A stretch of 64,000 bases of DNA from Candidatus Omnitrophota bacterium. GTDB taxonomy: Bacteria > Omnitrophota > Omnitrophia > Omnitrophales > Aquincolibacteriaceae. Positions 1 to 64,000 of the stretch are shown one piece after another (the stretch's first letter is position 1; every line of letters begins with the position of its first letter). The stretch is from contig JAKLFP010000008.1 in the NCBI GenBank assembly GCA_022711115.1, forward strand, positions 6,617-70,616. The letters run 5' to 3'. Below the pieces are notes generated by a model. The model was not told the origin of the DNA and ran no database searches. It saw nothing but the letters and a program-made list of their open reading frames with translations. Made by a program: the position numbers and the translations under genes.

Positions 1-43
1 TTTTCAGATTATTGAGTTTCCCATCACCGGCTACGCGGGACCG

Positions 44-3000
44 GTGAATGAAATTACTTTCGTGGTGGATTATGGCACCGTAGGGTCGAACAAGAGCGGC
101 ACTTTCAGTGTGACCGATCTTTATTTCTTTTCGCCGCCACGCTCAGAAATGCGAAGCAGTATTCCTGAGAAGGAAAAACCGTTAGAAAAGATCCCGGTGG
201 GGATGGAAACCAAATTGGAACGGGTTCAAAAAATCGCGATCTACTTGATGCGTGTTTCTTTCCTGTTTTTGCTTGGTCGTTTGTATTTGGATATGGTTGG
301 AAAAAGCGGCAACCCTTTTATTGACATGCCTCTAAAGATCCCGATATGGCTGTCGGTGAGCGGAATTGCTTTTGGATATATTTTTTCGGCTATTCTGTTT
401 TTTTTAATCAAGAAGCATGTTGGGGAGGAATGGAGTAGCGGCACCCAGCAGTTGATTTCAGAGAAAAAGAGCCAGGATCCCATCATTTCAGAGACAGAAA
501 AAGACAATGCCGGTCAAGCCCCTGCTGATTTTTTGAAAAAACAGGACGAATCTACCCCGAGCGAACGATCGGAGATCAGAATAGCACTGAATAAAAATAC
601 GAAAATCCCGGATATCGCAAAGGCGCTGACCGGTTTGCCGGGATTGGAAGGCAAAGACAAAAGGCGAGCCGTTGCCAGGAAGATTCTGGAGGTAGCGACA
701 ACGGCAGGGGATAAACTCATCATTGCGGATCTTCAAAAAATCAAGGAATTGGCTGGTATTGCAACCGCGGAGCTTGAAAAGCGTTTTCATATAACACAAG
801 CTGCGCCGCGTGCGCCGCCGCTATCTAAAAAAACAGTTCCTCAAAAGAATTTTCTTTCTTTTAAAACCATGATCATCCCGGTTGCTTTGGCCGCAGGGGT
901 GACTGCCGCGGTTTGGCTTTGGAACACTTATTCTCCGATCGCCCGGGCGTATCAAACCCTTCTTGAATACAAAAATCAGGTCCCGCCGATTCCGTCTACG
1001 ATCACACGTCCCGGAGCCGAACATCATTCCATTCGTTGGCATGGGGCCCGCATGGAAGTCATCGGCGGGGCACACGGTTCAGACGTCGGCGTCGCAGCGC
1101 TCCTGAAACTAAGTAAAAATGAAATCATGCCTCATCCCAAGAAGTGGGTGCTGGTGACGGAAGGGTTGCTGGATGCGCAAAAAAACGGCAAAGAGGTTCT
1201 TGTCCCTGATATCCGGATTGCAGACTACCTCAATCGTACGTTCAATATTCCGGTCGAAGACGTGATCCCGGTTTTGGGCGATCCTGAGGTTGTGGAGATC
1301 CTCATGAAAAAGACAGGACTTCCCAGAGAAGAAATCTTGGTTGCGGACATGTTCCCTCGCTTTCATGATTTTCTCAGCATGACGGCCAAATTGCTTGCGG
1401 CTAAAGGGGTGGGGCCGGATCGAGGGCCCTCCTTCGATCAAATATTTGCCGCCTTTCTCGAAACAGTTCGAGTCCTTTATCAGATGCCCGAGCCTGAAAT
1501 ACGAAGGATTCTTTTAAAGGCCGCAAACGATGCGTCAAATTCGAATGAAGTCTTGGAGAAATTTTACGGACAGATCAATCTTGTGCGCGTCGAAATGCTG
1601 AAAGCGCGGAATGAAATTGCTGCCCAAAGACTGAAAGCCTTGGTGGTCAAATACCCCGGCAAAAATTTTGTCGTCATGATCGGCGCACTTCATTTACCAG
1701 TTGTCGGTTTAAAAAGCGACTCATTCACAACCGATGTCCGCCTTCCATCCCAATCCGATATCCAGTGGCTTGCCAATGACATTATCACTCACTCCCGTTC
1801 TGAGATGCGCTCGGAACCTGTTGCGCCAGGTGCTCCCCGGGCTCGCTCCGAGTTGAAAACAGAATCGGATAAGTTTACGAAGGCGATGAAGCGGGTTGAG
1901 GTATTGGGGAATAAGCTGACAACCCTTATCTCTTTTCGGGAGGACGGTCCTGGTGTAAAAAAATTAGAACAATTAGTAGAAGAAAATTTTTTCTCGCGCA
2001 GAACAAATTTTTTACGTTCCGAATTGCGAATGAACATAAAACCTATTTCCGAAGATCCTTTTAGCAAAAATAGACAAGTCCATTCATCGCGCCGCCAATG
2101 GTTGTTTCGAATGGGCGCCGGGGCAATTTTATTAAGCGCTGCTTGCTGGTTTACTGTGCGAAATATAAATTCAAAAAACAATAAAAAGAATCTTCCGTCA
2201 ACTTCAAAATCGATGAATTTACTAGGTCTTTATTTTGTAAACCATTCATCCTTTGATCAGATACAACCTGCTTTTGATAAAATGGATAGCGACATCGCTG
2301 AATATAAACGTATTCAAGCAGGCGATCCGGAGCTTGTATTTTTTCTGGAATATGTTCTATCAGAGGAGGGTTTAGTACAACTGGTCGAGCATTTCTCAGG
2401 GGTGAAAGCCAAAGATTTTGATGATTTGATTCAACAGCACAGAGAGTTAGTTGAAAAAAATTATAACAAACTGTTTTATGCCTTAAGCAATCAAGAATCA
2501 ATCGATAGATTTTTCAATGATACTAGCCAGGTTTTCGGTCAAATCGTTCAATCTTTGAGGAAAAAGTATGGGAAAAGAATCATATTTGTCGTAGAACGAG
2601 TTCCTTTTGAGGTGTGGCTTCGGTGTTGCAAGGCGCAACGCTTTCGAGAAATGGTGAGGTTGGATGAAAATGGAGATATTTCTAGAGAATGGCTCAAAAA
2701 TCATACATCTTATCTTCAGGAAAATGCCTTGGTTCAATTCCCGAGAGATGAAGCATTCAATGCATTCATGGTTGATGTGGGTACGAGAATTTTCCCTTCG
2801 GCTTTAAAATTTACCTTTCGTGGCCTCGGCCATCGGATCAATGAATCTCTTCTTGGAAGAAATATTAAGGATTTTCGCCCCGAAGATATCAGCGCGGACT
2901 ATATAGTACGTGAGATCGAGCAGCGCATACGAGACGGGGCGGACCTATCGTCAGCTTTGACCATGGCAAGTTACTACAATGACAATTTTGCTTCTTCCGC

Positions 3001-6000
3001 AACTGCTATCAGCGACATACGCACTTTCAACTTAGTGACTAACGAGTTTCAAAAAAATCTACTGAATTTGGCAAATGAAAGCCCTCAGGCGATAAAAAAA
3101 ATTCTTATTGAAAGTGTAAGCATTGATAAGGATATGCAGCATGAATCATCATTGATCGGGAAAGAAATTATTGCTTTAGAGACCTCAATTACGCAAAAAA
3201 CAGCAAGTGGACAAATGGTTGTTGCTGAAGATATTAAGAGATTTTCGCAATTAGAAGGTGAGTTTTGGAAAATTTATGTTGCGGGTAATGAGCGGCTTTT
3301 AGGGCTTAGTAGAAAGTACAATCTGATCTCACAAAAAAATTACAATCTTCTTCTCGAAGCCAATCGGCAATTGTATGCAAAGAGGAAAGTAGAAATTTTT
3401 TCTAAATTGGAGGCAGATCTTCCGATGGGTATTCGACAGCAATTACCCCGCTCGGAGATGAGAGCGGCCCAGGAGAAGAGCGAAACAGCGGTTGTGATCA
3501 GCCGGTTCAGGATTGATTTTTCGGATGCCCGGGAGCTCCAGAAAGATCTGGAAAAAATCGGTATTGCGGCCCAAGCGCCCGACGCAGAGTACATCCAATT
3601 TAAAGGACAGGACAAAGCGGTCGCCATTTCTGATTTTCAAGCCCTTGTGCTTGCCGCAGAAAAAGCCTTTGGCGGAAAACTCAATATCAGCGTTAAAAAA
3701 GACCCCGGAAGCGGGAAAAATATTTTATATGCGCATCGAGGAAAATATCCTCTCGCGGCTTCAAGCGCCGAAGAACTTATCATAACGCTCAACCGTGTTA
3801 TTTCCGCGGTCGATCTTTCCAAGACAGCTTATCTCACGCACAGCCTTGACATCACACTTCCCAAAAATCCGGCCCATCCGCTGGTCCGGGAACTAGCGGG
3901 ATGGGTGAATCATCCTGGAACCCTGGCCCAAAAAGTTCCGGATACGGATATGCGCAAGGTTCTTTTGGGCGCGATGATCCGGGAACACGCGGAGCTGGTT
4001 TTGTTAGACGCTTTTGGATTTGACGCAAAAACCATCGGGACTATCAGAAAAGAATTTACCCAAAAACAGCCTGTGACAGCTGAGAAATTGTTGCGGTTTA
4101 TTCACCGCACCAGCATGAAAAAAACCGATGCCCTTATGATATGGGTTAAAAAATACGGTCCGAGCCTTGTGCGGGCCGTCATTAATCCACTGATCCCTTT
4201 TTATGGTGTTTTAGGCGATGTGCTGGGCGAAGTCGGGCGGGGGATTGCGGATGAAAGTTCAGGATTTCTGGAAAAAGAAAGGGATGAAGCCGTCGTCCAG
4301 GAATTAACTCTCTGGCCTGTTCTGATTCGAACCTTTGTGGAACTGGTACCGGAAAAGATTCCAATGGAGGCTGCGGGTTTCCCTCCCAAAGTGATTCAAG
4401 AGCTCAAAGGCTTAAAAGATCCCATTGTCACCATGGCAGGTTTGGATGATCTTGTGAATGGACCGCGGTTTAAAGACTTAAAAGCAGCCACGCAACAAGG
4501 GATTTTAACTTGTCTTTTGAGTGTGATCCCGCAATTAGTCTCGCTCGAGGCGATCGGCGTTCATCCCAAAATCGAAGAGGAGCTTGGAGGAATCAGGATA
4601 AACGGCTTTATTGAAGATGGTATTCGGAATGTGAATGAACTTATAGACGCTTTTGGAAATCCTGAAAAATTCCGATTGATGGAATTACCTCCCACAACCG
4701 TTCGAAATCTTCTCCTCGCTTTATTGTATGCTTATCCCAGACATACTCTAGCTTCCCTTGTCGCACCTTATGCGGGATCTCTGACCGCGGGAGACTTGAT
4801 TGCTTATTTGGCTCCGGAACCTGTGAAAGAGTTTTTGTTTCCCGTGCTCAGACCGGTTTGGAATTCAACCTTGGATGAACTGAAAGCCAAATTTATGGGA
4901 GCAGAAGCGAGTATCCGCTCAGAGATGAGGTCCACTGATGCTATCACGCTAGATCTGACGCAGGAGAAAGGACACCGGGGTGTGGTGGAGCTTCCGGGAG
5001 GTATGGAAGGGCGGATCGATTTCGGATCGGGCGGTATGTATACCGCCAAGGAGCTGAGCGGGATCTACCTGACGTTTAAGAGAGACCCGAAGGGTGCGGT
5101 GCGTGTCCAAATTATTCAAAATGGGAATGTTAAACGACAAACGATCTTGCCGGGCAAAACGGGACGGGTCATTGAGATCCAGGGCCCCATGCATTTCGAC
5201 GAAAAGGTCCGTTTTGTATTCAAAAATGAACCAAATTCTTTTTTTATCAGCACCAACTCTCATTGGAATACCACACTTCATTATTGGCATGCAACGGGTA
5301 AATTTCAGGAAAGTTCCGGGGTTTTTCAGACTCCAGATATTCCGGGAAAGGTTCTTAGTAAAAAGGATAATGTTTCCACAGGCCTGAAATCCCTTGGCGC
5401 TTTCAAACGACTGTTTTTGAATTTAGCCTTGGGATTTAATATTTATGCGGTAGGTTGGTGGATTCACGCTTTCTGGGATCGTAGGCAGTCGGCTATTTTA
5501 TCCAGCCCGGTTCTAGAAATGAGTAAGGAGACGGCAGCGGTAGGCTGGTTGACGGTGGGGTTGGGGACTTTGTCGATCGGCATTTTATCATTTATCCTGT
5601 ACAAGGATTTTCGCAACAGTTGGCTGATTTCCCGGTTTAAGATTCCCAAGCGTGAAGCCGGCGAATCACCCCGCGTTCCGCCTTCCCGGTCCGAAGTGCG
5701 CATGGATCATCCGGAACATCTCCAGCTAAAGGTCCGTGCGATCGCGCCGGCTTTGCGGATACCTTCTTCAAAAACGGGAAGCGGCGAATTGACACTTTTA
5801 CGGCTGGCCCAGCGGGGATTTACCCCCGCTGAATTTGAGGCAGCCATTGTTTCAGGACAACCTCCCGAAGCAGCGGTTGCCGCATTGCACGGTCTGCGTC
5901 ACCCAGAGCACTATTGGCAAGCTTTGAGAGTTTTCTTTGTGCGCGCGGCACTGCTCCATGCCGTGTCATGGCTAAGTGGAGGGCGTGAACCTTCTGTCGA

Positions 6001-9000
6001 AACGATCCTGGAAGCGTACTTGGTATTACGCCGGGAAGGCAGAAGCGATCAAGAGATCTTTGAGTTTTTAGTCAGAAGACTTAATAACAACAAAGTGAAA
6101 GAAAAATTACAAGCAACCCTTAAGATTACTGCCGCCCAAGTGATCCGTGAAGCTATCGAGGCTCGAGTCTGGGTGCCTGAGTTTTTGGAGTGGGAACAAA
6201 AGCTTCGAGCGGTCGTGCAGGATGATTTTTTTACGGGGATGCTTGAGGCTCAATATGCGCCCGGAGATTTTCAAACAGCGGCAGAAACCGCCTTGCGACA
6301 GCCCCAGGGAGAATTTGCGCGTTCTTTTCAGCAAAGCTTTGAAGCTCTCGGCATCAAGGATGTTCCAAACGCCGGAATCCTCAATGTATTGCGCGCCTAT
6401 TATTTGAAGGCTTATCTCGCGCATCAAAAGATTTCAACGGATGAAAACGGTACGGAGCAGCCGCTGCTTGGCGGCCAAACGCTTGAACGCGGTTTGATCG
6501 TTCGAATTTATGCCGATCTCCGGAGCGAAGGAAAGAACGATCAGCAGGTTTATGAATTTTTGGAATTAGCATTGCGCACGCAGAAAAAAGCCATCGCATC
6601 CGGACAAAAAAGCATCGCTGTAGTTATTGAAGAAGCACTTAAAGCCCGTTCGGAAGTGCGTAGCAACTTCCGCACTGAGAGGAGCGGTTTTCAAACCGCT
6701 CCCGTACGTGCCGAAATGCGTGTTGCTGCCGAAGCTCGTTCTGAGTTGAGATCGGAACAGCCGGATCGGGAAAAGGCCTTTATTACAAGGGTTCTTGAGG
6801 CGGCTAGAGAGTTCGGTTTTTCAGGGCCTGCGGCGTTGGCTATTTTAATGAAAAGCATCCGGCCCGAACAGCCTGCCAGGAAACAAGCACAGGCGGTCAG
6901 GCAGGTGAGTATTGAATTTCCTATGAATACGCCCCTACCGGAAGCCTATCAGAAATGGCTGAGGGGAGAAGCCAATGAGCCGGAACATGTTTTGATTCTG
7001 AAACGCGAGGATGCCAAAACGCCGGCATTTGTACTAAAACGGGAGAACGGAAAAACCCGGGATTTTTATTTCGATACCTTCGGGCACAACAACATTCTTC
7101 TGATCCCTTATTCCACTCCGCAGACCGGAGAAGTTGGGTTCCAGATATTCCTGACAGCCCTGCCGGTAACTTCTCAACCCGTGAAGATCCGTGATCTGAG
7201 CTTGAATAAAGATCAGATGATCGGCGGGATCCAGGTCAAAGATCAAAGGACCTTTTTACCGGAGCCGAAGCTTTGGCGTGCGGCGAAAGGTTCTGCGACC
7301 GCGGGCCGTGTCGGAGCATACCAGTTTTCCGATCTTCTCAGCCGGCGCGAAGGAGCCGCTTTTGAGCGTTTGATGCTTATCGCGCTTCATGCGTTGACAA
7401 CAGGACAGATACGCTCACAGCAGTCACTTTCGACCGACCCGCTGCTTGCCACTTATGTGCAGCCGGACATGATCGTAACACTTCATGATAGGCGACAGAT
7501 CCTGGACGCAAAACGGGGCAAGGGGTTTGAAAATATCGCTAAATCGATCATGAAATATTTACTCGCGCGAGACCTGAACCCGGATGTCTTGGATGCCGGT
7601 GTGCCGATCGGGATAGTGGCTTTGAGCAGCCAGGAAATGGAAAACATCCGGAACAGTTTTTCACAATTTGAAGAAGGAAAAGATTATGAATTGATCCTCG
7701 CGGATGACCTGGTCAGTGAACTGGCTACGATGTTTCCAACCCATCAGAGGATCGGCGGAGAGCAAGGGCTTACCGTGGAAGAGATCCGGCAGAAACTCGG
7801 ATATTTACGACATGAAGGTGCGGGCGAACCGACCGAGGAGACCCTTGCGGCCGAGATCACGATGTTGAATGTCATCATCGGAAATCTGCAAATCCCTTCC
7901 AATGGCAAAAAGCCGGTCAAGACGGTGAAAGAATTAATCGAGATCGGAAAGACAAATCCTGACGAATTACTTGGTTATGTGCGGCAGACAGAGAGTCGGA
8001 TGGACCGGTTCGGAGAGCGTCCTCTTTACACGCAGGAACAACTGGTAGTGCTCCAGGTGAATCTTACGGAGATACAAGCTGCATTGAACGCCGTTACGGG
8101 AGATGCGGAATGGATCCGGGAACATCTTGCGGAGCATGAAAAGCTCAGGGAAATCCTTGCTGTGATCGACGCGTTGATCTCCAAGATCGCACGTCGAATC
8201 AATCTACCGGCCGCTGCAGTTGCTTCGAGAGAACGGCCGGGCATCAAAGTCGCATCCTTGGCATCAAAAGAACCAGTCAATCAACTTATAGCGGAACCCT
8301 TAAAAGCAACCGTACCTACCACAGCTGAGATGAAAACGCTCAGTGAATCTCCAAAACAACCCGTAGCACCGGCACAAGCGATTGAAACTCAACCAGCGCC
8401 ATTGCCGGCCGAAGCGATTGCAACCAAAGCAGAAGTAACGGCAGCCCCTGCACTGGTGGCTCCTAAGCCTGAAACCGTTGCTAAACCTGAAAAACCTTCG
8501 AAACCAAAAGCACCGCGACCTGCACGCGAACAACCGCAGGGCAAATATGAAAGCAAAGTCAATCTTCATTTGTTGGAACCCGGAACGAGCGTTTACGAAT
8601 CTGTTTTTGGGACTCATCAACAACCCAAAGAACCCCTGGATGCGGTCGGTGCGCTTTCAAAACTTTTACGTGTCTGGACCAAGCGGTTGAAGCCGGAACA
8701 GGACGGTATTCTCATCCGGGTCCAGCCCAGGAATCGTCAAGCAGCCAGACAGTGGGAAGAACTTGGAGCAAGATCGCTCCGTCAGCATTTTGGAAACAGG
8801 ATCGCAGATAGTCTTTCCTCACAGACGATCCACTTGGAGGGGATCCGCGGTGAAAGTCCTCAGGGTGTCTCAGCGATCAGAATCCCTATATCAGAACCGT
8901 TGGACATTCCGGGATTGCCGGAAGGGCTAGATGCCATTCACTTAGTGGAGGGGACGGGGCAGGGTTTCGCCTACCTGATGCGCAATACGCCTCATTTTAG

Positions 9001-12000
9001 GCTGGTCTATGAAAGGATTCAAAAACCGACTTTTAATTTTAATGACTTCCAGTTCCTTATCAGTCTGATACGCACAGGGGAACTAAGAGTTCTGGAATTG
9101 CCTGCCTATGGTTTCTTTACAGCTGAAGATATGACCTCTTTCATCATGAATGCGGATCTTCCCCAAGACATTGGCGCATTTCTTGTCTCTGAAGAAGAAG
9201 CGCGCATGATTCATGAAAAGAAAATGAAGTCCGCGCTGAAAAAACAAAAATCAGACTTGGTCGCTGCGATCACACAGGAAGTTGCAGCGGCCAGGAAAAA
9301 ACTCGAAACAGCTCTTGATTCCAAACGGTTAGCGCCTGGCGCTTTGGTAAAACTTGATGCGGCACAGGTCAAAGCGATTGAGGCCAAGATCGCTGAACTT
9401 GATGCCTTGAAGATCGTTGAAGAGCTTTTTGCCATCCGTTCAGAACTCCGGGGTGATAAGCAGGGAATTTCGCTGGAAGATGCCAGGCAGGCGCTGGCAG
9501 AGAAAAAAGCTGTGATCGAAGCTCAAATCAATGCGTTAAAACTTGTCGGGACCGAGCTTGAGCTTTTTGTACATCAGGCGGAGACATTGATCAAAAAGGG
9601 TGATCAAACCGCCATGAATAACTGGGAATATCCCAAAGTGCTTCATTATCAGGAGATCCGGAAGCTCACTCCGTCGGATCCGGTCATCCAGAGGTTAAAT
9701 GATCTGACGCTTTCGATGATCCTTGAGTTTAACGAGAAAAAGGATAGCGTTAGCGGTGATTTTCTGGCCCTTATGTACGGTATGATGGCCGTAATCTCAG
9801 CGATCTCGATCGCGAATGAAAAATCATTCTTTATCGAACCTGTGGCAACGGTCCTCAAGACAAGCGATCTTTCCGGGCTTGAGTTGCTTTTACATGCTAC
9901 CGTCCAGTTGCTGCCTCTGATGACACTAAGCGTGAGCGGAGGCACCCTCCTGACCGCGCTCTGCCTCTCTTCGGAGCAATATGCCCATGACCGCCGCTTC
10001 AAAAATTTCGTTCACAACTTCGCGGAAATGGAAATGAAGGCAAAATTTCAAAACAAGGGCATCATAAAGTCTGATCAGCATCGGAGGTATTTAGCGAGGC
10101 CGGAGGTCATGGCAGAAGCAGTGGCAATAGCCGAAACCGAATACCGTAAAGCTGAAAAACCGTCCGCCCAGTTGGTCGTGGATTTTCTTATGGGGCATCT
10201 TGCTGCCAATGCCAACGTGGAAGCTATGATGCACGCAATGGCTGGTCGCGTTCATGAAGCGATCAGCGCGTCTGAAAAAATCACTATCACAATTGATCCA
10301 AGGCGGAATTACGAATATGCCCGCGAGTGGTTTGAGAAGACGCAGCGCGCCGACCCCAACTATCCGCTCTGGGGCCGCGAACTTTTAAAAGATCAAACAA
10401 CAGAGAACCGGGGATCTCTTACCGCTCAGCTTTCCGGCGTGCCTCTTCATAAGCGGATCTTCTCGGCATTGTTGCGTGTCCCCATAAGGGCGGACAATGA
10501 ATCGTGTGGTGTTTTGGCAGGTGCTTTGGATATTTTCTTTGAAGTTCTGATGAACGAGGAAAATCATTTTGGTCAATCTGCCGGATTGCATTCGAAAGTT
10601 TCAAAGTTTTCTGCAGAACATAAGGTCTTGAGAACATTTGTTGAAAAGACTATTGCCAAGGGGAACCCGAACTATGCGGATGTCGAGGCATTCAGAAAGA
10701 GGATGGCGGCATGGCTGGAATTAGCCGAAGAGATTATTGGCGCGCCTGAATTTTCAGGGGATAAAGAAAAAATAGCTCGACAGCTTTTGAAGGTCCGCAA
10801 GGCCTTTACAGATTGGTTTGCGAAGCATCAAATACCATTTGCGAGGATCCCAGAAAATCCAGCAACCGGGAACCAAGAATACATCGTGGTCGCGATGAGA
10901 GAAGAAAAAAGCGGCCGTGTTTTCGTCGGCGTGCCATCTGCGACAGATTTCGGCAAGGAAGTAAACTCGGCAGCGGCAGAAGTCTCTTCGGCGGAAGTCC
11001 CGGTGATATTCATGGACCGCGATATTTCCTCTTTGATGATCGAAAAAGGATTAACCGTGATTGCCATGCCGCGGGATTCATTTATGGCCGGCCGAGATAC
11101 CGAGATGGTGGTGTTTCCGCAGTCCTTGTCTGGCGCCACCCTTGAATCTATCAAGTTGGATTTACAGCCTGCTAACAAAAGCTTAGCCGTGACAGCTCTT
11201 GAGAATGCGCGGGCGCATCTGTTGGAAATACAGATCGAAGCATTCAAGCGGTCCATGGAGTTTTTTAGGCAGGCATACGAAATGCTGCAAAATGAATCTG
11301 AAGGTCATCCAGCATCACGAGAAGATGAGCTCACGCGGTCATTTGAGCGTTTGGAAAAACTCTGGGAACAAGTGTCGCAATCGAAACCTGCCAGTGGCAA
11401 ATCTGTCGTGCCCTTTCTTGAGGAAGTCGAGACGCACAGGAAGACCTTGATCGGGATCCTTCAATCCGGCGTTGTATCCAGAGGAAAAGGGGAGCGTTTT
11501 CTTCAGGATTGGGCTCACCATTCAGCCTCAGATTATCAGTTTATTTTTCCGAAAGTAATCACAAGAGAAGACCAACGGTTCGGTGTTATAGGCTTTTTAG
11601 ATGCGGCAGGCGATTATTATGCCGCTTCCCGCGAAGCGAGTAACCGTTATGTTTATATCAACACAGCACATCCTGGTTCAAAGCCTCTGCGTTTCAGAGG
11701 CGGTATTCAGGAAATCATGTTGTCAGGCGGAAGATTAGTATTGGGCCGACTGGATACGATGAAGGCCGTGGGAGAAAAAGAAACCGCGGTGATCATGGTC
11801 GCGCAAGTGGAAGGGAACGCGCCGATAGCAACACGCGTTTTGAACGCATTTTTGGATACGTCCTTGACGCTGGATACAGAGTCCGGTCTGCTCCGTGAAA
11901 CCAATATTTCTCTCGTTCAAGCTATGGAAATTCTCCGGAAGACAGCTGTCGCACCGGATCAGCGCGAAGCGTTTCAAACCGATTTAATGCTTGTTCAAGT

Positions 12001-15000
12001 CAGCTATGATGGCTTCAACGAAGCGCTTCTGGCTGCCTTGGGGCAGGGGACGGTCCCGTACCGGGAAATGGTCAAGTTGTTCGAAAAAATGGCCTCGCTT
12101 CAAAGTGATTTTGAAACCATCCAGGAACGAAATCCTTCTATTAATAAGCAACAGCTTAATGTTTTTGCGAAGGCCGCTTTGGAAAAGTTTCTTGAGTGGT
12201 CCAGAAAACAAAGGGTTCCATTCATGGGGTTAGTATCCGGCGCTGAAGGGAAAAACATCAATCTGGTTATCGGGTTTTTAGGGCGGGATGGAACGCTTTA
12301 TATCGCAACCCAGGAATCGCACAGGTTCCGGGAAGTGACGGACCGCGCGGACGCGAAAACTGTTTCTTTTGACAATCTTCCTTCCTTTGTGAGAGACGAG
12401 GGAATGAGCATTCTTGCGATTCCCCAGTCTGCGCTACTTGAGCCTCGTCCCGAATATATTGTTTTTTATCCAGCGGTAGAATTGTTGCCGAGCCAGGCTC
12501 TTGCTTCCGATATCCCGATTTCTTCTGAGTCTGCAGCGCAAAAATCAGAACCAAAGTCCGTGGTTTTTCCGTGGGATGAAATGGAACTGGTTCCTGCCGC
12601 TCCGGAACATTCGCAAGCCGTATATGAGGCGTTCTATAAGAAGCAGACTTTCGCTGTAGACAAGGAAGTTGCGCTTGAAGGTCTCCCAATTGCAGAGAAA
12701 GTGCTCGCTCAGCTACGAAGAATGCATGCAACACAAAGGGATCCCTTTTTCAGAGCCGCTACTAAAGGATTTGAGCTTATGGTCCAAGCTCTTAGAACCG
12801 CTGCCGAAACAGGAAGGCTTTCTGTAAAACTTAGCAACCAATGCCGGACAGAATTAGAACCTCTTTATTCAGCTAAAAATGTGGATGACATGCATAAGGC
12901 TTCGGCTTTGAAATTCCTGCTGCCGTTTGCTGAATTTTGGAAGGATCACCAGGATGCTCTCATAAAGCGCGTCCAGGGTATCAATTATCGCGATCAAGAA
13001 AGCGAGCTTTATCATTTACAAGGGGTGTTAGGTGAGGATGGGAAACTTTATACGACGACTGATGCTATGGATACATTTGTTGAAATTACGGATGCAGCAG
13101 AAAAGAAAACAATCAGCTTGCCGGGAAGACAAGGACTTTTGAAAGCCCTCCAAGAAGGCAAGGCATTGATATTGGAAATCCATAACCCCATGTTGAAACC
13201 AGAGGAAATGGAAGCCCGGCTTACAAACCTTCTCATGCTTCGCTTTAAAAATTCTCCCGCCCGTTCCGAGGTGCGGGGAACATTGACACAGCAATTTCCA
13301 CTTGGAACCATCGAATTTGAATTTTTAATGCTCCATTTTCTCACGAAACTTTCGGAAGATACCGGCTACGATTCCGAAATCAGAGGAGACATTTTTGACC
13401 CGCCAGAGGTCTGGGGGAAGGTGACTGCAGAGGAGATGGACAACGCTGTCGACAAACTGGTAAGAGCGCATCCAGCGGGTATAGCCGGCGAAGAACAAGT
13501 TTCGCCCGTTTCATATCTTTTTGATCAAACCGGCATACTGGTTTTTGACAGAGCTTCTTTTTTGGCGGCTTTCGATAAGATGATTAACACGGAATTTTTT
13601 GACGACCTCATGGAAATGGCCGAGGGATTTGAACAGGCCTTCGACGATTTCGAGTTGGAAGATCCTCGTTTTAACGTCATCAAAGCCTATAAAGCAGCCG
13701 CAGAACGAATTCTCTATTTTAAATATCACCGCTCTGAGGTGCGGATTGATGAAGCAAAAATCAAACAGATCGTTGATGAACTGCTCGAAGGCGACATTCT
13801 GATGCAACCGGTTGACGTTACAAACTATATTCTCCGTCTCGGACCTTATTCCTCGCCCAAAGCCGGTGAAGTTTTGAAAAGCGTGTTTAAGAAATACGGC
13901 CTTCCGGAAGAAGGAAGCGGCCGTAGCTTGCCACCCGGTTCACCTGAAATGAAATTATCTTTCGCGATCCTCAATGAAATGATCGAAAGACATAGGAAAA
14001 GCTGGAACGTCGAACCGCCAGGGGGAGAAACTCAGACGCAAGGTCCCGCCCGCTCCGAAATACGTGTCCAAACATCCGATGTCAAATCGCCGGTCAGATT
14101 TAAGGACCTTATGGGCAGCTCATCGGTGAAAAGTTCGCCGATTCCCTCTCAAGACACACTTCTCATACAAGTTGGGAAATACCTGCAAGGTCTTCCGGAA
14201 GCAGATTTGAATGATATCTTGCACTCTCACGGGATCATGTTCCCGGAGGGTGTTCGCGCTCGTTTATTGAAAGGGTTTAAGGATTCAACACTCAAACAAA
14301 CTCTCCTTGCGAAGTTCGGGCAAACACTTAACCAAAGGGGAGTGATTGGGCTTGCGGTCAGCAAAGATTGGATCAAGCGGCTGACCAAAAGTGATAAAGA
14401 GTATCAGGTGGTTTGGGCCGGGAAAGACGGTAAGCTTTATCTTTTGAGAGAATTCTATGAATACTTGAACAACATTCCTAATGACGAGGAACGCGGAAAA
14501 GTCGCGGCGGCTTTGATCGTGCGTTTCCTTATTGCCAAGGAATTCCGTCAGATTTTGCGCGAAGAGGAAATGCCGCTTGAGGGTAAAATCCGGGAAAGCG
14601 TCAGAGCCGTTGAAGATTATGTGTATGCGGCTAGAGCCATCGCTCTTTCAGAATCACAGGTTGATCTTCGTGTCCGTGGTTTTGTCTATTTACAGATGTA
14701 TGAAAGAAAAGAGCGTTTTACGAGATATGCGGTTCCGCGCGTTGATTGGGGATCCAGAATCATTCGTCTCGAAACATTATTAGGGCGACTGTATACGCTC
14801 CGGGATCTTCTGGATACTCAGAAAGTAGTCAAAACAGAAGATCGCGAAACTTTAAAAGATATTGATGAATCCTACAAGCTGGACAAGGATACGGAAGTTC
14901 TCATTCGCGAAAACCTCCAAGGTAAATCCATAGAGCAACTCGAGGAATTCCAGAAGCAATTTTCCGATTCCTATCTGAAGATCAAAAGCGGTATTGCCAC

Positions 15001-17092
15001 GGCGGTCAGGAAATACCGGGAAGGCAAGATCACAGAGGAAGCCTATGAAGAAACGAAAGCGCGTCTGAACCGGCTAGCCAATATCAGGCTGAATAAAGTC
15101 ATCAAGCTTGAGTTTGTGCTTATGATGAAACTACTCGATAACCGACGCTCCATTCGGAAAGTGCTGGATTCTCTGGTCGGTCACTTCGAAGAAAAAGAGC
15201 GAGAGCTTAAATGGCAAAGAATTCGGGAACTTCAAAAACGTAATGTTACGGAAGTGTTTGTGCGCAGCGCCTCCGACGATTACTTAAAAGTCAAATTGCT
15301 TAAAGATCTTGTGAGCCGACAGCGTGCGACTACCGGAGCCATCGAAAGAATCGAAAGCCGTTGGAATCAGCAAGAAACTTATTATTTAGCAACCATCAAG
15401 CAATTGTTCACAGCGTTGATTGATCATGAAAGCGCCGTTACCCAAAATCCAGCTCTTTGGAAAACGAAACTTTTAGATTATTTCAGGATGCGAAAAGTCG
15501 ATTTTAAAGGGAAATCCGATTCAGCAATCGGTGTGAACGATATTGCCGCAGCACTCTATTTGCGTCCCGATGTTGCTCAGGATGTTTTCTTGAGGATCAA
15601 GGCGTGGACGCGTCAAAAAACGGTAAAGGAACAAGAGGAACGAGTCAAAGTGGTCAGCCAACTTGTTCGTGATCTTATCCCGGATGAGGCGAAACACAAG
15701 GAAGGTCTTGAGAGGATCAAATACCGCAATCTTTTCAATTTCTTCCGTTCGCGGGATCATGTAGTTGCCAATTATGATACTGAGCACCGGAGAGCATGGG
15801 AAGCTATCGGATTTCTGACCGATTTAAAATTGCAATTACGCCACTATAAGAAAGAAGCGATTCCGTCATATAAAGTACGTAGTGCTCAACGCGATTTGAG
15901 GCAAGTTACCGATTGGGTGGAACATGGCAAAGTAAGTGAAAAAACTCGCATTAGGGAATTGATGCGGGTGGCTCAGGAAAATCTACAACTTGGGCAATAT
16001 GCGGTAACGATTTCGAAAGTGGAAGAAGCTCAGAGTATTCTGGAAAATGATTTCCTGGTCAGGATTGAGCGTATGAGCCGATTTGTTGCGCGCCACAAGG
16101 AATCCGTAAATTCTGAACTTGGAGCGCCGTTATCTATGATTCGAGCGGGAATCAAACACCGGGATCAAAGAGAATTTAAGAAAGCACTGACAGCATTGAC
16201 CCGCTTTCAGCATCGAAATATTGAAGGTTATACGGCGACCGAAGAAGAACCGGGTTACATACGCGCCAAAACTCGTTTTACTGTCATGATCAAGGCGCTT
16301 GAGAAACCCTTCGCAGAGAATAGACCAGTGAATCCTGCGGATCTCAGAGTAGTTCTCACGAATCTTTACCGCGTGCGCTATGACATCCAGCATAAATATG
16401 AAAAAATCGCAGAAATCGGAACGGAGGCCGACAAAATCAATCAAGAAGTCACGGCCAAGGTCACCCAAGATCTTGCTCTGGCTCGCTCTGAGATGAGGGA
16501 ACAACTACCAGGTGAAGGGCGAATTTCACCGGCATCAAGACCCGGTCTTGAACTTCGGGAGGCATCCGAACCCACGATCAATGTCAATACGATCTCAAAT
16601 ATCCAGGAACCGGTGGTGTTTGTGATTGAGCAGGCGAAGATTGATCAGCTGACGCCGGAGATGTTCAAGGAACTCCTGGCGCTTGCGGCGATCAATAAAG
16701 AAAGACTTCATGTCGTGATCCCTGATGCGTTGCAGGGGAAGTTCAGCGCCCGTGTCGGGGAACTCAAAACAATTGCCCATGTTTATTACGGGAATTTGCC
16801 GGAGGTCGCGAAATCACAAAAAGTCAAAGTGATTGGTTTTTCGCAGTCGGATGAAAATGTTGAGATCTTGAAGGCCCGATTTGGAGAAAGAATTGCGGGA
16901 CGGACTTCAGCTTATTTTACGACGGAGCAAACGGGAAGCTTCGCGGTCGCGTTGCTTTACGCGATCCAGAACATCAAACGGGAACAATTGAAAGTGAAGA
17001 ACGGCTACTTTTACGATGGGACAGGTTGGCTGACGAGCCGTGCACTTGAAATCCTCTGGAATTCCTATACGGTTATCTCCTCGGCAGCATAA
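44..17092 (+). CDS. giant membrane-associated protein of unknown function (>=5682 aa; 5' end probably upstream of window)
   Basis: One uninterrupted ORF of 17 kb in frame 2. The same frame has no stop from nt 2 to the first in-frame start (GTG at 44), so the N-terminus may lie outside the window. Hydrophobic helix-like stretches at about nt 233-290, 338-415, 868-935, 2098-2160, 5395-5480 and 5533-5605. 15 in-frame copies of the R-S-E-[MVIL]-R motif. P/A/K-rich low-complexity linker at about nt 8290-8545. All antisense ORFs inside it are short. I cannot name any domain from the sequence. Confidence 0.8.
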   Translation: MNEITFVVDYGTVGSNKSGTFSVTDLYFFSPPRSEMRSSIPEKEKPLEKIPVGMETKLERVQKIAIYLMRVSFLFLLGRLYLDMVGKSGNPFIDMPLKIPIWLSVSGIAFGYIFSAILFFLIKKHVGEEWSSGTQQLISEKKSQDPIISETEKDNAGQAPADFLKKQDESTPSERSEIRIALNKNTKIPDIAKALTGLPGLEGKDKRRAVARKILEVATTAGDKLIIADLQKIKELAGIATAELEKRFHITQAAPRAPPLSKKTVPQKNFLSFKTMIIPVALAAGVTAAVWLWNTYSPIARAYQTLLEYKNQVPPIPSTITRPGAEHHSIRWHGARMEVIGGAHGSDVGVAALLKLSKNEIMPHPKKWVLVTEGLLDAQKNGKEVLVPDIRIADYLNRTFNIPVEDVIPVLGDPEVVEILMKKTGLPREEILVADMFPRFHDFLSMTAKLLAAKGVGPDRGPSFDQIFAAFLETVRVLYQMPEPEIRRILLKAANDASNSNEVLEKFYGQINLVRVEMLKARNEIAAQRLKALVVKYPGKNFVVMIGALHLPVVGLKSDSFTTDVRLPSQSDIQWLANDIITHSRSEMRSEPVAPGAPRARSELKTESDKFTKAMKRVEVLGNKLTTLISFREDGPGVKKLEQLVEENFFSRRTNFLRSELRMNIKPISEDPFSKNRQVHSSRRQWLFRMGAGAILLSAACWFTVRNINSKNNKKNLPSTSKSMNLLGLYFVNHSSFDQIQPAFDKMDSDIAEYKRIQAGDPELVFFLEYVLSEEGLVQLVEHFSGVKAKDFDDLIQQHRELVEKNYNKLFYALSNQESIDRFFNDTSQVFGQIVQSLRKKYGKRIIFVVERVPFEVWLRCCKAQRFREMVRLDENGDISREWLKNHTSYLQENALVQFPRDEAFNAFMVDVGTRIFPSALKFTFRGLGHRINESLLGRNIKDFRPEDISADYIVREIEQRIRDGADLSSALTMASYYNDNFASSATAISDIRTFNLVTNEFQKNLLNLANESPQAIKKILIESVSIDKDMQHESSLIGKEIIALETSITQKTASGQMVVAEDIKRFSQLEGEFWKIYVAGNERLLGLSRKYNLISQKNYNLLLEANRQLYAKRKVEIFSKLEADLPMGIRQQLPRSEMRAAQEKSETAVVISRFRIDFSDARELQKDLEKIGIAAQAPDAEYIQFKGQDKAVAISDFQALVLAAEKAFGGKLNISVKKDPGSGKNILYAHRGKYPLAASSAEELIITLNRVISAVDLSKTAYLTHSLDITLPKNPAHPLVRELAGWVNHPGTLAQKVPDTDMRKVLLGAMIREHAELVLLDAFGFDAKTIGTIRKEFTQKQPVTAEKLLRFIHRTSMKKTDALMIWVKKYGPSLVRAVINPLIPFYGVLGDVLGEVGRGIADESSGFLEKERDEAVVQELTLWPVLIRTFVELVPEKIPMEAAGFPPKVIQELKGLKDPIVTMAGLDDLVNGPRFKDLKAATQQGILTCLLSVIPQLVSLEAIGVHPKIEEELGGIRINGFIEDGIRNVNELIDAFGNPEKFRLMELPPTTVRNLLLALLYAYPRHTLASLVAPYAGSLTAGDLIAYLAPEPVKEFLFPVLRPVWNSTLDELKAKFMGAEASIRSEMRSTDAITLDLTQEKGHRGVVELPGGMEGRIDFGSGGMYTAKELSGIYLTFKRDPKGAVRVQIIQNGNVKRQTILPGKTGRVIEIQGPMHFDEKVRFVFKNEPNSFFISTNSHWNTTLHYWHATGKFQESSGVFQTPDIPGKVLSKKDNVSTGLKSLGAFKRLFLNLALGFNIYAVGWWIHAFWDRRQSAILSSPVLEMSKETAAVGWLTVGLGTLSIGILSFILYKDFRNSWLISRFKIPKREAGESPRVPPSRSEVRMDHPEHLQLKVRAIAPALRIPSSKTGSGELTLLRLAQRGFTPAEFEAAIVSGQPPEAAVAALHGLRHPEHYWQALRVFFVRAALLHAVSWLSGGREPSVETILEAYLVLRREGRSDQEIFEFLVRRLNNNKVKEKLQATLKITAAQVIREAIEARVWVPEFLEWEQKLRAVVQDDFFTGMLEAQYAPGDFQTAAETALRQPQGEFARSFQQSFEALGIKDVPNAGILNVLRAYYLKAYLAHQKISTDENGTEQPLLGGQTLERGLIVRIYADLRSEGKNDQQVYEFLELALRTQKKAIASGQKSIAVVIEEALKARSEVRSNFRTERSGFQTAPVRAEMRVAAEARSELRSEQPDREKAFITRVLEAAREFGFSGPAALAILMKSIRPEQPARKQAQAVRQVSIEFPMNTPLPEAYQKWLRGEANEPEHVLILKREDAKTPAFVLKRENGKTRDFYFDTFGHNNILLIPYSTPQTGEVGFQIFLTALPVTSQPVKIRDLSLNKDQMIGGIQVKDQRTFLPEPKLWRAAKGSATAGRVGAYQFSDLLSRREGAAFERLMLIALHALTTGQIRSQQSLSTDPLLATYVQPDMIVTLHDRRQILDAKRGKGFENIAKSIMKYLLARDLNPDVLDAGVPIGIVALSSQEMENIRNSFSQFEEGKDYELILADDLVSELATMFPTHQRIGGEQGLTVEEIRQKLGYLRHEGAGEPTEETLAAEITMLNVIIGNLQIPSNGKKPVKTVKELIEIGKTNPDELLGYVRQTESRMDRFGERPLYTQEQLVVLQVNLTEIQAALNAVTGDAEWIREHLAEHEKLREILAVIDALISKIARRINLPAAAVASRERPGIKVASLASKEPVNQLIAEPLKATVPTTAEMKTLSESPKQPVAPAQAIETQPAPLPAEAIATKAEVTAAPALVAPKPETVAKPEKPSKPKAPRPAREQPQGKYESKVNLHLLEPGTSVYESVFGTHQQPKEPLDAVGALSKLLRVWTKRLKPEQDGILIRVQPRNRQAARQWEELGARSLRQHFGNRIADSLSSQTIHLEGIRGESPQGVSAIRIPISEPLDIPGLPEGLDAIHLVEGTGQGFAYLMRNTPHFRLVYERIQKPTFNFNDFQFLISLIRTGELRVLELPAYGFFTAEDMTSFIMNADLPQDIGAFLVSEEEARMIHEKKMKSALKKQKSDLVAAITQEVAAARKKLETALDSKRLAPGALVKLDAAQVKAIEAKIAELDALKIVEELFAIRSELRGDKQGISLEDARQALAEKKAVIEAQINALKLVGTELELFVHQAETLIKKGDQTAMNNWEYPKVLHYQEIRKLTPSDPVIQRLNDLTLSMILEFNEKKDSVSGDFLALMYGMMAVISAISIANEKSFFIEPVATVLKTSDLSGLELLLHATVQLLPLMTLSVSGGTLLTALCLSSEQYAHDRRFKNFVHNFAEMEMKAKFQNKGIIKSDQHRRYLARPEVMAEAVAIAETEYRKAEKPSAQLVVDFLMGHLAANANVEAMMHAMAGRVHEAISASEKITITIDPRRNYEYAREWFEKTQRADPNYPLWGRELLKDQTTENRGSLTAQLSGVPLHKRIFSALLRVPIRADNESCGVLAGALDIFFEVLMNEENHFGQSAGLHSKVSKFSAEHKVLRTFVEKTIAKGNPNYADVEAFRKRMAAWLELAEEIIGAPEFSGDKEKIARQLLKVRKAFTDWFAKHQIPFARIPENPATGNQEYIVVAMREEKSGRVFVGVPSATDFGKEVNSAAAEVSSAEVPVIFMDRDISSLMIEKGLTVIAMPRDSFMAGRDTEMVVFPQSLSGATLESIKLDLQPANKSLAVTALENARAHLLEIQIEAFKRSMEFFRQAYEMLQNESEGHPASREDELTRSFERLEKLWEQVSQSKPASGKSVVPFLEEVETHRKTLIGILQSGVVSRGKGERFLQDWAHHSASDYQFIFPKVITREDQRFGVIGFLDAAGDYYAASREASNRYVYINTAHPGSKPLRFRGGIQEIMLSGGRLVLGRLDTMKAVGEKETAVIMVAQVEGNAPIATRVLNAFLDTSLTLDTESGLLRETNISLVQAMEILRKTAVAPDQREAFQTDLMLVQVSYDGFNEALLAALGQGTVPYREMVKLFEKMASLQSDFETIQERNPSINKQQLNVFAKAALEKFLEWSRKQRVPFMGLVSGAEGKNINLVIGFLGRDGTLYIATQESHRFREVTDRADAKTVSFDNLPSFVRDEGMSILAIPQSALLEPRPEYIVFYPAVELLPSQALASDIPISSESAAQKSEPKSVVFPWDEMELVPAAPEHSQAVYEAFYKKQTFAVDKEVALEGLPIAEKVLAQLRRMHATQRDPFFRAATKGFELMVQALRTAAETGRLSVKLSNQCRTELEPLYSAKNVDDMHKASALKFLLPFAEFWKDHQDALIKRVQGINYRDQESELYHLQGVLGEDGKLYTTTDAMDTFVEITDAAEKKTISLPGRQGLLKALQEGKALILEIHNPMLKPEEMEARLTNLLMLRFKNSPARSEVRGTLTQQFPLGTIEFEFLMLHFLTKLSEDTGYDSEIRGDIFDPPEVWGKVTAEEMDNAVDKLVRAHPAGIAGEEQVSPVSYLFDQTGILVFDRASFLAAFDKMINTEFFDDLMEMAEGFEQAFDDFELEDPRFNVIKAYKAAAERILYFKYHRSEVRIDEAKIKQIVDELLEGDILMQPVDVTNYILRLGPYSSPKAGEVLKSVFKKYGLPEEGSGRSLPPGSPEMKLSFAILNEMIERHRKSWNVEPPGGETQTQGPARSEIRVQTSDVKSPVRFKDLMGSSSVKSSPIPSQDTLLIQVGKYLQGLPEADLNDILHSHGIMFPEGVRARLLKGFKDSTLKQTLLAKFGQTLNQRGVIGLAVSKDWIKRLTKSDKEYQVVWAGKDGKLYLLREFYEYLNNIPNDEERGKVAAALIVRFLIAKEFRQILREEEMPLEGKIRESVRAVEDYVYAARAIALSESQVDLRVRGFVYLQMYERKERFTRYAVPRVDWGSRIIRLETLLGRLYTLRDLLDTQKVVKTEDRETLKDIDESYKLDKDTEVLIRENLQGKSIEQLEEFQKQFSDSYLKIKSGIATAVRKYREGKITEEAYEETKARLNRLANIRLNKVIKLEFVLMMKLLDNRRSIRKVLDSLVGHFEEKERELKWQRIRELQKRNVTEVFVRSASDDYLKVKLLKDLVSRQRATTGAIERIESRWNQQETYYLATIKQLFTALIDHESAVTQNPALWKTKLLDYFRMRKVDFKGKSDSAIGVNDIAAALYLRPDVAQDVFLRIKAWTRQKTVKEQEERVKVVSQLVRDLIPDEAKHKEGLERIKYRNLFNFFRSRDHVVANYDTEHRRAWEAIGFLTDLKLQLRHYKKEAIPSYKVRSAQRDLRQVTDWVEHGKVSEKTRIRELMRVAQENLQLGQYAVTISKVEEAQSILENDFLVRIERMSRFVARHKESVNSELGAPLSMIRAGIKHRDQREFKKALTALTRFQHRNIEGYTATEEEPGYIRAKTRFTVMIKALEKPFAENRPVNPADLRVVLTNLYRVRYDIQHKYEKIAEIGTEADKINQEVTAKVTQDLALARSEMREQLPGEGRISPASRPGLELREASEPTINVNTISNIQEPVVFVIEQAKIDQLTPEMFKELLALAAINKERLHVVIPDALQGKFSARVGELKTIAHVYYGNLPEVAKSQKVKVIGFSQSDENVEILKARFGERIAGRTSAYFTTEQTGSFAVALLYAIQNIKREQLKVKNGYFYDGTGWLTSRALEILWNSYTVISSAA

Positions 17093-17183
17093 AAACAAGC
17101 CAATCGCTGATAGCTTATACCCTATAGTTAAAGTTTTTTGCTATGTGCTATTAGCGAGAGTCTATGGGCCAGTTCATTTGCTT

Positions 17184-17212
17184 CTTTACCGTGAAAATCG
17201 AAATGCTATAAT
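17184..17212 (+). promoter_or_regulatory. putative sigma70-type promoter with extended -10 (TGcTATAAT) upstream of rubrerythrin
   Basis: TATAAT at 17207-17212 preceded by TG at 17204-17205. Weak -35 (CTTTAC/TTTACC) 16-17 nt upstream. Lies about 80 nt before the rbr ATG in a 200-bp intergenic gap. Confidence 0.35.
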
Positions 17213-17293
17213 ACCCACCTATTTCGGAATGGATTCCCCGCAATTTATTCCATGGAAATCTGTTAGGTCGCAAACTTTAAGGAGGAAATATCT

Positions 17294-17881
17294 ATGGCAG
17301 AGTTCAAGGGCAGTAAAACAGCTGAAAATCTCATGAAATCATTCGCCGGCGAATCGCAGGCGCGCATGCGTTATACCTATTACGCCTCGGCGGCGCTTAA
17401 GGAAGGTTATCGCCAGATCTCGAATCTTTTTTTGGAAACCGCGGAGAACGAAAAAGAACATGCCAAGGTTTTTTACAAACACCTCATCAAACACGGCATG
17501 AACGGCATGACACAGGAAATCCATGCTACTTATCCCGTCGCGTTGGGCAACACGCTTCAAAATCTGAAGTCCGCGGCGATGGGGGAGCATGAAGAATGGA
17601 CGGACCTTTATCCCTCTTTTGCCGACGTTGCGGAAAAAGAAGGATTTTCGGACGTGGCCAAAAGTTTCAAGCTGGTAGCCATGGTCGAAAAGCGTCATGA
17701 AGAGCGTTATAACAAACTTTACAACGCTGTGGAACAACATAAGCTTTTTGTTAAGGATGGCAAGGTCTATTGGAAGTGTTTGAACTGCGGTTATATTGTG
17801 GAGGCTTCCAAGGCGCCGGAGCGTTGCCCGACTTGCGATCATCCAAAAGAATTTTTTGAAATCTGGGTGGAGAATTATTAA
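17294..17881 (+). CDS. rbr: rubrerythrin (ferritin-like diiron domain plus C-terminal rubredoxin-like CxxC...CxxC)
   Basis: 195 aa. E..EH diiron ligand pattern ([19 protein letters not shown]). C-terminal CLNCGY...CPTCDHP rubredoxin-like motif. Strong RBS TAAGGAGG about 7 nt upstream. Confidence 0.85.
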
Positions 17882-17937
17882 ATCAAAAACCATTTCAACC
17901 TACGCGGTTGGGATAGTTCACGGAGGGAGATAATAAA

Positions 17938-18945
17938 ATGATCTCGTACAAGCAACTTGGTTTCGTTAATACGCGTGAGATGTTCAAGAAAGCCATGGCG
18001 GGCGGTTACGCGGTGCCGGCTTATAACTTCAATAATATGGAACAAATCCAGGCGATCGTCGTTGCTTGCGTGGAAACTCAGTCGCCCGTGATCCTCCAGG
18101 TTTCGAGCGGTGCCCGGAAATACGCCAATCAGATCCTGCTTCAATATATGGGCCAAGGTGCCGTGGAGATGATGAAAGAACATGCCAAGGCCAAAGGGCT
18201 CAAGCCGATTCCGATGGCGCTTCATCTGGACCACGGAGATACCTTCGAACTCGCAAAATCCTGTATCGAGTCTGGATTTTCTTCGGTGATGATCGATGCC
18301 TCGCATTTCCCCTTTGAAAAAAACGTTGAATTAACCAAACAAGTCGTGGATTTCGCGCATCAGAACGACGTAACTGTTGAAGGTGAACTTGGAGTGCTGG
18401 CCGGGATCGAAGATGAAGTCCAAGCCGAACATTCCACGTATACGGATCCCAAAGATGTCATCAAATTTGTCAAGGAAACCGGCGTGGATTCGCTTGCCAT
18501 TTCGATCGGGACTTCCCATGGGGCCAATAAATTTAAGCCTGCGCAATGCACGCGCAACGCCGAAGGAGTGTTGATCCCGCCGCCGCTCCGGTTCGATATT
18601 CTTGAAGAGATCGAAAAAAAGATCCCCGGTTTTGCCATCGTGCTGCATGGTGCCTCTTCGGTACCGGTAGAGGCTGTGAAAATCATCAATGAGAACGGCG
18701 GGGCCTTGAAAGATTCTGTTGGAATTCCAGAAGAACAGCTTCGACAGGCGGCCCGTTCCGCGGTTTGTAAAGTCAACATCGATTCGGACGGCCGTCTTTG
18801 GATGACTGCGGCGATCCGCAAAACATTCAAAGAAAAACCCGCGGAATTCGATCCGCGAAAATATCTCGGACCGGCGCGCGATGCGCTGATTGCCATGTAC
18901 AAACAAAAGAACGAATCGGTGCTTGGTTCGGCCGGCAGGGCTTAA
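17938..18945 (+). CDS. fba: class II fructose-1,6-bisphosphate aldolase
   Basis: 335 aa. N-terminus shows typical class II FBA features (GGYAVPAYNFNNMEQ, LHLDHG zinc site, GELG, SIGTSHG). RBS GGAGGGAG upstream. Confidence 0.85.
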   Translation: MISYKQLGFVNTREMFKKAMAGGYAVPAYNFNNMEQIQAIVVACVETQSPVILQVSSGARKYANQILLQYMGQGAVEMMKEHAKAKGLKPIPMALHLDHGDTFELAKSCIESGFSSVMIDASHFPFEKNVELTKQVVDFAHQNDVTVEGELGVLAGIEDEVQAEHSTYTDPKDVIKFVKETGVDSLAISIGTSHGANKFKPAQCTRNAEGVLIPPPLRFDILEEIEKKIPGFAIVLHGASSVPVEAVKIINENGGALKDSVGIPEEQLRQAARSAVCKVNIDSDGRLWMTAAIRKTFKEKPAEFDPRKYLGPARDALIAMYKQKNESVLGSAGRA

Positions 18946-18969
18946 AGAATCATAAAAAGGAGCATTTCC

Positions 18970-19140
18970 ATGAAAAAAATTATTTTAATCGCAATCGCTT
19001 TCTCATGGCTCTCTTTGCCGTTATTCGCGGAAGAGATTCAAACACAGGATGATCAAACTCAAGAGACGAAGACGCAGGATGAAGTCCCGGCGCCTGTGGC
19101 GGGAATGACAGGGAAACAGTGCCCCTTGACGGCTGGTTGA
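18970..19140 (+). CDS. small secreted peptide (56 aa) with signal peptide; absent from the supplied ORF track because it is under 60 aa
   Basis: ATG at 18970 preceded by AAAAAGGAG RBS. Predicted signal peptide MKKIILIAIAFSWLSLPLFA. Mature part is about 36 aa, acidic and Q/T-rich with a single Cys. Stop TGA at 19138-19140. Confidence 0.45.
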   Translation: MKKIILIAIAFSWLSLPLFAEEIQTQDDQTQETKTQDEVPAPVAGMTGKQCPLTAG

Positions 19141-19226
19141 GCTGTCGGCTGAAAAAGCAGATGATTCCTGTCACCCATCAGCTCGAAGTATCTTAGCGTA
19201 TCGTGTGAAATAAAACGGAGGTTATT

Positions 19227-20483
19227 ATGTTCTCAACGGGCTGCAAGAGAAGAATAAGTATAGGTGTTGCTGTTTTTTTCTTTCTATTCCAGATTACCGC
19301 GTTTGCTGAGATCACGTATAAAGACCTTAAACTTTCGGAAACTTTTTTTCCGAAGCCCGTTTTTGTGACAAGCGTTTCAGTGATCGAGAATCCACAAACG
19401 CCCGGTTTTTTGACATTTTCGTTTCAAGCGCCCAGCGGAGCCTATAAGGCTCAGGGCCTTGTGGCGTACCGCAAACTTCTTCTTGAAACAGAGATCATCC
19501 AGCAGTTGGATACAAACGAAAGTACCAGCGGAGGAGTGGCTCAAGGCGCTGTAGATTCCGTCAAGGATACAGGACGGGGGTTGAAAAATCTGGTGGTGCA
19601 TCCCGTGGATTCCGCGCAGGGTATCGGGCGAGGGGTCGGAAAACTTGGGAGCAAGATCGGCGGGGCTTTCCAGAAAAAAGAAGAAGGGGAGAAGGAAAGC
19701 GCGGGAGATTCTTTTCTGGGTTCCACGAAAAGAGATCTGGCCAAGAAGCTGGGGGTGGATGTTTACAGCCGGAATGAAGAACTTCAAAAGCGTCTTAATT
19801 CTATGGCTAAGGCACGAATGGGAGGGCGCGGAGTTGTGGCCGTTGCGACATTCTTCATGCCCGTGGGGCTTCTTGCCTCCGCAGTGGTGACGGTGAGCAG
19901 CATCAATAGTGCGGCAGACCAGCTTGTCAATGACAACGATAAGGCAGACCTTTACAAGTTAAATGAAAAAGCGCTTTTGGTGCTTGGGTTTCCGCAGGGG
20001 CAGGTAACGCGTTTTTTGAACCATCCTTATTACACACCGCGCGAACTGACTTATTTGCGTTTTTATCTCGAAAAACTCAAAAATGTTTCCGGTTATAGGA
20101 ATATTTTCAGCGCGGCGCTTGATGCTCCGCCCGGAGTCTTTTCGGATCAAGTGCTTTATGAAGCGCAGATCGCTGCCGACGCGATGTCATGGCTTTCCGA
20201 TATTGAAAGGCTCTCCATGCTTCCCGAAGGACTTCTTGTGGAACGTAAAAATGCGGTGATCCTAATCGCAGCCTATGATTATTTGGATGCTTCGGCGTTC
20301 GGGAAAAAGATTGCGGATAAAGTTTACAGCCTGAAGCTCAAACTCGGTAAGAATTCTGCTGAGATCTGGAATGGAGGCGTTGTGTCCGACGGGTATGGCG
20401 GGGCCATGCTGCTGAGGGGCATCAAACTGCGCCGGATGTGTCTTTTCGGGAAAACGGGACTTAATGAACAAATGGCCGTGTAA
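19227..20483 (+). CDS. hypothetical secreted/membrane protein (418 aa)
   Basis: RBS ACGGAGG upstream. N-terminal signal-like hydrophobic segment. Gly-rich region and one internal hydrophobic stretch. No recognisable family. Confidence 0.55.
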   Translation: MFSTGCKRRISIGVAVFFFLFQITAFAEITYKDLKLSETFFPKPVFVTSVSVIENPQTPGFLTFSFQAPSGAYKAQGLVAYRKLLLETEIIQQLDTNESTSGGVAQGAVDSVKDTGRGLKNLVVHPVDSAQGIGRGVGKLGSKIGGAFQKKEEGEKESAGDSFLGSTKRDLAKKLGVDVYSRNEELQKRLNSMAKARMGGRGVVAVATFFMPVGLLASAVVTVSSINSAADQLVNDNDKADLYKLNEKALLVLGFPQGQVTRFLNHPYYTPRELTYLRFYLEKLKNVSGYRNIFSAALDAPPGVFSDQVLYEAQIAADAMSWLSDIERLSMLPEGLLVERKNAVILIAAYDYLDASAFGKKIADKVYSLKLKLGKNSAEIWNGGVVSDGYGGAMLLRGIKLRRMCLFGKTGLNEQMAV

Positions 20484-20521
20484 GAATCTGAACGATTCCA
20501 TTCCGGGAAGTAACGCTGTTC

Positions 20522-21499
20522 ATGACGAAACAATCTGTTTCTAAAAATCAAAAAACACTTTGCCTTGTGACCGGCGGCGCAGGATTTATCGGTTCCCATA
20601 TCGTGGAGGGCCTTGTTTCCAAGGGATACCCCGTCCGCGTTCTCGATAATCTCTCGACCGGCAAAGAAGAAAATCTCGAGCATGTCCGCTCCCGAATCGA
20701 TTTTATCCACGGGGATCTTCGAAACGACAAAGATATTCAAAAATCTGTCCAGGGTGTTGCCTGTATCTTCCATTTAGGAGCCATTGCCTCCGTCCCGCAG
20801 TCTGTGGCACAGCCGATGGAAACGCATGAGGTGAATGTTACCGGGACACTCAAGCTTCTTTGGGAAGGCCGAAAGGCGGGAGTGAAACGGTTCATTTTTA
20901 CTTCTTCGTCCGCGGCTTATGGGGAAACCGATAAGTTTCCGACCCGGGAAGAAGATCCTTTGCGTCCGGAATCTCCGTATGCAATTTCCAAGATCATGGG
21001 GGAATATTATTGCCGCATGTTCACAAAGCTTTTTGGTTTTGAAACAGTCATGCTTCGTTATTTTAATATTTATGGGCCGCGTCAAAATCCAAAATCCCGT
21101 TACGCCAACGTGATTCCGGTTTTCATCAAATGTTTGCGCCTCGGCGTTTCCCCAGAGATTCATTGGGACGGCAAGCAAACGCGGGATTTCTGCCATGTGG
21201 CTGATGTGGTGGCGGCCAATCTTTTCGCGATGAAAAAGCCGGGTATTTCCGGTGAGGCTTTTAACATTGGGACACATTCTGAAACAAGTATCCATGATTG
21301 TCTGAAGGGAATCCGGCAATTTCTAGGAGCCAAGAAGATCCCTGTGATCCATAAACCGAAAAGGGAAGGGGATGTCCGGCGGACTTTTGCGGATATTACC
21401 AAAGCCCGCCGGATGCTGGGTTACCGGCCGCGCATTTCGTTTATTGCGGGACTGAAAAACACGATTAACTGGTTTCTTGAACATCCCGAACGGTTGTGA
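20522..21499 (+). CDS. NAD-dependent epimerase/dehydratase (UDP-sugar 4-epimerase-like, SDR family)
   Basis: 325 aa. TGGAGFIGSH Rossmann motif. S...YxxxK catalytic motif (YAISKIMGEYY). Typical extended-SDR length. Confidence 0.75.
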   Translation: MTKQSVSKNQKTLCLVTGGAGFIGSHIVEGLVSKGYPVRVLDNLSTGKEENLEHVRSRIDFIHGDLRNDKDIQKSVQGVACIFHLGAIASVPQSVAQPMETHEVNVTGTLKLLWEGRKAGVKRFIFTSSSAAYGETDKFPTREEDPLRPESPYAISKIMGEYYCRMFTKLFGFETVMLRYFNIYGPRQNPKSRYANVIPVFIKCLRLGVSPEIHWDGKQTRDFCHVADVVAANLFAMKKPGISGEAFNIGTHSETSIHDCLKGIRQFLGAKKIPVIHKPKREGDVRRTFADITKARRMLGYRPRISFIAGLKNTINWFLEHPERL

Positions 21500-21597
21500 T
21501 TCTTTTCTCATTTCAGTGTCCGCACGGAACAATTCTTAAGAAGTCACCCCAGTTATGGTATATTACAAGTGCAAAGTCATTTTAGCGGAGGTTTTTT

Positions 21598-22185
21598 ATG
21601 AAGCATTTGATCGTTTACAGTCATCCGAATCCGGCGAGTTTTAACCACGCCATTCAAGAAACGCTAGTGCGTGTCTTGAAAGAAAAAGGACACCATGTTC
21701 GCGTACGGGACCTTTATGCGCTTCGGTTTGATCCCGTGCTTCGGGGAGACGAGTTGAAGCTGCTTCAGGAGAACCAATCCGTGTCCCGCGATACTGCGAT
21801 CGAACAAGAGCATGTACGCTGGGCCGATCAGATCACTTTCATTTATCCGGTCTGGTGGGGCCGGATGCCGGCTATGACCTGCGGCTATTTTGACCGTGTT
21901 TTCAGCAAGGGGTTTGCTTATGATTATGGCCCGGAGGGTCTTCAGAAATTATTGCCAGGAAAAAAAGTTTGTGCCATCAGCACCATGGGGGCACCGCTGT
22001 CCGCTTATGAGGATTCGGGCATGATGAAGAGTATGAAACAAACGATCGATGAAGAGAGTTTTCAATTTTGCGGTATGGTCTTGATCGAACACAAATATTT
22101 TGGTGCGGTCCCGACCGTTACGGATGAGGAAAGAAAAAAAATGCTCGGCGAAGTTGCTTCGATGGCGTCTGCTTGGCCGGTTTAA
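21598..22185 (+). CDS. flavodoxin-like fold NAD(P)H dehydrogenase (quinone)-family protein
   Basis: 195 aa. N-terminus LIVYSHPNPASFNHAI resembles NQO/MdaB-type flavodoxin-like reductases. RBS GGAGG upstream. Confidence 0.6.
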   Translation: MKHLIVYSHPNPASFNHAIQETLVRVLKEKGHHVRVRDLYALRFDPVLRGDELKLLQENQSVSRDTAIEQEHVRWADQITFIYPVWWGRMPAMTCGYFDRVFSKGFAYDYGPEGLQKLLPGKKVCAISTMGAPLSAYEDSGMMKSMKQTIDEESFQFCGMVLIEHKYFGAVPTVTDEERKKMLGEVASMASAWPV

Positions 22186-22195
22186 GGGAAAAACC

Positions 22196-23974
22196 ATGGC
22201 ACCAGCTTCTTTTGTGGGTTCTTTCAAGATCTCAGAGAAAAAAGTCGTTATCCGGCTGAAGAATCAAATTTGTGATTCTGCGGAAGAGCTTTTGCGCAGC
22301 GATCTTTGTCACGAAATCATCAAACGAGCCATCGCTTCGCTTCAGCGCCGCCATTCCATATTGCTCAGGATCTTCGGCTCTAAAGAGATCAATGAATCAA
22401 ATATCCGTATTCTGATCCAAACGTTTGAATTTCTTGAAAAAATGCCCATGGAACTTGTCGGACGCGTTGTTCAGGGCGCCGAGGAATATCTTCGGGACAA
22501 AAATTTGCTCAATGATTTTGTGGAATTTCTGTACAACTACTGGCGCAGTTTTGACCGGTTCATTATTTGTGATTCCGAAGGTGATCAGCTGGACAAACGG
22601 CCTTTTCGCACCTTCACGAACACCATCGAAGACTTAACGGCGCTTGTCCGTAAAACTTATCGTGAAATTCAGGAAAATATCACCGGGACGCATCCGCGCA
22701 TTTACCGTCAAGTTGCCGCCGGTGCCGAAATGGCAGCGATCGCGTTGCCTAAAGAAATCCCGTATCCCACGGATCTTTACAGGAAACTGAACGCGATTCC
22801 TGTGATTCGGCAGGTCCTTTTTTATCCACCTCTTGTGCTGAATCAATTAAACAACACGCGCGAAGGAAAATTCGAACGTGTTCAGGAAAATCCTCTCGCG
22901 CGTTTTGACCTGAATCGTGATGAATGGCTCTGTTACCCGGTCAAGACCGGGGACTTGCGCATCTTTGTTTATTTTAAAGAAAAATTCTTCGAAATGGGTC
23001 TTTCACTTTGCAATCTGTTTGAGATGGCCAGTGATGAGGATCTCAAACGCCAGCCGGATGCAGTTTATGTTTACGGGGCGCCGGAAAAAGCCTTGGAATA
23101 TCCGGGCGTCTTCCCGACGGTTTTTTATGATGATCAGGAGAACGGTCTCTTGATCGGTGCTGTGCCGGAGTCGGACCGTTTCGGGTATTTTGGCTATCTC
23201 AAAAAAATGATCCTGACGCTCCACAACATTAAGAGGATCAAAACGGGTCGCATGCCGTTTCACGGGGCCTTCATGAAACTTTATCTGAAAGGCAAAAAAC
23301 CTGCGACACTTCTTCTCATGGGAGATACGGGCGCCGGAAAATCCGAGACACTTGAGGCTATGCGCGGTTTTGGCGCAGAGCTCATTCAGGATGTGGTGGT
23401 GGTCGCGGATGATATGGGTTCTCTTGAGTTGAGACCCGACGGCAATATTGCCGGTTATGGGACCGAGACCGGGGCGTTTTTAAGGCTGGATGACCTGAAA
23501 CCCGGTTATGCGCTCGGCCAAATCGACCGGGCCATTATCATGAGTCCGTCCCAAACCAATGCGCGTATCGCGCTTCCGGTGACAACTTTTGATAATATTA
23601 TTCAAGGTCATACCGTGGATTTCGTGCTTTATGCGAACAATTACGAGGATATTGATGAGGATCATCCGATCATCGAAAAATTCAAACATCCCGAGGAGGC
23701 CATCAAAGTCTTCCGGGAAGGCGCTGTGATGAGCAAGGGGACCACGAAAACAACGGGACTGGTGCACACCTATTTTTCCAATGTATTTGGCGCGATTCAA
23801 TACAAAAACGAACATGATGTGTTGGCCAAAAAATTCTTCGAAGCTTTTTTTAACAAGGGGATTTTTGTCGGTCAAATGCGCACACGGTTGGGTGTTCCGG
23901 GCTGGGAACGCAAAGGACCGGAAGAATCCGCGAAGGAGCTTTTGGAAACGATCAAAAGTGATCCTCGTTTTTAA
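22196..23974 (+). CDS. protein with HPr kinase/phosphorylase-like P-loop C-terminal domain; N-terminal about 370 aa unknown
   Basis: The supplied ORF (22100..23974) overlaps the upstream gene. ATG at 22196 has an AAGGGA RBS and begins right after the upstream stop. The HGAF...GDTGAGKSETLEAM...IADD stretch parallels the HprK C-terminal Walker-A region (GDSGVGKSE). Confidence 0.6.
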   Translation: MAPASFVGSFKISEKKVVIRLKNQICDSAEELLRSDLCHEIIKRAIASLQRRHSILLRIFGSKEINESNIRILIQTFEFLEKMPMELVGRVVQGAEEYLRDKNLLNDFVEFLYNYWRSFDRFIICDSEGDQLDKRPFRTFTNTIEDLTALVRKTYREIQENITGTHPRIYRQVAAGAEMAAIALPKEIPYPTDLYRKLNAIPVIRQVLFYPPLVLNQLNNTREGKFERVQENPLARFDLNRDEWLCYPVKTGDLRIFVYFKEKFFEMGLSLCNLFEMASDEDLKRQPDAVYVYGAPEKALEYPGVFPTVFYDDQENGLLIGAVPESDRFGYFGYLKKMILTLHNIKRIKTGRMPFHGAFMKLYLKGKKPATLLLMGDTGAGKSETLEAMRGFGAELIQDVVVVADDMGSLELRPDGNIAGYGTETGAFLRLDDLKPGYALGQIDRAIIMSPSQTNARIALPVTTFDNIIQGHTVDFVLYANNYEDIDEDHPIIEKFKHPEEAIKVFREGAVMSKGTTKTTGLVHTYFSNVFGAIQYKNEHDVLAKKFFEAFFNKGIFVGQMRTRLGVPGWERKGPEESAKELLETIKSDPRF

Positions 23975-23996
23975 TAGGTTTTTCCGTATTCTCTCC

Positions 23997-24025
23997 TTCA
24001 TACCTCACTTTCTATTGTGCTATAA
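23997..24025 (+). promoter_or_regulatory. putative sigma70-type promoter TTCATA-17-TGnTATAAT upstream of the GH57 gene
   Basis: -35-like TTCATA at 23997-24002, 17-nt spacer, TATAAT at 24020-24025 with TG at 24017-24018. Lies about 60 nt upstream of the ATG at 24086. Confidence 0.4.
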
Positions 24026-24085
24026 TAAAAAATATTGGAATCCTCTTTAATTTAGAAAGCTATAAGGACGAGGACGGTTTTCGCT

Positions 24086-26584
24086 ATGGCAAAAGAAGTT
24101 TGCATTTGTCTCCACGGCCATTTTTATCAGCCGCCGCGGGAGAACCCTTGGATCGAAGAGATCGAGCAGCAGGACAGCGCTGCACCGTTTCATGACTGGA
24201 ACGAACGCATCCATTACGAATGTTATCACCCGAATTCCAGCGCCCGTGCGTTGGACGGCAAGGGCAAGATTGTGGATGTGGTTAATAATTTCGAACGATC
24301 TAGCTTTAATTTCGGTCCCACGCTTCTTTCCTGGCTTCAGCTGAAACATCCCAATACCTACCAAAGCATCCTTCTTGCCGACCGCCTGAGTTGCGAAGCC
24401 CATCGCGGACACGGGAATGCCATCGCCCAGGTTTATAACCACATGATCATGCCATTAGCGAATCTCAGGGATAAAAGAACCCAGGTCCGTTGGGGGATCG
24501 AGGATTTTCGGCATCGATTCGGGAGATATCCGGAAAGTATCTGGTTGCCAGAGACCGCATGCAACGAAGAAACGCTGGAGGTTTTGGTGGCAGAAAAGGT
24601 CAAGTTTATCATTCTTTCTCCGCATCAGGCCCGGGCTGTGCGGCCGTTGGAGGGGGGCGAGTGGCGGGACGTGATGGGGGGGCGTATCGATCCCAAAGAA
24701 CCTTACCGCTATTTTTTAAAAAATAATCCGTCGCTTTATATCGACATTTTCTTTTATGACGGCCCCATTTCCAAGGCGGTGGGTTTTGATAATCTTCTTT
24801 TTGACGCGAAGAATTTTATGCAGCGGCTCCAAGGCGCCGTTGTGGATTGGGACCGGCCGCAGCTGATCCATATCGCGACGGACGGCGAAACTTACGGGCA
24901 TCATAAGGCCTATGGAGACCGCGTGTTGGCCTACTTGACTTATATCGAGATTCCGCGGCACGGTTACCGGATCGTCAATTATGCGGAGTTTTTAGAAGAA
25001 AATTCGCCGCGACAAGAAGTAAGGCTTATCGAGGGAGAAAATAACGAGGGAACTTCGTGGAGTTGCGCGCACGGAGTAAGCCGTTGGAAAGATCACTGCG
25101 GATGCCGGGGAGACGGGCCGGCGAACTGGACTCAACATTGGCGCAAACCGCTTCGTTGGGCGCTTGATTGGTTGCGGGATGAATTGGCTCAGATCTATGA
25201 GCAGGAAGGCGCTAAATATCTTCGGGATGTTTGGAGTGCGCGTGATCATTACATCCATGTTGTTTTGGACCGCAATGAACAGATACTCAAGGAATTTTTT
25301 AGCCGTCAGGCAGTTCGTGAACTTGGCAAACAAGAGATCACGACCTGTCTAAAATTGCTTGAGATGCAGCGCAATCTTATGTTGATGTACACAAGCTGCG
25401 GTTGGTTTTTCTCGGAGCTTTCAGGTATCGAAACGGTCCAGATTCTTCAGTACGCGGCACGGGCAGTTCAGTTGGCCCAGGAAGTGAGCGGGTTGAATTA
25501 TGAGAGAAATTTCCTGGAGCATCTTGCTTTGGCCAAGAGTAATATAGATCTTTTTAAAGACGGGCAGGGAGTTTATGAAAAACTGGTGAGACCTGCCATG
25601 GCATCCCTTCATCATATCGTCAGTTATTATGCCATCGGTTCTATTTTCGAAAATTTTTATGGCCAGGATCCCAAAGCCGACCGTTTAAAAATTTTCAATT
25701 CCGATCTTCAGATTATACATCAAAGGAAGGAATTTTTCGGCACCGTCACGATGAATTTCGGCCGTGTGAAAGTGGTTTCTCTGACCACGCTGGAGGAACA
25801 AGATCTGATTTTTGTTGTGATTCAAATCGGTTTTTATGATTTTCGTTGTTCCGTGAAGGCCTATACGAATGACGAAGATTTTGAAAAGCTTGAGCGGGAT
25901 CTTTTTGAAGCCCTTTACCAGCTTCCGATCCTGGATCTTTCAAAACGGATCGACGCACATTTTGGAGAGGCCTATTATGCGTTAAAAGATTTACGTCTTG
26001 GCGATCGCGCCAAGATTATCAGCATCCTCACGCATGAGACCATCGCAAAAGTCAGTAATTTTTATGAGAACATCTACGAAGAAAACTTGAGAATGAATGA
26101 AATCTACCGGTCCATCAACGTTCCGATCCCGGTGGAATTTCGCTATGCCGCAGAGCATACGCTCAGTAAGCGGCTGATGGAAACGGTTCGGGATTGGGGG
26201 AACCGCGGATTTCCCAGCAAGCGGACACTGCCGATTTACCGAGTCATGGATTCTGCCAAGGCGCTGGATGTGCAGATTCACAAAGAGGCCATTTCGCATT
26301 ATTTAAGCGAAGAACTCATGAAAGGCGTGAGGGAATTCATTACAAGCCTTGATCCGGAGATGATTCAAAAGCTTCTGTCCATTGTCCGGCTTTCGAAAAA
26401 AATCGATGTTTTCCTCGATAGAAGGGAAGCCCAGGATGATCTTTTTGCACTTTTCAAAACGTGGAAAGGCAATCCCCAAGCCATCCCTCAAGTGATCCGT
26501 CAGGAAGAAAATCATTTTCTTCAGCTAATGGATGAACTTGATCTTTCCGCGGATCGGCTCAAAAAAATCCTCGGGGGTTACTAG
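24086..26584 (+). CDS. glycoside hydrolase family 57 protein (alpha-glucan acting, long form about 830 aa)
   Basis: N-terminal HGHFYQPPREN (the H-x-H-Q-P type motif of GH57). IWLPETAC contains the GH57 WLPE nucleophile motif. TDGETYGHH follows downstream. 832 aa. Confidence 0.7.
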   Translation: MAKEVCICLHGHFYQPPRENPWIEEIEQQDSAAPFHDWNERIHYECYHPNSSARALDGKGKIVDVVNNFERSSFNFGPTLLSWLQLKHPNTYQSILLADRLSCEAHRGHGNAIAQVYNHMIMPLANLRDKRTQVRWGIEDFRHRFGRYPESIWLPETACNEETLEVLVAEKVKFIILSPHQARAVRPLEGGEWRDVMGGRIDPKEPYRYFLKNNPSLYIDIFFYDGPISKAVGFDNLLFDAKNFMQRLQGAVVDWDRPQLIHIATDGETYGHHKAYGDRVLAYLTYIEIPRHGYRIVNYAEFLEENSPRQEVRLIEGENNEGTSWSCAHGVSRWKDHCGCRGDGPANWTQHWRKPLRWALDWLRDELAQIYEQEGAKYLRDVWSARDHYIHVVLDRNEQILKEFFSRQAVRELGKQEITTCLKLLEMQRNLMLMYTSCGWFFSELSGIETVQILQYAARAVQLAQEVSGLNYERNFLEHLALAKSNIDLFKDGQGVYEKLVRPAMASLHHIVSYYAIGSIFENFYGQDPKADRLKIFNSDLQIIHQRKEFFGTVTMNFGRVKVVSLTTLEEQDLIFVVIQIGFYDFRCSVKAYTNDEDFEKLERDLFEALYQLPILDLSKRIDAHFGEAYYALKDLRLGDRAKIISILTHETIAKVSNFYENIYEENLRMNEIYRSINVPIPVEFRYAAEHTLSKRLMETVRDWGNRGFPSKRTLPIYRVMDSAKALDVQIHKEAISHYLSEELMKGVREFITSLDPEMIQKLLSIVRLSKKIDVFLDRREAQDDLFALFKTWKGNPQAIPQVIRQEENHFLQLMDELDLSADRLKKILGGY

Positions 26585-26807
26585 GTTTCAAAATAACAGA
26601 CTAGATTTTCGTGTCTTATTGAAATGAACCAGTTAGTCAGATGCTTTATGAGTATTTCAGGAAAGTTCAACGACGTGTTGAGAGAAAATCCTTGCCTCTG
26701 TGGCTATCCCCGCATAAGATAACCTCCTCGCATTAATAACTAAGTCCTATAATCTTCCCTCGCAAGGGATTCGTTTTTAGAAACAATACCAGAAAGGAAA
26801 CAAGTTC

Positions 26808-28910
26808 ATGAGTAATATAAATACCGAAAAAACGGCGTTGATGAGTACGCTTCCTGGCGACGATGTGCGTCAGATTATGTGGCGTTTCGCGGACCGTTAC
26901 GAACACCAAATGGTTGTCCAGGCGACGCGATCCGTAGCGCGAGGAATGGTTGCGCGTCTTGTGGCGGACAAACAGCGTCATACGCATGACTGGACTCCTC
27001 AGAAGCAGGAAATGCTCAAGGCTTTTGACGAAGCCGGTGTGACCGCGGCTTTTATGGAACCGGATCAGGGCGGTTATATCACTGGACCCAAGAACCTTGT
27101 GCTCGCACTTGTTGCGTTTGAACTCGCATGGGTGGATGCCGGTGCCGCGACTGCAAGTTTAGCGAATAATCTCGCTCTGGAGCCGATCCACGAAAAAGGG
27201 ACGCCCGAGCAGATCCATCATTATATGAGCGGTTGCGTGCCGCCGAAACCGGGTGAGAAGCGGGAGATCCTCCGCGGTTCTTTTGCTTTGACCGAACCGC
27301 TTCCTTATGTCGGCGTGGATGCCGGCATGCTTTCCGGAAAGATTCGCATCGCGGAATGGAAAGAAGGGAAGGAACCGATCATCCAGGTTGAAAAGCGCGG
27401 CCGTTTCATCACAAACATGGGTTATGCAACGTTCGTGACGGCAGCGGTGGACACCGATGACCCGCGCATCAAATCCAGTTGCATGGTTATTCTGGAAAAA
27501 GGTGATCAGGGCATTTACGACCCAGGCGCGCCGACCTTGAAGCTGGTGCACCAACTTTCCTGCACGCATGATCCCATCTTTAACTTGAAGATCCCTGCCA
27601 GCCGTATTATCGGCGGGTATACGATCAAAGACGGCGTGATTATCCCGAATTACAATCACAATGAAGTCATCGAGGCCGTGTTCCGTCGGACGCGTGTGAC
27701 CGTGGCTATGATGACGACTGCCAAACTGCTTTCCGCGATTGAACCGGTGATCCGCTATCAACGTACCCGTTATCGCGGTGGCGAAGCGGCGAAACCGGGA
27801 ACACCTCGTTATGATCTGGGGATCCAGCAAAAAGAAGACGCGCAGCACCGTCTTCTCGATGTCTGGGCCACCGGAGAGGCCAGCGCTTCACTCGGTTTTG
27901 AAGCGGCACGTCTCTTTGATGAATTCGATCCGCTTGAAAAGCAAAAGGATGCGATGTTCTTGAAAGATGGCATCAAAGGACCGCGTGCGCAGATGAAAGT
28001 GTTCGCAGAACCCCGCAAGAGAGCTCTTGAATATATCGAGATCATGGGGAAACCCGAAGCGCAGCGCGATGCGAAGCGTGTTCAGGACCTTGAGAATGAT
28101 TTTCTCACCATGTATGTGGTGAAGGAATCACTGGCCGATGTGTTTTGCCCGGCTTGTAAACTTTGGAACACGGGTTATGGCGCGACGATGATGCGCGAAG
28201 CCGTTAGTCTCATGGGCGGTTACGGAATTACGGAAGACTGTCCTGGATTTTTGACTCAAAAATGGTCGGACGCTCAGCTTGAAGCGACTTACGAAGGTCC
28301 GGAATGCGTGCAACGCCGTCAAATGAGTTTGACCATGGTCAGTGATGTTTTCCTTGCCCAGTTCAAAAACTGGATCAAGGATCTTCGCGCTTTAGATGCG
28401 AAGAAGCCTGGCATGGGCGCCGGGACACTTGCGAGCGCGATGGAACTCTGGCTTTGGTCTATCGAATATCTTCAGAACGCGAAAGACGCAAACGGGAAAA
28501 CGCTTTATGCGGGTCAGCGTCAAGGCGTGACATTTCCGATGGCGGATGCGCTTGCGTGGCTGCTGGGGTCGCGTCAATTGATCCTCGATACACTGGAACT
28601 CGAAAGAAAAGGTCCTGAAAATTCCGTGCTTGCCGAAGGTCTGACGGGATTTGTGAATTTTTACAGCGATCTTAGCTACCTTCAAGCCGCAAGGGCGGCC
28701 GGCGAAGTAGGGAAGGTCTGCGCAGAATTGGTGTATGGCTATCAAGCAAAAGGGGCTACTTGCGCGTTGCCTAATGCGGCGATCAAGACTTTCGCAGAAC
28801 TTCGTTCGAAACTGGATGGTTCACTTGCCGGCGCGCGTCTTGCTAAAGATCGCGCGGCGGAAGCAGTCACTCAAGTGATGATCCCGGAAGCGTTGGATTA
28901 TCCGCTCTAA
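26808..28910 (+). CDS. acyl-CoA dehydrogenase family protein (700 aa, long form)
   Basis: GSFALTEP...G.D motif typical of the ACAD middle domain. Overall ACAD-like helical N-terminus. Adjacent to ETF/ETF-QO genes. Confidence 0.65.
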   Translation: MSNINTEKTALMSTLPGDDVRQIMWRFADRYEHQMVVQATRSVARGMVARLVADKQRHTHDWTPQKQEMLKAFDEAGVTAAFMEPDQGGYITGPKNLVLALVAFELAWVDAGAATASLANNLALEPIHEKGTPEQIHHYMSGCVPPKPGEKREILRGSFALTEPLPYVGVDAGMLSGKIRIAEWKEGKEPIIQVEKRGRFITNMGYATFVTAAVDTDDPRIKSSCMVILEKGDQGIYDPGAPTLKLVHQLSCTHDPIFNLKIPASRIIGGYTIKDGVIIPNYNHNEVIEAVFRRTRVTVAMMTTAKLLSAIEPVIRYQRTRYRGGEAAKPGTPRYDLGIQQKEDAQHRLLDVWATGEASASLGFEAARLFDEFDPLEKQKDAMFLKDGIKGPRAQMKVFAEPRKRALEYIEIMGKPEAQRDAKRVQDLENDFLTMYVVKESLADVFCPACKLWNTGYGATMMREAVSLMGGYGITEDCPGFLTQKWSDAQLEATYEGPECVQRRQMSLTMVSDVFLAQFKNWIKDLRALDAKKPGMGAGTLASAMELWLWSIEYLQNAKDANGKTLYAGQRQGVTFPMADALAWLLGSRQLILDTLELERKGPENSVLAEGLTGFVNFYSDLSYLQAARAAGEVGKVCAELVYGYQAKGATCALPNAAIKTFAELRSKLDGSLAGARLAKDRAAEAVTQVMIPEALDYPL

Positions 28911-28984
28911 AAACAGAAAACAACAGGTGGAAGGCGATCGTTTTTGAAGCCATCCATCTTTTTCCATTCTGAGGGAACAATAAA

Positions 28985-30838
28985 ATGACCACTGAACGTC
29001 AAAAGATGGATGTTGATATTGTCTGCGTTGGTTTCGGGCCTGCTTCGGCGGGATTTTTAACCACACTCACTCGTGCCATCCAACAGGATCCTACCGCGCC
29101 ACATTTTCAGAGTAAAGTCATGCCCGGCATGCCACTTCAGGTCATTTGTTATGAACGCGCGGATGACATCGGTTTTGGTGTTTCGGGGATCGTAACAGAA
29201 GCAAAAGGCATTAAGGCTTCTTTCACGGCAGAAGAACTTTCCCAGATTCCGATGGCGCATCCTGTTAAACACGAGGAAGTCTATTATCTTCTCGATCCGG
29301 TGGGCGCGAGTCGTAGATCCTGGCTCTTGAAAATGGCCGATTTCTTTCTGAGAATCTTTAAATGCATTCTTCCTTGGTTTAAAAACGAAGCCTTTCAATT
29401 GCCGTTTATTCCTCCGTTTATGGCCAAACATGGCGGCTATGTTTTTTCCATGGGGCAGTTCACGCAGTGGCTTGGTTCCAATCTGATGGGTTCGGGTCTT
29501 GTTCAAATTTGGCCGAGTATGCCGGTACGAGAACCGCTTTTTGACAGTAACCGTGTTGTGGGAGTCCGGCTGGTGGATCAGGGCGTTGAGAAATCCGGAA
29601 AACCAACGGGTGCTTTTATGCCGGGAATGGATATTCATGCGGCATTGACCGTGGTGGGCGACGGACCTTACGGGCCAGTGGGACAGAATCTCGATCAGAA
29701 GTTTGGGTTGCCGGAAGGGAATCACCAGCGAGAATGGGCGCTTGGTATGAAGGCCGTTGTGGAACTTCCTGAAACGACAGCGCTCAAACCCGGGACCGTG
29801 ATTCACACTTTCGGTTATCCGGAACCCGAAATCTTTGGTTTTCTTTATGTTTATCCTAATCGCATGGCTTCTCTCGGAATTTTTATTCCGAGTTGGCTTA
29901 AGAACCCCATGCGGACAGGTTACCGCTATCTTCAGCACTGGATGCAGCACCCGACTTTGTGGAAACATCTCCAGGGTGCGACTCTGAAATCCTGGGGCGG
30001 GAAAAGTCTGCAGGAAGCCGGAAAACGCGGTGAACCTTTTATCGTGGGCGATGGTTTCGCGAGGATCGGCGAAGGTTCGGGGAGTACGAATATGCTCAAG
30101 GGATCCGGAGTGGACGAGGCGTGGACGACGGGGGTTCAGCTTGCCGAAGGTGTGATCGAAATTCTAAAAACAGGGAAAACTTTTACGAAAGAAAATCTGG
30201 AAGAAACCTATCTGAAACGGCGTCGCGCAAGTTGGGTCGAACAAGAAGGAAACATCGCTAAGAAGGCCCGCGACGGCTTCCAGCATTCTTTTGAACTTGG
30301 ATTTATGGGCATGGGCATCAGTGGCTTTACGAACGGCACCATTCATATTCCGGCCAAACTCAAGCCTGTTTATGAACATGTGCCGTCACTTGAAAAGTAT
30401 TATCAAGGTCGTGTTGCGGTGGATAGGATTGAAAAAGCTTGCAAAGAAGCCAATGCGACGAATACTTCCATGCATGATGCGTTGATGGATGCCGCAGGTT
30501 GGCCTGCGATTCAGTATGACGGAAAACTTCTTATCTCGCACCAAGATGCTCTTTTATTAGGTGGGAAGGTCCAGGCTGCAGAAGGCTATGCGGATCATGT
30601 TCTCTTTCTGGATGGCCGAAAATGCGAAAAATGTTCAACCAAGATTTGTATTGAGATGTGCTCCGGACAGGCTATCACAGCCAACTCTGACGGGACTGTT
30701 CCTCTTTTTGACCGTGAAAAGTGTATCCACTGTGCGGCGTGTCTTTGGAATTGTGCCTACGCACGGGAACAGGGAAGCGAACTCACAAATGTCGATTTCC
30801 GTGCCGGTTCTGGCGGGCTGCACTCCAACATTAATTGA
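28985..30838 (+). CDS. FixC-like FAD-dependent oxidoreductase (ETF-quinone oxidoreductase family) fused to a FixX-like ferredoxin
   Basis: 617 aa. N-terminal DVDIVCVGFGPASAGF dinucleotide-binding motif. C-terminal CEKCSTKIC...C and CIHCAACLWNC cysteine clusters. Lies immediately upstream of etfB/etfA. Confidence 0.7.
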   Translation: MTTERQKMDVDIVCVGFGPASAGFLTTLTRAIQQDPTAPHFQSKVMPGMPLQVICYERADDIGFGVSGIVTEAKGIKASFTAEELSQIPMAHPVKHEEVYYLLDPVGASRRSWLLKMADFFLRIFKCILPWFKNEAFQLPFIPPFMAKHGGYVFSMGQFTQWLGSNLMGSGLVQIWPSMPVREPLFDSNRVVGVRLVDQGVEKSGKPTGAFMPGMDIHAALTVVGDGPYGPVGQNLDQKFGLPEGNHQREWALGMKAVVELPETTALKPGTVIHTFGYPEPEIFGFLYVYPNRMASLGIFIPSWLKNPMRTGYRYLQHWMQHPTLWKHLQGATLKSWGGKSLQEAGKRGEPFIVGDGFARIGEGSGSTNMLKGSGVDEAWTTGVQLAEGVIEILKTGKTFTKENLEETYLKRRRASWVEQEGNIAKKARDGFQHSFELGFMGMGISGFTNGTIHIPAKLKPVYEHVPSLEKYYQGRVAVDRIEKACKEANATNTSMHDALMDAAGWPAIQYDGKLLISHQDALLLGGKVQAAEGYADHVLFLDGRKCEKCSTKICIEMCSGQAITANSDGTVPLFDREKCIHCAACLWNCAYAREQGSELTNVDFRAGSGGLHSNIN

Positions 30839-30925
30839 TTCAAAAAGGAACTAGCCGAAAGGCGTTTCCCCCGATATAATTACGCAAATCCCCTAAGGTA
30901 ATCATCTCTCAATTGGAGGTTGTTC

Positions 30926-31735
30926 ATGACTACAGCTTTTAATATCGTGGTGTGCGGGAGCTTAGTGCCGGATCCTCTCCAGACCTTGGAACCCATTCAG
31001 GGCCCGACTGGTCCCGCTTTAAAAAATGAAATGATGCTGCCTTCGGTGCTCGATCCGTGGGCCGGTCACGCGCTTTTTGAAGCCGCAAACCTGGCAAAGC
31101 ATCATCCGGGGACCAAGGTTTACCTTGTCAGTCTGGGGCCTAAAGCCAAGCTGCAGCAACTGATGATGACGATCGCCCAGAAAGTTCCTTTTGAGTTCGT
31201 TTGTTTGGACGGCCCTGCAAGTGGTTTTCTGGATTCCCGTGAAGTCGCGAAAGCTCTTGCGAGTGCGATTGAAAAAATCCCGGGATTGGATAAGACCAAA
31301 CTTCTTGTGTTTGGCGGCTACTCGTCAGCATCGCGCGATGCCGGGACGACCATGCAGATGATCGCAGAACAACTCGGTATTTCCGACGTATTTTTGGGTG
31401 CGGACGAACTCAAAGTACAACCGGATGGTTCCTTCCGGATCATGGAACGTATCGAAGGCGGGCAATACCAGATCTCTTCCTGTGCCGGCGCTCCTATCGT
31501 GATCGGCTGGGCGACCGGAAATCTTCCCGAACCGCCGAATAACCCGCAGGTCGGAATGGCGAATATGCGGACCATCATGCCGGCACTCCAAAAGGCGCAA
31601 CCGGCAGCGCTCAAGACAGATGGTATTCAATATGCGAGTGTCCAACTACCTCAGCAGCAGCGGCAGACCAAAATTGTTAAAGATACGCCTGTTGAAGAGA
31701 TCGCCAAAGAAATTGTGGCATGGATTAGGAGCTGA
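30926..31735 (+). CDS. etfB: electron transfer flavoprotein beta subunit (FixA-like)
   Basis: The supplied ORF starts at TTG 30920. The ATG at 30926 has a GGAGG RBS 6 nt upstream. The VVCGSLVPDP start resembles the ETF-beta VCIKQVPD motif. About 270 aa, directly followed by etfA. Confidence 0.6.
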   Translation: MTTAFNIVVCGSLVPDPLQTLEPIQGPTGPALKNEMMLPSVLDPWAGHALFEAANLAKHHPGTKVYLVSLGPKAKLQQLMMTIAQKVPFEFVCLDGPASGFLDSREVAKALASAIEKIPGLDKTKLLVFGGYSSASRDAGTTMQMIAEQLGISDVFLGADELKVQPDGSFRIMERIEGGQYQISSCAGAPIVIGWATGNLPEPPNNPQVGMANMRTIMPALQKAQPAALKTDGIQYASVQLPQQQRQTKIVKDTPVEEIAKEIVAWIRS

Positions 31736-31737
31736 TC

Positions 31738-32772
31738 ATGGAAAAAATACTTTATCTCGCACATACACAACAAGACGGCACGTTACCCAAAGTGGCGCTG
31801 GAAACACTCAGCGCCGCTATTCAGATCACGAAAGATCTTTCAGGCTCCACGATGATGGTTGGCTTGATCGGACAAAATATCCAGCCTGCCGCGGATGCGA
31901 TTGCAGCAAGCGGTGCTTCCAAAATCCTCGGCGTGAGCGGTGCGGATTTTGCTCAATCACGTTATGGTTCGGATGTAAAAGCCGCAGAAGCTATTGCAAA
32001 CGCTGCGGGAGCGACGCTTATCATTGCTCCGGCAACATCACGTTTTTCGCGCGCGTTACCCGGTGTCGCCTTTCGTTTGAAGGCAGTCATCGATACGCAT
32101 ATCAGCGGTATTCAAACAACGGGTGGTACCCTTCAGATCCAGCGATGGTATTATCGTCAGCGTATGATCGCAACACTGAGCCGGACCGCAAGGCCGTGGA
32201 TGTTGCTGGTGGATTCCGGCGTATTTCCGGTTTGGCAAGGTGCCAAAGGGACAGCCAAGGTGGAAGCCGTTTCCGTAGCTCTTTCGGAGAAAGAACAACG
32301 GACAAGAGTGACTGGTGTTGAAGCTCCTTCCGCGGATGCGCAGACGATTCGACCGGATGCCGCGCTTCTTTTTGTGGCCGGTGCCGGTTGGACCAAGAAG
32401 CAACCTGATGGACAAACGCATTCCAAGGAAGCCGAAACGCTTATTCTCGGGCTTCTCCATAAAGCCAAGGCATCGCTTGGGAGCAGCAAGTCACTTGTGG
32501 ATCAAGGAGCTGAAGGCGAAGCCGTGCTTTCTTTCATCAGCCATCTGAATCAGGTCGGGCAGACCGGCGCGACACCACGCCATCCCAAAGGTCTTGCGAC
32601 CTGCTGCCATGGTGAAGAACCGCATGTAGTAGGCTGGCGTTTTATCAATGAGCGCCGTGCAGTGAATCTGGATGCGAATTGCGGCTGGGCGCAGGGCAAG
32701 GCCGATGTGCTTTATGTGGCTGATGCCTTTCAAGTTATGAAAAAAGTGAATGAACTTTTGGATAAAAGCTGA
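31738..32772 (+). CDS. etfA: electron transfer flavoprotein alpha subunit (FixB-like)
   Basis: 344 aa. C-terminal FAD-binding region QVGQTGATPRHPKGLATCCHGEEPH resembles the ETF-alpha signature. RBS TAGGAG upstream. Confidence 0.7.
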   Translation: MEKILYLAHTQQDGTLPKVALETLSAAIQITKDLSGSTMMVGLIGQNIQPAADAIAASGASKILGVSGADFAQSRYGSDVKAAEAIANAAGATLIIAPATSRFSRALPGVAFRLKAVIDTHISGIQTTGGTLQIQRWYYRQRMIATLSRTARPWMLLVDSGVFPVWQGAKGTAKVEAVSVALSEKEQRTRVTGVEAPSADAQTIRPDAALLFVAGAGWTKKQPDGQTHSKEAETLILGLLHKAKASLGSSKSLVDQGAEGEAVLSFISHLNQVGQTGATPRHPKGLATCCHGEEPHVVGWRFINERRAVNLDANCGWAQGKADVLYVADAFQVMKKVNELLDKS

Positions 32773-32799
32773 TTTCTTTAACGACGAGAGGAGCTAGTT

Positions 32800-33432
32800 A
32801 TGCCATTCGGTTTTTTGATGCCCAAAAACGTCAACTTTTTTGATCTTTTTGATAAACAAGTCGCCTATGCGGTGGATGCTGCCGTTCATTTCAAAAGGAT
32901 TGTTTCGGACTTTAAAGTGGATGAAGTGGAAAGAAGCAAGATGAAAGACATTGAACATCAGGCCGACGATATTGCCCACCAGATCATTGACCAGCTCAAT
33001 AAGACTTTTATCACACCCTTTGACCGGGAGGATATTCATTCACTTGCTAAAGAATTGGATGACATTGTGGATATGCTCGATACCATTACGAATCGACTGC
33101 TTGTTTATAAAATCCTCAGCCCGGACCGAAATCTCACGGAATTTGCGAATGTGATCGAACAATCTGTCAAAGGAGTGGCTGAAGCGGTGAGAGGGCTTCG
33201 CAATCTAAAAAACCAGAAGAAAATCTTAGAAGCCTGTCGGGAAGTAAACAGCCTTGAGAATGTCGGCGATAGAATGCGTGATGATATGCTAGGGGATCTT
33301 TTCGAAACGTACGCTAAGGATCCTGTGTCTGTTATCAAATGGAAAGAGATCTATCAGGACGCCGAAACAGTCCTTGATATCTGTGAGGATGTGGTGCATG
33401 CAGTCGAATCCATTATCGTCAAGCAGGCTTAA
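32800..33432 (+). CDS. Pit accessory protein / PhoU-related phosphate transport regulator (DUF47 family)
   Basis: 210 aa helical protein immediately upstream of pit. Classic pit-accessory arrangement. RBS GAGAGGAG. Confidence 0.7.
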   Translation: MPFGFLMPKNVNFFDLFDKQVAYAVDAAVHFKRIVSDFKVDEVERSKMKDIEHQADDIAHQIIDQLNKTFITPFDREDIHSLAKELDDIVDMLDTITNRLLVYKILSPDRNLTEFANVIEQSVKGVAEAVRGLRNLKNQKKILEACREVNSLENVGDRMRDDMLGDLFETYAKDPVSVIKWKEIYQDAETVLDICEDVVHAVESIIVKQA

Positions 33433-33438
33433 GGGCGC

Positions 33439-34428
33439 ATGACCAGTTATATTATCTTTCTTGTTTTTTTAGCGCTTCTTTTCGATTTTTTAAACGGTTT
33501 TCATGATTCCGCCAATTCCATTGCGACCGTTGTATCCACCCGTGTCCTTTCTCCTCGTCTTGCTGTAATTTGGGCAGCCTTTTTTAATTTTGTCGCTTTT
33601 TTCCTGTTTGGGCACCATGTAGCCTTGACGATTGGCAAGGGAATCATTGATATTGCCATCGTCGATAATCACGTGATTTTTGGAACCTTGATGGGGGCAT
33701 GTCTCTGGAACATTATCACGTGGTATTTTGGGCTTCCGACAAGCTCTTCTCATGCTTTGATCGGCGGCATGATCGGTGCAGCACTCGTCAAAACCGGTCC
33801 GCAAGCGTTAGTTTGGCAGGGTATTACGAAAACGGTTGCCTTTATTTTTATTTCACCGGTGTTCGGTCTCATTCTTGGAGTTGTATTTGGGATCGCGGTT
33901 TATTGGTTCTTCCGGAATAGTGCGCCTCTTCAAGTAGATCATATCTTTCGCAAGGGACAACTTCTTTCCGCGGCTTTATACAGTTTAGGCCACGGTGGTA
34001 ATGACGCCCAAAAAACCATGGGGATCATCGCAAGTCTCCTTTTCAGTGCCGGCATGCTTGGTAAGGAATTTGAGATTCCGAAATGGGTTGCGGTTGCCTG
34101 TTATTCGGCTATTGCGTTGGGGACAATGTTCGGGGGATGGAGGATTGTCAAGACCATGGGACAAAAAGTTGCCAAACTTCGCCCGATGGACGGATTTTGT
34201 GCGGAATCAGGAGCTGCCGTTACCCTTTTCATGTCATCCTTTTTAGGAGTTCCTGTCAGTACAACGCATACCATTACCGGTGCGATCATGGGGGTTGGCT
34301 CCTTGAAGCGCCTGAGTGCTGTGAGATGGGGTGTTGCCGGAACGATTATCTGGGCATGGATTTTGACCATTCCGTGTTCAGCCGCTATTGCTGCCTGTTG
34401 CTATGCGGCTATGAGGTTCTTTTCCTAG
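33439..34428 (+). CDS. pit: inorganic phosphate transporter, PiT family
   Basis: 329 aa polytopic membrane protein. Duplicated GxxDxxNxIAT-like motifs (FHDSANSIATVVST; GHGGNDAQKTMGII) are diagnostic of PiT. Confidence 0.85.
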   Translation: MTSYIIFLVFLALLFDFLNGFHDSANSIATVVSTRVLSPRLAVIWAAFFNFVAFFLFGHHVALTIGKGIIDIAIVDNHVIFGTLMGACLWNIITWYFGLPTSSSHALIGGMIGAALVKTGPQALVWQGITKTVAFIFISPVFGLILGVVFGIAVYWFFRNSAPLQVDHIFRKGQLLSAALYSLGHGGNDAQKTMGIIASLLFSAGMLGKEFEIPKWVAVACYSAIALGTMFGGWRIVKTMGQKVAKLRPMDGFCAESGAAVTLFMSSFLGVPVSTTHTITGAIMGVGSLKRLSAVRWGVAGTIIWAWILTIPCSAAIAACCYAAMRFFS

Positions 34429-34467
34429 TTTTATAAAGCCCACACGATTGTTTCTCAGCTGATCTTT

Positions 34468-34507
34468 TTTACGCCATCTTTACACTTCCATCACGCCGAT
34501 TTGACAC
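34468..34507 (+). promoter_or_regulatory. array of four PhoP/PhoB-type direct-repeat half-sites at 11-bp phasing upstream of the porin gene
   Basis: TTTACGC (34468), TTTACAC (34479), ATCACGC (34490), TTGACAC (34501). Centres are exactly 11 bp apart. Lies about 70 bp upstream of the ATG at 34578. Confidence 0.45.
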
Positions 34508-34577
34508 GTTCTTTTTATCATTTCCTCAGAAGATAAAATCTCAAAATCTAAACCATGGGATAACAGGAGGAAGTGAT

Positions 34578-36110
34578 ATGAAGCGAAGAGTTGTTTGGCA
34601 AACGTTCGCATGTTTTGTTTTTTCGATTTTTTATTTTTCAACGCCAGTCATGGCTCAGGATGTGGAACTTGTCGGTTTAATCAAGGCTTTGCAAAAGCAA
34701 ATAACCGATCTTCAAACAACAGTTCAGGCTCAGAATGCAGAAATTCAGGAACTCAAAGCCAAAGGAGCTCGGATACAAGTAGCACCCAAAGGGGTAGAAA
34801 TGACCCCAATCACACCCATGAGTGAAGCAGAGTTCAAGCAACGCCTTGGTGACGCGACGGGGGGCGCGGACAAATGGCTCAAGGACCTGAAATTCAAAGG
34901 GGATCTCAGGCTTCGCTACGAGGCGTTTGATAACCGGAGCCAAAGTCTTTCTCCGAATGAAGCGGATTCCAGAAACCGTTTCCGGTATCGGCTGCGCTAT
35001 GGATTTGAAAAGAAATTCAGCGATCAAATCCTTGCGGGTTTCAGCCTGGCTTCGGGAGAGGCGCCTTATATCAATGGCTCGAGCGGAGGTTCTTCGCAAG
35101 CGTTTAACGGTGACCCAACATCCACCAATACTTCGTTCGACAGCAACTTCAATTTCAAGCCTATCTATATTGAAAAGGCCTATGCGACTTACACGCCGAA
35201 TTGGGTCAAGATACGGCTTGCCGATGGCCTGGGCATCGATAATCTGACGATCACCGGCGGGAAGATGGATAATCTTTTTGAAAAGGGCTCCTCCGAAATC
35301 ATGTGGGACCGTGACGTAAAACCCGAAGGATTTATCCAAAAAATCGATGTGGCTCTTATCAAAGCAGCGGATTTTGCCCTCAAGGGGTTTTTCACGGCAG
35401 GGCAATTCGTGCTTGATGAGGATAAAGTCGCGACCGGTGCAAGCAGTGACGCCAATCTTTTTGCCTTTCAGATGGGCGTCAATCCGGTTTTCTACACGCC
35501 TGTGATGGATCGCCCCATCGATCTTCTATCAGCCGTTTCTTATTATGATTTTGGGAAATACGGTCAGTACAATAATTGGAAAATTGACGGTGCCAGCGGG
35601 AGAAGTCTGGCACGAGGCAACCCACGTGATCCTACCAATTCGGCAAGCTTGGCCGCGGGAGGGTTCCGGATATGGGAAACTTACAATGAATTGGCATTTT
35701 ATCCCATGGGAATTCCTGTCCGGCCATTTTTTGATTATCTCACCAATACGGCAAATGGCGCCGGGATTTTCCCGGTTGCCGGTTCTAATGAGGATCATTC
35801 GTGGGCCTACGGGCTGAAAGTAGGGGGGATCCACAAAAAAGGGGACTGGGAACTCGGCTGGCAGTACCGATATGTAGGAGCGAATGCGCAGCCAGGATTC
35901 AATGACAGCGATTTTGGCTATGAAGCCCATTCGGGTGTTCGTGGCAATGTGTTCAAAGCCGGGTATGGCTTGACGGACTATCTGACCGTCAATGGGGCCA
36001 TGTATTTTGTGAATAACCTTAATCCAGGAAATACGAGAGGTCTCACGGATACCTACGGCATCGAGCAACGACAAAACCGTTTCCAAGTGGATCTTGTCTG
36101 GAAATTCTAA
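34578..36110 (+). CDS. outer-membrane porin, probably phosphate-selective (OprO/OprP-like)
   Basis: 510 aa with signal peptide (MKRRVVWQTFACFVFSIFYFSTPVMA). N-terminal coiled-coil-like segment. Ends in the aromatic residue (..WKF) typical of beta-barrels. Embedded between pit and pstS behind Pho-box-like repeats. RBS AGGAGG. Confidence 0.6.
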   Translation: MKRRVVWQTFACFVFSIFYFSTPVMAQDVELVGLIKALQKQITDLQTTVQAQNAEIQELKAKGARIQVAPKGVEMTPITPMSEAEFKQRLGDATGGADKWLKDLKFKGDLRLRYEAFDNRSQSLSPNEADSRNRFRYRLRYGFEKKFSDQILAGFSLASGEAPYINGSSGGSSQAFNGDPTSTNTSFDSNFNFKPIYIEKAYATYTPNWVKIRLADGLGIDNLTITGGKMDNLFEKGSSEIMWDRDVKPEGFIQKIDVALIKAADFALKGFFTAGQFVLDEDKVATGASSDANLFAFQMGVNPVFYTPVMDRPIDLLSAVSYYDFGKYGQYNNWKIDGASGRSLARGNPRDPTNSASLAAGGFRIWETYNELAFYPMGIPVRPFFDYLTNTANGAGIFPVAGSNEDHSWAYGLKVGGIHKKGDWELGWQYRYVGANAQPGFNDSDFGYEAHSGVRGNVFKAGYGLTDYLTVNGAMYFVNNLNPGNTRGLTDTYGIEQRQNRFQVDLVWKF

Positions 36111-36112
36111 AG

Positions 36113-36130
36113 TTTACATGGATTTTACAT
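36113..36130 (+). promoter_or_regulatory. Pho box (TTTACAT-N4-TTTACAT) upstream of pstS
   Basis: Perfect 7-bp direct repeat TTTACAT / ggat / TTTACAT. Ends 50 bp upstream of the pstS ATG. Matches the B. subtilis PhoP-type TT(A/T/C)ACA consensus with 11-bp periodicity. Confidence 0.55.
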
Positions 36131-36179
36131 CCGTAGCGCAGATTCTGAATTAGAATAAAAAAACAAAGGAGAGATTGAA

Positions 36180-37052
36180 ATGAAACTATCAAAATTGGTT
36201 GTTCGAGGAGCGCTGATCATGGGTTTTGCAGCGCTCGTGCCCATGGCGTTCGCGGCAAAGAATATTACGGTCAAAGGATCGGATACGATGGTGGTGCTCG
36301 GCCAGAAGTGGGCCGAAGTCTATATGCAGAAAAATCCCGGCGTTGCTATTCAAGTGACGGGTGGCGGGTCCGGGACAGGGATTGCCGCTTTGATCAACGG
36401 CACGACTGATCTTGCCAACGCGAGCCGTCCCATCAAGGAAAGTGAAGTAGAAAAAGCGCAAAAAGCAGGCTATTACCCGGAGGAGATCAAGGTCGCGATG
36501 GACAGTTTGGCCGTTGTGACGCATAGCACGAATCCCATCAAAGAGCTCTCCATGAAACAGTTGATGGGCATTTATATGGGACGGATCAACAACTGGAATG
36601 AAGTGGGGGGACCCGACAAACCGATTCTTCGGTATTGCCGTGAGTCTTCAAGCGGCACCTATGTTTTTTTTAAAGAACATGTTCTGAAGAATCAAGACTA
36701 TGCTGCGGATTGCCAGACCATGCCTGGGACTTCCGCTGTCGCGAATGCCGTTTCCAAGGATCCCTCTGGGATCGGGTATGGCGGGGCGGCCTACTATCTC
36801 AACCAGCCCCAGATCAAGATTCTTTCCATTAAAAAAGACGACAAATCGGAAGGAGTCAATCCAGTCAAGGCGGATGGGACTTTGGATTATGAAGCCGCCT
36901 GGACGGGACGTTATCCGGTTGCCAGATATCTGTACATGTACGCCGGCTTTAAACCGCGCGGGGATGTTAAGGCGTATGTGGCTTGGATCTTGAGTCCGGA
37001 AGGACAGAAGATCGTCGAAGAGATCGGCTACGTGCCGCTTGAAGCAAAATAG
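36180..37052 (+). CDS. pstS: phosphate ABC transporter substrate-binding protein PstS
   Basis: 290 aa with signal peptide. GSDTMVVLGQKW...GGGSGTGIAALINGTTD phosphate-binding protein motifs. RBS AAGGAGAG. Confidence 0.85.
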   Translation: MKLSKLVVRGALIMGFAALVPMAFAAKNITVKGSDTMVVLGQKWAEVYMQKNPGVAIQVTGGGSGTGIAALINGTTDLANASRPIKESEVEKAQKAGYYPEEIKVAMDSLAVVTHSTNPIKELSMKQLMGIYMGRINNWNEVGGPDKPILRYCRESSSGTYVFFKEHVLKNQDYAADCQTMPGTSAVANAVSKDPSGIGYGGAAYYLNQPQIKILSIKKDDKSEGVNPVKADGTLDYEAAWTGRYPVARYLYMYAGFKPRGDVKAYVAWILSPEGQKIVEEIGYVPLEAK

Positions 37053-37135
37053 AACATTTTTTGCGGAGCCCGCTCAGCCCTAAAGCGGCGAACGGGGGAA
37101 AGTCCCAAAAACGGACCGATCTTCGCAAGCAATAA

Positions 37136-37170
37136 GAGGGCTGGTATCAAGATTAATGATACCGGCCCTC
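37136..37170 (+). promoter_or_regulatory. intercistronic stem-loop between pstS and pstC (14-bp stem, 7-nt loop)
   Basis: GAGGGCTGGTATCA-agattaa-TGATACCGGCCCTC: 13 Watson-Crick pairs plus one G-U. No following U-tract. Lies 17 nt before the pstC ATG. Confidence 0.55.
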
Positions 37171-37186
37171 GAAATTAAAATGTTAT

Positions 37187-38155
37187 ATGCGTAAAGAAAT
37201 GCTGGGGAGCATGGAACAACACCGCTTGACGAAAAAAAAAGAAGTCTTTTCGGAATGGTTCATCGAAAAATTACTGCTTATGGCAGGGATTTCGTCGACT
37301 CTGATCATTGCTCTGATCTTCCTGTTTCTTTTCAAAGAGGCAGTTCAATTCTTCAAAACCGCTGGGTCTTTCGATCTCATCGGGAAATGGGTTTACGACG
37401 ACTGGGAGGAGAGGAATGTTTTCAAGATGATGTGGCAATCGATTTCCGAAGTCCCGAAATATTCTCTCATTCCGTTGTTTTGCGGAAGTTTTTTGGTAGC
37501 GTTTCCGGCCACGATCATTGCTTCAGTTCTCGGCATCGGTTGTGCAATTTATCTTTCCGAACTCGCCCCGCCCAAAGTCAGGGAGATGCTGAAGCCGACG
37601 ATTGAACTCCTGGCAGGGATCCCGTCGGTCGTGATCGGTTTTATCATGCTCGCTTTTCTCGCGACCTTTATTCAGGATGTTTTTCACACAAAATTTCGCC
37701 TCAATGCTTTTGTCGGGGCCTGCGGCGTTGCGCTGGCGGTGCTTCCGATCATGATTACCATTGCGGAGGATGCCATGAGGGCAGTCCCCAAAGAACTCCG
37801 GGACGCGTCGTACGCGTTAGGCGCGACCAAGTGGCAGACAATCTGGGGGACGGTCGTTCCAGCCGCTGTGTCCGGTATTTCGGCGGCAGTGATCCTCGGG
37901 TTTGGCCGCGCACTCGGCGAAACGATGATCGTGCTGATGGCGACAGGAAACGCGGCTCTCGTGACCGGGAATATTTTTTCCAGTGTCCGGACCATGACGG
38001 CCAATATCGCCGCGGAGCTTGGTTCCGTGGCGCAGGGGACCGAACATTATTACGCCCTTTTTCTCGTCGGGGCTGTTCTTTTTACGTTTACCTTCACGCT
38101 CAATTTTATTTCCGAGATTATCTTGAACAAGATGCGGCAAAAATTGAGGATGTAA
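37187..38155 (+). CDS. pstC: phosphate ABC transporter permease PstC
   Basis: 322 aa polytopic membrane protein. ABC permease EAA-like region (YALGATKWQTIW). Position in the pstSCAB operon. Confidence 0.85.
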   Translation: MRKEMLGSMEQHRLTKKKEVFSEWFIEKLLLMAGISSTLIIALIFLFLFKEAVQFFKTAGSFDLIGKWVYDDWEERNVFKMMWQSISEVPKYSLIPLFCGSFLVAFPATIIASVLGIGCAIYLSELAPPKVREMLKPTIELLAGIPSVVIGFIMLAFLATFIQDVFHTKFRLNAFVGACGVALAVLPIMITIAEDAMRAVPKELRDASYALGATKWQTIWGTVVPAAVSGISAAVILGFGRALGETMIVLMATGNAALVTGNIFSSVRTMTANIAAELGSVAQGTEHYYALFLVGAVLFTFTFTLNFISEIILNKMRQKLRM

Positions 38156-38157
38156 AT

Positions 38158-39129
38158 ATGAAGAACGCGTTATCCCTTAAATTTCATGGGCTCACAAAAA
38201 GAAGCTTTCGATGGGACGAAGTCCTTTCGGATTTTCTAGTGCGTTTTTTTGCTTTGATCCCCATCGCCGCGCTTGCTTTTATCATGATGAAGATCATTGC
38301 GAAAGGGAGTGGCGCGATCACTTGGGAATTTCTGACTCAGGCGCCGTCGCAGGGAATGATGCACGGTGGCATTTTCCCGTGTATTTTTGGGACGCTTGCC
38401 ATTACTTTATTGATGATCCTCATGGCGCTCCCGCTCGGTGTGGCGGCCGCGATCTATCTGACCGAATACGCGGGAAAGGGGTTGCTTTTCCGGGTCATCC
38501 GGGCCGCGGTCAATAATCTGGCCGGTGTTCCTTCAATCGTGTTCGGGCTTTTTGGCGTCGGTTTTTTTATTCTCTTTGTGGGCCGCAATCTTGATGCGGT
38601 TCTTAAGACGGGGATGTTATTCGGCCAGCCCTGCATGCTTTGGGCCGCGGCGACTCTTGCCGTTCTCGTGTTGCCGGTTATTATCGTTGCAACGGAAGAA
38701 GCGCTTAATACCGTTCCGCAGAGTCAACGCGCCGCTTCGCTCGCGCTCGGCGCAACAAAATGGCAGACCATTTGGAACATAGTCCTCCCTCAGGCTCGCG
38801 GCGGGATCTTAACGGGAGCGATTCTCTCGATCAGCCGCGGCGCCGGGGAAACCGCGCCGATTTTGTTCACAGGCTGCGCTTATTTTTTACCAAGACTCCC
38901 GGTTGTGAACCTTTTCGGATTCATACCTATGATCAACCCCTTTGACCAGTTCATGGAGCTTTCTTATCATATCTTTATTATGGCTACGCAGTCTTTGGAC
39001 GCGGTCAAGACGCTTCCGATCCAATACGGGACAACGCTTGTTCTGATTTCATTGACCTTTTTGCTTAATTTGACGGCTATTCTTTTTAGAGTCCATTTTC
39101 GAAAAAAAATGGGGACTGTAACCGTTTGA
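38158..39129 (+). CDS. pstA: phosphate ABC transporter permease PstA
   Basis: The supplied ORF 37831..39129 is an in-frame 5' extension overlapping pstC. The ATG at 38158 lies 2 nt after the pstC stop. 323 aa membrane protein with a second ALGATKWQTIW motif. Confidence 0.8.
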   Translation: MKNALSLKFHGLTKRSFRWDEVLSDFLVRFFALIPIAALAFIMMKIIAKGSGAITWEFLTQAPSQGMMHGGIFPCIFGTLAITLLMILMALPLGVAAAIYLTEYAGKGLLFRVIRAAVNNLAGVPSIVFGLFGVGFFILFVGRNLDAVLKTGMLFGQPCMLWAAATLAVLVLPVIIVATEEALNTVPQSQRAASLALGATKWQTIWNIVLPQARGGILTGAILSISRGAGETAPILFTGCAYFLPRLPVVNLFGFIPMINPFDQFMELSYHIFIMATQSLDAVKTLPIQYGTTLVLISLTFLLNLTAILFRVHFRKKMGTVTV

Positions 39130-39268
39130 TAATTCCCAAGCGCCAGCGGGTCGGAGTTTGTTGATTCATCACGACTGCCGTAACCTCCTTGGGGTTAGGT
39201 TGCCGGGTCAGGTATCCTAAGTAAAATATAAAATTAAGGCGAAGAAAAACAAACAGAAGGGCGAGCAG

Positions 39269-40090
39269 ATGGAAATAAAAATTTTAAACAGCGGAAAGAC
39301 TCTTAGAGTCAATCAGGATCAGGACCTTTCGAGCAATACGACCAAGATACTTGTCCGAGACCTTGAAATGTTCTATGGCCCGGTTCGAGCGCTTCATGGG
39401 ATCGACATGGAGATTAAGGAAAAGGCTGTGACGGCGCTCATCGGTCCTTCTGGTTGCGGGAAATCGACCTTTTTGCGCACATTGAACCGGATGAACGATA
39501 CAATCCCTGGCGCTAGGATCCATGGAACTGTTCTTATCGATGATGTCAATATTTACAGTCCGGAAGTGAATGTTGCTGTGCTGCGCCGCATGGTGGGAAT
39601 GGTGTTCCAAAAGCAAAATCCTTTTCCTAAAAGTATTTTTGACAATATCGCTTATGGTCCCCGCCTCCATGGTGTTATCGATAAAGCGGTGCTTGAACAC
39701 ATTGTCGAGGAAAGTCTCAAAAAAGCGGCGCTTTGGAATGAAGTCAAAGATCGGCTGCAGACGGGGGCGCTCGAGCTTTCCGGAGGACAGCAGCAAAGGC
39801 TTTGCATCGCGCGCGTCCTTGCCGTGAATCCCGAAATCATACTTATGGACGAGCCGGCTTCGGCGTTGGACCCGCTTTCGACGGCGAAGATCGAAGAACT
39901 TATTTATGAATTGAGGAAAAATTACACGATCGTGATCGTCACCCATAACATGCAGCAGGCCGCGCGTGTTTCGGATTTTACCGCGTATTTTTATATGGGC
40001 TCGCTTGTGGAATTCGGTTTGACCAAGGATGTTTTCACGAATCCGCTGAAGAAAGAAACCGAGGATTATATTACCGGCCGGTTCGGCTAA
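39269..40090 (+). CDS. pstB: phosphate import ATP-binding protein PstB
   Basis: 273 aa. Walker [13 protein letters not shown] signature LSGGQQQRL, Walker [12 protein letters not shown]. Confidence 0.9.
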
Positions 40091-40101
40091 GGAGAAGGAA
40101 C

Positions 40102-40764
40102 ATGGAACGTCATTTTCATGAAGAGTTCAAAACGTTAAGGGAAAAGCTTTTTCAGATGGGATTGCTGGTGGAAGGAGCTATGGAGAAGGCCATGGACACG
40201 ATCCTTGAACGTAAAGGAGAATTGGTCGAAGCCGTTCTAACGGATGAAAATCTTATCAATCAACTTGAGATCGAGATCGATGAAAAAGGTCACGCCTTGT
40301 TCGCTTTGGCGCAGCCCGTGGCGGGTGATCTCCGACTATTAACCATGATCCTTAAGATCAATACGGATCTCGAAAGAATGGGCGATCATGCGGTCAATAT
40401 CGCCGAGAAAGGCCAATACCTTCTTGGCCAGGCGCCGCTCAAAACGGATTTTCCCATCGGCAAGATGGCGGATTCTGTAAAAAAAATGGTTCGCGATGCT
40501 CTTGATTGTTTTATGAACGAAAATGTGGAGTTGGCCCGCAAGGTGCTCCAAAGCGATGACGAGATCGATGATTTCAACGATCAGCTTTATGAAGTTATGG
40601 CAACGCTTATGGAAAAAGATCCCCCAGCTGTTCGGAGAGCTTTAAATTATATGATTATTGGGCGCAATCTCGAGCGCATTGCGGATCTGGCGAATAACAT
40701 TGCTGAAGACACCATCTATCTTAAGCAAGGGAAAGAAGTGCGCCACCACTTCGAAAAAAAATGA
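40102..40764 (+). CDS. phoU: phosphate signalling complex protein PhoU
   Basis: 220 aa two-repeat helical protein immediately after pstB. RBS AAGGAGAAGG. Confidence 0.85.
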   Translation: MERHFHEEFKTLREKLFQMGLLVEGAMEKAMDTILERKGELVEAVLTDENLINQLEIEIDEKGHALFALAQPVAGDLRLLTMILKINTDLERMGDHAVNIAEKGQYLLGQAPLKTDFPIGKMADSVKKMVRDALDCFMNENVELARKVLQSDDEIDDFNDQLYEVMATLMEKDPPAVRRALNYMIIGRNLERIADLANNIAEDTIYLKQGKEVRHHFEKK

Positions 40765-40767
40765 GCG

Positions 40768-42543
40768 CTATTTAGGAAAGAAAACAGAAAAACGGGAGCC
40801 CTCGTGAAATGTGCTTTGGCAGGTGACTTTACCACCGTGGGCTTCCATAATATGCTTCACAATGGCAAGTCCAAGCCCTGTGCCGCCCATCTCTCTCGAT
40901 CTTGCTTTGTCCACGCGGAAAAACCGTTCGAAAATACGCGGGAGGGCCTCCTGGGGGATCCCTGTGCCGGTATCTTCGATCGAAATTTCAATTTCTCCGG
41001 GATGTTGTTTGGCATCCAGGATGATTTTGCCTTTTTTTTCGTTAAATTTGATCGCATTATCAATCAAATTCACAAGCACTTGCCTGAATTTATCAAGGTG
41101 GGCTTTCAGCGAAATGGCTGGAATTCGGGCGATTTTGTTTTCGATAACTAATTGTTTTAATTCGATTTGGGATTTGAACCTATCGAGAACGGTCTGGATT
41201 TCTTTCTGAAGCTCCAGATTTTCTTTGCTTATAAGCTTGTTGCTCTGTTCGATTTCATTAAGCGTTAGCAGGTCATCGACCAAGCGGGAGAGACGGGAAG
41301 TATCTTCGGACATCATTTTTAAGAAGCCTTCACTGGTTTTTGGATCTTTAAGAGCTCCGCCTAAGAGCGTCTCAATGAACCCTTGCAATGAAGTGAGAGG
41401 CGTCCGGAGTTCATGAGAAACATTGGCCACGAATTCTTTGCGGATGTTTTCAAGTCTGCGCAGTTCGGTCACATCGTAAAAGACGAGGATCCCTCCGATA
41501 TTTTGGATGTTTTCGCCAAGAATGACGACGTTGGCGCGCAAGATGTTCCTGGTTTTTGAAGAAAGCTGAATTTCTTCCGTAATATCTTTTTGCTCTTTGA
41601 TGGCGCGATCGACAATCAGTTCAAGCACGGGATGCCGTGTTATTTCGATCAGGCTTTTCCCAAAAGCTTGATTCATATAAAAGCCGAAAAGATGCTCCGC
41701 GTTTGGATTTGCCGTAATTAGCCGCTTGCGGCGGTCGATCGCGATGACGGCTTCGGTCATGTTGTTGAGGATTGCGGCAATTTTCCCTTTCTCGTTTTCC
41801 AGATCCTTGATCCTGACTTTAAGCGTCTCGGCCATGAGATTCATCGTATCGCCAAGGAGTTTGAGTTCATCCTTTCCGTCCATCAAGATCCTTTCCGACC
41901 AATCTTCACGGGCGTATTTTTCAGCAACCCAGGTGATTTTTTTTATACGTTGGGTCAAATGTTTTGCGAATAAAATTCCAGTAAATAAAACGATCAGAAC
42001 CCCGGCAAGCGCAGAAACGATAATGGGTTTTCGGGCCGACGCGAGAAGTTCGTCGACCCGGGTGATCGGCATGGCCACCCTTATCACGCCGCTTATTTTC
42101 TCATTTTCGAGGATAGGGACAGCAACATAAAGCATGGGAGTTTTGAGCGTCAGGCTGTAGCGGGTAAAGCTTCCCGTTGTTTTTCTGAGTGCCGCGGCAA
42201 TTTCCGGTCTTGAAGCGTGATTGTCCATTTTTTCAATCGCTTCTGGGGTTTCGCTGGAATCGGCCGAGACCGTCCCTTCCGGATTAACGACCGTAATGCG
42301 GCTTTGCGTGTCACGCGCGATTTTTTCGATAAGGCTTTGAAGTTCTGATTGTTGGGACAAAAGGGGAGCTGTAATTCTCCGGATCACAAGGGCCTGATGG
42401 GTGAGAGACTGTTTGAGTTGGGAAAGATTCCGCTTGCTGAGAGTCTGGGATAAGGTCCAATCCGTGATGATCAAGACCGTCACAAAAACGACGCCATAAA
42501 GTGCGATAAACCGTTTTGCGAAACCAATTCGTGGCCAAAGCAT
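40768..42543 (-). CDS. phoR: phosphate regulon sensor histidine kinase PhoR
   Basis: The supplied ORF runs to 42675 and overlaps phoB. The start MLWPRIGFAK (ATG at 42543) lies 1 nt after the phoB stop. N-terminal TM helices, HAMP-like region, HisKA (SHELRTPL), HATPase (GTGLGLAIVKH). Confidence 0.8.
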   Translation of the reverse strand: MLWPRIGFAKRFIALYGVVFVTVLIITDWTLSQTLSKRNLSQLKQSLTHQALVIRRITAPLLSQQSELQSLIEKIARDTQSRITVVNPEGTVSADSSETPEAIEKMDNHASRPEIAAALRKTTGSFTRYSLTLKTPMLYVAVPILENEKISGVIRVAMPITRVDELLASARKPIIVSALAGVLIVLFTGILFAKHLTQRIKKITWVAEKYAREDWSERILMDGKDELKLLGDTMNLMAETLKVRIKDLENEKGKIAAILNNMTEAVIAIDRRKRLITANPNAEHLFGFYMNQAFGKSLIEITRHPVLELIVDRAIKEQKDITEEIQLSSKTRNILRANVVILGENIQNIGGILVFYDVTELRRLENIRKEFVANVSHELRTPLTSLQGFIETLLGGALKDPKTSEGFLKMMSEDTSRLSRLVDDLLTLNEIEQSNKLISKENLELQKEIQTVLDRFKSQIELKQLVIENKIARIPAISLKAHLDKFRQVLVNLIDNAIKFNEKKGKIILDAKQHPGEIEISIEDTGTGIPQEALPRIFERFFRVDKARSREMGGTGLGLAIVKHIMEAHGGKVTCQSTFHEGSRFSVFFPK

Positions 42544-42544
42544 A

Positions 42545-43234
42545 CTAGTCTCCGTCGAAACGGTAACCGACACTTTTGACTGTCGTGATCCGCCGCGATT
42601 CGTTTCCGAGTTTTTTTCGAAGTTGCGTGATATGCATGTCCACGGTCCGGGTCTCGATGTTGATGGAATTTTCATATCCCCAAACTTTGGATAAAAGGAC
42701 CTCGCGCGTCAGGACGCGCCCTGAGGAACTCATGAGTATTCGGAGAAGTTCAAACTCTTTTGCCGTAACTTCCACGGGCCTGGTTTTGAGGCGCAGTTCG
42801 TGCTTGCTGATATCCAGTTCAATGGTGCCGATCTTTAAGAATTCCTTTTTAGGGATCTCCTGGCTCCTCCGGAGGACAGCTTTGACACGGGCGATCAACT
42901 CGCGAGGGCTGAAGGGTTTAGTGATATAGTCATCAGCCCCAAGTTCCAATCCCACCACTTTATCCGCTTCCGTCCCTTTGGCCGTGAGCATAATGATTGG
43001 GATTGTGCGTGTTTTAGGATTTTGCCGGAGGGTTTTACAGATATCAAGGCCGCTTAATTCCGGCAACATAAGATCCAGAATGACGAGGGAGGAACTGCCC
43101 CTTAATGCCAATTCGAGGCCCATTCGTCCTTTACTTGCTGTCAGGACCTGAAAGCCTTCGTGCTCGAGATTATATTTGATAAGCTCGAGGATGTTTTTCT
43201 CATCTTCAATGACGAGGATCTTTTCGTTTGTCAT
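42545..43234 (-). CDS. phoB: phosphate regulon response regulator PhoB/PhoP (OmpR family)
   Basis: 229 aa. Receiver domain (LVIEDE...D...K) plus winged-helix C-terminus (TVDMHITQLRKKL). Divergent from the Pho-box-containing promoter. Confidence 0.85.
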   Translation of the reverse strand: MTNEKILVIEDEKNILELIKYNLEHEGFQVLTASKGRMGLELALRGSSSLVILDLMLPELSGLDICKTLRQNPKTRTIPIIMLTAKGTEADKVVGLELGADDYITKPFSPRELIARVKAVLRRSQEIPKKEFLKIGTIELDISKHELRLKTRPVEVTAKEFELLRILMSSSGRVLTREVLLSKVWGYENSINIETRTVDMHITQLRKKLGNESRRITTVKSVGYRFDGD

Positions 43235-43273
43235 AAATTTGACGCATCATTTTAACATAGCTTCCAAAGCTTC

Positions 43274-43291
43274 ATGTAAAAAAGATGTAAA
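43274..43291 (-). promoter_or_regulatory. Pho box (TTTACAT-N4-TTTACAT on the - strand) in the phoB / DUF2490 divergent promoter
   Basis: The + strand reads ATGTAAA-aaag-ATGTAAA, the reverse complement of the pstS box. Lies 40 bp upstream of the phoB ATG and 58 bp upstream of the + strand gene at 43349. Confidence 0.5.
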
Positions 43292-43348
43292 GAAATGAAT
43301 GTTTTGTGTACAATCTTTTTGTTTTGATTCGCGCACTTAGGAGGATTC

Positions 43349-44044
43349 ATGAAACGTTCTTTTTCCGTTTGTTTTTTTGGCATAGTTTTTTTGATGCTTT
43401 TAGGAATCAAGAGCCCCTTAGCGACTGCCACGCCCGCCAAAGATGAGGATTTTGGTTCTTGGCAAATTTACGATATTGAAAAGAAAGTGAACTCCCAGTT
43501 TAAAATGAAGGTGGGGGAAGAACTGCGTTTCCGGAGCCACAACGGGCTTTATTATGCGGAGACCCATGTGGGAGTGGACTATAAGCTGATGAAATACCTG
43601 GCGTTGGGTGCCGAGTATCAGGAAATCATCAGCTCCCGATGGAATAAGAAAAAGAAAGAAAATTTGTGGTATTGGGATAACGTGCCTCGCTTTTACACCA
43701 CGCCGCAATATTCTTTGAAAGGTTTCGTACTTGAAGACCGCAATATGTTGGAACTCCATTTTAAGCAACAAGCGGATAATACTGTGCGTTATCGGAATAT
43801 GGTGACCATCACGGCACCCTGGAAATGGACCCCGTTGGAATTTCAGCCATATACCTCCAACGAAATATTCATCGAGACCACCCGTAACGGGATGGTGGAG
43901 GACCGGTTTTTTTCCGGATTCAAGGTGCATTGGTGGGGGCCGGTTTCCGGATCGATCTTTTATTTGCGCCAATCCGCCAAGAATTCTCTCGCGAAATGGA
44001 CGTCGCTCAATATTCTCGGGACAAGTCTTAAATACTCTTTTTAG
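43349..44044 (+). CDS. hypothetical outer-membrane protein (DUF2490-like), possibly Pho-regulated
   Basis: 231 aa with signal peptide. Alternating beta-strand-like pattern. Ends ..LKYSF. RBS TAGGAGGA. Shares a promoter region with the Pho box. Confidence 0.5.
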   Translation: MKRSFSVCFFGIVFLMLLGIKSPLATATPAKDEDFGSWQIYDIEKKVNSQFKMKVGEELRFRSHNGLYYAETHVGVDYKLMKYLALGAEYQEIISSRWNKKKKENLWYWDNVPRFYTTPQYSLKGFVLEDRNMLELHFKQQADNTVRYRNMVTITAPWKWTPLEFQPYTSNEIFIETTRNGMVEDRFFSGFKVHWWGPVSGSIFYLRQSAKNSLAKWTSLNILGTSLKYSF

Positions 44045-44046
44045 GG

Positions 44047-44079
44047 GGCTCACGGAAAGAGCCGTATTTTTCTCTTTTT
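44047..44079 (+). terminator. putative rho-independent terminator after the DUF2490-like gene
   Basis: GGCTC-acggaaa-GAGCC hairpin followed by gtaTTTTTcTcTTTTT. Confidence 0.4.
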
Positions 44080-44166
44080 CAAAGAAGTTTTATGTTAAAA
44101 TACCGCCACTTTTCTTGAAACTATTTCCACAAAGGAAAATATCAGGCGTCATTTTTTTGATCAAAC

Positions 44167-45846
44167 ATGACAAAATCTGGATTTATAGAAACAGACATTT
44201 TGGTAATTGGCGGAGGGGTAGCGGGCCTCTCCTTTGCGATTCATATCGCGGATTTGGTTGAAAAGCATAACCAAGGTTTGAGCAATAAACTACCCTTGAA
44301 CGTTCTTTTGCTTGAAAAAGGGGCTTCTTTGGGGAGCCATAGCCTCTCCGGTGCGGTCGTCAATCCTTCCACAATTAAGGAACTGCTTCCGGAAATCGCA
44401 GAAAAAGACCTTCCCTTTGATTCTCCGGTCACCAAAGACGAGTTTTACCATCTTCTTCCCCAACATGCGATAAGGATGCCCTTTACACCGCCTTTTATGG
44501 GTAATCGCGGAAATTTCGTAGCTTCGATCGGTAAAATAACGAGATTCCTAGGAGAAATTGCTGAAAAAAAAGGTGTTCAAGTTTATCCCGGGTTCAGTGT
44601 GGATGAACTTCTTTATGAGAACGGGCAAGTTGTCGGGGCGAAGACGATCGATACCGGTGTCGACAAGCATGGTAAGCCGATGGAGAATTTCCAGCCGGGT
44701 ACGAAAGTGCTCGCCAAACTTGTGATCCTGGCTGAAGGGCCGCGCGGGAGCCTTTCGACAAAATTTATCCGCAAGCATGAACTTGTGAAAAATAACCCGC
44801 AGGTTTATTCCACAGGTGTCAAAGAACTTTGGGATGTGCCTGAAGGGACTTTTCAAGCCGGGCGCGTTATCCATACGCTCGGATTTCCTTTTGAATTCAA
44901 CCACTTTGGCGGTGGGTTTATTTATGGCATGAACAGCCGGCAGGTTGCGGTAGGCATTGCGGCGGCACTTGATTACAAGGACCCGACTTTTAATCCGCAT
45001 GCCGCGTTTCAACTGTATAAGAAGCATCCGTTTGTTGCCAAGATTCTGGAAAAAGGAAGAATCCTGAAATATGGCGCAAAAACGATTCCAGAAGGTGGGT
45101 TTTATTCGTTGCCGCAGCTTTATCATGATCACGTGATGATTGTCGGGGATTCTGCCGGATTCCTGAGCATGCCAAGTCTGAAAGGGATTCATCTCGCCAT
45201 CGAATCCGGGATGCTTGCGGCCCAAACGGCTTTTGAGGCGCTTCAGAAGAATGATTTTTCGAAAGGCCAGCTTCAATCTTATGAAGACCGGTATCAAAAA
45301 AGCTCGGGCTATAAAAATTTGTACCGAGTGCGCAATTTCCGGGCGGGATTTCAATACGGGATGATTCTCGGTGCGTTTCATTTTGCCTGGCAAATCGTGA
45401 CGGGCGGGCGCGGCATCGCGCCTTCGGGAAAAATGAGGTTGCATGAGGACGCATCGTGTTATCAAAAGCTTCCTGATGTAAAAAACCCATTCCTGACAAA
45501 ATTCAAAAAAGAACTGAATTTCGATAAAAAGCTTACGTTCGATAAAGTGACCGATGTTTTTTATTCCGGATCTAAGCATGATGAGGAACAACCGTGCCAT
45601 TGCCGTGTGCTGGATTTTGACCTTTGCCGTGATATCTGTATTCCCAAATACGGCGGGCCTTGCCAGCATTTTTGTCCGGCGGAGGTTTATGAGATCGTGA
45701 CAGACCCAAAAACAGGAAAAAAGGATCTTCATCTTCACCCCGCAAACTGCGTGCATTGCAAGACTTGTGACATCAACGATCCTTTTGGCAATATCGAATG
45801 GGCGGTGCCGTACGGTGGCGATGGCCCGGAGTATGAGAATCTCTGA
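44167..45846 (+). CDS. electron transfer flavoprotein-ubiquinone oxidoreductase (ETF-QO)
   Basis: 559 aa. N-terminal GGGVAGLSFA FAD motif. C-terminal 4Fe-4S motif CQHFCPAEVYEI...CVHCKTCDINDP characteristic of ETF-QO. Confidence 0.85.
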   Translation: MTKSGFIETDILVIGGGVAGLSFAIHIADLVEKHNQGLSNKLPLNVLLLEKGASLGSHSLSGAVVNPSTIKELLPEIAEKDLPFDSPVTKDEFYHLLPQHAIRMPFTPPFMGNRGNFVASIGKITRFLGEIAEKKGVQVYPGFSVDELLYENGQVVGAKTIDTGVDKHGKPMENFQPGTKVLAKLVILAEGPRGSLSTKFIRKHELVKNNPQVYSTGVKELWDVPEGTFQAGRVIHTLGFPFEFNHFGGGFIYGMNSRQVAVGIAAALDYKDPTFNPHAAFQLYKKHPFVAKILEKGRILKYGAKTIPEGGFYSLPQLYHDHVMIVGDSAGFLSMPSLKGIHLAIESGMLAAQTAFEALQKNDFSKGQLQSYEDRYQKSSGYKNLYRVRNFRAGFQYGMILGAFHFAWQIVTGGRGIAPSGKMRLHEDASCYQKLPDVKNPFLTKFKKELNFDKKLTFDKVTDVFYSGSKHDEEQPCHCRVLDFDLCRDICIPKYGGPCQHFCPAEVYEIVTDPKTGKKDLHLHPANCVHCKTCDINDPFGNIEWAVPYGGDGPEYENL

Positions 45847-45899
45847 CGAAGGGGACCGGCACTGGGTACTTGCCTGTCTCTTTTGCGGAAAAGGAAAAT

Positions 45900-47861
45900 A
45901 TGGGACTTAAAATTATCAGTTTGATGAAGCAAGTACCGCTCCCGACAGAAATGAGAATGGGGGCGGACGGGCTCATGGACCGTACCAAAGCGAAGTCGAT
46001 CATCAATAACGACTGTTCGTTCGGGCTTGAGCAGGGATTGCAGATCAAAAAGTATGTTCCGGATGTGGAACTGATCGTGGTCTCCATGGGACCGCCGAGT
46101 TTCGAGCAATCCATGAAAAAAGCGTTAGCGATGGGTTATGACCGGGCGATTCTTCTTTCCGACCGGAAACTGGGGGGGTCTGATACTTTTGCGACCGGTT
46201 ATGCGATCTCTTCTTTGATCAAAAAACTTGGTTTTGACAAAAGCGGCAAAAATCCGTTTATTATTTTTTCCGGTCGCCAAACCACGGACGGGGATACGGC
46301 GCATGTCCCATCGCAGACCGCTGAAAATCTCGGGATCCCCCAGGCGACATTCGTGGAAAAAGTAGAGTTTCAAAGCGATCACTTAAAAGTTCGCCGAATC
46401 ATCGAAGGAGGTTATCAGGTTCTGCGCCTGCCGATCCCATGCCTTATTTCGATTGCGCCGACCGCCACTCCTGCACGCCGGCCTTCTTTGGAAGGTGCGA
46501 TTCGAGCGCGGAACACAAAAATGGAAGTCTGGACGCTTGATCAAACGGGCGCGGATGCCAGCGTAGTCGGTCTGAACGGTTCGCCGACACTGGTGTCCAA
46601 GGTCGTGGATATTCAGAAAGACCGTCCGCCAGTCAATATGATCACCGGCCCCACGAACAAAGATCTTGCGGAGGGGCTTGTTGCTGAGATTGAAAAGATC
46701 AAGGATCAGATCGCAGGAGGACATACCCAAGTTTTAACAAAAGATGAAAAGCAGGAAGTGGCAGAGGCTAAAACAGATTCTGGATTTCCCAAAGTCGATT
46801 TTCGTCAAGGGGCGTATGGTGTGATGACTTGGGTCGAGATGCACGGCCAGAAGCCGTCCAGGTCTTCGCTCGAGATTCTGAGTCAGGCCAGAAAACTGGC
46901 GGACCAGCTTTCTACCAAAGTCATTTCCATCATGGTAGGGCACAATATCAAATCGGTGGCGCAAGAGATCATTGCCTATGGAGCTGACGAAGCGGTGGTG
47001 GTGGATGACCCGAGGCTTAAAGAATATACGACACTGCCGACAGCCGCGGCGATCGGACAATATATCGAAAAAAATCGTCCGGAGATCGCTCTTTTCGGGG
47101 CGACAACCTCGGGTCGCGAACTCGCTCCGCGGCTTGCGAGCCGTGTGCGTGCGGGGGTGACCGCGGATTGCACCAGTCTTGAGGTCGGAGAATATGTTCA
47201 CCGTATGAAAAAAACGGTGTTTTATCCGGTGCTTCAATCGATTCGTCCCACCTATGGCGAGAGTAAACTGGCGACGATTATTGGTTTCTGGTGCCCGCAA
47301 ATGGCGACTGCGCGACCCGGAACGTTCAAGATCCCGAAACGTGATTCAAACCGGAAAGGAACAGTCACGGAGTTCAAGCCTGTGTTTAAGGATAGCGATT
47401 TTGTGGTGGAGGTTGTGGAGACCAAACGCGAAGAGGGTGGCGCCGACAATCTTTTCGTGGCGGATATTGTCATCTCAGGCGGCAGACCTGCCGGGGAACA
47501 TGACGATTTAAAATTAATCAAAGAACTCACCCAAGCACTTCAAGATCAGGGTATCAATGCGGATTGGGGCGCGAGTCGTCATGCGGTGGACAATGGTTAT
47601 GCGCCTTATGGGCGTCAGGTTGGACAGACCGGCAAGACTATCCGACCCAAAGTTTATGTCGCCGTTGCGATTTCCGGAGCCATCCAGCATTTGGCAGGGA
47701 TGAAAGAATCCGGAAAGATCATTGCTATCAATCAAGACCCGCAGGCCCCGATCTTCCGTCATGCGGATTTTGGCATTGTGCGCGATTATCAGGAAGTGCT
47801 TCCCGAACTCATCGGGAAAGTTAAAGCCGGTTTCACCTTCGGCCTCAATCCCAGCAAGTAA
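45900..47861 (+). CDS. fused electron transfer flavoprotein beta-alpha (FixA-FixB fusion)
   Basis: The supplied ORF starts at 45870. MGLKIISLMKQVP (ATG 45900, RBS AAAGGAAA) matches the ETF-beta start. The C-terminal half contains the ETF-alpha FAD signature VAVAISGAIQHLAGMKESGKIIAINQD. 653 aa, about the sum of beta plus alpha. Confidence 0.75.
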   Translation: MGLKIISLMKQVPLPTEMRMGADGLMDRTKAKSIINNDCSFGLEQGLQIKKYVPDVELIVVSMGPPSFEQSMKKALAMGYDRAILLSDRKLGGSDTFATGYAISSLIKKLGFDKSGKNPFIIFSGRQTTDGDTAHVPSQTAENLGIPQATFVEKVEFQSDHLKVRRIIEGGYQVLRLPIPCLISIAPTATPARRPSLEGAIRARNTKMEVWTLDQTGADASVVGLNGSPTLVSKVVDIQKDRPPVNMITGPTNKDLAEGLVAEIEKIKDQIAGGHTQVLTKDEKQEVAEAKTDSGFPKVDFRQGAYGVMTWVEMHGQKPSRSSLEILSQARKLADQLSTKVISIMVGHNIKSVAQEIIAYGADEAVVVDDPRLKEYTTLPTAAAIGQYIEKNRPEIALFGATTSGRELAPRLASRVRAGVTADCTSLEVGEYVHRMKKTVFYPVLQSIRPTYGESKLATIIGFWCPQMATARPGTFKIPKRDSNRKGTVTEFKPVFKDSDFVVEVVETKREEGGADNLFVADIVISGGRPAGEHDDLKLIKELTQALQDQGINADWGASRHAVDNGYAPYGRQVGQTGKTIRPKVYVAVAISGAIQHLAGMKESGKIIAINQDPQAPIFRHADFGIVRDYQEVLPELIGKVKAGFTFGLNPSK

Positions 47862-47896
47862 TTATTTTACCGCCTGCGAGGCATATTAGGTTTATC

Positions 47897-49138
47897 ATGA
47901 AAATCATCGCGGATTTTCATATTCATTCCAAATACAGCCGGGCAACTTCCAAAGAAATGGAAGTCGGAACACTTGCCCATTTTGCCGAAAAGAAGGGGAT
48001 CAATCTTCTCGGGACCGGCGATTTCACGCACCCACAATATTTCAAAGAACTTCAATCCGAGTTGGAACCGCTCGGTAATGGTTTTTTCAGGTTGAAAGGA
48101 GAAAAATCTCCCGTTCATTTTGTTTTGAGTGCTGAAACAAGCCATATTTTTTCAGTAAAAGGAAAGACGCATCGTGTGCATGTGATCCTTCTGGCTCCCT
48201 CATTGGATGTAGTTGAGAAAATCAATAGGCAATTGGCCCGGCGTGGCAATATTGCGAGCGATGGCCGGCCGATCTTCGGGATGCATGTCAAAGACATGGT
48301 GAAGCTTACCCTCGATATTTCTCCGGAAGTCATGATCATCCCGGCCCATGCATGGACGCCGTGGTTTTCGGTCTTTGGATCAGCCTCAGGTTTTGACTCC
48401 CTTGAGGAATGTTTTGAAGAGCAGGCAAAGAATATCTATGCGATTGAGACGGGACTTTCATCGGACCCGTCCATGAACTGGCGGTTTTCAAACTTGGACA
48501 GGATCACGCTTATTTCCAATTCGGATGCTCATTCTCCTGCCAAGATCGGCCGGGAAGCGAATGTGCTGAACTGTGCCATGAATTACAGAGAAGTGATGGA
48601 TGTGATACGGACAGGCGCTCCGGAGAAGTTTCTTTATACGATAGAATTTTTCCCGGAAGAAGGAAAATACCATTTTGACGGGCACCGGGACTGTGGTGTG
48701 GTTTTCGACCCGAAGACTTCGAAAGAACATCAGTTTATTTGTCCCAAGTGCGGTAAACAATTAACGATTGGGGTCATGCACCGCGTGGAAGAGCTTGCGG
48801 ACCGCCCCACAGGTTTTTGTCCGGAAAAGAAAATTCCTTTTAAAAGCATGATTCCTCTTGATGAGATCCTTTCGGATACATTCCATAAAGGTGTTGCGAC
48901 GCAAACGGTCGCCAGGGAATACGAAAAAATGATACAGACTATCGGTCCAGAACTCGAGATCCTTTTGGAGAAAACTCCGGAAGAAATGGGGTCTATGGCG
49001 GATCCGAAAGTCATTGAAGCAATCCTGAATGTTCGGAACGGTAAAGTTCGGATTGAACCGGGTTATGACGGTTGTTACGGAAAAATCAAAGTGCCTTCCA
49101 TGTCGTCTTCACAAAAGGAACTTTTCAGTATCTCTTGA
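47897..49138 (+). CDS. PHP-domain protein with internal zinc-ribbon, endonuclease Q-like
   Basis: 413 aa. DFHIHSKYS N-terminal PHP motif, further His/Asp clusters, CPKCGKQ zinc ribbon. Confidence 0.5.
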   Translation: MKIIADFHIHSKYSRATSKEMEVGTLAHFAEKKGINLLGTGDFTHPQYFKELQSELEPLGNGFFRLKGEKSPVHFVLSAETSHIFSVKGKTHRVHVILLAPSLDVVEKINRQLARRGNIASDGRPIFGMHVKDMVKLTLDISPEVMIIPAHAWTPWFSVFGSASGFDSLEECFEEQAKNIYAIETGLSSDPSMNWRFSNLDRITLISNSDAHSPAKIGREANVLNCAMNYREVMDVIRTGAPEKFLYTIEFFPEEGKYHFDGHRDCGVVFDPKTSKEHQFICPKCGKQLTIGVMHRVEELADRPTGFCPEKKIPFKSMIPLDEILSDTFHKGVATQTVAREYEKMIQTIGPELEILLEKTPEEMGSMADPKVIEAILNVRNGKVRIEPGYDGCYGKIKVPSMSSSQKELFSIS

Positions 49139-49217
49139 CGGTATATTATCTTGAGGTTAAAATTTTCCGTCGTTTGACGATAAAATAGTAGTCTTTAAAA
49201 ATAAAAAGGGGGATCCT

Positions 49218-49598
49218 ATGTTAAAGAAATTCATTGCGGTCTTGCTGTTAGCGACTTGTATGGTTTCGGCAAGCGGGATAGCATATGCTGCAGAACAAGA
49301 TAAAGGTGAAACAAGCCTGACCCGTGGAGCGGCCTCTCTTTTTGTCCCCGGTTGGGGGCAGTATTTGAACGGGGAAATGGAAAACAAATCCGGGAAGATC
49401 AAGACCGGAACCATGATTGTTCTCGAGATTGGTGGTATTGTGACCACGATTCTATTGGGAACGCTTGTGGGCTATCCTGTGATTTGGGTGGGCATCGGGA
49501 TCCTGATGTTCAACCACATTTGGAGTGCGGCAGATGCTTATGCAAAGGCTCCGACAGGTCCTGAAGTTGCGATGAAGGGCGACGCAGTCGCACGTTAA
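49218..49598 (+). CDS. small membrane protein (126 aa) with signal peptide and PGWGQY motif
   Basis: RBS AAGGGGGA. Signal peptide MLKKFIAVLLLATCMVSASGIAYA. One further TM helix. Motif shared with 50637..51086. Confidence 0.55.
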   Translation: MLKKFIAVLLLATCMVSASGIAYAAEQDKGETSLTRGAASLFVPGWGQYLNGEMENKSGKIKTGTMIVLEIGGIVTTILLGTLVGYPVIWVGIGILMFNHIWSAADAYAKAPTGPEVAMKGDAVAR

Positions 49599-49602
49599 TT
49601 CT

Positions 49603-50640
49603 TTGAATTGCAGATTGTCATTGAAAAGAAGCAGGCTGCAGGTCATCAGCAGTCTGCTTTTTTTTTATTTCTTCTTTTCCGGTTTTTCCCTTTCTTCTTC
49701 CAAGAACGAGGGGCGTTCTTATCCTTTACCGGGGAATTTTGAGGATATTTGGAACGCTACGATTGCCACGCTTGAAGCAGAAAAAATCCCTCTCGCAAAA
49801 GTTGACAAGGCAAATGGTTATATTCAGTCCGCGACATTTCCGCTTTATAAGAAGGAATACAAAAATTGGGCCAAGGCGCCCACTTTTTCTTCAGCGGGAT
49901 TTTGTGCGATTGAAGTTGGAGTTGTGGAAAAGGATCCTTCCATGACGGTGTTGGGCCTGAAAGCCTATTTTAAACGAAAGGTGGGTTATCATTTGACGGG
50001 TTTCGGGAAAAGGGATTCTTCGAGAGGTGTTTTTGAAGGGCGATTGGCTCATCGTATTCACAAACGTCTTGTGGAATCAAAATTCCCGAAGATGAAGAGT
50101 ATCATTTTGGGCTGCGATCTCCATTTCGACGATGCAACCCTTCACTATGTGATTGTCGGAGCTGATGAGCATCAGTTGGCGTATGAGCAGGGATTGAGGA
50201 ACGGGGATGTCCTTTTGAAAATTGACGACGAGACGATTACTCCCGGGAATCTTTTTAACCATTTTATCAATATCGAGGCGGAAAGCCTTAAAAAAGTAAC
50301 GATTTTTCGTGATAAACAAGAGATAGAGCTTCCGGTGAGTGTCTTTTATTTAAACCCGGACGCCCCTCATTTTGGTTTTTACGTAGAGAGGAATTCCCGT
50401 ACCAAGAAATTCACTATTTCTCGCGTTCAAACGGGAGGTCCTGCGGAAAAAGAAGGGTTGCTGCCGGGAGATGCTCTTCTTAAGCAAAACAATATTTTGC
50501 TGGATAATTGGAAAAACTATTATCGGGTGATCCTGATGCAGAAAGGAAACGAACCGCAGACCTTTTTGATAGAACGTCGGGGGACACTTATCGAGAAAAA
50601 GATCATGCCGGTTTCTGAAGCGACAAAGGAAGTTTTGTGA
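49603..50640 (+). CDS. PDZ-domain protein (periplasmic), start uncertain
   Basis: The frame is open for 345 codons. The only upstream in-frame starts are TTG at 49603, 49615 and 49621, with no SD. The N-terminus looks like a signal peptide but coincides with the terminator hairpin. The C-terminal third has a PDZ-like segment (GLRNGDVLLKIDD ... GLLPGDALLKQNN). Confidence 0.5.
   Translation: MNCRLSLKRSRLQVISSLLFFYFFFSGFSLSSSKNEGRSYPLPGNFEDIWNATIATLEAEKIPLAKVDKANGYIQSATFPLYKKEYKNWAKAPTFSSAGFCAIEVGVVEKDPSMTVLGLKAYFKRKVGYHLTGFGKRDSSRGVFEGRLAHRIHKRLVESKFPKMKSIILGCDLHFDDATLHYVIVGADEHQLAYEQGLRNGDVLLKIDDETITPGNLFNHFINIEAESLKKVTIFRDKQEIELPVSVFYLNPDAPHFGFYVERNSRTKKFTISRVQTGGPAEKEGLLPGDALLKQNNILLDNWKNYYRVILMQKGNEPQTFLIERRGTLIEKKIMPVSEATKEVL
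49629..49667 (+). terminator. terminator-like hairpin plus T8 located 30 nt after the 49218..49598 stop, and inside the 5' end of the next predicted ORF
   Basis: AAGCAGGCTGC-aggtcatca-GCAGTCTGCTT (11-bp stem including one G-U) followed by TTTTTTTT. The same nucleotides encode the signal-peptide-like N-terminus of the 49603 ORF. Confidence 0.4.
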
Positions 50641-51086
50641 AGAACCCTCGAGTAGCCTCTCTTTTTTCAATTTTACTTCCGGGGCTCGGTCAGCTTTATC
50701 TTAAGGATTATGCCAAGGGTTGGACGCTGATTTGTATAGATATCGGTATTTTTGTGAGCCTTTGGATCAGTCATTCCTGGTTTGCGTGTGTTCTCTTGGC
50801 TGTAGTTTATCTAGGGATCATGATTCCTGCGGCAATAGATGCGTTTCAAAACGCCACAGGTCGGCCACGCGTTTTTACTGGCGAATCCATTCCTTATGTT
50901 CTTTGGATGCTTTTTGCGGTCGGTCCCTTTGCCATTCCGCTTTTATGGCAAAGTCAAAAATTCTCAAGGAGAGCCAAAAGCGGTTGGACCATCTTTGTCA
51001 TTTTGATTGCGCTATTGATGATCGCTACATTGAATTGGATGGCTTCTTTTTTGAATGCTCTGATGCAGCAGAATTCAGGGGGATGA
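50637..51086 (+). CDS. small membrane protein (149 aa), paralog-like of 49218..49598
   Basis: SLFSILLPGLGQLYL motif compared with SLFVPGWGQYL in 49218..49598. Three or four TM helices. Overlaps the PDZ gene stop by 4 nt. Confidence 0.5.
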   Translation: MKNPRVASLFSILLPGLGQLYLKDYAKGWTLICIDIGIFVSLWISHSWFACVLLAVVYLGIMIPAAIDAFQNATGRPRVFTGESIPYVLWMLFAVGPFAIPLLWQSQKFSRRAKSGWTIFVILIALLMIATLNWMASFLNALMQQNSGG

Positions 51087-51178
51087 ATCTCTGAGAATCT
51101 TAAAACGTCAGGAGAAAGCGATTGCATTCGAAGAGAACAAATATGCTACAATAAACGGGTGAATATTTAGGAGAATCC

Positions 51179-51760
51179 ATGTATTTTAAAAAACATATGC
51201 CGCGGCTTTTTTTAGTGATATTTTCTTTCAATCTATTGATGTCAGGTTGTAGTTCGCAAAGCCAATTCGTTCAGGCCCAAAAATCTACGGGAGTAATGGT
51301 TCCAGAACCTGTGACCAGGCAAGAATCCGTGGAACAGAAGCCGGCCTTGGCGCCGACAACAAACCAAACTGAGATCCCGCCGTCGGTAGCGAAACCGCTT
51401 CCAGCATGGGCTGAGAGTTGGTATCAGGGTGCTTCAGGCTATGAAAAAGCGGTGGAAGAATACAAACGAACCAATAAGCCGTTGGCGGTCTATGTCAGTG
51501 TTCGTTGGTGCCCTTACTGCCGGAAATTTGAAAATCAGATCCTTTCTTCTCCTCTTGTGATGCAATTTCTAAAGGATAAGATCAAGGTGAATATTAATCC
51601 GGAAACCAGTGAGCAGGAGAGCAATGTGGTTCGTAAGTATGGGGTCCGGGGCTTTCCAACCTTTTTCGTCCATCCGCCTCAGCCGAGTCAAACCGAACAG
51701 CTTTATACTTCTGGGACACCAGAGGAATTCGTGTCTCAGTTCGAAGACGTTATCAAGTGA
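51179..51760 (+). CDS. thioredoxin-fold lipoprotein
   Basis: Lipobox LLMSGC. WCPYCRKF CxxC active site in a thioredoxin-like context. RBS TAGGAG. Confidence 0.6.
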   Translation: MYFKKHMPRLFLVIFSFNLLMSGCSSQSQFVQAQKSTGVMVPEPVTRQESVEQKPALAPTTNQTEIPPSVAKPLPAWAESWYQGASGYEKAVEEYKRTNKPLAVYVSVRWCPYCRKFENQILSSPLVMQFLKDKIKVNINPETSEQESNVVRKYGVRGFPTFFVHPPQPSQTEQLYTSGTPEEFVSQFEDVIK

Positions 51761-52536
51761 TTCCCGCGGTTCTCACCATTGCCGGTTCCGATCCGTCGGG
51801 TGGCGCCGGCATTCAAGCTGATCTTAAAACCTTTCACCAGCGCAAAGTTTATGGCATGGCCGTGATCACTTTGCTGACGGTTCAGAACACGCAAGGCGTT
51901 CAAGCGGTTTATAGGGTGAATCCCTCGCAGATACTCCGTCAGCTTGATGCCGTGCTTCTGGATATTTCTCCTAAAGTCGCAAAGATCGGAGCGGTGGGAG
52001 ATGGAGAAGCTATTCGCAGGATCAGCCGACGGCTTCGGAAAGAAAATTTTCCACTCATTGTGGATCCTGTGATGATCAGCAAGCATGGTGCACTGCTTCT
52101 CAAAAAAAATGCGATTCCCATTGTTAAAAAGGAATTATTGCCACTGGCCACTTTGCTGACTCCGAATCTCCAAGAAGCCGAAATTTTAGCGGGTATTCGT
52201 GTTCATGATCTTGAATCCATGGAAAAAGCTGCCAAACGCATGGCGCAGATGGGGGCTCAAGCGGTTCTCGTCAAAGGGGGCCATTTGAGGGGAGAGGCGA
52301 CAGATCTTTTTTTTCAGGACGGTAGTGTTAAGATTTTTTCGGGGTCGCGCATCCGGACAAAGAATACGCACGGGACCGGATGCACTTATTCAGCAGCGAT
52401 TGCGGCGGAATTTGCAAAAGGTAAAATGCTTGCTGAAGCTGTTAGGATCGCTAAATGTTTTATCACAAAGGCTATCCGGACAGCACCGGGGTTGGGACAC
52501 GGCATGGGGCCTGTAAATCACTGGGCAGATGTCTGA
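51757..52536 (+). CDS. thiD: hydroxymethylpyrimidine/phosphomethylpyrimidine kinase
   Basis: 259 aa. VLTIAGSDPSGGAGIQADLKTF N-terminus and GTGCT(Y/L)SAAIAA C-terminal motif typical of ThiD. Confidence 0.85.
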   Translation: MIPAVLTIAGSDPSGGAGIQADLKTFHQRKVYGMAVITLLTVQNTQGVQAVYRVNPSQILRQLDAVLLDISPKVAKIGAVGDGEAIRRISRRLRKENFPLIVDPVMISKHGALLLKKNAIPIVKKELLPLATLLTPNLQEAEILAGIRVHDLESMEKAAKRMAQMGAQAVLVKGGHLRGEATDLFFQDGSVKIFSGSRIRTKNTHGTGCTYSAAIAAEFAKGKMLAEAVRIAKCFITKAIRTAPGLGHGMGPVNHWADV

Positions 52537-52570
52537 AGCGATAAACCCGTATTTTTTTAAAGTACTGTTT

Positions 52571-52597
52571 TTCAAAGCAGTCCGGTTCAGCTATAAT
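52571..52597 (+). promoter_or_regulatory. putative promoter TTCAAA-15-TATAAT upstream of the thrH-like gene
   Basis: -35-like TTCAAA 52571-52576, TATAAT 52592-52597. Lies about 48 nt before the ATG at 52645. Confidence 0.3.
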
Positions 52598-52644
52598 TTT
52601 GTTTCGAAATGGTTGTTTTTGGAACCAGATACTTGGAGGATGGC

Positions 52645-53241
52645 ATGATTTGTTGTTTGGATTTGGAAGGCGTATTGATTCCCGAGATTTGGATCAATGT
52701 AGCAAAAAAAACCAAAATCAAAGCGTTGGAGATCACGACTCGTGATGAACCCGACTATGACAAGCTCATGCGCTACCGGCTTGAGATCTTAAAGAAGCAT
52801 GGCATTAAACTTCAACATATTCAGAATGTGATCAAAAAGATGCAGCCTCTCCCGGGGGCAAAATTGTTTTTGCGCGGGCTTCAAAAAAAGTACCAAGTCA
52901 TTATTTTGTCGGACACTTACTACGAATTTGCCGGATCGATGATGGAAAAGCTTGGTTTCCCAACACTCTTTTGCAATTGGCTTGAAGTGGATGACAAAGG
53001 ATTTATTGCAAATTACCATCTTCGCCAAAAAAATGGCAAGAAACAAGCCGTTCGGGGGTTAAAGGGTTTGGGTTTTCGTGTTGTTGCGGCCGGGGATTCT
53101 TACAATGATATTTCGATGTTGCAAGCGGCTGACCGAGGAATCCTTTTCCGGCCTCCCCCAAAAATCATGCGTGAATTTCCTCAATTTCCGGTAACCCATA
53201 ACTACCAGCAGCTTTTTGCGGCATTCCACAAAAGCGTTTGA
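52645..53241 (+). CDS. thrH: ThrH-like HAD phosphatase (phosphoserine phosphatase / homoserine phosphotransferase family)
   Basis: Start moved to the ATG at 52645 (GGAGGA RBS 5 nt upstream). MICCLDLEGVLIPEIW...TRDEPDYDKLM...VIILSDTYYEF...LGFPTLFCN...VAAGDSYND...GILF closely parallels the Pseudomonas ThrH sequence as I recall it. Confidence 0.65.
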   Translation: MICCLDLEGVLIPEIWINVAKKTKIKALEITTRDEPDYDKLMRYRLEILKKHGIKLQHIQNVIKKMQPLPGAKLFLRGLQKKYQVIILSDTYYEFAGSMMEKLGFPTLFCNWLEVDDKGFIANYHLRQKNGKKQAVRGLKGLGFRVVAAGDSYNDISMLQAADRGILFRPPPKIMREFPQFPVTHNYQQLFAAFHKSV

Positions 53242-53244
53242 GCT

Positions 53245-53640
53245 TTATTCTCCGAGATTCGTCCTGATTTTTGATGCCATGGCCGCCAGTTCTTCGGCGG
53301 AAGTGTCTTTGGCCCGAGCAAAGTTCAGATCGCTTACCCCATTAATCGGAATGAGATGGACATGAGCGTGAGGGACCTCGATGCCGGCAACCATGACACC
53401 TACTTTTTTGCAAGGAACTGTTTTATGAATTGCTCGGGCGACTTTTTTTGAAAAGACGATCAGTCCTTTGAGCAGCTCATCATTCATATCAAACAGATAA
53501 TCAATCTCTTGTTTGGGAATCACGAGGGTGTGGCCGGGGTTGACAGGGCGAATATCGAGAAAGGCAAGGTATCTGTCGTTTTCAAGGATTTTGTGAGCCG
53601 GGATTTCGCCGTTGATAATACGCGTAAAAAGTGTTGGCAT
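53245..53640 (-). CDS. HIT family hydrolase
   Basis: The supplied ORF extends to 53907. The ATG at 53640 has an AAGGAGG RBS. 131 aa. HIT motif HAHVHLIP (HxHxHxx). Confidence 0.75.
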   Translation of the reverse strand: MPTLFTRIINGEIPAHKILENDRYLAFLDIRPVNPGHTLVIPKQEIDYLFDMNDELLKGLIVFSKKVARAIHKTVPCKKVGVMVAGIEVPHAHVHLIPINGVSDLNFARAKDTSAEELAAMASKIRTNLGE

Positions 53641-53772
53641 AGAAGCCTCCTTAAAGATTAGAATAAATAGAGTTTGCAGTATTTTAGCCTTTTTTTTCTG
53701 AGGGCAGTATAGTTTTTTAAGAAGGGTAGGAGACGAGAGGTGACAGGTTGCTTCTAAAAAAGGGAGGAAACT

Positions 53773-54120
53773 ATGGCGGATGAAAATAAGAACACAGTTT
53801 TTGGGATTACCGAAAATCTGGAAGCTTTGCTTTGCTATGCGTTCGGATGGGTCACAGGGCTTGTTTTCTTGCTTGTGGAGCAAAAGAATGCATTCGTGCG
53901 GTTTCACGCGCTCCAGTCGCTGGTGACATTTCTTGGACTTTTCATTGTCTCCTTTGTATCCGGGCTTATTCCGGTTCTGGGAATGTTGTTAAATATGTTG
54001 ATATTTCTGCTTGGGGTCGCACTTTGGATTATTTTAATGATCAAAGCCTATAAAGGGGAGCGGTTTAAACTTCCCGTGGTGGGAGATTTCGTCGAGCAAC
54101 AACTCGGTAAGAAGCAATAA
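53773..54120 (+). CDS. DUF4870-like small membrane protein
   Basis: 115 aa, three TM helices. LLCYAFGWVTGLVFLL...RFHALQS is typical of this family. RBS GGGAGGAA. Confidence 0.55.
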   Translation: MADENKNTVFGITENLEALLCYAFGWVTGLVFLLVEQKNAFVRFHALQSLVTFLGLFIVSFVSGLIPVLGMLLNMLIFLLGVALWIILMIKAYKGERFKLPVVGDFVEQQLGKKQ

Positions 54121-54191
54121 AGAAGATCCAAAAGCCGTCCGGTTCATTTTACGAGCGGTTTTTTTTCTTTTTTTCTTGGGTATCGTGCATC

Positions 54192-54506
54192 ATGGAATCG
54201 TTTACTTGCCAACGGTGCAATGCTTGTTGCCAACAGCCCGGTTTTGTTTATCTGGAAGAAGAGGATATCCGGCACCTCGCAGCGCATTTTGCGGTCGATA
54301 TGTATCATTTCACGGATCACTACTGTCTCTTGATTGATCGCCATGATTTAGTCCTCAAAAAAAATCAAAACGAAACCTGCCTTTTCCTGGGGCCACAGGG
54401 TTGTTCAATTTATGAGGCAAGGCCGAAACAGTGCCGGGATTTTCCAATCCATTGGAAGACAGAAAGAAGTCTGAGTTATTGCACGGCTCTGAAGGGAAAA
54501 TTTTAA
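54192..54506 (+). CDS. YkgJ-family Zn/Fe-chelating CxxCxxCC protein (UPF0153)
   Basis: CQRCNACCQ motif at the N-terminus. About 104 aa. Confidence 0.6.
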   Translation: MESFTCQRCNACCQQPGFVYLEEEDIRHLAAHFAVDMYHFTDHYCLLIDRHDLVLKKNQNETCLFLGPQGCSIYEARPKQCRDFPIHWKTERSLSYCTALKGKF

Positions 54507-55951
54507 AACGCAGGATTTTCGTCTGCCGGAACAGGAGTATCCGATGCTTCAGGTTTTGGCTCAGGCAGTTTGTAGGGCAATCGGACGATGAAAAAAGATC
54601 CTTTGCCGAGTTTGCTCTCCGCCCAGAGGTTCCCGCCGTGCATTTCGACGAATTGTTTGCTAATGGCAAGGCCGAGGCCTGTCCCCTTGATGGTTTTTGC
54701 AGTCGCACGACCGGCTTGTTCGTAAGGAGAAAAAATAACTTTTAAATTCTCCAGAGCAATACCGGGTCCCGAATCTTCTACGATGATCTTGGCACTCTCT
54801 TTTTCCTTTTCGAGGTGGATGCGGACAAATCCTTGCTGTGTGAATTTCAATGCGTTCGATAGGAGGTTGTATAAAACCTGGCGCACCTTGAGTTCATCTG
54901 CCATCACCTTTAAACTTGCCGGTTTTTCATAAAAACTCAGAAGGATCCGTTTTTGAATCGCCTCCTCGTAAAAAACTTCCAAAACCGTATTAATAACCCT
55001 CACCAGATCAATTTCCTGAGGGTTCAATTTCATTTTCTTTGATTCCATCTTTGAAAGGTCAAGGACGTCATTAATGAGATCGCGAAGATGCTGTGCGCTA
55101 CGATGGATCCGGGAAAGGAAATCCTTTTGCTTGGGGGTTGCCGGCTCGTTTTTATTTTCAATCAGAAGTTCAGAAAACCCAAGAATGGAATTCAGGGGCG
55201 CCCGAATTTCATGGCTCATACGCGCGAAATATTCCGTTTGGAGGTGGTAAGTATACTTGATTTTATCGCTTGTTTCACGGAGTTCCCAGACAAACGATTC
55301 CAATTGCTCCTCTTTTTTTGTGAGTGCGGCGGACAGGGTCCTGATAAAAAAAGCTATTAAGTAAAAAAAAGCGATATGGCGAACAATAATCGCGATTTCT
55401 TGAACCATGCTTAAATTGGGACCAAAAGAGATTGTTCGAGGTAAAATCCCAAAATGACCGGCTACAATAAATCCGGCGTAAAGAAATGAGGCGAGGGTTG
55501 CGAACTGGAACGTTAAAACGGTTGGCAGGTTGAGGGCGCAATAGACGATCGAAATGAAAAAGCAAGAACTATAGATAAAAAGATCCACGTTCCCGAGGAG
55601 ATGAAGCGCGGTGGTTTCAGTCAGAAAGTCGATAGCAACGGACGCGACGAGTGCATTGAATCCCACATTCGAATTTCGAAAAAGAATGCGATAGGGACGA
55701 TTGATGAAGACTTCGACGAAAATGACTAGATAAAGAGGCCATGGATTAATATCAAAATGACCAATTTTAATGGTCAGAGCATATAAAATAATAAGAAAAA
55801 GGATCGTAATGATGCGAAACTGATACAGGTGGTAGGCTCTCTGATAAATCTCATGAGCCGGTGTTTTGGGTGTGATTCTCATATCATGAAAACCGTCATA
55901 GGTGTTTGGATTTTTTAATGAACAATAACTTATGATAGCTGACCGTCCCAA
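54503..55951 (-). CDS. sensor histidine kinase with polytopic N-terminal membrane domain (orphan)
   Basis: HisKA (SHEIRAPLNSILGF) and HATPase (GTGLGLAISKQFVEMHGG) motifs. About six TM helices at the N-terminus. Start ambiguous (TTG at 55951 or ATG at 55882, neither with an SD). No adjacent response regulator. Confidence 0.65.
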   Translation of the reverse strand: MGRSAIISYCSLKNPNTYDGFHDMRITPKTPAHEIYQRAYHLYQFRIITILFLIILYALTIKIGHFDINPWPLYLVIFVEVFINRPYRILFRNSNVGFNALVASVAIDFLTETTALHLLGNVDLFIYSSCFFISIVYCALNLPTVLTFQFATLASFLYAGFIVAGHFGILPRTISFGPNLSMVQEIAIIVRHIAFFYLIAFFIRTLSAALTKKEEQLESFVWELRETSDKIKYTYHLQTEYFARMSHEIRAPLNSILGFSELLIENKNEPATPKQKDFLSRIHRSAQHLRDLINDVLDLSKMESKKMKLNPQEIDLVRVINTVLEVFYEEAIQKRILLSFYEKPASLKVMADELKVRQVLYNLLSNALKFTQQGFVRIHLEKEKESAKIIVEDSGPGIALENLKVIFSPYEQAGRATAKTIKGTGLGLAISKQFVEMHGGNLWAESKLGKGSFFIVRLPYKLPEPKPEASDTPVPADENPAF

Positions 55952-56063
55952 AAAGGAAAGCTAATTTTTAGAATAATCGTTATAGAGAGTTATATTGCGG
56001 AGGTGCAGGTAGCCTGCTAAAATACAAAATAATCTTTGCACTCAAAATATTGAGAAGGGCAAT

Positions 56064-57173
56064 ATGGAAAAAGTGGCTTATTTGAAATTATGTCTTGAAA
56101 AGGTTATTGAGCAAAAGGGGCAAGATGTTTTTTTGAAAGCCGGTGTCGAACCTCGCATGCGCATTGGAAGCCAAGTGACGTCCCTTCCTCTGAGGGCGAT
56201 AAGTGAAACGGATCTTTTTGAACTGGCGAGTGAATTGCTTACCGCCTCCCAAAAAAAGTTGTTGGAAGCGAACAAAAGCGTGGATTTTGGTTACTCTTTT
56301 CACGAAAAAGATTGCCGGTTTCGCGGGAATGCCTTTTACCAACAAGGCTGTTTGTCCATGGTATTTCGGCTTCTGTGGAAGGGGATCCCCACTTTCGAGG
56401 AACTTCATCTCCCCCCGATTTTGAGAAAAGTTGCTCTTGAGAAATCGGGCATTATTTTGATCGGGGGCGCGGTTTCTTCAGGTAAAACCACGACTGTGGC
56501 CGCCATGGTCCGTGCCATGAATGAAAGTGTTCATAAACATATCATTTCTATTGAAGATCCGGTGGAGTTTTTACATGCCGATCAGAAATGCCTTATTCAG
56601 CAGCGTGAGATCGGACAGGACACCGAAAGTTTTCATTCTGCCTTAAAGTATGTGGTCCGCCAATCTCCCGATGTTGTGGTAATCGGAGAAATGCGAGATA
56701 CGGAATCCTTCCAGTTCGCATTAGCGGCTGCGGAGGTAGGACGACTTGTCATCTCGACCATTCATGCGCAATCGGTTACCCAGGTATTTGACCGTATTCT
56801 CGGTTTTTTCAGACGTGAAGGAGAACGCGAAGGGATCCTCCGTCATTTTTCGGCGAACATGCTTTGTCTTGCTGTGCAAAAACTTCTTGTCACTAAAAAT
56901 GAAAAAGGCTTAGTGCCGGCGGTTGAAATTCTTATAGGAAATTACACGACGAGACAGCTTGTTCAAGAGCATAAGATTGATAAACTTCCGCAGGCCATTC
57001 GGAATGCTCACCAGGAAGGCATGCAAACCATGGATCAATCGCTTTTGAAGCTTTGGGAAGCTCAATTTATTACTAAAGAGGCTGGTATTGATGCCAGTAC
57101 CTCACCTCAGGAGTTAGAGTCGCTGATGAAGGGAATCCGGATAGGGCAGGAGACAAAAATCTTAGGAACTTAG
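56064..57173 (+). CDS. pilT: type IV pilus retraction ATPase PilT-family protein
   Basis: 369 aa. IISIEDPVEF, QREIGQDT, VVVIGEMRD, AAAEVGRLVISTIH match PilT/PilU motifs. Walker A is atypical (GAVSSGKTT instead of GPTGSGKST). Confidence 0.75.
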   Translation: MEKVAYLKLCLEKVIEQKGQDVFLKAGVEPRMRIGSQVTSLPLRAISETDLFELASELLTASQKKLLEANKSVDFGYSFHEKDCRFRGNAFYQQGCLSMVFRLLWKGIPTFEELHLPPILRKVALEKSGIILIGGAVSSGKTTTVAAMVRAMNESVHKHIISIEDPVEFLHADQKCLIQQREIGQDTESFHSALKYVVRQSPDVVVIGEMRDTESFQFALAAAEVGRLVISTIHAQSVTQVFDRILGFFRREGEREGILRHFSANMLCLAVQKLLVTKNEKGLVPAVEILIGNYTTRQLVQEHKIDKLPQAIRNAHQEGMQTMDQSLLKLWEAQFITKEAGIDASTSPQELESLMKGIRIGQETKILGT

Positions 57174-57186
57174 AAGATTCAAGTCT

Positions 57187-58239
57187 TTAAGTGTATTTTT
57201 CGCGGTAAATTTTGATCAACGCAAAAAAGAGCGAAAGAACAACCGGTGCCAAAAAAATACCCATCAAACCATAGAGTTTCATCCCACCCATGATCCCGAA
57301 AAACAAAAGAAAATAAGGGAGTTTTGTTTTTTCTCCGATAATTGCCGGTTTGATGATGTTGTCCAGAAGACTGATGCCAAAGAAGCCTACCACAAACAGA
57401 ATGATCGCTTTTACGAACATTTGCGTGACCAAAAGATAGACCGCGATCGGAAACCACACGCTGGCCGCACCAAGCACCGGAATAAGTGAGGTCAGAAAGA
57501 TCAAAAAAGTGAAAAAAAGCGGGACGGGAACTCCCAGCGATGTGAACAAAATTCCCGCCACAGTAGCCTGTACGATACTCGTTAACAACTGCCCGCGAAT
57601 GACCGCGGCAAATGTCTCATCGATCTGTTTAAAAAGCGCCTTTTTAGTCTCTTTTTCAAAGGGTGCGATCTCAAAAATGAAATTATAGATTTTTGCTCCA
57701 TGTTTGAAAAAGATAAAAGTCAGAAAGCACATGAAAAAAATATTCAGGAAAATAAAGAAAATATTCTTGGTGAAAGTAGCGGCTTGGCTCGCTGCAAGGT
57801 TCCCGATCGTTTTGGTGGTCCCAAGAAGCCACGAGGAAAGACTGTCTTTTACGGGCTGGGATGCAAAAATGTGAGTTTGTGCATTCTGAATCCAAGGGAG
57901 TTTCCGGATCTGTTCAATCAGTTGTTCTAGTTTGCCCTCACGGACGTAGCTGTAGGTCCATTGCGTGAATTCGATAATCTGGGTGGTCATATTGATAAGG
58001 ATGAAGATGAGCGGGGGAATTACGATGAGAAACACCGCGATCGTCATTAGGAAGGCGATGGAATTATTCCGTTTTGGAAATGTTTTTTGCAATTTTGAAT
58101 AAATCGGATAGAACGCGAACGTAAGAATAGCCGCCCAAAAAATGGCCGTAAAAAAGGGCGCAAAGATGCAAAAAATCTCGTAAATGATAAAAGCCAAAAT
58201 GCCTATGAAGAAAAAAGAAATAAATTGTTCGCGTCGCAT
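57187..58239 (-). CDS. AI-2E family transporter (PerM/YhhT-like)
   Basis: 350 aa, about eight TM helices. Typical AI-2E organisation. Convergent with pilT. Confidence 0.7.
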   Translation of the reverse strand: MRREQFISFFFIGILAFIIYEIFCIFAPFFTAIFWAAILTFAFYPIYSKLQKTFPKRNNSIAFLMTIAVFLIVIPPLIFILINMTTQIIEFTQWTYSYVREGKLEQLIEQIRKLPWIQNAQTHIFASQPVKDSLSSWLLGTTKTIGNLAASQAATFTKNIFFIFLNIFFMCFLTFIFFKHGAKIYNFIFEIAPFEKETKKALFKQIDETFAAVIRGQLLTSIVQATVAGILFTSLGVPVPLFFTFLIFLTSLIPVLGAASVWFPIAVYLLVTQMFVKAIILFVVGFFGISLLDNIIKPAIIGEKTKLPYFLLFFGIMGGMKLYGLMGIFLAPVVLSLFFALIKIYREKYT

Positions 58240-58363
58240 GATTTTAGTCTAAATCCTTCTCAATTCCAGAGGATCTGAAATAGGGACAATTCTTGTTAAC
58301 CATAAAAGAAAAAAACAAGCAAGGATAGTCTATCCATTTCCCTTTGTTTGGCAAGGAGAAGCG

Positions 58364-59281
58364 CTATTTTTTTAAAAGATAGTTTTTAACGTAATCTAGG
58401 ATTCCTTCACGCGTGGTGTATTGACATCGGAAACCGGTCATTTGTTCATGATAGCTCATGTCCGCTTGCGTGAAATTCTGGTAGAAGCTGTAGGGATTAT
58501 CGAAAAAGTCGGGTTTTAAATTTGTGCCAAGAGCCTCATTCAGAGCGTCGACAATCTCGTTGAACGAAGTGGCTTGTCCGGTACCGAGGTTCAGCACGGT
58601 ATTTGCTTTTGCTTGGTGCGCCATCAGGGTCGCTGTCACAACATCTTTCACATAGATATGATCGCGCTTTTGCTCCCCCCATTTGAAAATTCGAGGTCTT
58701 TTCCCGGTCATCATCTGAAGTGCAAGCTGATAGATCATGCTGGAGGCATGTCCCTTGTAATATTCTCGGGGTCCGAAAACGTTAAAAAAGCGAAGACCCA
58801 CCACCTTGATTTTGTGGTTATAGGTGCGTGCAAGCTGGTCCATGATCCATTTGGAATAACCATAAATATTGTTAGGATGACCCGCATCTGATTCTTTGAT
58901 TGGTCGGTCCATGCTGCCGTAGGTCGCGGCAGAGGAGGCGTAAACAACGATGGCTTTTTTCTCGACAGCCAAATCCAGGATGTTTCGAAAACCCTCGACA
59001 TTGTCATGCATCATCTTCTTTTCGTCGAGAACGGTCGTATCTGTGATAGATGCCATGTGGTAGATGATGTCGAGTTTCTGAGCTTTGGCCCAAGATAGCC
59101 AGGACTTGTCCGCGCAGTCGTAAGCGAGGATATCTCCTTTGAAGCCCAATAGGTTTTTGAAACAGGAACTCCGGAAATCCTCCAAGATCGTGATCGTTGC
59201 TTCGGGGAAACGCAACTGGAGCTCCAAGGCAAGATTCGAGCCGATAAAACCCGACCCGCCAGTTACAAGGATATTTTTCAT
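58364..59281 (-). CDS. hldD: ADP-L-glycero-D-manno-heptose-6-epimerase
   Basis: 305 aa. ILVTGGSGFIGSN, YASSAATYG, YGYSK, FRFFNVFGPRE, FTQADM. Collinear with E. coli HldD motifs. Confidence 0.8.
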   Translation of the reverse strand: MKNILVTGGSGFIGSNLALELQLRFPEATITILEDFRSSCFKNLLGFKGDILAYDCADKSWLSWAKAQKLDIIYHMASITDTTVLDEKKMMHDNVEGFRNILDLAVEKKAIVVYASSAATYGSMDRPIKESDAGHPNNIYGYSKWIMDQLARTYNHKIKVVGLRFFNVFGPREYYKGHASSMIYQLALQMMTGKRPRIFKWGEQKRDHIYVKDVVTATLMAHQAKANTVLNLGTGQATSFNEIVDALNEALGTNLKPDFFDNPYSFYQNFTQADMSYHEQMTGFRCQYTTREGILDYVKNYLLKK

Positions 59282-59391
59282 AGATTCACATCATAGCGAA
59301 AATTTCCGAAAGTTCAAATCTAAAATGACGGAAAATTCACCGTGCCTTTTTTATAGGAGTTTTTGCTTACAAGAGAAACATTTAAAACTGT

Positions 59392-59709
59392 TTAGAGGAA
59401 AAAGAAAGGAGCATATTTCGCATACGGAGCGGCTTCTTTTGCTGCCTGTGATGCGGTAGCTGCTGTGCCTTGCGCCATTTCGCCCACACCTCCAATGATG
59501 TTCGTCACTGTCCGGGCAGTTCCGGTCATCACGCCGCCCACCATACTGATAGGATTCAAGCCTCCTTGAAGCATTGCTTTTGGAATTTCGAAAGGAGCTA
59601 ATACGATTTGTTTAAGACCATTTGCCATTCCAGCATAAACAGACGGCCCCATCCATATGAAAGAGGAACCCAAGAATGCCAGACATAAAAATAGTTTTTT
59701 CACTCTCAT
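59392..59709 (-). CDS. hypothetical small secreted protein (105 aa)
   Basis: Signal peptide MRVKKLFLCLAFLGSSFIWMGPSVYA. Gly/Ala-rich body. Confidence 0.45.
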   Translation of the reverse strand: MRVKKLFLCLAFLGSSFIWMGPSVYAGMANGLKQIVLAPFEIPKAMLQGGLNPISMVGGVMTGTARTVTNIIGGVGEMAQGTAATASQAAKEAAPYAKYAPFFFL

Positions 59710-59879
59710 GGTAAATAACTATCGGCCATTACGGAGATTTCTATACGGCATTATACTTAATTTGAAATCTTTAGCGTAAGTATTTTGAGCTTTGTAAAAA
59801 GATTTTGTCAGATAGCAAAAAATAGTCTACCATCCAATAGAAGCCCTTTTTATTTTAACTTTCAAAAAACGGATCACTG

Positions 59880-60941
59880 ATGGAGTCTGATTCTCAAAAA
59901 GGATCGTTAAAAATCCAGGAAAAGCCGCTGTGTCGGCTTTTTGGCAGTTGCGGAGGGTGTCAGTATCAGGATATTTCCTATGCCGAAGAATTATCGCGCA
60001 AAGAGGCGATCTTGAAAGAGATGCTCGGAAGGGAAAACGGCCTTCCTAAGGAGGTTTTCGAGCCGATTGTTCCATCGCCAGAAAAATACTATTACCGGAA
60101 CCGTTTGGATCTGACTTTACGGAAAAGAAATAATGGAGAACGACAGATGGGTTTTATGTTGCCCGGGACGCAGCGACTTCAGGAAGTTACAGTCTGCGCG
60201 ATCGCTCGCAAGGAGATCAATGATTTCATTCCGATGCTTAAAAAAGAAGCCGTAGCGAAACTTCCGGAGAATTACAAAGTAGCGAATTTGGTGGTGCGCG
60301 TTGGCGAAGACGGCCGTGTTTTTTGGGGCGGGATTGGCCGGCGGTCTTTAAACATGAGAGAAGAAGATTACTTTTGGACGCATATCCACGGACGAAAAAT
60401 CTTTTATTCCCTGGACACTTTTTTTCAAGCAAACCTTTTCATTCTTGGAAAAGTAGTTTCACAGCTTGAAGATCTCATTAAGTGGCAGAAAGAAACTGTT
60501 TTTCTGGATCTTTATTCTGGCGTCGGGCTATTTGGGATTGCGCTAGCAGGCCGAGCCAAGGAAGTCGTCATGATTGAAGAAGGAAGCGATTCCGTCAAAA
60601 TGGCCCGTTATAACGCGAGTTATCATCATTTCAGTCACGTCAAAATCCTTGAAGGAAAAGTGGAAGTGCATTTGCCGGAAGTTCTAAAGGGACTTAAAGG
60701 ACAGCCTTGCGTTGGTTTGATCGATCCGCCGCGCGCAGGGCTTGTCCCCTCAGTCGTTGAAACCCTGGCGTATACGGAAGGTCTTTCATCGTTATTTTAT
60801 CTATCCTGCTCGCCGGAATCCTTGGCGCGGGATCTGAAGCGTTTGTTGCAAACAGGCTGGAAGGTTCAAAGGATCATGCCTTTCGATTTTTTTCCCCGGA
60901 CACGTCATTTGGAGGCGCTCGCATGGCTTGTCCGCTTTTAG
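59880..60941 (+). CDS. 23S rRNA (uracil-5-)-methyltransferase RumA/TrmA-family, [4Fe-4S]-containing
   Basis: N-terminal CRLFGSCGGCQYQ cysteine cluster. Class I SAM-MTase motifs (DLYSGVGLFGIALA; DPPRAG). Confidence 0.75.
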   Translation: MESDSQKGSLKIQEKPLCRLFGSCGGCQYQDISYAEELSRKEAILKEMLGRENGLPKEVFEPIVPSPEKYYYRNRLDLTLRKRNNGERQMGFMLPGTQRLQEVTVCAIARKEINDFIPMLKKEAVAKLPENYKVANLVVRVGEDGRVFWGGIGRRSLNMREEDYFWTHIHGRKIFYSLDTFFQANLFILGKVVSQLEDLIKWQKETVFLDLYSGVGLFGIALAGRAKEVVMIEEGSDSVKMARYNASYHHFSHVKILEGKVEVHLPEVLKGLKGQPCVGLIDPPRAGLVPSVVETLAYTEGLSSLFYLSCSPESLARDLKRLLQTGWKVQRIMPFDFFPRTRHLEALAWLVRF

Positions 60942-61516
60942 CAGAAAAATATGAAGAGATCGCATACAAAAAATTTTTTGGTAATGTCAACCCTGTGGAA
61001 ATCGAAATCGGATGCGGGAAAGGAAAATTCCTGATGAGACGTGCCGAAGAAAATCCGGGGATTAATTTTATCGGGATTGATCGTGTTGAAAAATGGATGA
61101 AACGGCGGAAACAGCAATCGGAAAAAAAAGTCATTTCGAATATCCGTTTTATGAAAGCAGAAGCTCGTGGTTTTTTGACGGATGCAATCCCACAAACAAG
61201 TGTCTCTGTCTTTCATATTTATTTTCCGGACCCGTGGCCGAAGCGACGGCATCACGGCCGACGGGTGATCAATACGGACTTTTTGAGGTTGCTTCATGCG
61301 AGACTTAAGGTTGGGGGACTGATCGAAATCGCGACGGATGACGAAGAATATTTTATGGCCATTAAAAAATCAATAGCCGCAGCCATGGAACTCTGGGACA
61401 ATGTGAGGGAAACACGGAATGAAAGGATCCTAGACGGAATGAATAAAACGAATTACGAAATGAAATGGGAATCGCAGGGGAAGCCCCTGTTTTATATGGA
61501 GCTTAAGCGAAAATGA
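60923..61516 (+). CDS. trmB: tRNA (guanine-N7)-methyltransferase
   Basis: IEIGCGKGKF and FPDPWPKRRHHGRRV signature motifs. Overlaps the upstream gene by 19 nt. Confidence 0.85.
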   Translation: MACPLLAEKYEEIAYKKFFGNVNPVEIEIGCGKGKFLMRRAEENPGINFIGIDRVEKWMKRRKQQSEKKVISNIRFMKAEARGFLTDAIPQTSVSVFHIYFPDPWPKRRHHGRRVINTDFLRLLHARLKVGGLIEIATDDEEYFMAIKKSIAAAMELWDNVRETRNERILDGMNKTNYEMKWESQGKPLFYMELKRK

Positions 61517-62256
61517 GGATTGCGCATGCCTTGGCCAGCGCCGGACTTGGTTCCAGGAGAAAATGTGAGGTTTTTGTCGCAAATGGGGCCATTTCCGTCA
61601 ATGGAGAAGTAGTCCGCGATCTCGGTCGGCAAGTGGATTTTAAGCAGGATACCATTAGGTATCGAAACAAAGTGCTTCAAGCTGCACCCCACGTCTATTA
61701 CATTTTAAATAAGCCGGAAGGTTATGTCGTGACAGCTCAGGATATCCATGCCAAGAAGACGGTTTTTGAACTTCTGCCGCATCAGCTTGTTAATCAGACG
61801 CGTCAATCCTCAACGAATCGTGTGCGTGTTTTTCCGGTAGGCCGGTTGGATAAAGATTCATCGGGGCTTTTGCTTATGACCAATGATGGGGAATTGGCCA
61901 ACCGGTTGATTCATCCGCGTTTTCATGTTGAAAAATGGTATGAGGTCAAGTTGAACCGTGCGTGGATGCCCCAGGACCGGAATAAAATACTGAACGGTTT
62001 TCATTCTTATGACGGAATTCTGAAAATAGAAGACATAAGACCGATCTCAACACGAGCGCTTCTGGTGGAATTGCGTGAAGGAAAAAAACGGCAGATCCGG
62101 AGAGTATTCAAACATTTCGGTTATGAAGTGGTATATCTAAATCGTATTTCTTTCGGGCCATTGAAACTCGGCAAGCTCGGCTTGGGCCAAGGCCGTTTTC
62201 TAACGTCAGTAGAAGCCAAGGAACTCCGCAAGGCTGTGAATGTCGACGTTGCTTAA
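61513..62256 (+). CDS. pseudouridine synthase, RsuA/RluB family (S4 domain plus catalytic domain)
   Basis: S4-like N-terminus. GRLDKDSSGLLLMTNDG catalytic Asp motif. ATGA overlap with the trmB stop. Confidence 0.8.
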   Translation: MRIAHALASAGLGSRRKCEVFVANGAISVNGEVVRDLGRQVDFKQDTIRYRNKVLQAAPHVYYILNKPEGYVVTAQDIHAKKTVFELLPHQLVNQTRQSSTNRVRVFPVGRLDKDSSGLLLMTNDGELANRLIHPRFHVEKWYEVKLNRAWMPQDRNKILNGFHSYDGILKIEDIRPISTRALLVELREGKKRQIRRVFKHFGYEVVYLNRISFGPLKLGKLGLGQGRFLTSVEAKELRKAVNVDVA

Positions 62257-62259
62257 AAT

Positions 62260-62493
62260 CTATTCTTCGATTTTTTTCTTCTGCGGGTGATAAAAAAGAC
62301 GCTTTTTGGTGCCCGCGCCTTTCACGATTACCACAAGGCAATTATCGATCGAAAAAGCAGGATGGATCCTGATGGATTCAGCCTTGATGCCTTTGGCTTT
62401 TAAAAAGTTCAAAAGGAATTCCTGTTCAGGTCGGGCCATCAGGCATTCCATCTCCAGGTAATCGCGGACGACATATTCCAGTTCGTTATTCAT
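62260..62493 (-). CDS. hypothetical small protein (77 aa)
   Basis: The supplied ORF goes to 62532. The ATG at 62493 has an AGGAG RBS 8 nt upstream. No recognisable family. Confidence 0.35.
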   Translation of the reverse strand: MNNELEYVVRDYLEMECLMARPEQEFLLNFLKAKGIKAESIRIHPAFSIDNCLVVIVKGAGTKKRLFYHPQKKKIEE

Positions 62494-62591
62494 GGTGTTT
62501 TCTCCTCTTGGAATTTTTTCAATTTCAACCATACCTGATGATTCTCAGTCATGACAGAGCTGGAGAAAAATTGCGTTCTCCGAAATCATTT

Positions 62592-62743
62592 ATTGATAGA
62601 TTATAAAATATTATTAGTAGATTATTTGTTTATTGTGGACATAATTTTTTTTGGATTGCTTGTGAAATAACCATCAAAATAAAGTTTGACAATGAGCGGA
62701 AAAGTGAATATCATTATATCTATTAATCTATAGGATTGATAGA
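62592..62743 (+). promoter_or_regulatory. AT-rich control region with repeated ATTGATAGA motif upstream of, and abutting, the Rrf2 regulator start
   Basis: ATTGATAGA occurs at 62592-62600 and again at 62735-62743, 3 nt before the Rrf2 ATG. Additional TAGATTAT repeats. Confidence 0.3.
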
Positions 62744-62745
62744 CT

Positions 62746-63198
62746 ATGATATCTAAGAAAACAAAATACGCTCTTAAGGCAGTACTTTTTTTAGCTGAGA
62801 AATATGCAACCAAAGAACCGGTTCTTATTGCGGAGATCGCACAGAAAGAGTCGATTCCAAAGAAATTCCTTGAATCGATTCTTCTTGAGTTGAAGAATAA
62901 GGGGGTTCTCCAAAGCCGTAAAGGCAAAGGAGGGGGGTATCTTTTGGCGAGGGGACCGAGTCAGATCAGTTTTGGGGAAGTGATCCAGATTTTTGAAAAT
63001 CCTTTCGCCCTGCTTCCTTGTCTGAATCAAGGACCAAGTTATCGATGCAGTGAATGTCAGGTGGGACATGTTTGCGGTATCCATATGGTCATGCAGGAAG
63101 TTTATAACACAACGACGAGCATTTTGAATGTGACGACGCTCCAGGAAGTGAATGATCGAATCCGGAACACGCAACAAGAAGCCATGTACTTCATTTAA
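62746..63198 (+). CDS. Rrf2-family transcriptional regulator (IscR/CymR-like)
   Basis: 150 aa. N-terminal wHTH (TKYALKAVLFLA...PVLIAEIAQKESIPKKFLESILLELKNKGVLQSRKGKGGGY). Cys-containing C-terminus (C..x..C.C....C). Sits upstream of metY. Confidence 0.8.
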   Translation: MISKKTKYALKAVLFLAEKYATKEPVLIAEIAQKESIPKKFLESILLELKNKGVLQSRKGKGGGYLLARGPSQISFGEVIQIFENPFALLPCLNQGPSYRCSECQVGHVCGIHMVMQEVYNTTTSILNVTTLQEVNDRIRNTQQEAMYFI

Positions 63199-63203
63199 AA
63201 TGA

Positions 63204-64000
<797 letters not shown>

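Follow-up and report, generated by a model that had tools for sequence, protein, structure and literature searches.

The window analysed here, a 64,000-nucleotide stretch of DNA from a Candidatus Omnitrophota bacterium, opens with a giant gene whose product is a linear chain of at least 12 autonomous modules, several of them with their own hydrophobic anchor, and is neither a repeat adhesin nor a toxin. The modules are separated by a sharply defined pentapeptide, arginine – serine or alanine – glutamate – hydrophobic residue – arginine, which lies in linker-like sequence, and relatives carry the same motif at the borders of shuffled modules. The reading that we favour, with a confidence just short of even, is that of a polyprotein-like chain of partly membrane-anchored modules in which the motif would act as a processing or recognition site. 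The original prediction had reported no motif that it could assign; the pentapeptide, present 15 times, overturns that statement.

Frame 2 of the plus strand is free of stops from nucleotide 2 to the stop codon at 17090-17092, which gives 5,696 codons and a single terminal stop. Counted from the first in-frame GTG, the ORF spans 44..17092 and encodes 5,682 residues. The 14 codons preceding this GTG are likewise open, so the GTG is not the true start and the gene extends past the edge of the window. The window thus covers the final 5,696 codons of an authentic Omnitrophota giant gene, which is incomplete on its 5' side. Public assemblies bear out the expectation of one uninterrupted giant ORF with a start further upstream. 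The ENA contig ERZ27257456:k141_97659 (166,675 bp) is 100% identical to window positions 7294-27881, and the gene is called on it at 7,831 residues (23.5 kb); PfkB and NUDIX Pfam matches are recorded for this longer product, in its part upstream of the window. On the Logan contig ERR7850085_21446, at 99.24% identity, the gene is called at 10,152 residues (30.5 kb), and this call begins 38 nt from the end of the contig. By these two calls, 2,135-4,456 residues (6.4-13.4 kb) lie upstream of the window, at about 126,168-132,571 and beyond on the ENA contig. Since the 7,831-residue call begins well within the ENA contig, the frame would be broken there and open in the Logan variant, as judged from coordinates only.

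The two unequal calls, 7,831 and 10,152 residues in near-identical assemblies with the frame interrupted in one of them upstream of the window, are what might be expected if the long ORF were an artefact, either of chimeric assembly or of a pseudogene open by chance. To this explanation we give next to no weight. Independent assemblies from ENA, JGI, Logan and NCBI share identical sequence, chance does not keep 17 kb free of stops at 48% GC, and homologous modules and the motif are kept at the protein level in other organisms. The frame also survives in the Logan variant, which differs from the window gene by 84 substitutions (33 synonymous, 51 nonsynonymous) and by two pairs of compensating +1/-1 indels; nucleotides 8001-9000 alone contain 74 of the 88 differences, both indel pairs among them. 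For the part of the gene inside the window the artefact reading is effectively refuted, and an assembly chimera, which the original prediction had named as a danger, is ruled out by the presence of the ORF in ENA (three times), JGI, Logan and NCBI assemblies.

Nine downstream proteins are exact matches to the NCBI entries HOW58210.1-HOW58246.1, labelled 'MAG TPA ... [Candidatus Omnitrophota bacterium]', in agreement with the expectation that giant genes of this type cluster in Omnitrophota. The downstream context is of the housekeeping kind, as had been proposed: rubrerythrin is the next gene, and class II FBP aldolase, GH57, acyl-CoA dehydrogenase and ETF-QO are also found. The largest recorded contig with the locus measures 446,642 bp. 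Rfam and tRNA scans across the window found no rRNA, tRNA or Rfam family.

The part of the protein encoded in the window is laid out as follows.

2..17092, plus strand: C-terminal part of the giant ORF, 5,696 codons and stop; the whole gene has at least 7,831 residues (identical ENA contig) and at least 10,152 residues (99.2% variant).
aa 1-46, plus strand: beta-rich upstream module, ended by the junction motif RSEMR.
140..154, plus strand: junction motif RSEMR (aa 47).
140..565, plus strand: module aa 47-188 with two hydrophobic helices (78-96, 118-140).
566..580, plus strand: junction motif RSEIR (aa 189).
566..1795, plus strand: module aa 189-598, with a helical head, a TM helix (289-307) and a putative TIKI/TraB-like domain.
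1016..1726, plus strand: putative hydrolase domain of TIKI/TraB/erythromycin-esterase type, aa ~339-575.
1796..1858, plus strand: RSEMR (aa 599) and the variant RSELK (aa 615), in a P/A-rich linker.
2015..3448, plus strand: module aa 672-1149, opened by RSELR.
3449..4915, plus strand: module aa 1150-1638, opened by RSEMR, with no detectable relatives.
4916..5686, plus strand: module aa 1639-1895, opened by RSEMR; a beta-rich part, then hydrophobic helices 1804-1822 and 1847-1865.
5687..6646, plus strand: module aa 1896-2215, opened by RSEVR, which is directly followed by MDHPE.
6647..6751, plus strand: three motifs within 35 residues, RSEVR (2216), RAEMR (2236) and RSELR (2246).
6737..9436, plus strand: module or modules aa 2246-3145.
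8279..8581, plus strand: P/A/K-rich low-complexity linker, aa ~2760-2860, within the variable nucleotides 8001-9000.
9437..13261, plus strand: module or modules aa 3146-4420, opened by RSELR, with a hydrophobic pair (3253-3271, 3303-3321).
10619..13261, plus strand: cryptic diverged repeats, aa 3540-4420 (Smith-Waterman z = 8.2 and 13.9 against shuffles).
13262..16483, plus strand: modules aa 4421-4576, 4577-4683 and 4684-5494, each opened by RSEVR or RSEIR (nt 13262, 13730, 14051).
16484..17089, plus strand: conserved C-terminal module, aa 5495-5696, opened by RSEMR and ending ...YTVISSAA.

Hydrophobic segments are scattered along the chain, 8-9 helices in total. Mean Kyte-Doolittle values over 19 residues are 1.71 (aa 78-96), 2.11 (118-136), 1.84 (289-307), 1.56 (701-719), 1.24 (1804-1822) and 1.81 (1847-1865), and there are two more segments, at 3253-3271 and 3303-3321. 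All the segments on which membrane association had been proposed were recovered, with their numbering shifted by +14, and the P/A/K-rich linker that had been noticed could be placed at aa ~2760-2860. Module aa 47-188 is homologous to residues 562-729 of the giant relative P0010, and the motif stands at equivalent places in both proteins. In module aa 672-1149 the opening RSELR is directly followed by MNIKP...HSSRRQWLFRMGAGAILLSAACW, a twin-arginine-like signal or anchor (701-719), beyond which the module has no detectable relatives. A second TIKI-like domain in aa 720-1149 was considered and rejected (hhalign probability 0.3%).

Standard annotation recovers little of this organisation. No Pfam or NCBIfam family exceeds its threshold in ten overlapping 800-aa tiles, RTX, cadherin, Ig and RHS repeats included, and phmmer searches with every module found nothing significant among PDB sequences. 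To that extent the protein has no recognisable domains, as had been stated, but aa ~339-575 is predicted to be structurally of the TIKI/TraB/Ere type, and PfkB and NUDIX domains lie upstream of the window. The absence of obvious repeats holds in a similar sense. BLAST self-comparison detects no repeat at E <= 1e-3, yet cryptic internal repeats are present at aa 3540-4420, with a unit of about 250 residues made of a helical part and a small 'G.LG(R/E)DG.LY' domain.

The strict form of the junction motif, R-[SA]-E-[MVIL]-R, has 15 copies in the window gene, whereas 20,000 shuffles averaged 0.082 copies and never exceeded 3. An unbiased count of 5-mers leads to the same strings, as RSEMR, RSEVR and RSELR are the sole 5-mers with three or more copies besides the overlapping SEMRS. 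The forms present are RSEMR, RSEVR, RSELR, RSEIR and RAEMR, plus one RSELK. None occurs in the other 13,890 residues encoded in the window, and the other five reading frames contain none apart from a single antisense match. Third codon positions vary among the copies, which are therefore not DNA repeats; such an origin was rejected on this ground and because the flanks vary as well.

Eight relatives (P0002, P0006, P0007, P0010, P0011, P0012, P0013 and P0015) contain 3-15 copies each where fewer than 0.3 would be expected in each, in a sample that carries an ascertainment bias, as all motif-bearing relatives except P0019 and P0020 were found via one module. In these proteins position 4 may also be A, and position 2 may be A or P. 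Once the other four positions match, positions 1, 3 and 5 essentially do not vary, and Met is the most frequent residue at position 4 (24 of 76 sites). The flanks contain almost no information; Q, P, S and T are enriched in them and aromatic residues and Cys depleted, a composition that marks the sequence around the motif as linker-like. No copy is found in P0001, P0003 and P0004, which have the same TIKI-like module and together comprise 17,187 residues. A literature search on the pentapeptide strings returned no relevant paper.

Alignments with relatives place the motif at module borders. The library match to aa 188-603 coincides precisely with the stretch from motif 189 to motif 599. One BLAST block aligns aa 189-605 of the giant with 116-522 of P0002, where motifs stand at 116 and 516; another aligns aa 5495-5696 with 3589-3802 of P0012 and 14-221 of P0020, where they stand at 3589 and 15. 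Annotated domains of the relatives lie inside inter-motif intervals: NUDIX at 1209-1313 of P0007 between motifs 1139 and 1359, GNAT at 1122-1226 of P0010 between 1084 and 1289, and a receiver domain at 2497-2594 of P0011 between 2357 and 2642. P0013 has a cytidylate-kinase-like P-loop stretch, read by eye. Several motifs directly precede Met or twin-arginine-like and hydrophobic stretches, with three such cases in P0013, and a TM-like stretch begins 5-80 residues past 14 of 78 motif sites, compared with 6.5% of random positions. Three long inter-motif intervals (900, 1,275 and 811 residues) hold several domains or repeats, so either some domain borders have no motif or degenerate copies were missed. 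In the relative L010 (GCA_049324575.1), two genes of 1,126 and 4,359 residues, 15 nt apart, take the place of one giant, and there is no motif at this natural gene boundary.

Residues ~339-575 are best described as a putative hydrolase domain of the TIKI/TraB/Ere superfamily with conserved His/Glu/His residues, an assignment based on conservation and a predicted fold. The only Pfam match is a weak one, to TraB_PrgY_gumN (E = 0.026, and 0.0068 on the isolated module); PF01963 scores 16.7 bits against a gathering cutoff of 26.8, and the C-terminal G-x-x-H region alone matches. In an alignment of 12 homologues W382, E387, G388, N537, G561 and H564 are invariant and H358 and R536 nearly so, and the conserved pattern is G-x-x-H ... 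E-G ... R-N ... G-x-x-H. An acidic residue (E352) is usual six residues ahead of H358. AlphaFold2 models were made for two modules, this one and the C-terminal one, and the model of the former, from the homologue alignment, has a pLDDT of 88.8 and a pTM of 0.86. Its nearest solved structures are TraB, HopBA1, PMT, ChaN, EreC and RRSP, with low TM-scores of 0.3-0.4. A profile of the module found no match among PDB sequences.

PMT, HopBA1, ChaN and RRSP are listed in the TIKI superfamily, of which Tiki and RRSP are endopeptidases with His/Glu residues, 2His/2Glu in the case of RRSP (PMC6254334). The predicted module has in common with this superfamily a parallel beta-sheet core with flanking helices, a G-x-x-H by the first strand, a Glu after the next strand, the R-N pair and a second G-x-x-H. 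It departs from the superfamily standard in falling below the Pfam threshold and in a large helical insertion, and, unlike its superfamily relatives, it has its own TM helix in front and sits inside a giant protein. By analogy, the module could be a peptidase, like Tiki and RRSP, or an esterase, like Ere. It recurs at differing positions in the giants P0001-P0004, P0006, P0007, P0011 and P0013 (at residues 114, 737, 769, 1701, 2086, 2450 and 3279), and its core also occurs in the short proteins P0005, P0008 and P0016 (269-295 residues), which lack the motif.

The family shares an architecture of signal peptide and 'IQDAH...GGFH' domain, variable modules and a conserved C-terminal cap. The N-terminally intact relatives (P0013, L008 and L010) have a signal peptide and an 'IQDAH ... 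EG ... GGFH' domain, followed by the variable modules. This domain was considered as a TIKI paralogue, with which it aligns in register, and the assignment was rejected (hhalign probability 1.2%, no Pfam match). The C-terminal module, the last 202 residues, has homologues at the C-termini of P0012 and P0017-P0020 (39-60% identity). Its model (aa 5521-5696) reaches a moderate pLDDT of 70.5 and predicts a generic Rossmann-like alpha/beta fold with no specific neighbour. All ten of the ten aligned C-termini end in Ala, typically as ...[VI]-x-x-[SA]-A, and in two relatives the C-terminus consists of the motif itself and three residues (RAEIRKAA, RAEVRQSA).

Relatives proved scarce in most collections. 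An exhaustive HMMER search with aa 1-1200 against 1.84 billion representatives gave only 16 matches, all to aa ~188-603. The homologous-protein search found none among 8,000 candidates with the same 1,200 residues, and four short fragments only with the C-terminal 177 residues, its index being apparently blind to proteins of this size. Scanning genome and metagenome contigs with the first 600 residues found no relative; a four-sequence alignment reached two loci among genome contigs and one among metagenome contigs. No relatives were found in the viral contig collection. Relative L007 (identical to P0002) is labelled Candidatus Omnitrophota, and the motif-less relative L006 is labelled Planctomycetia.

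We propose that the motif may be a recognition site for sequence-specific processing and that the giant ORF would work as a bacterial polyprotein. During translation the chain would pass into or through the membrane, and cleavage at the junctions would yield membrane-anchored and soluble pieces; the protein's own TIKI-type peptidase module would be one candidate for the processing enzyme. This reading is suggested by three features: (i) a strict, recurrent motif sits in otherwise unconserved linkers; (ii) the motif is absent from the natural gene boundary and from the short core-domain proteins; (iii) N-terminus-like sequences follow the motif. The motif-less relatives, the long intervals and the CGN bias of the first Arg codon count against it, and a purely protein-level site does not predict that the first Arg should be CGN-only. 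With distinctly less than even confidence, the proposal may be extended to the family, in which the motif would be the processing signal of Omnitrophota giant proteins that unite operon-sized sets of enzymes and membrane proteins in one chain and are cut by a dedicated protease. That protease could be one of the TIKI-type modules carried by the giants. The link is weak, as the module is present in motif-less relatives too; P0001, P0003 and P0004 indicate that a TIKI-like module does not imply the motif and that its function does not need it.

The main rival to processing is a giant membrane-tethered scaffold that remains uncut. In that case the pentapeptide would serve as a conserved piece of the linkers, either as a hinge or as the place where a partner such as a chaperone, insertase or modifying enzyme docks. 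A sharply defined motif in linkers would fit any sequence-specific binder, and the same modules are kept in motif-less relatives, as a scaffold would allow. It is awkward for an uncut chain, however, that NUDIX, GNAT and receiver domains and the P-loop stretch of P0013 alternate with signal-like or Tat-like and TM segments. The short core-domain proteins and the natural gene split do without the motif, which suggests that only covalently linked modules require it, and a docking site has no known partner. We regard the uncut scaffold as rather unlikely.

Codon usage within the motif brings in another explanation, in which the signal acts at the level of nucleic acid, as an RNA processing or restart signal or as a fossil gene boundary, and the modules are made separately from internal starts. 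The fourth codon is ATG, GTG or TTG at 13 of the 16 sites in the window gene (12 of the 15 strict ones); GTG is used for four of four Val and TTG for three of four Leu, against backgrounds of 0.29 and 0.24, and the preference for Met at this position points the same way. The first Arg is CGN at 65 of 66 sites in eight genes, where 15.8 AGR codons would be expected, and Ser is TCN at 43 of 44. The last Arg is AGR at the background rate (17 of 66). The exchange of S, A and P at position 2 accounts for the TCN-only Ser, and one-step changes from a favoured ATG could account for the NTG bias. A Shine-Dalgarno core is found upstream of none of the 16 sites, as opposed to 17 of 26 real genes of the window, and relatives have GCG, ATT, GCA, TTA, GTT, GTC or CTT as the fourth codon and accept Ala. 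RNA cleavage would produce non-stop upstream fragments, and the Rfam scan, as noted, found no family. A signal at the nucleic-acid level is therefore improbable. Internal translation starts were rejected, there being no Shine-Dalgarno motif and no conservation of the NTG codon in relatives. On the processing reading, the CGN-only first Arg may hint at an extra RNA-level layer.

[quoted passage not shown] 2023, PMC10066038); later work catalogues Omnitrophota proteins of 10,000 residues or more by the thousand (5,761 in 10.64898/2026.06.07.730766). The present gene is an ordinary member of this class. It belongs to an Omnitrophota genome, exceeds 20 kb by public calls (17.09 kb inside the window), is a single ORF of tens of kilobases with multiple, scattered predicted TM helices, and has scarce Pfam matches and poor conservation. 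The likeness extends to content, with NUDIX and sugar-kinase-type domains upstream and relatives that tile unrelated enzyme domains on one chain. To call the function completely open, as the original prediction did, was an overstatement, as proteins of this kind are already in the literature (Seymour 2023, West-Roberts 2023, 10.64898/2026.06.07.730766), including 'multi-enzyme metabolic cluster' and SP+TM giant classes (10.64898/2026.06.07.730766).

'Archaeovorins' are defined by a size class of at least 30,000 residues (>90 kb) and contain glycosyltransferases, methyltransferases, glycosyl hydrolases, peptidases and NUDIX domains, commonly with SecA_DEAD, C39 or S8 peptidase (West-Roberts et al. 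2023, 10.1101/2023.11.21.568195). The gene described here is far smaller, its longest recorded call of 10,152 residues falling short of that size. NUDIX and PfkB lie upstream of the window; inside it there is one putative TIKI-type hydrolase and no Pfam family from the Archaeovorin set. Pfam detects no SecA_DEAD, C39, S8, glycosyltransferase, dockerin or TSP3 domain in the window part, and for dockerin and TSP3 repeats there is no match even at E <= 1. A dockerin-type giant protein was rejected because these two repeats were not found.

Large modular proteins of other kinds were also compared. A repeat adhesin of the cadherin, Ig, hemagglutinin or RHS type was rejected, as there is no tandem array and only the cryptic ~250-aa repeats. 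An RTX/MARTX toxin was rejected on the lack of RTX repeats and of a cysteine protease domain, and on the housekeeping genes downstream. The likeness to MARTX lies in a very large polypeptide with several unrelated modules, and MARTX linkers are cut by an in-built protease. MARTX junctions are Leu-X sites, whereas the gene here has a strict pentapeptide junction and many internal TM helices. Its modules resemble housekeeping-type enzymes rather than host-directed toxins, and the ~47 kb of window downstream of the gene contain no type I secretion genes. MARTX toxins can carry the TIKI-superfamily RRSP (PMC6254334), itself a structural neighbour of the module described above. With viral polyproteins the giant has in common independent units in one ORF; in those polyproteins a short conserved recognition sequence marks every junction, and here the pentapeptide recurs at module borders. 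Unlike them it is encoded by a chromosomal gene of a cellular organism, for which no viral context was found, and its processing is inferred from sequence. Independent units in one ORF reportedly also characterise the 'polyvalent proteins' of phages and conjugative elements described by Iyer et al. in 2017.

Giant ORFs characterise the Omnitrophota, and two questions attach to them, namely what they do and whether their products function whole or in pieces; in the literature on these proteins the cleavage points are stated as unknown. The junction motif may mark the long-sought cutting points of the Omnitrophota giants. It is statistically unambiguous and common to several lineages, and neither the motif nor the architecture of signal peptide, IQDAH domain and C-terminal cap is mentioned in the literature searched, with a description elsewhere being possible. 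The motif predicts the positions of neo-termini in metaproteomes, gives natural cut points for module-wise structure prediction and provides a ready marker for surveys of long Omnitrophota proteins, which number in the thousands. If it is not a cleavage site, it would still be a specific recognition element read by something in the cell. If it is a processing signal, it would supply the missing 'cleavage points' of giant proteins and with them a rule for their computational dissection.

Codon choice at the junction motif, the pentapeptide R-[SA]-E-[MVIL]-R found at module borders of the giant protein, was tallied over the 16 sites at window 140-16498 together with those of six related loci (L008, L009, L010, L012, L013 and L014). 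The first arginine is encoded by CGN at 65 of the 66 sites, with 15.8 AGR codons expected, and serine, where present, by TCN at 43 of 44. The last arginine of the same motif takes AGR at 17/66 sites, which is the background rate. Protein-level constraint does not account for the restriction of the first arginine to CGN. The features discussed here are as follows.

Giant protein aa 599-619: paired junction motifs RSEMR/RSELK
Window 6647-6751 (aa 2216-2250): triple junction motif RSEVR, RAEMR, RSELR, all within 35 residues
Window 7500-9500, mainly 8001-9000: segment that differs from the Logan variant L002
Window 10619-13261 (aa 3540-4420): cryptic, diverged repeats with a unit of ~250 aa
Window 17069-17089: C-terminus of the giant protein, ...YTVISSAA
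Window 22100-23974: ORF of 592-624 aa with a P-loop-like 'GDTGAGKSE'
ENA contig k141_97659, about 126,168-132,571 and beyond: stretch upstream of the window with a differing gene call

The C-terminus was aligned for ten members of the family (the giant protein and P0006, P0011, P0012, P0013, P0015 and P0017-P0020). Alanine is the last residue in all ten, the typical end being ...[VI]-x-x-[SA]-A, and in two the junction motif plus three residues is itself the C-terminus (RAEIRKAA and RAEVRQSA). The non-polar 'AA' end of the family is reminiscent of the tails that ClpX or C-terminal processing proteases recognise.

Within the giant protein, each ~250-aa unit of the internal repeats combines a helical part with a small 'G.LG(R/E)DG.LY' domain. 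These repeats score z = 8.2 and 13.9 in Smith-Waterman comparison against shuffles; BLAST did not detect them. The window and its 99.2% Logan variant (L002) have 88 differences, all inside nt ~7300-9800, with the other ~9 kb of overlap identical, downstream genes included. The kilobase that contains the P/A/K-rich linker (aa ~2760-2860), nt 8001-9000, accounts for 74 of the 88, and two compensated +1/-1 indel pairs (8450/8455 and 8580/8587) are among the differences. Either the linker is hypervariable or the divergent segment is a patch brought in by recombination. Upstream of the window the gene calls diverge, with a giant of 7,831 aa within the 166,675-bp ENA contig against one of 10,152 aa on the near-identical Logan contig. 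One of the two assemblies must therefore carry an interruption of the frame that the other lacks, owing to a strain difference, a sequencing error or a natural split. Downstream of the giant gene, the ORF with the P-loop-like motif has no Pfam family on record and sits between genes encoding a flavodoxin-like reductase and a GH57 protein.

Relatives show other arrangements. At locus L010 (GCA_049324575.1, JBMONI010000010.1, 2812-21134) the giant is split into genes of 1,126 aa and 4,359 aa, 15 nt apart, and another giant gene starts 234 nt past the stop. Read by eye, this second giant and the 1,126-aa gene are identical over a long stretch of their N-terminal domains (LLQDAHAIPD... onward), reflecting either tandem duplication or an assembly repeat. 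P0003, a related protein without the junction motif, carries a near-identical TM helix '...GLSGWWLAAGIGL...' four times in residues 1668-3940, each copy apparently at the start of a new module. The recurrent helix is a putative junction element other than the pentapeptide, and junction devices may differ between lineages. Where the pentapeptide is used, it can be stacked, as in the pair and triplet of the giant protein and in a comparable run of RSEIR, RAEIR and RAEIR, all within 70 aa, in the related protein P0011. Such stacks would define very short 'modules' or provide redundant sites.

Follow-up and report, generated by a model that had tools for sequence, protein, structure and literature searches.

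The window, i.e., the whole stretch of 64,000 nucleotides analyzed here, begins with the 3' part of a giant gene on the forward strand (positions 1 to 17,092; 5,682 codons), whose reading frame is open back to base 2 and runs off the 5' edge of the window. Because of this open 5' end, the 5,682 amino acids that a sequence-only reading had given as the length of the protein are a lower bound; indeed, a 7,831-residue product (23.5 kb) is called for this gene on the identical source contig, and a strain variant with 99% identity to the giant protein comprises at least 10,152 residues. With an Omnitrophota host and an ORF of at least 20 kb, the gene fits the description of the giant ORFs of this phylum (Seymour 2023; West-Roberts 2023; Nielsen and Lui 2026). 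Also, the aldolase encoded beside it is 86–91% identical to aldolases of Omnitrophota MAGs, and the synteny beside the aldolase gene was not kept among 80 genomes.

The precomputed Pfam families of the whole 7,831-residue product are PfkB and NUDIX only, both in the part upstream of the window. A hydropathy scan of the 5,682 residues revealed six hydrophobic 19-mers (Kyte–Doolittle mean >1.7) and one Tat-like segment; the protein thus shares the numerous transmembrane (TM) helices of Omnitrophota giant ORFs, as counted by such a simple scan and not by a dedicated predictor. SecA-DEAD, C39, and S8 domains were not found in the window part, in which SecA-DEAD gave no Pfam match even at E = 10, and a clan CD cysteine protease domain was not detectable in the 5,682 residues, either. 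A hint of a caspase-like CHAT domain at aa 4122–4232 (E = 0.11) was dropped, given that the His/Cys dyad is missing and the giant protein contains only 7 Cys residues in all. When the gene was compared with its 99% identical strain variant, 24 codons differed synonymously and 50 non-synonymously. Word-indexed homologue searches with aa 1–1600, aa 3601–5682, and alignment A1 (see below) as queries returned no match, and no relatives were hit in GTDB genomes and JGI metagenomes searched with pieces of the giant protein. Outside the motif described next, the gene thus evolves fast and has almost no detectable homologues.

Along the giant protein, we confirmed fifteen in-frame copies of a pentapeptide, R-S-E-[M/V/I/L]-R or its Ala variant, at exactly the nucleotide positions that had been proposed, and further copies may lie upstream of the window. 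The first one, RSEMR at aa 33 (140–154), opens a small module with two TM segments, which follows a copy also in P0010, one of the related proteins described below. RSEIR at aa 175 (566–580) and RSEMR at aa 585 (1796–1810) mark the N- and C-terminal edges of a TIKI/TraB-like module and are aligned with RAEIR and RSEIR of P0002, respectively; this folded module (aa 180–587; 581–1804) is composed of a helical region, a TM helix (aa 275–293), and a TIKI/TraB-like alpha/beta domain. A near-variant with one mismatch, RSELK, is found at aa 601 (1844–1858), and RSELR at aa 658 (2015–2029) is followed by Met and, 23 residues after the copy, by a Tat-signal-like SSRRQWLF with a hydrophobic segment. Farther downstream are RSEMR at aa 1136 (3449–3463) and aa 1625 (4916–4930), RSEVR at aa 1882 (5687–5701) in a Pro-rich linker and followed by Met, a cluster of three copies within 35 residues (RSEVR, RAEMR, and RSELR at aa 2202, 2222, and 2232; 6647–6751), RSELR at aa 3132 (9437–9451), RSEVR at aa 4407 (13,262–13,276) and aa 4563 (13,730–13,744), and RSEIR at aa 4670 (14,051–14,065) in a linker rich in Pro/Gly/Gln/Thr. 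The last copy, RSEMR at aa 5481 (16,484–16,498), is ~200 residues ahead of the stop and precedes a conserved C-terminal module (16,631–17,089), and the same arrangement is seen in P0012 and P0013. This C-terminal module has 35% identity to the C terminus of P0012 and a family-wide ...[S/A]-A tail; its alignment across the family was, except for P0012, too weak for a model. A single-sequence AlphaFold model of aa 4483–5682 had a pLDDT of 39.7 and was hence unusable for fold or linker calls.

The excess of the motif that had been claimed is real: the giant protein contains 14 strict RSE[MVIL]R matches versus 0.034 expected from its composition, which is an enrichment of more than 400-fold, and in 2,000 shuffles of the protein, strict matches averaged 0.031 with a maximum of 2. 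Against a compositional quirk, the other genes of the 64-kb window contain no copy, and ~920,000 residues of open frames at 80 other loci (26 from Omnitrophota) gave 2 strict and 16 relaxed matches; namely, the background rate is ~0.13–0.19 per 10,000 residues versus 23.5 in motif-bearing giants. The copies are not DNA repeats, either, as had also been argued: Tandem Repeats Finder found nothing, synonymous positions vary, and no internal protein similarity was detected around the copies in the giant protein. At the DNA level, the pattern CGNTCNGARNTNMG occurs 15 times versus 0.64 expected, 14 of which are in the frame of the giant gene, and the remaining one is a chance match on the minus strand. 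The preference for particular flanking residues noted earlier turned out to be weak: A/P at −1 is seen in 7 of the 15 copies, and so is S/G at +1.

Ten further large proteins, each sharing modules with the giant protein and each found by way of those modules, carry R-[S/A]-E-hydrophobic-R at more than 100 times the background: P0015 (15 copies; 0.22 expected), P0013 (12), P0011 (10), P0010 (7), P0012 (6), P0007 (5), P0006 (3), P0002/L089 (3–7), P0014 (1–3), and the ORF upstream of P0015 (3). Three close relatives have no copy; motif-less relatives include P0001, P0003, and P0004. In an unbiased reduced-alphabet 5-mer scan of the giant, P0013, and P0015, the pattern "+ small − hydrophobic +" ranked first. 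The consensus over 77 copies is R-[S/A]-E-[M/V/L/I/A]-R, and Ala stands in place of Ser in 28 of them, which makes phosphorylation of Ser in this motif unlikely. This pentapeptide is kept among relatives with only 20–45% identity in their best-conserved module.

The idea that the motif divides modules was supported by the positions of the copies, which border on folded or Pfam-defined domains and fall within linker-like sequence; indeed, every copy amenable to this check falls outside such domains. In an AlphaFold model of aa 150–640 (pLDDT 78), the confident fold spans model residues 31–438, and the two copies correspond to model residues 26–30 and 436–440, each adjoined by segments with pLDDT <50. 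The TIKI/TraB-like module carries the motif at both borders also in P0002 and at the N-terminal border in P0015 (RSEAR). In all, three homologous modules found in different proteins have the motif at matching borders. Homologues of this module exist as standalone proteins (P0008 and P0016), and the C terminus of P0008 coincides with the alignment column of the copy at aa 585 in the giant. In the relatives, no copy is located inside any Pfam domain: a GNAT domain (1122–1226) lies between the copies at 1084 and 1289, a NUDIX domain (1209–1313) between those at 1139 and 1359, and ABC1, CrtO, and receiver domains are likewise flanked by copies. In L089, a receiver-like sequence, as recognized by eye and not by a Pfam scan, begins 5 residues past RSETR. 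Several independent protein-sized functional modules are therefore present per ORF in the giant and its relatives.

The module at aa 180–587 is, according to the model, folded into the TIKI alpha/beta structure. Its match to PF01963 (15.1–15.7 bits) is below the Pfam gathering cut-off of 26.8 and covers the C-terminal GxxH region only. H343, E373, R522-N523, and H550 are conserved in the TIKI/TraB-like domain, and H343 (GGAHG), E373 (TEG), and H550 (GALH) show no or almost no variation in alignment A1; this alignment, used as a profile against the Protein Data Bank, gave nothing significant.

The sequence around the copies is disorder-promoting (TOP-IDP z = 7.0 for 90 copies and 3.4 for the giant alone), with Pro enriched 2- to 3-fold. 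It is also asymmetric: a TM-like segment is found within 100 residues downstream of 19 of 87 copies versus 7.8 ± 2.6 at random positions, with no such excess upstream of these copies. In 41 of 77 copies, the motif is directly followed by S, G, A, T, or M; Met at this position is 3.6-fold enriched and followed by typical N-terminal sequence. We propose, with about an even chance of being right, that the giant protein is a bacterial polyprotein in which R-[S/A]-E-hydrophobic-R serves as a signal of module junctions, most likely as an endopeptidase site. In this mechanism, protein-sized modules (i.e., enzymes and membrane-anchored domains) would be fused as a chain in one reading frame, and the pentapeptide in the flexible linkers would be read by a sequence-specific factor, with strong selection keeping the pentapeptide while the sequence around it evolves fast. 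The reader would most likely be an endopeptidase; we infer that it cuts the chain at or just past the second Arg, so that Arg would be P1 and a small residue or Met would be P1'. A cut of this kind, being after Arg, would escape tryptic data. The released modules would then have new N termini resembling ordinary ones, and about one-fifth of them would begin with a membrane anchor. A point that counts against cleavage is a perfect motif only three residues ahead of the stop codon in P0015 and P0011, since a cut there would achieve nothing.

As for the putative cutting enzyme, the embedded TIKI/TraB-like module is one candidate, being the only protease-like module common to the family. It is present also in three motif-less relatives, however, and the module of the giant has 45% identity to that of a motif-less protein versus 20–26% to those of motif-bearing ones. 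The catalytic set of the TIKI superfamily is composed of two His and two Glu residues (PMC6254334); in the giant, the first Glu in the E-x-H motif is Gly. Compared with the embedded module, an enzyme acting in trans from another gene of the genome would be in better accord with the data; at the five loci examined, there was no conserved neighboring protease gene, and a protease with specificity matching the motif was not identified.

Alternatively, the motif might be a recognition or docking element that is never cleaved, and the chain would stay intact with a partner at each junction organizing folding, topology, or assembly; conceivable partners are chaperones, factors for membrane insertion or secretion, assembly partners, and enzymes that modify Arg or Glu. 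We consider this rather unlikely, yet the linker location, the border position, and the conservation suit it as well as cleavage, and the copies three residues from the C termini of P0015 and P0011 suit binding better than cutting. The downstream excess of TM segments would befit a primer of membrane insertion, and published work on such proteins stresses many TM helices and SecA-like domains. Only ~22% of the copies, however, precede a TM segment, and no SecA-like or other candidate reader domain was found in the window part of the giant. Moreover, modules matching complete standalone proteins and the Met-started, N-terminus-like sequence after the motif are what a release site predicts.

The codons of the motif raise a further alternative. 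It had been stated that codons differ at every copy, which holds for the last Arg (all codons used, at background frequencies) but not for the first Arg, encoded by CGN in 15 of 15 window copies, or for Ser, encoded by TCN in 14 of 14. Over 68 copies, the first Arg is CGY in 50 and AGR in 1, whereas R-[S/A] dipeptides located outside the motif in these genes have 110 and 60 out of 266 (Fisher p = 3e-6 and 6e-6, respectively), and Ser is encoded by AGY in 1 of 46 copies versus 44 of 139 in non-motif x-S-E (p = 8e-6). This restriction to CGY and TCN is beyond what a purely peptide-level signal predicts. The earlier view that selection acts on the peptide and not on DNA is right in the main, given that distant relatives with other GC contents and codons keep the motif, but it is overstated in leaving no room for a signal in the nucleotides, given the strong codon-family restriction at the first Arg and at Ser. 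Avoidance of Shine–Dalgarno-like sequence is insufficient to account for the bias at the first Arg, considering a single AGR in 68 and the many copies with a non-start codon at position 4. An internal start codon, hinted at by NTG as the fourth codon in 12 of 15 window copies, was dropped as well; the relatives use GCG, GTT, CTT, ACG, and ATH (with Ala, Val, Leu, and Ile codons among them), and a start codon is therefore not required there.

These biases would be consistent with a codon-dependent event at CGY-[U/G]CN-GAR in RNA or translation, such as processing of the very long mRNA by an endonuclease, programmed pausing in aid of co-translational folding or targeting, or the skipping of a peptide bond, with the conservation of the peptide being partly a by-product. 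The NTG codons of the window gene and the slightly more stable folding of the 60 nucleotides downstream of the copies relative to random positions (z = −2.5) point in this direction; nonetheless, folding upstream of or centered on the copies is the same as at random positions, and the third codon positions are free to vary at Ser, at position 4, and at the last Arg. The restriction at Ser can also arise from single-step exchange between S(TCN) and A(GCN) under the [S/A] constraint. We regard a codon-dependent event in RNA or translation as improbable. A motif of DNA or RNA only was rejected, with off-frame and opposite-strand matches at the chance level. Under the polyprotein reading, the junction step might itself be co-translational and codon-dependent, which would explain CGY at the first Arg.

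Quite improbable is a linker cassette inherited with no current reader, i.e., a relic of modules and linkers duplicated and shuffled among giant genes: tandem pairs of copies 10–42 residues apart (e.g., P0011 1553/1574, whose flanks are identical, and the cluster at aa 2202–2232 of the window gene) show that motif-bearing linker pieces do duplicate, and one codon family at Ser and at the first Arg is the expected trace of common descent, but one-mismatch variants are rare (2 versus 14 perfect copies in the giant gene) and the five residues are near-invariant on contigs of 46–58% GC with adjacent linker residues and synonymous positions randomized, a sharpness for which purifying selection must act on the peptide.

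Omnitrophota are characterized by giant genes, 20 to >400 kb in length, whose products may work either as one chain or as cut pieces. The published giants ("Archaeovorin" and "multi-enzyme metabolic" classes) have few annotated domains, TM segments, unrelated enzyme domains, and fast evolution (bioRxiv 10.1101/2023.11.21.568195; bioRxiv 10.64898/2026.06.07.730766; PMC10066038), and the giant protein examined here, with at least 7,831 residues, several TM segments, PfkB and NUDIX, and fast evolution, resembles them. Published accounts emphasize SecA-DEAD, C39, and S8, in contrast to the window part of our giant, and according to West-Roberts et al., "most" giant genes of full length encode a divergent SecA-DEAD domain. 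No recurrent junction motif is reported in the same three papers, and the cleavage points are stated there as unknown, for which reason West-Roberts et al. could not split the giants for structure prediction. The pentapeptide is the first concrete candidate for possible cut sites in such proteins. As a sharply defined, family-wide junction peptide, it makes the chain-or-pieces question testable: it predicts exact neo-termini for mass spectrometry, allows "dark" modules to be delimited rationally when their structures are predicted or the modules are expressed, and gives a sequence handle on the reader enzyme through phylogenetic profiling of motif-bearing versus motif-less relatives. It also suggests that the polyproteins were built by shuffling of motif-delimited modules. 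More tentatively, and with considerable doubt, some Omnitrophota and related bacteria may express whole sets of enzymes and membrane proteins as a chromosomal polyprotein (i.e., an operon fused into one ORF), the parts being separated or organized at a dedicated junction code by a lineage-specific reader outside the known protease families. If true, this would be a mode of gene expression whose known examples have so far been confined to viruses and a small number of toxins. Should cleavage be confirmed, a cellular organism would possess a polyprotein system encoded on its chromosome.

The sequence-only reading knew of no described bacterial system with this signature, and our literature search likewise found no description of the junction motif, with a peptide-string search giving irrelevant matches only. 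Among known systems, viral polyproteins (picornavirus 3C, flavivirus NS2B-NS3, and potyvirus NIa) yield many mature proteins from a single ORF through short conserved junction peptides within exposed linkers; the protease embedded in the chain has its own sites on either side, and a membrane anchor follows some of the junctions. Flavivirus sites, a basic residue and Arg followed by Gly/Ser/Ala, resemble the order of Arg and a small residue in the giant. If cut after the second Arg, however, the motif is unlike viral sites in having Arg at P5, Glu at P3, and a hydrophobic residue at P2; also, the gene of this putative polyprotein is chromosomal and belongs to a cellular organism. Furin requires R-X-[K/R]-R (Arg at P4 and a basic residue at P2) and separase E-X-X-R; the sites of furin/kexin and separase are, like our motif, Arg-containing short linear motifs, and theirs specify endoproteolysis. 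In our motif, Arg occupies i and i+4, Glu occupies i+2, and i+3 is hydrophobic; none of the 77 copies follows the furin or separase consensus, as P2 is not basic and the spacing from Glu to Arg is 2.

MARTX (multifunctional autoprocessing repeats-in-toxin) toxins are cut after Leu by an internal cysteine protease domain. Their junction is X-Leu followed by a small residue, as opposed to R-[S/A]-E-hydrophobic-R in the giant, and their protease belongs to clan CD, which is not detectable in the window part. They are secreted toxins, whereas the giant is equipped with housekeeping-type enzyme modules and internal membrane anchors. According to PMC6254334, the MARTX toxins of Vibrio and relatives are giant proteins in which unrelated effector or enzyme modules are cut apart at short linkers, and the giant protein is alike in joining unrelated modules by short linkers; furthermore, the TIKI fold predicted for the motif-framed module of the giant is also that of RRSP, one of the MARTX modules.

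The plus-strand open reading frame at the start of the window (44-17092; 5,682 codons, with the frame open back to the window's first bases) encodes the 3' part of a giant protein, whose residues are counted here from nucleotide 44. When its translation was scanned with the regular expression R[SA]E[MVIL]R, 15 copies were found, exactly at the 15 nucleotide positions listed in a sequence-only reading of the window. Fourteen of the 15 are of the strict form RSE[MVIL]R, for which 0.034 matches are predicted from composition; in 2,000 shuffles of the giant the average was 0.031, and no shuffle had more than 2. Of the 18 RSE occurrences in the giant, 14 continue with a hydrophobic residue and Arg, and the only in-frame one-mismatch variants are RSELK at aa 601 and RAEMR at aa 2222. 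In terms of DNA, the window contains 15 matches to CGNTCNGARNTNMG (0.64 expected), 14 of them in the giant's frame and one a chance match on the minus strand, and one-mismatch variants in the other frames or on the opposite strand of the window were at background level. The sequence-only reading had named a compositional quirk and recent duplication as possible objections. Against the former, no other gene of the window was found to contain the motif, and control open frames from 80 other loci (26 from Omnitrophota; ~920,000 aa) gave 2 strict and 16 relaxed matches; against the latter, neither tandem DNA repeats behind the copies nor protein self-similarity around them was found in the giant.

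Relatives were collected by an exhaustive phmmer search of 1.84 billion representative proteins with giant aa 1-1200 as the query, and all motif-bearing ones came to light via modules common with the giant. Almost all of the 16 matches fell on aa 174-590, which is delimited by the copies at aa 175 and aa 585 and contains a TIKI/TraB-like module; outside this module and a 2-TM module (aa 45-133), aa 1-1200 had no relative among these proteins, and word-indexed searches with aa 1-1600 and aa 3601-5682 also retrieved none. R-[S/A]-E-hydrophobic-R was present in 15 copies in the homologous protein P0015 (0.22 expected), 12 in P0013 (0.23), 10 in P0011 (0.11), 7 in P0010 (0.05), 6 in P0012 (0.14), 5 in P0007 (0.03), 3 in P0006 (0.03) and 3 in P0002 (0.07), a longer version of which, on locus L089, has 7. 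Also, a 1,126-aa frame directly upstream of the 4,359-aa P0015 (locus L086, 2812-6192) carries three copies, of which one has Met and one a TM segment after it; with the motif in both P0015 and its upstream frame, the junction signal extends beyond one gene per locus. The pooled density in motif-bearing proteins was 23.5 per 10,000 aa against 0.13-0.19 in the control frames, and an unbiased reduced-alphabet 5-mer scan ranked "+ small - hydrophobic +" first in the giant, P0013 and P0015. Among 77 tabulated copies, positions 1, 3 and 5 are Arg, Glu and Arg in all 77, position 2 is Ser (46), Ala (28) or Pro (3), and position 4 is mostly Met (25), Val (16), Leu (13), Ile (10) or Ala (9); immediately upstream there is an excess of Pro, Ser, Gly and Gln, and downstream Ser, Gly, Ala, Thr or Met precedes acidic residues and Pro.

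Enrichment in related genomes, a check proposed in the sequence-only reading, was thus confirmed for other large proteins sharing modules with the giant but failed for P0001, P0003 and P0004, the three best phmmer matches, which have zero copies and no comparable punctuation in the reduced-alphabet 5-mer scan. These three have 3-6 HExxH motifs each, several of them in repeated "HEFFHALADGFRG" modules within hydrophobic segments ("IPVIGNFL..YPHEFFHALADGFRG"); the modules look like membrane-embedded metalloproteases and may represent an alternative processing route for the same kind of protein.

To the question in the sequence-only reading of whether the motif always sits in a linker or loop, the cases examined point to linker-like surroundings at module edges. 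In an AlphaFold model of giant aa 150-640 (13-sequence alignment, mean pLDDT 78), residues 31-438 of the model form the confident fold, pLDDT falls below 50 at residues 1-27, 106-123, 439-459 and 468-491, and two motif copies (residues 26-30 and 436-440) occupy both edges of the TIKI/TraB-like module. In a protein alignment of this module (giant aa ~180-587), the giant's RSEIR and RSEMR align with RAEIR and RSEIR of P0002, respectively, and the C-terminal end of a standalone homologue, P0008 (285 aa), coincides with the column of the aa-585 copy; P0015, outside this alignment, has RSEAR immediately before the homologous "LLLERSTKLLAVADALQGLPGF" (giant counterpart, "IALNKNTKIPDIAKALTGLPGL"). 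P0010 593-679, a homologue of the small 2-TM module past giant aa 33, is likewise preceded by a motif copy (aa 587), and in the giant, P0012 and P0013 a C-terminal module begins past the final copy (aa 5481, aa 3589 and aa 4925, respectively). No Pfam domain of the relatives is interrupted by a copy: the GNAT domain of P0010 (1122-1226) lies between copies 1084 and 1289, the NUDIX domain of P0007 (1209-1313) between copies 1139 and 1359, and the ABC1, CrtO and Response_reg domains of P0011 also between copies; by eye, receiver-like sequence in the L089 translation starts 5 residues past RSETR. Within 15 residues on each side of the motif, TOP-IDP disorder propensity exceeds the level around randomly chosen positions (z = 7.0 for 90 copies; z = 3.4 for the giant alone). 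A single-sequence AlphaFold model of giant aa 4483-5682 was too poor (pLDDT 39.7) to show more than three further copies at helix ends or in coil. Neighbouring copies are usually separated by the length of a protein (100-500 aa in most cases); a smaller number form tandem pairs at 10-42 aa. Furthermore, a TM-like segment follows within 100 aa in 19 of 87 copies against 7.8 +/- 2.6 at random positions, a value reached in none of 300 random sets, and no such excess exists upstream. Of the 77 tabulated copies, 6 have Met right after the motif (a 3.6-fold enrichment), as does one more in the frame upstream of P0015, and polar residues follow the Met as in ordinary N-termini.

The simplest reading of the motif would be cleavage after the second Arg, to which we assign about an even chance. 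Formerly separate proteins would have been fused in frame into a polyprotein whose junctions, in flexible linkers, are marked by the pentapeptide, and a factor recognizing this specific sequence would keep it under selection. The second Arg would be P1 and a small residue or Met P1', and the cut would leave natural-looking new N-termini, some with signal anchors. A candidate for the protease is the TIKI/TraB-like module. The Pfam TraB model matches the framed module weakly (15-16 bits; cut-off, 26.8), and G-x-H (H343), E-G (E373), R-N (R522-N523) and G-x-x-H (H550) are conserved. According to PMC6254334, the TIKI family includes site-specific endopeptidases using a 2His/2Glu set, of which the first Glu is missing in the giant's module. 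From the TIKI likeness and the conserved residues, the module is a possible protease. Viral proteases are framed by their own cleavage sites, and the giant's module is framed by the motif in much the same way. The module is, however, also present in the three motif-less relatives, and that of the giant is 45% identical to P0001 but only 20-26% identical to the motif-bearing P0006, P0007, P0011 and P0013; its history therefore does not track that of the motif. In P0015, the part homologous to the helical and TM N-terminus of the module leads into a different domain, one with HExxH, and no protease gene is conserved in the neighbourhood of the five loci examined.

Awkward for a pure cleavage model is a perfect motif three residues ahead of the stop codon in P0015 (RAEVRQSA) and P0011 (RAEIRKAA), together with a similar family tail, [R/Y]-[A/T]-[E/V]-[V/I]-x-x-[S/A]-A. 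The giant ends in ...NSYTVISSAA (17050-17089), and seven of the eight members compared (giant, P0001, P0003, P0006, P0011, P0012, P0013 and P0015) terminate in [S/A]-A, P0003 ending in -AL. One possibility is that the tail serves as a recognition signal at the C-terminus; another is a relationship to the junction motif. The motif might also be an uncleaved docking or targeting element, which we consider rather unlikely.

The closest known systems are MARTX toxins, viral polyproteins and published Omnitrophota giant proteins; the consensus of neither furin/kexin nor separase is matched by R-[S/A]-E-hydrophobic-R. A full-text literature search for the motif peptide strings returned nothing relevant, the Omnitrophota giant-protein papers searched for such terms (preprints and a journal article) do not mention a recurrent motif, and one of these papers describes the cleavage points as unknown. 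Polyprotein junction signals are themselves known, and the novelty would be such a signal in a chromosomal bacterial gene family.

An event at the level of translation or RNA appears improbable. The relatives' contigs range from 46 to 58% in GC and encode the motif with differing codons, position 4 using GCG, GTT, GTC, CTT, CTG, ATH and ACG besides ATG; with codons so varied, the signal is the peptide, and no start codon is needed at position 4. Conservation at the protein level only, as the sequence-only reading had it, nonetheless holds in part: codons vary among relatives, but codon families are restricted at the first Arg and Ser. Among 68 copies in 8 genes (window 140-16498 and loci L086, L088, L089, L090, L091 and L092), with the same genes outside the motif as the control, the first Arg is CGY in 50/68 against 110/266 in R-[S/A] (Fisher p = 2.6e-6) and AGR in 1/68 against 60/266 (p = 5.6e-6), and Ser is AGY in 1/46 against 44/139 in x-S-E (p = 8e-6); for the last Arg, all six codons are in use and their frequencies match background (AGR, 15/63 against 14.8 expected). 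The Ser bias can result from single-step S(TCN)/A(GCN) exchange under the [S/A] constraint in copies spread by duplication. Such an exchange does not account for the first-Arg bias, since one synonymous step is enough to turn CGR into AGR. RNA folding around the copies showed only a weak downstream effect (z = -2.5). A functionless inherited cassette, the least probable reading, is contradicted by the sharp conservation of the motif's five residues.

Pfam and NCBIfam gave no significant match on the giant's 5,682 aa. In an identical 166-kb ENA contig, located by an exact-sequence match of rubrerythrin, the giant product has 7,831 aa with the Pfam families PfkB and NUDIX, which must lie upstream of the window part since they are absent from its scans; in a strain variant 99.2% identical (locus L082), which comes from another sequencing run, the product extends to the end of its contig and is 10,152 aa or longer. 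Across 3,266 codons (window 7294-17092) the frame is intact in both strains, with 24 differences that are synonymous and 50 that are non-synonymous. A crude dN/dS of ~0.66 means that the giant evolves fast. The excess of non-synonymous differences in an intact frame suggests that most of the protein is under very relaxed, or else diversifying, selection. The giant resembles published Omnitrophota giant frames in being poorly conserved, in having few annotated domains and numerous TM helices, and in mixing enzyme domains. A Tat-signal-like SSRRQWLFRMGAGAILLSAACW in mid-frame (2084-2161; aa 681-706), 23 aa past the motif copy at aa 658, looks like a retained export signal of a once separate protein. 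Cys accounts for only 7 of the 5,682 residues (44-17089; 0.12%). The genes nearby are housekeeping (rubrerythrin, class II aldolase, GH57, ETF, Pst transporter and histidine kinases), the aldolase being 86-91% identical to those of Candidatus Omnitrophota MAGs, and GATC occurs 510 times in the whole window against ~247 expected from base composition.

Follow-up and report, generated by a model that had tools for sequence, protein, structure and literature searches.

The window, by which we mean the whole 64-kb stretch of Omnitrophota DNA that was analysed, contained a porin-pstSCAB-phoU cluster on the forward strand. Genes for a phoB/phoP-like response regulator and a phoR-like histidine kinase were located next to it on the reverse strand (Table 1). 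The homologues of PstS with 64-86% identity were Candidatus Omnitrophota/Omnitrophica MAG proteins that were named PstS. The identical PstS protein was seen on metagenome contigs only, and the nearest genome loci (L007-L014) were Omnitrophota MAGs. All Omnitrophota loci examined had the porin gene directly 5' of pstS. The presence of a porin gene implied an outer membrane, and the host was therefore a diderm, from a phylum without cultivated members.

Other genes were located around this cluster. The PhoU_div and PHO4 pair began just 27 nt past ETF genes, and no box was seen before the pair (32800-34428). A DUF2490 gene (43349-44044, + strand) was divergent from phoB, with which it shared a boxed intergenic region of 114 nt. 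This gene may be co-regulated with phoB. The DUF2490-phoB pairing was not kept in the Omnitrophota locus L010. A giant ORF of 5682 codons was present at 44-17092 (+ strand), and neither half of it had a Pfam match at E <= 1e-5.

Table 1. Coordinates of genes and predicted regulatory sites at the locus.
Feature	Position	Strand	Details
PhoU_div + PHO4 pair (Pit-type transporter)	32800-34428	+	directly upstream of porin operator
Four-unit operator before porin gene (predicted)	34468-34507	+	TTTACGC 34468-74, TTTACAC 34479-85, ATCACGC 34490-96, TTGACAC 34501-07
Predicted −10 hexamer at porin	34516-34521	+	TATCAT; 8 nt past unit 4; predicted from alignment columns
Outer-membrane porin gene	34578-36110	+	510 aa; Pfam Porin_5; heads porin-pstSCAB-phoU cluster
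Pho box before pstS (predicted)	36113-36130	+	TTTACAT 36113-36119, spacer GGAT 36120-36123, TTTACAT 36124-36130
Predicted −10 hexamer at pstS	36151-36156	+	TAGAAT; 20 nt past box
pstS RBS	36166-36171	+	AAGGAG
pstS, phosphate ABC transporter substrate-binding protein	36180-37052	+	290 aa; Pfam PBP_like_2 1.9e-42; NCBIfam TIGR02136 247 bits, cutoff 206.6
pstC	37187-38155	+	Pfam BPD_transp_1
pstA	38158-39129	+	Pfam BPD_transp_1
pstB	39269-40090	+	Pfam ABC_tran
phoU	40102-40764	+	Pfam PhoU; NCBIfam phoU_full above cutoff
phoR-like histidine kinase	40768-42543	-	591 aa; Pfam Cache-like, HAMP, PAS, HisKA, HATPase
phoB/phoP-like OmpR-family response regulator, presumed binder	42545-43234	-	229 aa; Pfam Response_reg + Trans_reg_C
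Predicted −10 hexamer at phoB	43249-43254	-	TAAAAT; 19 nt past box
Pho box before phoB (predicted)	43274-43291	-	TTTACAT 43291-43285, spacer CTTT, TTTACAT 43280-43274

The direct repeat upstream of pstS and its recurrence

At positions 36113-36130, a 7-bp unit was repeated directly and without mismatch, with a period of 11 bp. The first-pass annotation had described TTTACAT-N4-TTTACAT about 50 bp before pstS, and this was borne out, with 49 nt between the end of the box and the pstS ATG (36180). The box started 2 nt past the stop codon TAA of the porin ORF (36108-36110).

The exact pair, which has 14 specified bases, occurred twice in the 64-kb window (36113-36130 and 43274-43291). A search for TTTACA-N5-TTTACA upstream of genes had been proposed as a check. 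It was carried out over the 64-kb window with <=1 mismatch and gave three matches against 0.24 expected, all at the promoters of Pho genes. Chance was controlled using 100 dinucleotide shuffles, and none of them (0/100) reached three matches. Absence of such repeats at the other Pho promoters had been named as the result that would refute the reading. The opposite was observed, as phoBR carried identical 7-bp units and the porin gene a four-unit array. Single TTTACAY heptamers were not enriched across the window (14 versus 11.4 expected). This meant that the signal was the phased pairing at Pho promoters. A chance origin of the repeat was excluded.

Recurrence was also observed at the orthologous promoters of other Omnitrophota genomes. 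TTTACA-type units were present at the corresponding promoters of 11 other Omnitrophota loci. When <=2 mismatches were allowed, TTTACAY-N4-TTTACAY gave 25 matches in 191.5 kb of Omnitrophota DNA, compared to 3.8 in shuffles. All 15 Omnitrophota matches with <=1 mismatch preceded either the porin gene, pstS (first or second copy), or a phoB operon. As a control for circularity, 6-mers were counted with no motif assumed in 24 upstream regions that were set by gene starts alone. TTTACA was the top 6-mer, with 29 occurrences against 0.91 expected (20 of the 24 regions, p ~3e-33), ahead of the ribosome-binding (Shine-Dalgarno) word AGGAGA. T2, A4, and C5 were invariant in units 1-2 of 23 Omnitrophota sites, which were chosen by pattern. 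The site before pstS was predicted from its sequence to be a Pho box of the TT(T/A)ACA class, one of three in the window.

Further boxed genes were seen in the relatives. Second, divergent pstS(CAB) sets with 41-46% identity to the first set and a Pho box of their own were located in L007 (8522-13381), L009 (14682-19510), and L013 (6581-7414). The second sets of L007 and L009 had two pstB genes in tandem, and the second pstS of L013 had three consecutive TTTACAT units. In L008 (14577-15233, - strand), an ORF of 178 aa with an N-terminal hydrophobic stretch had the box-like pair TTTACAC-gctc-TTTACGA about 100 nt upstream. It could be a member of the Pho regulon.

Promoter layout at porin, pstS and phoB

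The porin operator with its spacers was TTTACGC-catc-TTTACAC-ttcc-ATCACGC-cgat-TTGACAC, with an 11-bp period. Ten Omnitrophota porin promoters shared the layout TTTACRY-N4-TTTACAY-N4-(A/C)TCAnnn-N4-(C/T)TGACAC, followed after 8 nt by TAnnnT. The invariant columns of their alignment were TTAC, TTTAC, GAC, and T..TA...T, and the −10-like hexamers of the relatives were TATACT, TAAACT, TAAGCT, and TACACT. The four-unit layout and TAnnnT were kept in the ten genomes although the porins were only 45-57% identical. In the case of L014, the layout was located upstream of three small ORFs that preceded the porin. Unit 4 of the porin operator (TTGACA/CTGACA) was considered as a true −35 element and was ruled out, as it was merely 9 nt from the conserved −10.

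A conserved leader of about 90-190 nt was observed 3' of the porin promoter in L007 (~1450-1516) and L008 (~8275-8341), with equivalents in L009, L087, L088, and L089. It held ..GCCATGAAAA.. and ..attctgttcc..caaccggaggag. It was missing from the window, where the leader was shorter.

The phoB box was located 39 nt upstream of the regulator ATG. It was found in the window and in L011, and no box was seen upstream of phoB in L010. In L012, the box preceded a crcB-DUF190-phoBR operon. This region (L012 4976-5790) had the box TTGACAC-aaac-TTTACAT before two ORFs, one for a CrcB-like fluoride channel and a small one that was assigned to DUF190 by eye. The position of the two ORFs directly upstream of phoB-phoR suggested a single Pho-controlled operon.

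Only two strong units were found at pstS and at phoB. The slots of units 3-4 were degenerate at both sites (AGCGCAG/TGAATTA at pstS and CTTTGGA/ATGTTAA at phoB). Orthologues of the pstS box were present in the porin-pstS spacers of L008, L012, L087, and L088. The gap between the box and the hexamer was exactly 20 nt in the window (TAGAAT), L008 (TAAACT), L087 (TAAACT), and L088 (TAGACT). The L012 spacer had an extra TTTACGT unit 8 nt before TAGAAT.

The pstS box was missing from 7 of the 12 Omnitrophota loci, which meant that it was dispensable. A GC-rich hairpin replaced the box in the porin-pstS spacers of L007 (3060-3133), L009 (9925-10000), and L089 (7925-8000), and the L007 hairpin, for example, read GGGACAGTCC-ttcg-GGACTGTCCC. 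L010, L011, L013, and L014 had just a short spacer. The porin-pstS spacer of the Omnitrophota loci therefore had three alternative forms, namely a box, a hairpin, or a short spacer. The pstS box is a secondary internal site that was kept in some Omnitrophota only, whereas the four-unit site before the porin gene is the main operator and is conserved.

A sigma-70 scan gave no coding-strand −35/−10 pair at porin and pstS (+ strand) or at phoB (- strand). The lack of a canonical pair at the three promoters fits activator dependence. At pstS, a −35 element at 16-18 nt from TAGAAT was not found. TTTACA matches the −35 consensus TTGACA at 5 of 6 positions, and the two TTTACA hexamers could simply be sigma-70 −35 elements of tandem promoters that are constitutively active, rather than a regulator site. 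However, no −10-like hexamer was located 16-18 nt downstream of either TTTACA, and the scan of the + strand was empty. In addition, −35 boxes would not be expected to be phased at 11 bp, to be exactly duplicated, to recur together at porin, pstS, and phoB, or to be conserved across genomes as a pair and not as a single hexamer, as was observed here. We considered constitutive tandem promoters to be highly improbable.

The distance from the last strong unit to TAnnnT was 8 nt at porin, 20 nt at pstS, and 19 nt at phoB. The gaps of 8 and 19-20 nt differ by about one helical turn, and the units would therefore lie on the same helix face relative to the presumed −10. The Pho promoters of E. coli and B. 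subtilis are described as having four units that end about 10 bp from the −10 (PMC4415409; PMC11870197), as in the porin layout with its predicted −10. Because pstS and phoB had only two strong units and a degenerate slot beside the −10, it was uncertain which hexamer is the −10 at these sites and how precisely the units are placed.

The place of the pstS box just past the porin stop allowed a second reading, in which the bound regulator would act as a repressor or as a roadblock to transcription coming from the porin promoter, with no internal activation. A terminator scan gave none between porin and pstS. Given this and the 2-nt distance from the porin stop, transcription from the porin promoter should cross the pstS box. 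The hairpin at the box position in some relatives suggests that this spot sets the ratio of porin to pstS expression, which would also be consistent with a roadblock. However, the pstS units were oriented along transcription. Four genomes kept TAnnnT 20 nt past the box, an arrangement similar to that of the autoregulated phoB promoter. Moreover, Pho induction is more universal for pstS than for any other gene (PMC4415409). Repression or a roadblock at this site was judged improbable.

The encoded regulator, the kinase and a proposed mechanism

The top NCBIfam model of the regulator was PhoB TIGR02154 with 257.6 bits, below the cutoff of 296.2. The Bacteroidetes PhoB model NF053854 gave 228 bits, below the cutoff of 270. 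Its assignment as a curated PhoB equivalog was rejected, since both scores were under the cutoff. The receiver domain gave 143.8 bits against B. subtilis PhoP (1mvo) and a lower score, 111.6 bits, against E. coli PhoB (1b00). No other OmpR-family regulator was found in the 64-kb window. Because the phoB-like protein was the only OmpR-family regulator in the window and its best family match was PhoB, it was taken as the presumed binder. The repeat very probably serves as a Pho box, the operator of this regulator, which is encoded 6 kb away (42545-43234).

The operator of E. coli KdpE, TTTATA-N5-TTTACA, has near-identical half-sites at 11-bp spacing (PMC3264566), and sites of the OmpR family are generally A/T-rich direct repeats. 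The site could belong to another regulator whose gene lies outside the window, for example a KdpE-like OmpR-family protein. However, no kdp genes were present here, and the sites preceded the pst, porin, and phoBR genes, not kdp, in 12 genomes. In addition, the phoB-like gene, the one OmpR-family regulator gene of the window, was boxed in its own promoter. A regulator encoded elsewhere was considered extremely improbable, and the phoB-like protein was kept as the presumed binder.

In the case of the kinase, the NCBIfam scores were 400 bits for WalK and 397.5 bits for PnpS, a near miss of the cutoff of 400. The phoR_proteo model gave 310.1 bits versus a cutoff of 334.2, and the Bacteroidetes PhoR model gave 227.7 versus 500. 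The kinase was not accepted as a curated PhoR/PnpS member, as all PhoR/PnpS scores were under the cutoff.

The residues that contact DNA were compared with those of E. coli PhoB. The recognition helix was ETRTVDMHITQLRKKL in the regulator and VEDRTVDVHIRRLRKAL in E. coli PhoB. In the alignment to the DNA-binding domain of E. coli PhoB (1gxp), the helix ETRTVDMHITQLRKKL was placed against EDRTVDVHIRRLRKAL. Thr194 was kept, and the changes were V197M, R200T, and R201Q in the helix comparison and R219K in the wing. In E. coli PhoB, thymines are contacted by Thr194 and Val197, guanine receives a specific H-bond from Arg201, and Arg219 reaches the bases that separate the half-sites (PMC3973317). 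Since the regulator was changed at all of these DNA-contact residues but Thr194, an altered half-site would be expected. Met197, Thr/Gly200, Gln201, and Lys219 were common to all five Omnitrophota regulators recovered (5/5).

Arg201Gln was considered as the sole cause of the change from G3 to T3. This was rejected, because Bacteroidales PhoB keeps Thr-Arg at 200/201 together with GTTACA boxes. A further counter-case was Flavobacterium, which has Arg-Lys with TTAACAT.

We infer that the regulator binds these sites and activates rather than represses, with TAnnnT as the −10 and phosphate as the controlling signal. When phosphate is plentiful, PstSCAB and PhoU would hold the Cache-HAMP-PAS kinase in check. 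Upon phosphate limitation, the kinase would phosphorylate the regulator, which would then bind TTTACAY units 11 bp apart in a head-to-tail manner, as a dimer or a longer array. The bound array might substitute for the absent −35 and recruit RNA polymerase to the TAnnnT −10. In this scheme, the four-unit operator would drive the porin-pstSCAB-phoU cluster. The two-unit internal site before pstS would top up transcription of pstSCAB-phoU independently of the porin, within a longer porin-pst transcript. The two-unit site before phoBR would be autoregulatory.

Comparison with known Pho boxes

Firmicutes sites were similar to those of the window. The S. pneumoniae pstS1 box, TTTACACAATCTTTACA, was proposed for PnpR (PMC4913102), and the L. 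paracasei pstS box, tttacacaatctttacattcaatgacatgaacatttaca, is bound by PhoP~P in EMSA (PMC11870197). The latter promoter, tttacac-aatc-tttacat-tcaa-tgacatg-aaca-tttaca, was described as four (T/A)T(T/G)ACA units (PMC11870197). According to the account in PMC11870197, which cites Eder 1999, the B. subtilis rule is four TT(A/T/C)ACA-like units with an 11-bp period. The Firmicutes PhoP/PnpR boxes had in common with the present sites the half-site TTTACA[C/T] and the 11-bp period. They also resembled the porin operator in having four units, strong at the distal end and weaker or variant at the proximal end. The alternation of T and G at position 3 in L. paracasei had a parallel here, with TTTACA in units 1-2 and YTGACA in unit 4. 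The extracytoplasmic Cache-like, HAMP, and PAS build of the kinase was likewise similar to that of Firmicutes kinases, with the best scores for WalK/PnpS. E. coli PhoR is not known to have a sensor domain in the periplasm.

Several features were unlike those of Firmicutes. The host belonged to Omnitrophota, with an outer-membrane porin in the operon, and only two recognisable units were present at pstS and phoB of the window. The best NCBIfam model of the regulator was the PhoB model and no Firmicutes model. In addition, phoU adjoined pstB in the window, whereas phoU is, to our knowledge, absent from B. subtilis.

The E. coli PhoB box, CTGTCAT-N4-CTGTCAT with the −10 lying 10 bp downstream, was similar in that it consists of 7+4-bp direct repeats, which take the place of the −35 in E. 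coli and would do so here. It likewise stands before pstS and phoBR (autoregulation), with a PstSCAB-PhoU cluster alongside. The Pho-regulated porin PhoE of E. coli is a counterpart of the boxed porin. Unit 4 of the porin operator (C/TTGACAC) was one position off CTGTCAC and ended 8 nt before the predicted −10. However, the strong units were TTTACAY, which match CTGTCAT at 4 of 7 positions. CTGTCAT-N4-CTGTCAT with <=3 mismatches gave two matches in the 64-kb window compared to 3.2 expected, and neither was near a Pho gene.

Among more distant loci, those of Ignavibacteria, Bacteroidales, Zixibacteria, Delongbacteria, and a Bacillota MAG had pairs like TT(A/T)ACA or GT(T/A)ACA before pstS/phoB. 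Acidobacteria and two MAGs, one deltaproteobacterial and one of Myxococcales, had CYGTCAC pairs. The first-pass annotation had classified the half-site as Gram-positive PhoP type and not E. coli type. This classification was right, as the published Firmicutes sites were almost identical and no CTGTCAT pair was located near Pho genes of the window. The term Gram-positive did not cover all cases, however, since Ignavibacteria, Bacteroidales, Zixibacteria, and other loci had TT(T/A)ACA-like pairs as well. Our literature search found nothing on Pho boxes in Omnitrophota or Bacteroidetes.

A broader interpretation may be offered tentatively and with more doubt than confidence. The TT(T/A)ACA operator with a Cache-HAMP-PAS PhoR might be a widespread and perhaps ancestral Pho switch, which would include the diderm Omnitrophota, Ignavibacteria, and Bacteroidales. 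CTGTCAT with Arg201 might then be the derived form of Proteobacteria, Acidobacteria, and Myxococcota, and the Omnitrophota PhoB (Met197, Thr/Gly200, Gln201, Lys219) might constitute a distinct, predictable specificity class.

These results leave textbook accounts of Pho regulation as they are, and this kind of box is already well known. They add a diderm phylum to the lineages with a TT(T/A)ACA rather than a CTGTCAT half-site. The operator model consists of TTTACAY with an 11-bp period, in two to four units, and TAnnnT 8 or about 19-20 nt downstream. Since Omnitrophota are known from metagenomes only, such a model could help to work out which genes make up their phosphate-starvation regulon. 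According to the model, a dedicated porin would be induced together with pstSCAB. The natural recognition-helix variants M197, T/G200, Q201, and K219 provide material on the specificity of the PhoB family.

Phased pairs of a different form were also observed in other phyla. TTAACAT-N4-TTAACAT was present at Flavobacterium pst/phoB loci (L041, L049, L054, L055, L057, and L067). In Bacteroidales (L043, L047, L051, and L058), runs of GTTACA(T/A), with four units at most, were located upstream of phoB.

Follow-up and report, generated by a model that had tools for sequence, protein, structure and literature searches.

We identified a two-gene cassette that is probably the two-polypeptide equivalent of the four-subunit FixABCX/EtfABCX system, in which electrons from NADH oxidation would be divided between quinone and a ferredoxin or flavodoxin of low potential. 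The cassette lies in a 64,000-nucleotide window (the whole stretch of DNA that was analysed) from a Candidatus Omnitrophota bacterium, and encodes an ETF:quinone oxidoreductase (ETF-QO) followed by EtfB and EtfA joined in one polypeptide (EtfBA). Its gene structure, the domain identities of its products, the conservation of cofactor-site residues and the obligate pairing of the two genes were observed directly.

Gene structure and protein domains

An earlier note on this DNA had described a full-length ETF-QO followed by a genuine EtfB-EtfA fusion, and both the open reading frames and their Pfam and NCBIfam domains bear this out. The etfQO gene (44167..45846, + strand) encodes a full-length protein of 559 aa, and etfBA (45900..47861, + strand) an uninterrupted EtfB-linker-EtfA protein of 653 aa. 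The mechanical ORF of the fused ETF (45870-47861) opens with TTG and would give 663 aa. The ATG at 45900 has a Shine-Dalgarno-like AAGGA 5 nt upstream (45891..45895, + strand, read directly from the sequence) and yields the 653-aa product, the length quoted in the earlier note; all homologues begin at the equivalent of this ATG, with M-[GSA]-L-K/T-I/V. The intergenic gap is 53 bp, a consensus scan found no terminator-like sites within it, and etfQO and etfBA constitute a real two-gene operon. A terminator-like hairpin just 3' of the upstream DUF2490 gene (44047..44063, + strand) might, weakly, set that gene apart from the cassette; it is a consensus match only, from a scan that found nine such sites against 5.8 +/- 2.4 expected in shuffles. 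A promoter scan of 43900-48300 did not exceed the shuffled expectation and placed no site in the upstream gap. GC content across the cassette (0.47-0.51) is similar to that of the remainder of the window, and thus gives no sign of recent transfer.

In the fused protein, Pfam recognises two ETF domains and ETF_alpha, and NCBIfam matches it to EtfB models over aa 14-276 and to EtfA-type models over aa 321-653 (663-aa numbering). In the 653-aa numbering used hereafter, the EtfB (FixA-like) part covers aa 1-272 (45900..46715, + strand), with domain III and the C-terminal arm helices (aa 253-272). It is followed by an inter-subunit linker, aa 273-299 (46716..46796, + strand), and by the EtfA (FixB-like) part, aa 300-653 plus the stop codon (46797..47861, + strand), which begins with the invariant D300-F-R302. 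The junction, estimated previously at about aa 250-300, is hereby mapped to an EtfB end near aa 272 and an EtfA start at D300. The linker is K/E/A-rich, differs among relatives in both sequence and length, and is predicted to be disordered; it has no conserved columns, and its AF2 pLDDT falls below 50 at residues 275-292. Across relatives the segment 245-300 spans 45-66 residues, with a block conservation of 0.45-0.59. The AF2 model of the whole protein (pLDDT 81.6, pTM 0.81) is of low confidence only at 275-292, and Foldseek matched both of its halves to ETF chains. As modelled, EtfBA has the three-domain ETF fold with an additional flexible connection from the EtfB arm to EtfA domain I.

We compared 84 related loci from independent assemblies, and assessed residue conservation over 82 sequences. 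An assembly or sequencing artefact, in which a lost stop or a frameshift joined separate etfB and etfA genes, was the objection raised in the earlier note, and can be rejected with near certainty. There is no stop or frameshift at the EtfB/EtfA junction, and EtfB and EtfA lie in this order in a single uninterrupted ORF. One such ORF of 645-666 aa is present in 81/84 loci (the other three end at contig ends), and lengths of 620-672 aa hold throughout more than 100 clusters at 90% identity. Linker length changes by whole codons, and a fused ETF has been expressed as a single polypeptide, as seen on SDS-PAGE (PMC12042025).

The ETF-QO has the features of the mitochondrial-type enzyme (human/pig, Paracoccus), namely a single full-length chain that combines FAD and ubiquinone-binding domains with a 4-Cys [4Fe-4S] motif in its C-terminal domain. 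Pfam detected Fer4_ETF_QO (6.7e-37) and ETFQO_UQ-bd (PF21162, E 2.2e-30), the latter marking a quinone-binding domain at aa 214-307 (44806..45087, + strand). Pig ETF-QO (2gmh) aligned end to end (E 1.4e-115, residues 8-558 against 35-583), and the aligned core is 41% identical to the mitochondrial enzyme. T. maritima FixC (7koe_C) matched aa 7-390 (6.6e-31) and FixX (7koe_D) matched aa 463-556 (1.1e-9), within a FixX-like iron-sulfur domain that Pfam and the alignments place at aa 455-557 (45529..45837, + strand). On these matches, the protein would be a single-chain counterpart of FixC plus FixX. The four canonical cluster cysteines, C503, C528, C531 and C534, are invariant in 82/82 loci.

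The label "canonical" given to this ETF-QO in the earlier note holds for its domains and these four cysteines, but not for three extra cysteines and an Asp. Residues C487, C491, C499 and D538, a clade-specific set, align with C29, C33, C38 and C71, the distal-cluster ligands of T. maritima EtfX (ligand identities from PMC10734219). Compared with a protein holding two [4Fe-4S] clusters, the proximal site thus has all four cysteines, whereas the distal site has three, with Asp replacing the fourth. The triad is accompanied by Asp/Glu at 538 in 39/39 loci, and in our alignment it is absent from the ETF-QO of Bacteroidales, from the Campylobacterota versions and from pig. This Cys3+Asp motif is a small new detail, and may represent a remnant of the EtfX distal cluster.

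Conservation and spread of the cassette

The pairing is strict: etfQO lies 5-194 bp upstream of etfBA on the same strand in 84/84 loci, which come from at least five phyla and have otherwise unrelated flanking genes. The identities of ETF-QO and EtfBA co-vary across loci (r = 0.986). The clade was found in 437 GTDB species representatives, and fused proteins account for about 98 of the 150 best clusters at 50% identity. The architecture has also been published, by Garcia Costas 2017 as group 2C1 (quoted in PMC9751042), so that calling a fused EtfBA "uncommon", as had been done, was too strong. Other fused clusters are 28-45% identical to this clade, and other fused clades adjoin separate FixC plus FixX, or an ACAD, whereas the partner here is always a full-length ETF-QO.

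Clustering of 543 flanking ORFs from the 84 loci yielded no recurrent ferredoxin, flavodoxin or ACAD near the cassette, and revealed lineage-specific synteny only, together with a gene of the Ldh/Mdh family at 8 loci of Campylobacterota. In that phylum, in Bacteroidota and in the more distant Omnitrophota, the cassette occurs on its own. Among the Pfam-annotated genes of the window there is no ferredoxin or true flavodoxin. A Flavodoxin_2/NQO-like protein is encoded at 21598-22185.

Bifurcating-type signatures and candidate function

The nearest solved relatives of the fused ETF are all bifurcating ETFs. In phmmer comparisons the EtfA half scored 180-241 bits against solved bifurcating ETFs and 87-119 bits against canonical ones, and the EtfB half 107-149 and 62-75 bits, respectively, so that scores against the bifurcating proteins are about twice as high. 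The EtfB part carries the motifs LSDRKLGGSDT (aa 85-96) and GRQTTDGDT (aa 125-133), and G131, D95, T96 and the recognition-loop Leu197 are invariant in 82/82 sequences. G131, in the second motif, aligns with G123 of 4kpu_B. Gly123 (A. fermentans numbering) is invariant in bifurcating EtfB, where its small size leaves room for the flavin of a second FAD, whereas canonical EtfB has a bulky residue there (PMC12630350). In EtfA domain I, R449 is invariant among relatives and aligns with R146 of 4kpu_A; this Arg forms a hydrogen bond with the bifurcating flavin (R146 in A. fermentans EtfA, R419 in SaETF of Sulfolobus acidocaldarius; PMC12042025), and the equivalent Arg140 is essential for bifurcation in T. 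maritima EtfABCX (PMC10734219). The electron-transfer FAD site in domain II (R560, T577, Y586, H597) is conserved across relatives, with an R/K-17-T-9-Y-11-H spacing identical to that of K523, T540, Y549 and H560 in SaETF, as compared by published positions only (PMC12042025).

In sequence the fused ETF is of the bifurcating (group 2) type, since its closest solved relatives are bifurcating and both G131 and R449 are invariant. It departs from canonical group 1 in having Gly for the bulky residue at the AMP/FAD site, in being fused and in scoring about half as many bits against canonical ETFs, and its closest similarity is not to the human/Paracoccus type; the recognition-loop Leu of group 1 is kept. 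Sequence signatures alone are no proof of bifurcation: among the group-2-like ETFs reported to be non-bifurcating is acryloyl-CoA reductase ETF, the best NCBIfam match of the fused protein.

From these features we infer that the fused ETF contains two FADs, accepts electrons from NADH and bifurcates them, and we infer likewise which way the electrons run and what kind of low-potential partner receives them. The 653-aa protein would combine FixA(EtfB) and FixB(EtfA) through a flexible linker of about 27 residues and is expected to hold two FADs, and the 559-aa ETF-QO would fuse FixC, with its FAD and quinone site, to FixX, which supplies the iron-sulfur domain. The bifurcating FAD, at the interface of EtfB and EtfA domain I, would receive a hydride from NADH. 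One electron would then move downhill in energy to the electron-transfer FAD, which sits on the mobile domain II, and continue by way of the ETF-QO cofactors, its Fe-S cluster(s) and FAD, to (mena)quinone in the membrane; the second, strongly reducing electron would pass to a ferredoxin or flavodoxin encoded elsewhere. [quoted passage not shown]

A conventional non-bifurcating funnel strikes us as rather unlikely. The fused ETF would then take up electrons one at a time from dehydrogenases encoded elsewhere (acyl-CoA or other flavoprotein enzymes, possibly including the ACAD-like protein of the first ETF module in the window) and, like its mitochondrial counterpart, deliver them to the quinone pool by way of ETF-QO, with the second nucleotide site structural or unused. 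The full-length ETF-QO, with its core resembling the mitochondrial enzyme, agrees with such a role, as do an ACAD-like/ETF-like operon 0.1-2.8 kb upstream of the cassette on the same strand in about 11 close Omnitrophota genomes and the invariant Leu197. Full-length ETF-QO of the mitochondrial type usually partners canonical, non-bifurcating ETFs, which counts against the bifurcating reading. The lack of a cassette-linked ferredoxin or flavodoxin gene in the loci compared was likewise counted against it. The funnel is opposed by the conservation of all bifurcating-type residues, by the solved relatives and by the lack of an ACAD recurring beside the cassette in 84 loci. Synteny with the first module is moreover limited to close relatives and broken by phosphate-uptake genes. 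Relatives of Sulfurimonas and Sulfurovum also carry the cassette; these lineages are lithoautotrophs and are not known to oxidise fatty acids. Leu197 is used by canonical ETFs to dock dehydrogenases, and its invariance is compatible with other electron donors.

Bifurcation remains the preferred reading. A bolder version of it, possible but doubtful, is that the cassette encodes a minimal two-protein bifurcating NADH:(mena)quinone/ferredoxin oxidoreductase, in which the high-potential path of the Omnitrophota/Saprospiraceae/Melioribacter branch runs through a second, Cys3-Asp-ligated cluster inherited from FixX. It might then supply reduced ferredoxin generally, in a role so far unrecognised, to anaerobes and to rTCA autotrophs like the Sulfurimonas/Sulfurovum relatives.

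Relation to known systems and to the first ETF module

The modules of FixABCX/EtfABCX (A. vinelandii; T. maritima, PDB 7KOE; P. aerophilum) are all present in the cassette as FixA-, FixB-, FixC- and FixX-like units; all four 7KOE chains were matched, and the Arg beside the bifurcating FAD is kept. FixC-type and FixX-type units are likewise encoded beside the ETF genes at every locus, although here they are fused, giving two polypeptides instead of four separate subunits. The FixC-FixX unit also differs in its long ETF-QO architecture with a ubiquinone-binding domain insert, and the window holds no nitrogen fixation genes linked to the cassette. In contrast to mitochondrial-type ETF-QO, the protein has three to five extra cysteines and its operon lacks an ACAD. 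With group 2C1 and SaETF, a biochemically characterised fused member (Das et al., JACS Au 2025, PMC12042025), it shares the EtfB, linker, EtfA order and a resemblance to solved ETFs of the bifurcating type, and its 653 aa fall within the 592-656 aa range selected by those authors, whose survey includes ETF/Qor neighbourhoods like that seen here. It differs from SaETF in belonging to a bacterial clade, and from solved ETFs in a 9-10 residue insertion beside the bifurcating-site Arg.

The first module is a divergent ACAD-like/ETFQO-like/EtfB1/EtfA1 set. The earlier note had proposed one quinone-linked and one ferredoxin/FixCX-linked route. This division does not stand: both modules have an ETF-QO/FixC-family partner, the bifurcating-type signatures sit in the EtfBA module, and in the first module the EtfB-like protein has Arg where the diagnostic Gly would lie. 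Since the fused ETF has those signatures, it is the EtfBA module that resembles FixABCX, and it would serve quinone as well as low-potential acceptors.

It is quite improbable that in this Omnitrophota lineage the two modules form one functional system exchanging electrons, into whose single cluster an 11-kb phosphate island was recently inserted. EtfB1/EtfA1 homologues do lie directly upstream of ETF-QO in several relatives (L006, L010, L011, L017, L018, L019, L025 and others), with a gap of only 125 bp in L006, and in other relatives the PhoU_div/PHO4, PhoRB and DUF2490 gene sets between the modules vary. However, in Geobacter and Verrucomicrobia the first module forms a complete four-gene operon of its own, the cassette being absent, and the cassette occurs by itself in the lineages named above. 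Adjacency is confined to genomes about 80% identical, and shared ancestry therefore explains it; functional coupling is unlikely.

The fusion, its bifurcating character, its pairing with ETF-QO and ETF/Qor neighbourhoods are already in the literature, the fused architecture and its pairing being widespread, and no new category is opened here. Our analysis adds the strictness of the pairing, the taxonomic spread of the clade and the Cys3+Asp remnant. If the proposed activity is true, low-potential reductant would be obtained from NADH with only two proteins, which would bear on the physiology of uncultured Omnitrophota, Bacteroidota and Campylobacterota across the 437 species representatives. 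It would also be relevant to enzyme engineering, for which Das et al. already put forward the monomeric ETF as a bifurcating module that is tractable to work with (PMC12042025). We found no relevant literature on ETF in Omnitrophota. For Campylobacterota, the sole mention of an ETF role that we found is in the proteome of Nitrosophilus labii, where an "ETF alpha", perhaps the product of the fused gene, and ETF-QO rise (PMC11539149).

A fused ETF and its ETF-QO form a two-gene cassette

The first gene of the cassette, etfQO (44167-45846, +), encodes a 559-aa ETF:quinone oxidoreductase according to both Pfam and structure matches. It carries the Fer4_ETF_QO (6.7e-37) and ETFQO_UQ-bd (2.2e-30) domains, is matched end to end by pig ETF-QO (2gmh, E 1.4e-115), and resembles T. 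maritima FixC over its first 390 residues and FixX over residues 463-556 (both 7KOE). The second gene follows after 53 bp and houses two Pfam ETF domains and an ETF_alpha FAD domain. Its mechanical ORF (45870-47861, +) begins at a TTG and gives 663 aa, in which numbering aa 14-276 match NCBIfam EtfB models and aa 321-653 match EtfA-type ones. The ATG at 45900, with an SD-like AAGGA 5 nt upstream, is a start common to every homologue and reproduces the 653 aa of the earlier note; residue numbers below refer to this form. A weak terminator-like site follows the upstream DUF2490 gene, and a scan of this region of the window found none between etfQO and etfBA. ETF-QO and EtfBA are a self-contained two-gene cassette, and the order first proposed, an ETF-QO followed by a single-polypeptide EtfB-EtfA, is confirmed by both ORFs and their domains.

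The fusion junction had been placed near aa 250-300. This agrees with alignments to 19 homologues and, subsequently, to 81 relatives of full length. Conservation is strong from aa 1 to about aa 250 (EtfB) and across aa 300-653 (EtfA), and the intervening segment (about aa 252-299) varies in both sequence and length. The 245-300 stretch measures 45-66 residues with a block conservation of 0.45-0.59, and the EtfA part begins with an invariant D300-F-R302. In an AlphaFold2 model built on the 19-homologue alignment (mean pLDDT 81.6, pTM 0.81), the sole long low-confidence stretch is aa 275-292, which is preceded by two short helices (253-266 and 268-272) that correspond to the EtfB C-terminal arm. 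By Foldseek, both halves of the model resemble ETF chains, most closely 4kpu, 5ol2, 7koe and 6fah. In the fused SaETF, a third connection joins domain II to the base (PMC12042025), and the predicted EtfBA fold agrees with that account.

An artefactual merger of two genes, by a frameshift or stop at the junction, was also considered and is ruled out. A single unbroken ORF of 645-666 aa is present in 81 of 84 loci (80 retained from a GTDB scan that took a single genome for each species, plus four more), the other three ending at contig edges. More than 100 clusters sharing 58-99% identity came from a search across 5.8 billion proteins; apart from two partial sequences, all measure 621-672 aa and have both domain types. 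The survey of fused etfBA that had been suggested extends to 437 species encoding a relative in the GTDB-species scan.

Garcia Costas et al. 2017 placed fused etfB-etfA genes in group 2C1, according to PMC9751042. Das et al. 2025 purified the fused SaETF, which holds two FADs with bifurcating-type potentials, and collected 904 UniRef90 homologues, whose neighbourhoods include ETF/Qor, FixCX or ACADs and rarely have ferredoxin genes nearby (PMC12042025). That diversity is reproduced by our survey, in which other fused ETFs adjoin FixC, FixX and UbiA (locus L087), ACP and ACAD (L086), or only an Ldh/Mdh-like gene (L085). Among the best 150 clusters at 50% identity, there were 76 full-length single-stretch fusions and 22 long two-stretch proteins. 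The clade of the window protein is a well-separated branch, with more than 57% identity within it and at most 45% to the next cluster. The cassette is therefore best described as an Omnitrophota example of an already known fused-ETF type, to which the present analysis makes modest additions: a strict pairing with ETF-QO, the taxonomic spread, and a possible Cys3-Asp distal cluster.

Pairing with ETF-QO and its extra cysteines

In all 84 loci, an ETF-QO gene lies directly upstream of etfBA on the same strand, 5-194 bp away. These loci span Omnitrophota, Bacteroidota (Bacteroidales, Prolixibacteraceae, Paludibacteraceae and Saprospiraceae), Melioribacter, Campylobacterota (relatives of Sulfurimonas, Sulfurovum and Sulfurospirillum), Chromatiaceae and Planctomycetales. 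Identities of the ETF and the ETF-QO to the window proteins co-vary (r = 0.986, 71 loci), and the flanking genes are unrelated from phylum to phylum; clustering of 543 flanking ORFs revealed no recurrent ACAD, ferredoxin or flavodoxin beside the cassette. An Ldh/Mdh-family dehydrogenase gene is found immediately 3' of etfBA in eight Campylobacterota loci (L004, L041, L042, L047, L052, L058, L070 and L074) and at L085 (7145-8086), where it follows a 45%-identical fused ETF without an upstream ETF-QO. This neighbour may tie the fused ETF to an NADH-dependent step.

The description of the ETF-QO as canonical holds for its end-to-end match to the pig enzyme and for the four cluster cysteines of the latter (here C503, C528, C531 and C534), which are invariant in 82 loci. 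It does not extend to five further cysteines, at 477, 479, 487, 491 and 499. Of these, C487, C491 and C499 align with the distal [4Fe-4S] ligands C29, C33 and C38 of T. maritima EtfX, and D538 aligns with the fourth such ligand, C71 (45625-45780, +, aa 487-538); pig ETF-QO has neither this triad nor an acidic residue 538. In EtfX, C29 and C33 are distal [4Fe-4S] ligands, and C61 and C64 are proximal ligands (PMC10734219). The triad is found in 39 of 82 loci, from Omnitrophota, Saprospiraceae, Melioribacter, Chromatiaceae and Planctomycetales, and residue 538 is acidic in every one (38 Asp, 1 Glu). The 43 loci lacking it belong to Bacteroidales and Campylobacterota and, with one exception, have Ser, Thr or Ala at 538. 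This co-occurrence may reflect a Cys3-Asp second cluster, which would predict it, though it is confounded by phylogeny.

Bifurcating-type signatures and possible function

The top solved relatives of the fused ETF are all electron-bifurcating (C. difficile Bcd-EtfAB, A. woodii CarDE, T. maritima EtfAB(CX), A. fermentans EtfAB and A. woodii LctBC), and bit scores against bifurcating ETFs are about twice those against human, Paracoccus or W3A1 ETF. In bifurcating ETFs, position 123 (A. fermentans EtfB numbering) is always Gly, and ETFs that bind AMP have a bulky residue instead (PMC12630350); G131 of the GRQTTDGDT motif aligns with this Gly123 by HMMER and is invariant in 82 of 82 sequences. Likewise, the invariant R449 aligns with the Arg at N5 of the bifurcating flavin (A. 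fermentans R146, SaETF R419; PMC12042025), whose T. maritima EtfABCX equivalent, the conserved Arg140, is essential for bifurcation (PMC10734219). Conservation extends to the electron-transfer FAD site (R560, T577, Y586 and H597), with the same spacing of 17, 9 and 11 as K523, T540, Y549 and H560 of SaETF. Since these lines agree, the sequence of the fused protein is that expected of a bifurcating-type ETF with two FADs. An insertion of 9-10 residues, EYVHRMKKTVFYP (47190-47225, aa ~431-442), located a few residues before R449, is missing from all solved bifurcating EtfA chains; it is found clade-wide, with only K438 and P443 invariant, and forms a beta-hairpin in the model.

All four functional modules of FixABCX/EtfABCX are present in the cassette, packed into two chains. 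In A. vinelandii FixABCX, NADH oxidation is coupled to the reduction of ubiquinone and flavodoxin (reviewed in PMC5861303); in T. maritima EtfABCX the acceptors are menaquinone and ferredoxin, and both EtfX clusters lie on the high-potential path (PMC10734219). By analogy, the cassette probably acts in the same way, this being the most economical reading. The bifurcating FAD would be reduced by NADH, one electron would reach quinone by way of the electron-transfer FAD, the Fe-S cluster(s) and the ETF-QO FAD, and the second would go to a ferredoxin or flavodoxin encoded elsewhere. The main rival, which we consider rather unlikely, is a conventional ETF to ETF-QO funnel serving dehydrogenases encoded elsewhere. 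In its favour, canonical ETFs classically work with a full-length ETF-QO, Leu197 of the recognition loop is invariant, and bifurcation is not proven by sequence signatures alone.

The first ETF module and other genes of the window

In the first ETF module (26808-32772, +), four very divergent genes form an operon. Their products are a 700-aa ACAD-like protein with recognisable N- and C-terminal ACAD domains only, the middle domain not being recognisable, a 617-aa ETF-QO/FixC-like protein whose tail is a DmsB-like two-cluster ferredoxin domain, and very divergent EtfB-like (271 aa) and EtfA-like (344 aa) proteins. A weak alignment (E 1.4e-7) puts Arg at the diagnostic bifurcating-Gly position of the EtfB-like protein, and the EtfA-like protein has CHGEEPH in place of the ETF ISGAIQH. 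The earlier interpretation stands as to an ETF-QO with a genuine fusion. Its division into one quinone-linked and one FixCX-linked system fails because a FixC/ETF-QO-type partner is found in both modules and the cassette is the Fix-like one.

The four-gene set is kept at 64-70% identity in Omnitrophota, Geobacter, Verrucomicrobia, Planctomycetes and Armatimonadetes, is a stand-alone operon in Geobacter and Verrucomicrobia, and looks less explored than the fused-ETF cassette. In Geobacter it adjoins FabMG and PlsY-like genes. An 11-kb phosphate-uptake island (32800-44044) carrying PhoU_div/PHO4, a porin, PstSCAB, PhoU, PhoR/PhoB and DUF2490 separates the two modules. Some 11 Omnitrophota genomes closely related to the window have the four-gene set just upstream of the cassette, with variable phosphate-uptake genes between. 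In related Omnitrophota genomes the island is represented by shorter or different subsets, often with DUF2490 directly upstream of ETF-QO. The adjacency reads as gene order shared among close relatives, not functional coupling.

A gene for a 413-aa protein (47897-49138, +) begins 36 bp 3' of etfBA, had no Pfam match and is not kept beside the cassette in relatives; its N-terminal DFHIHSKYS and its CPKCG motif presumably recall PHP-type or endonuclease Q-like proteins. No Pfam match was obtained for the ORFs at 19227-20483 (418 aa, +) and 22100-23974 (624 aa, +), the latter probably having a later true start because a Flavodoxin_2/NQO-like gene (21598-22185) ends inside it. Neither half of a giant ORF (44-17092, +, 5682 aa) matched Pfam at E <= 1e-4; it starts 44 bases from the window edge and may be longer. 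A rubrerythrin gene (17294-17881, +) is consistent with an anaerobic or microaerophilic source organism.
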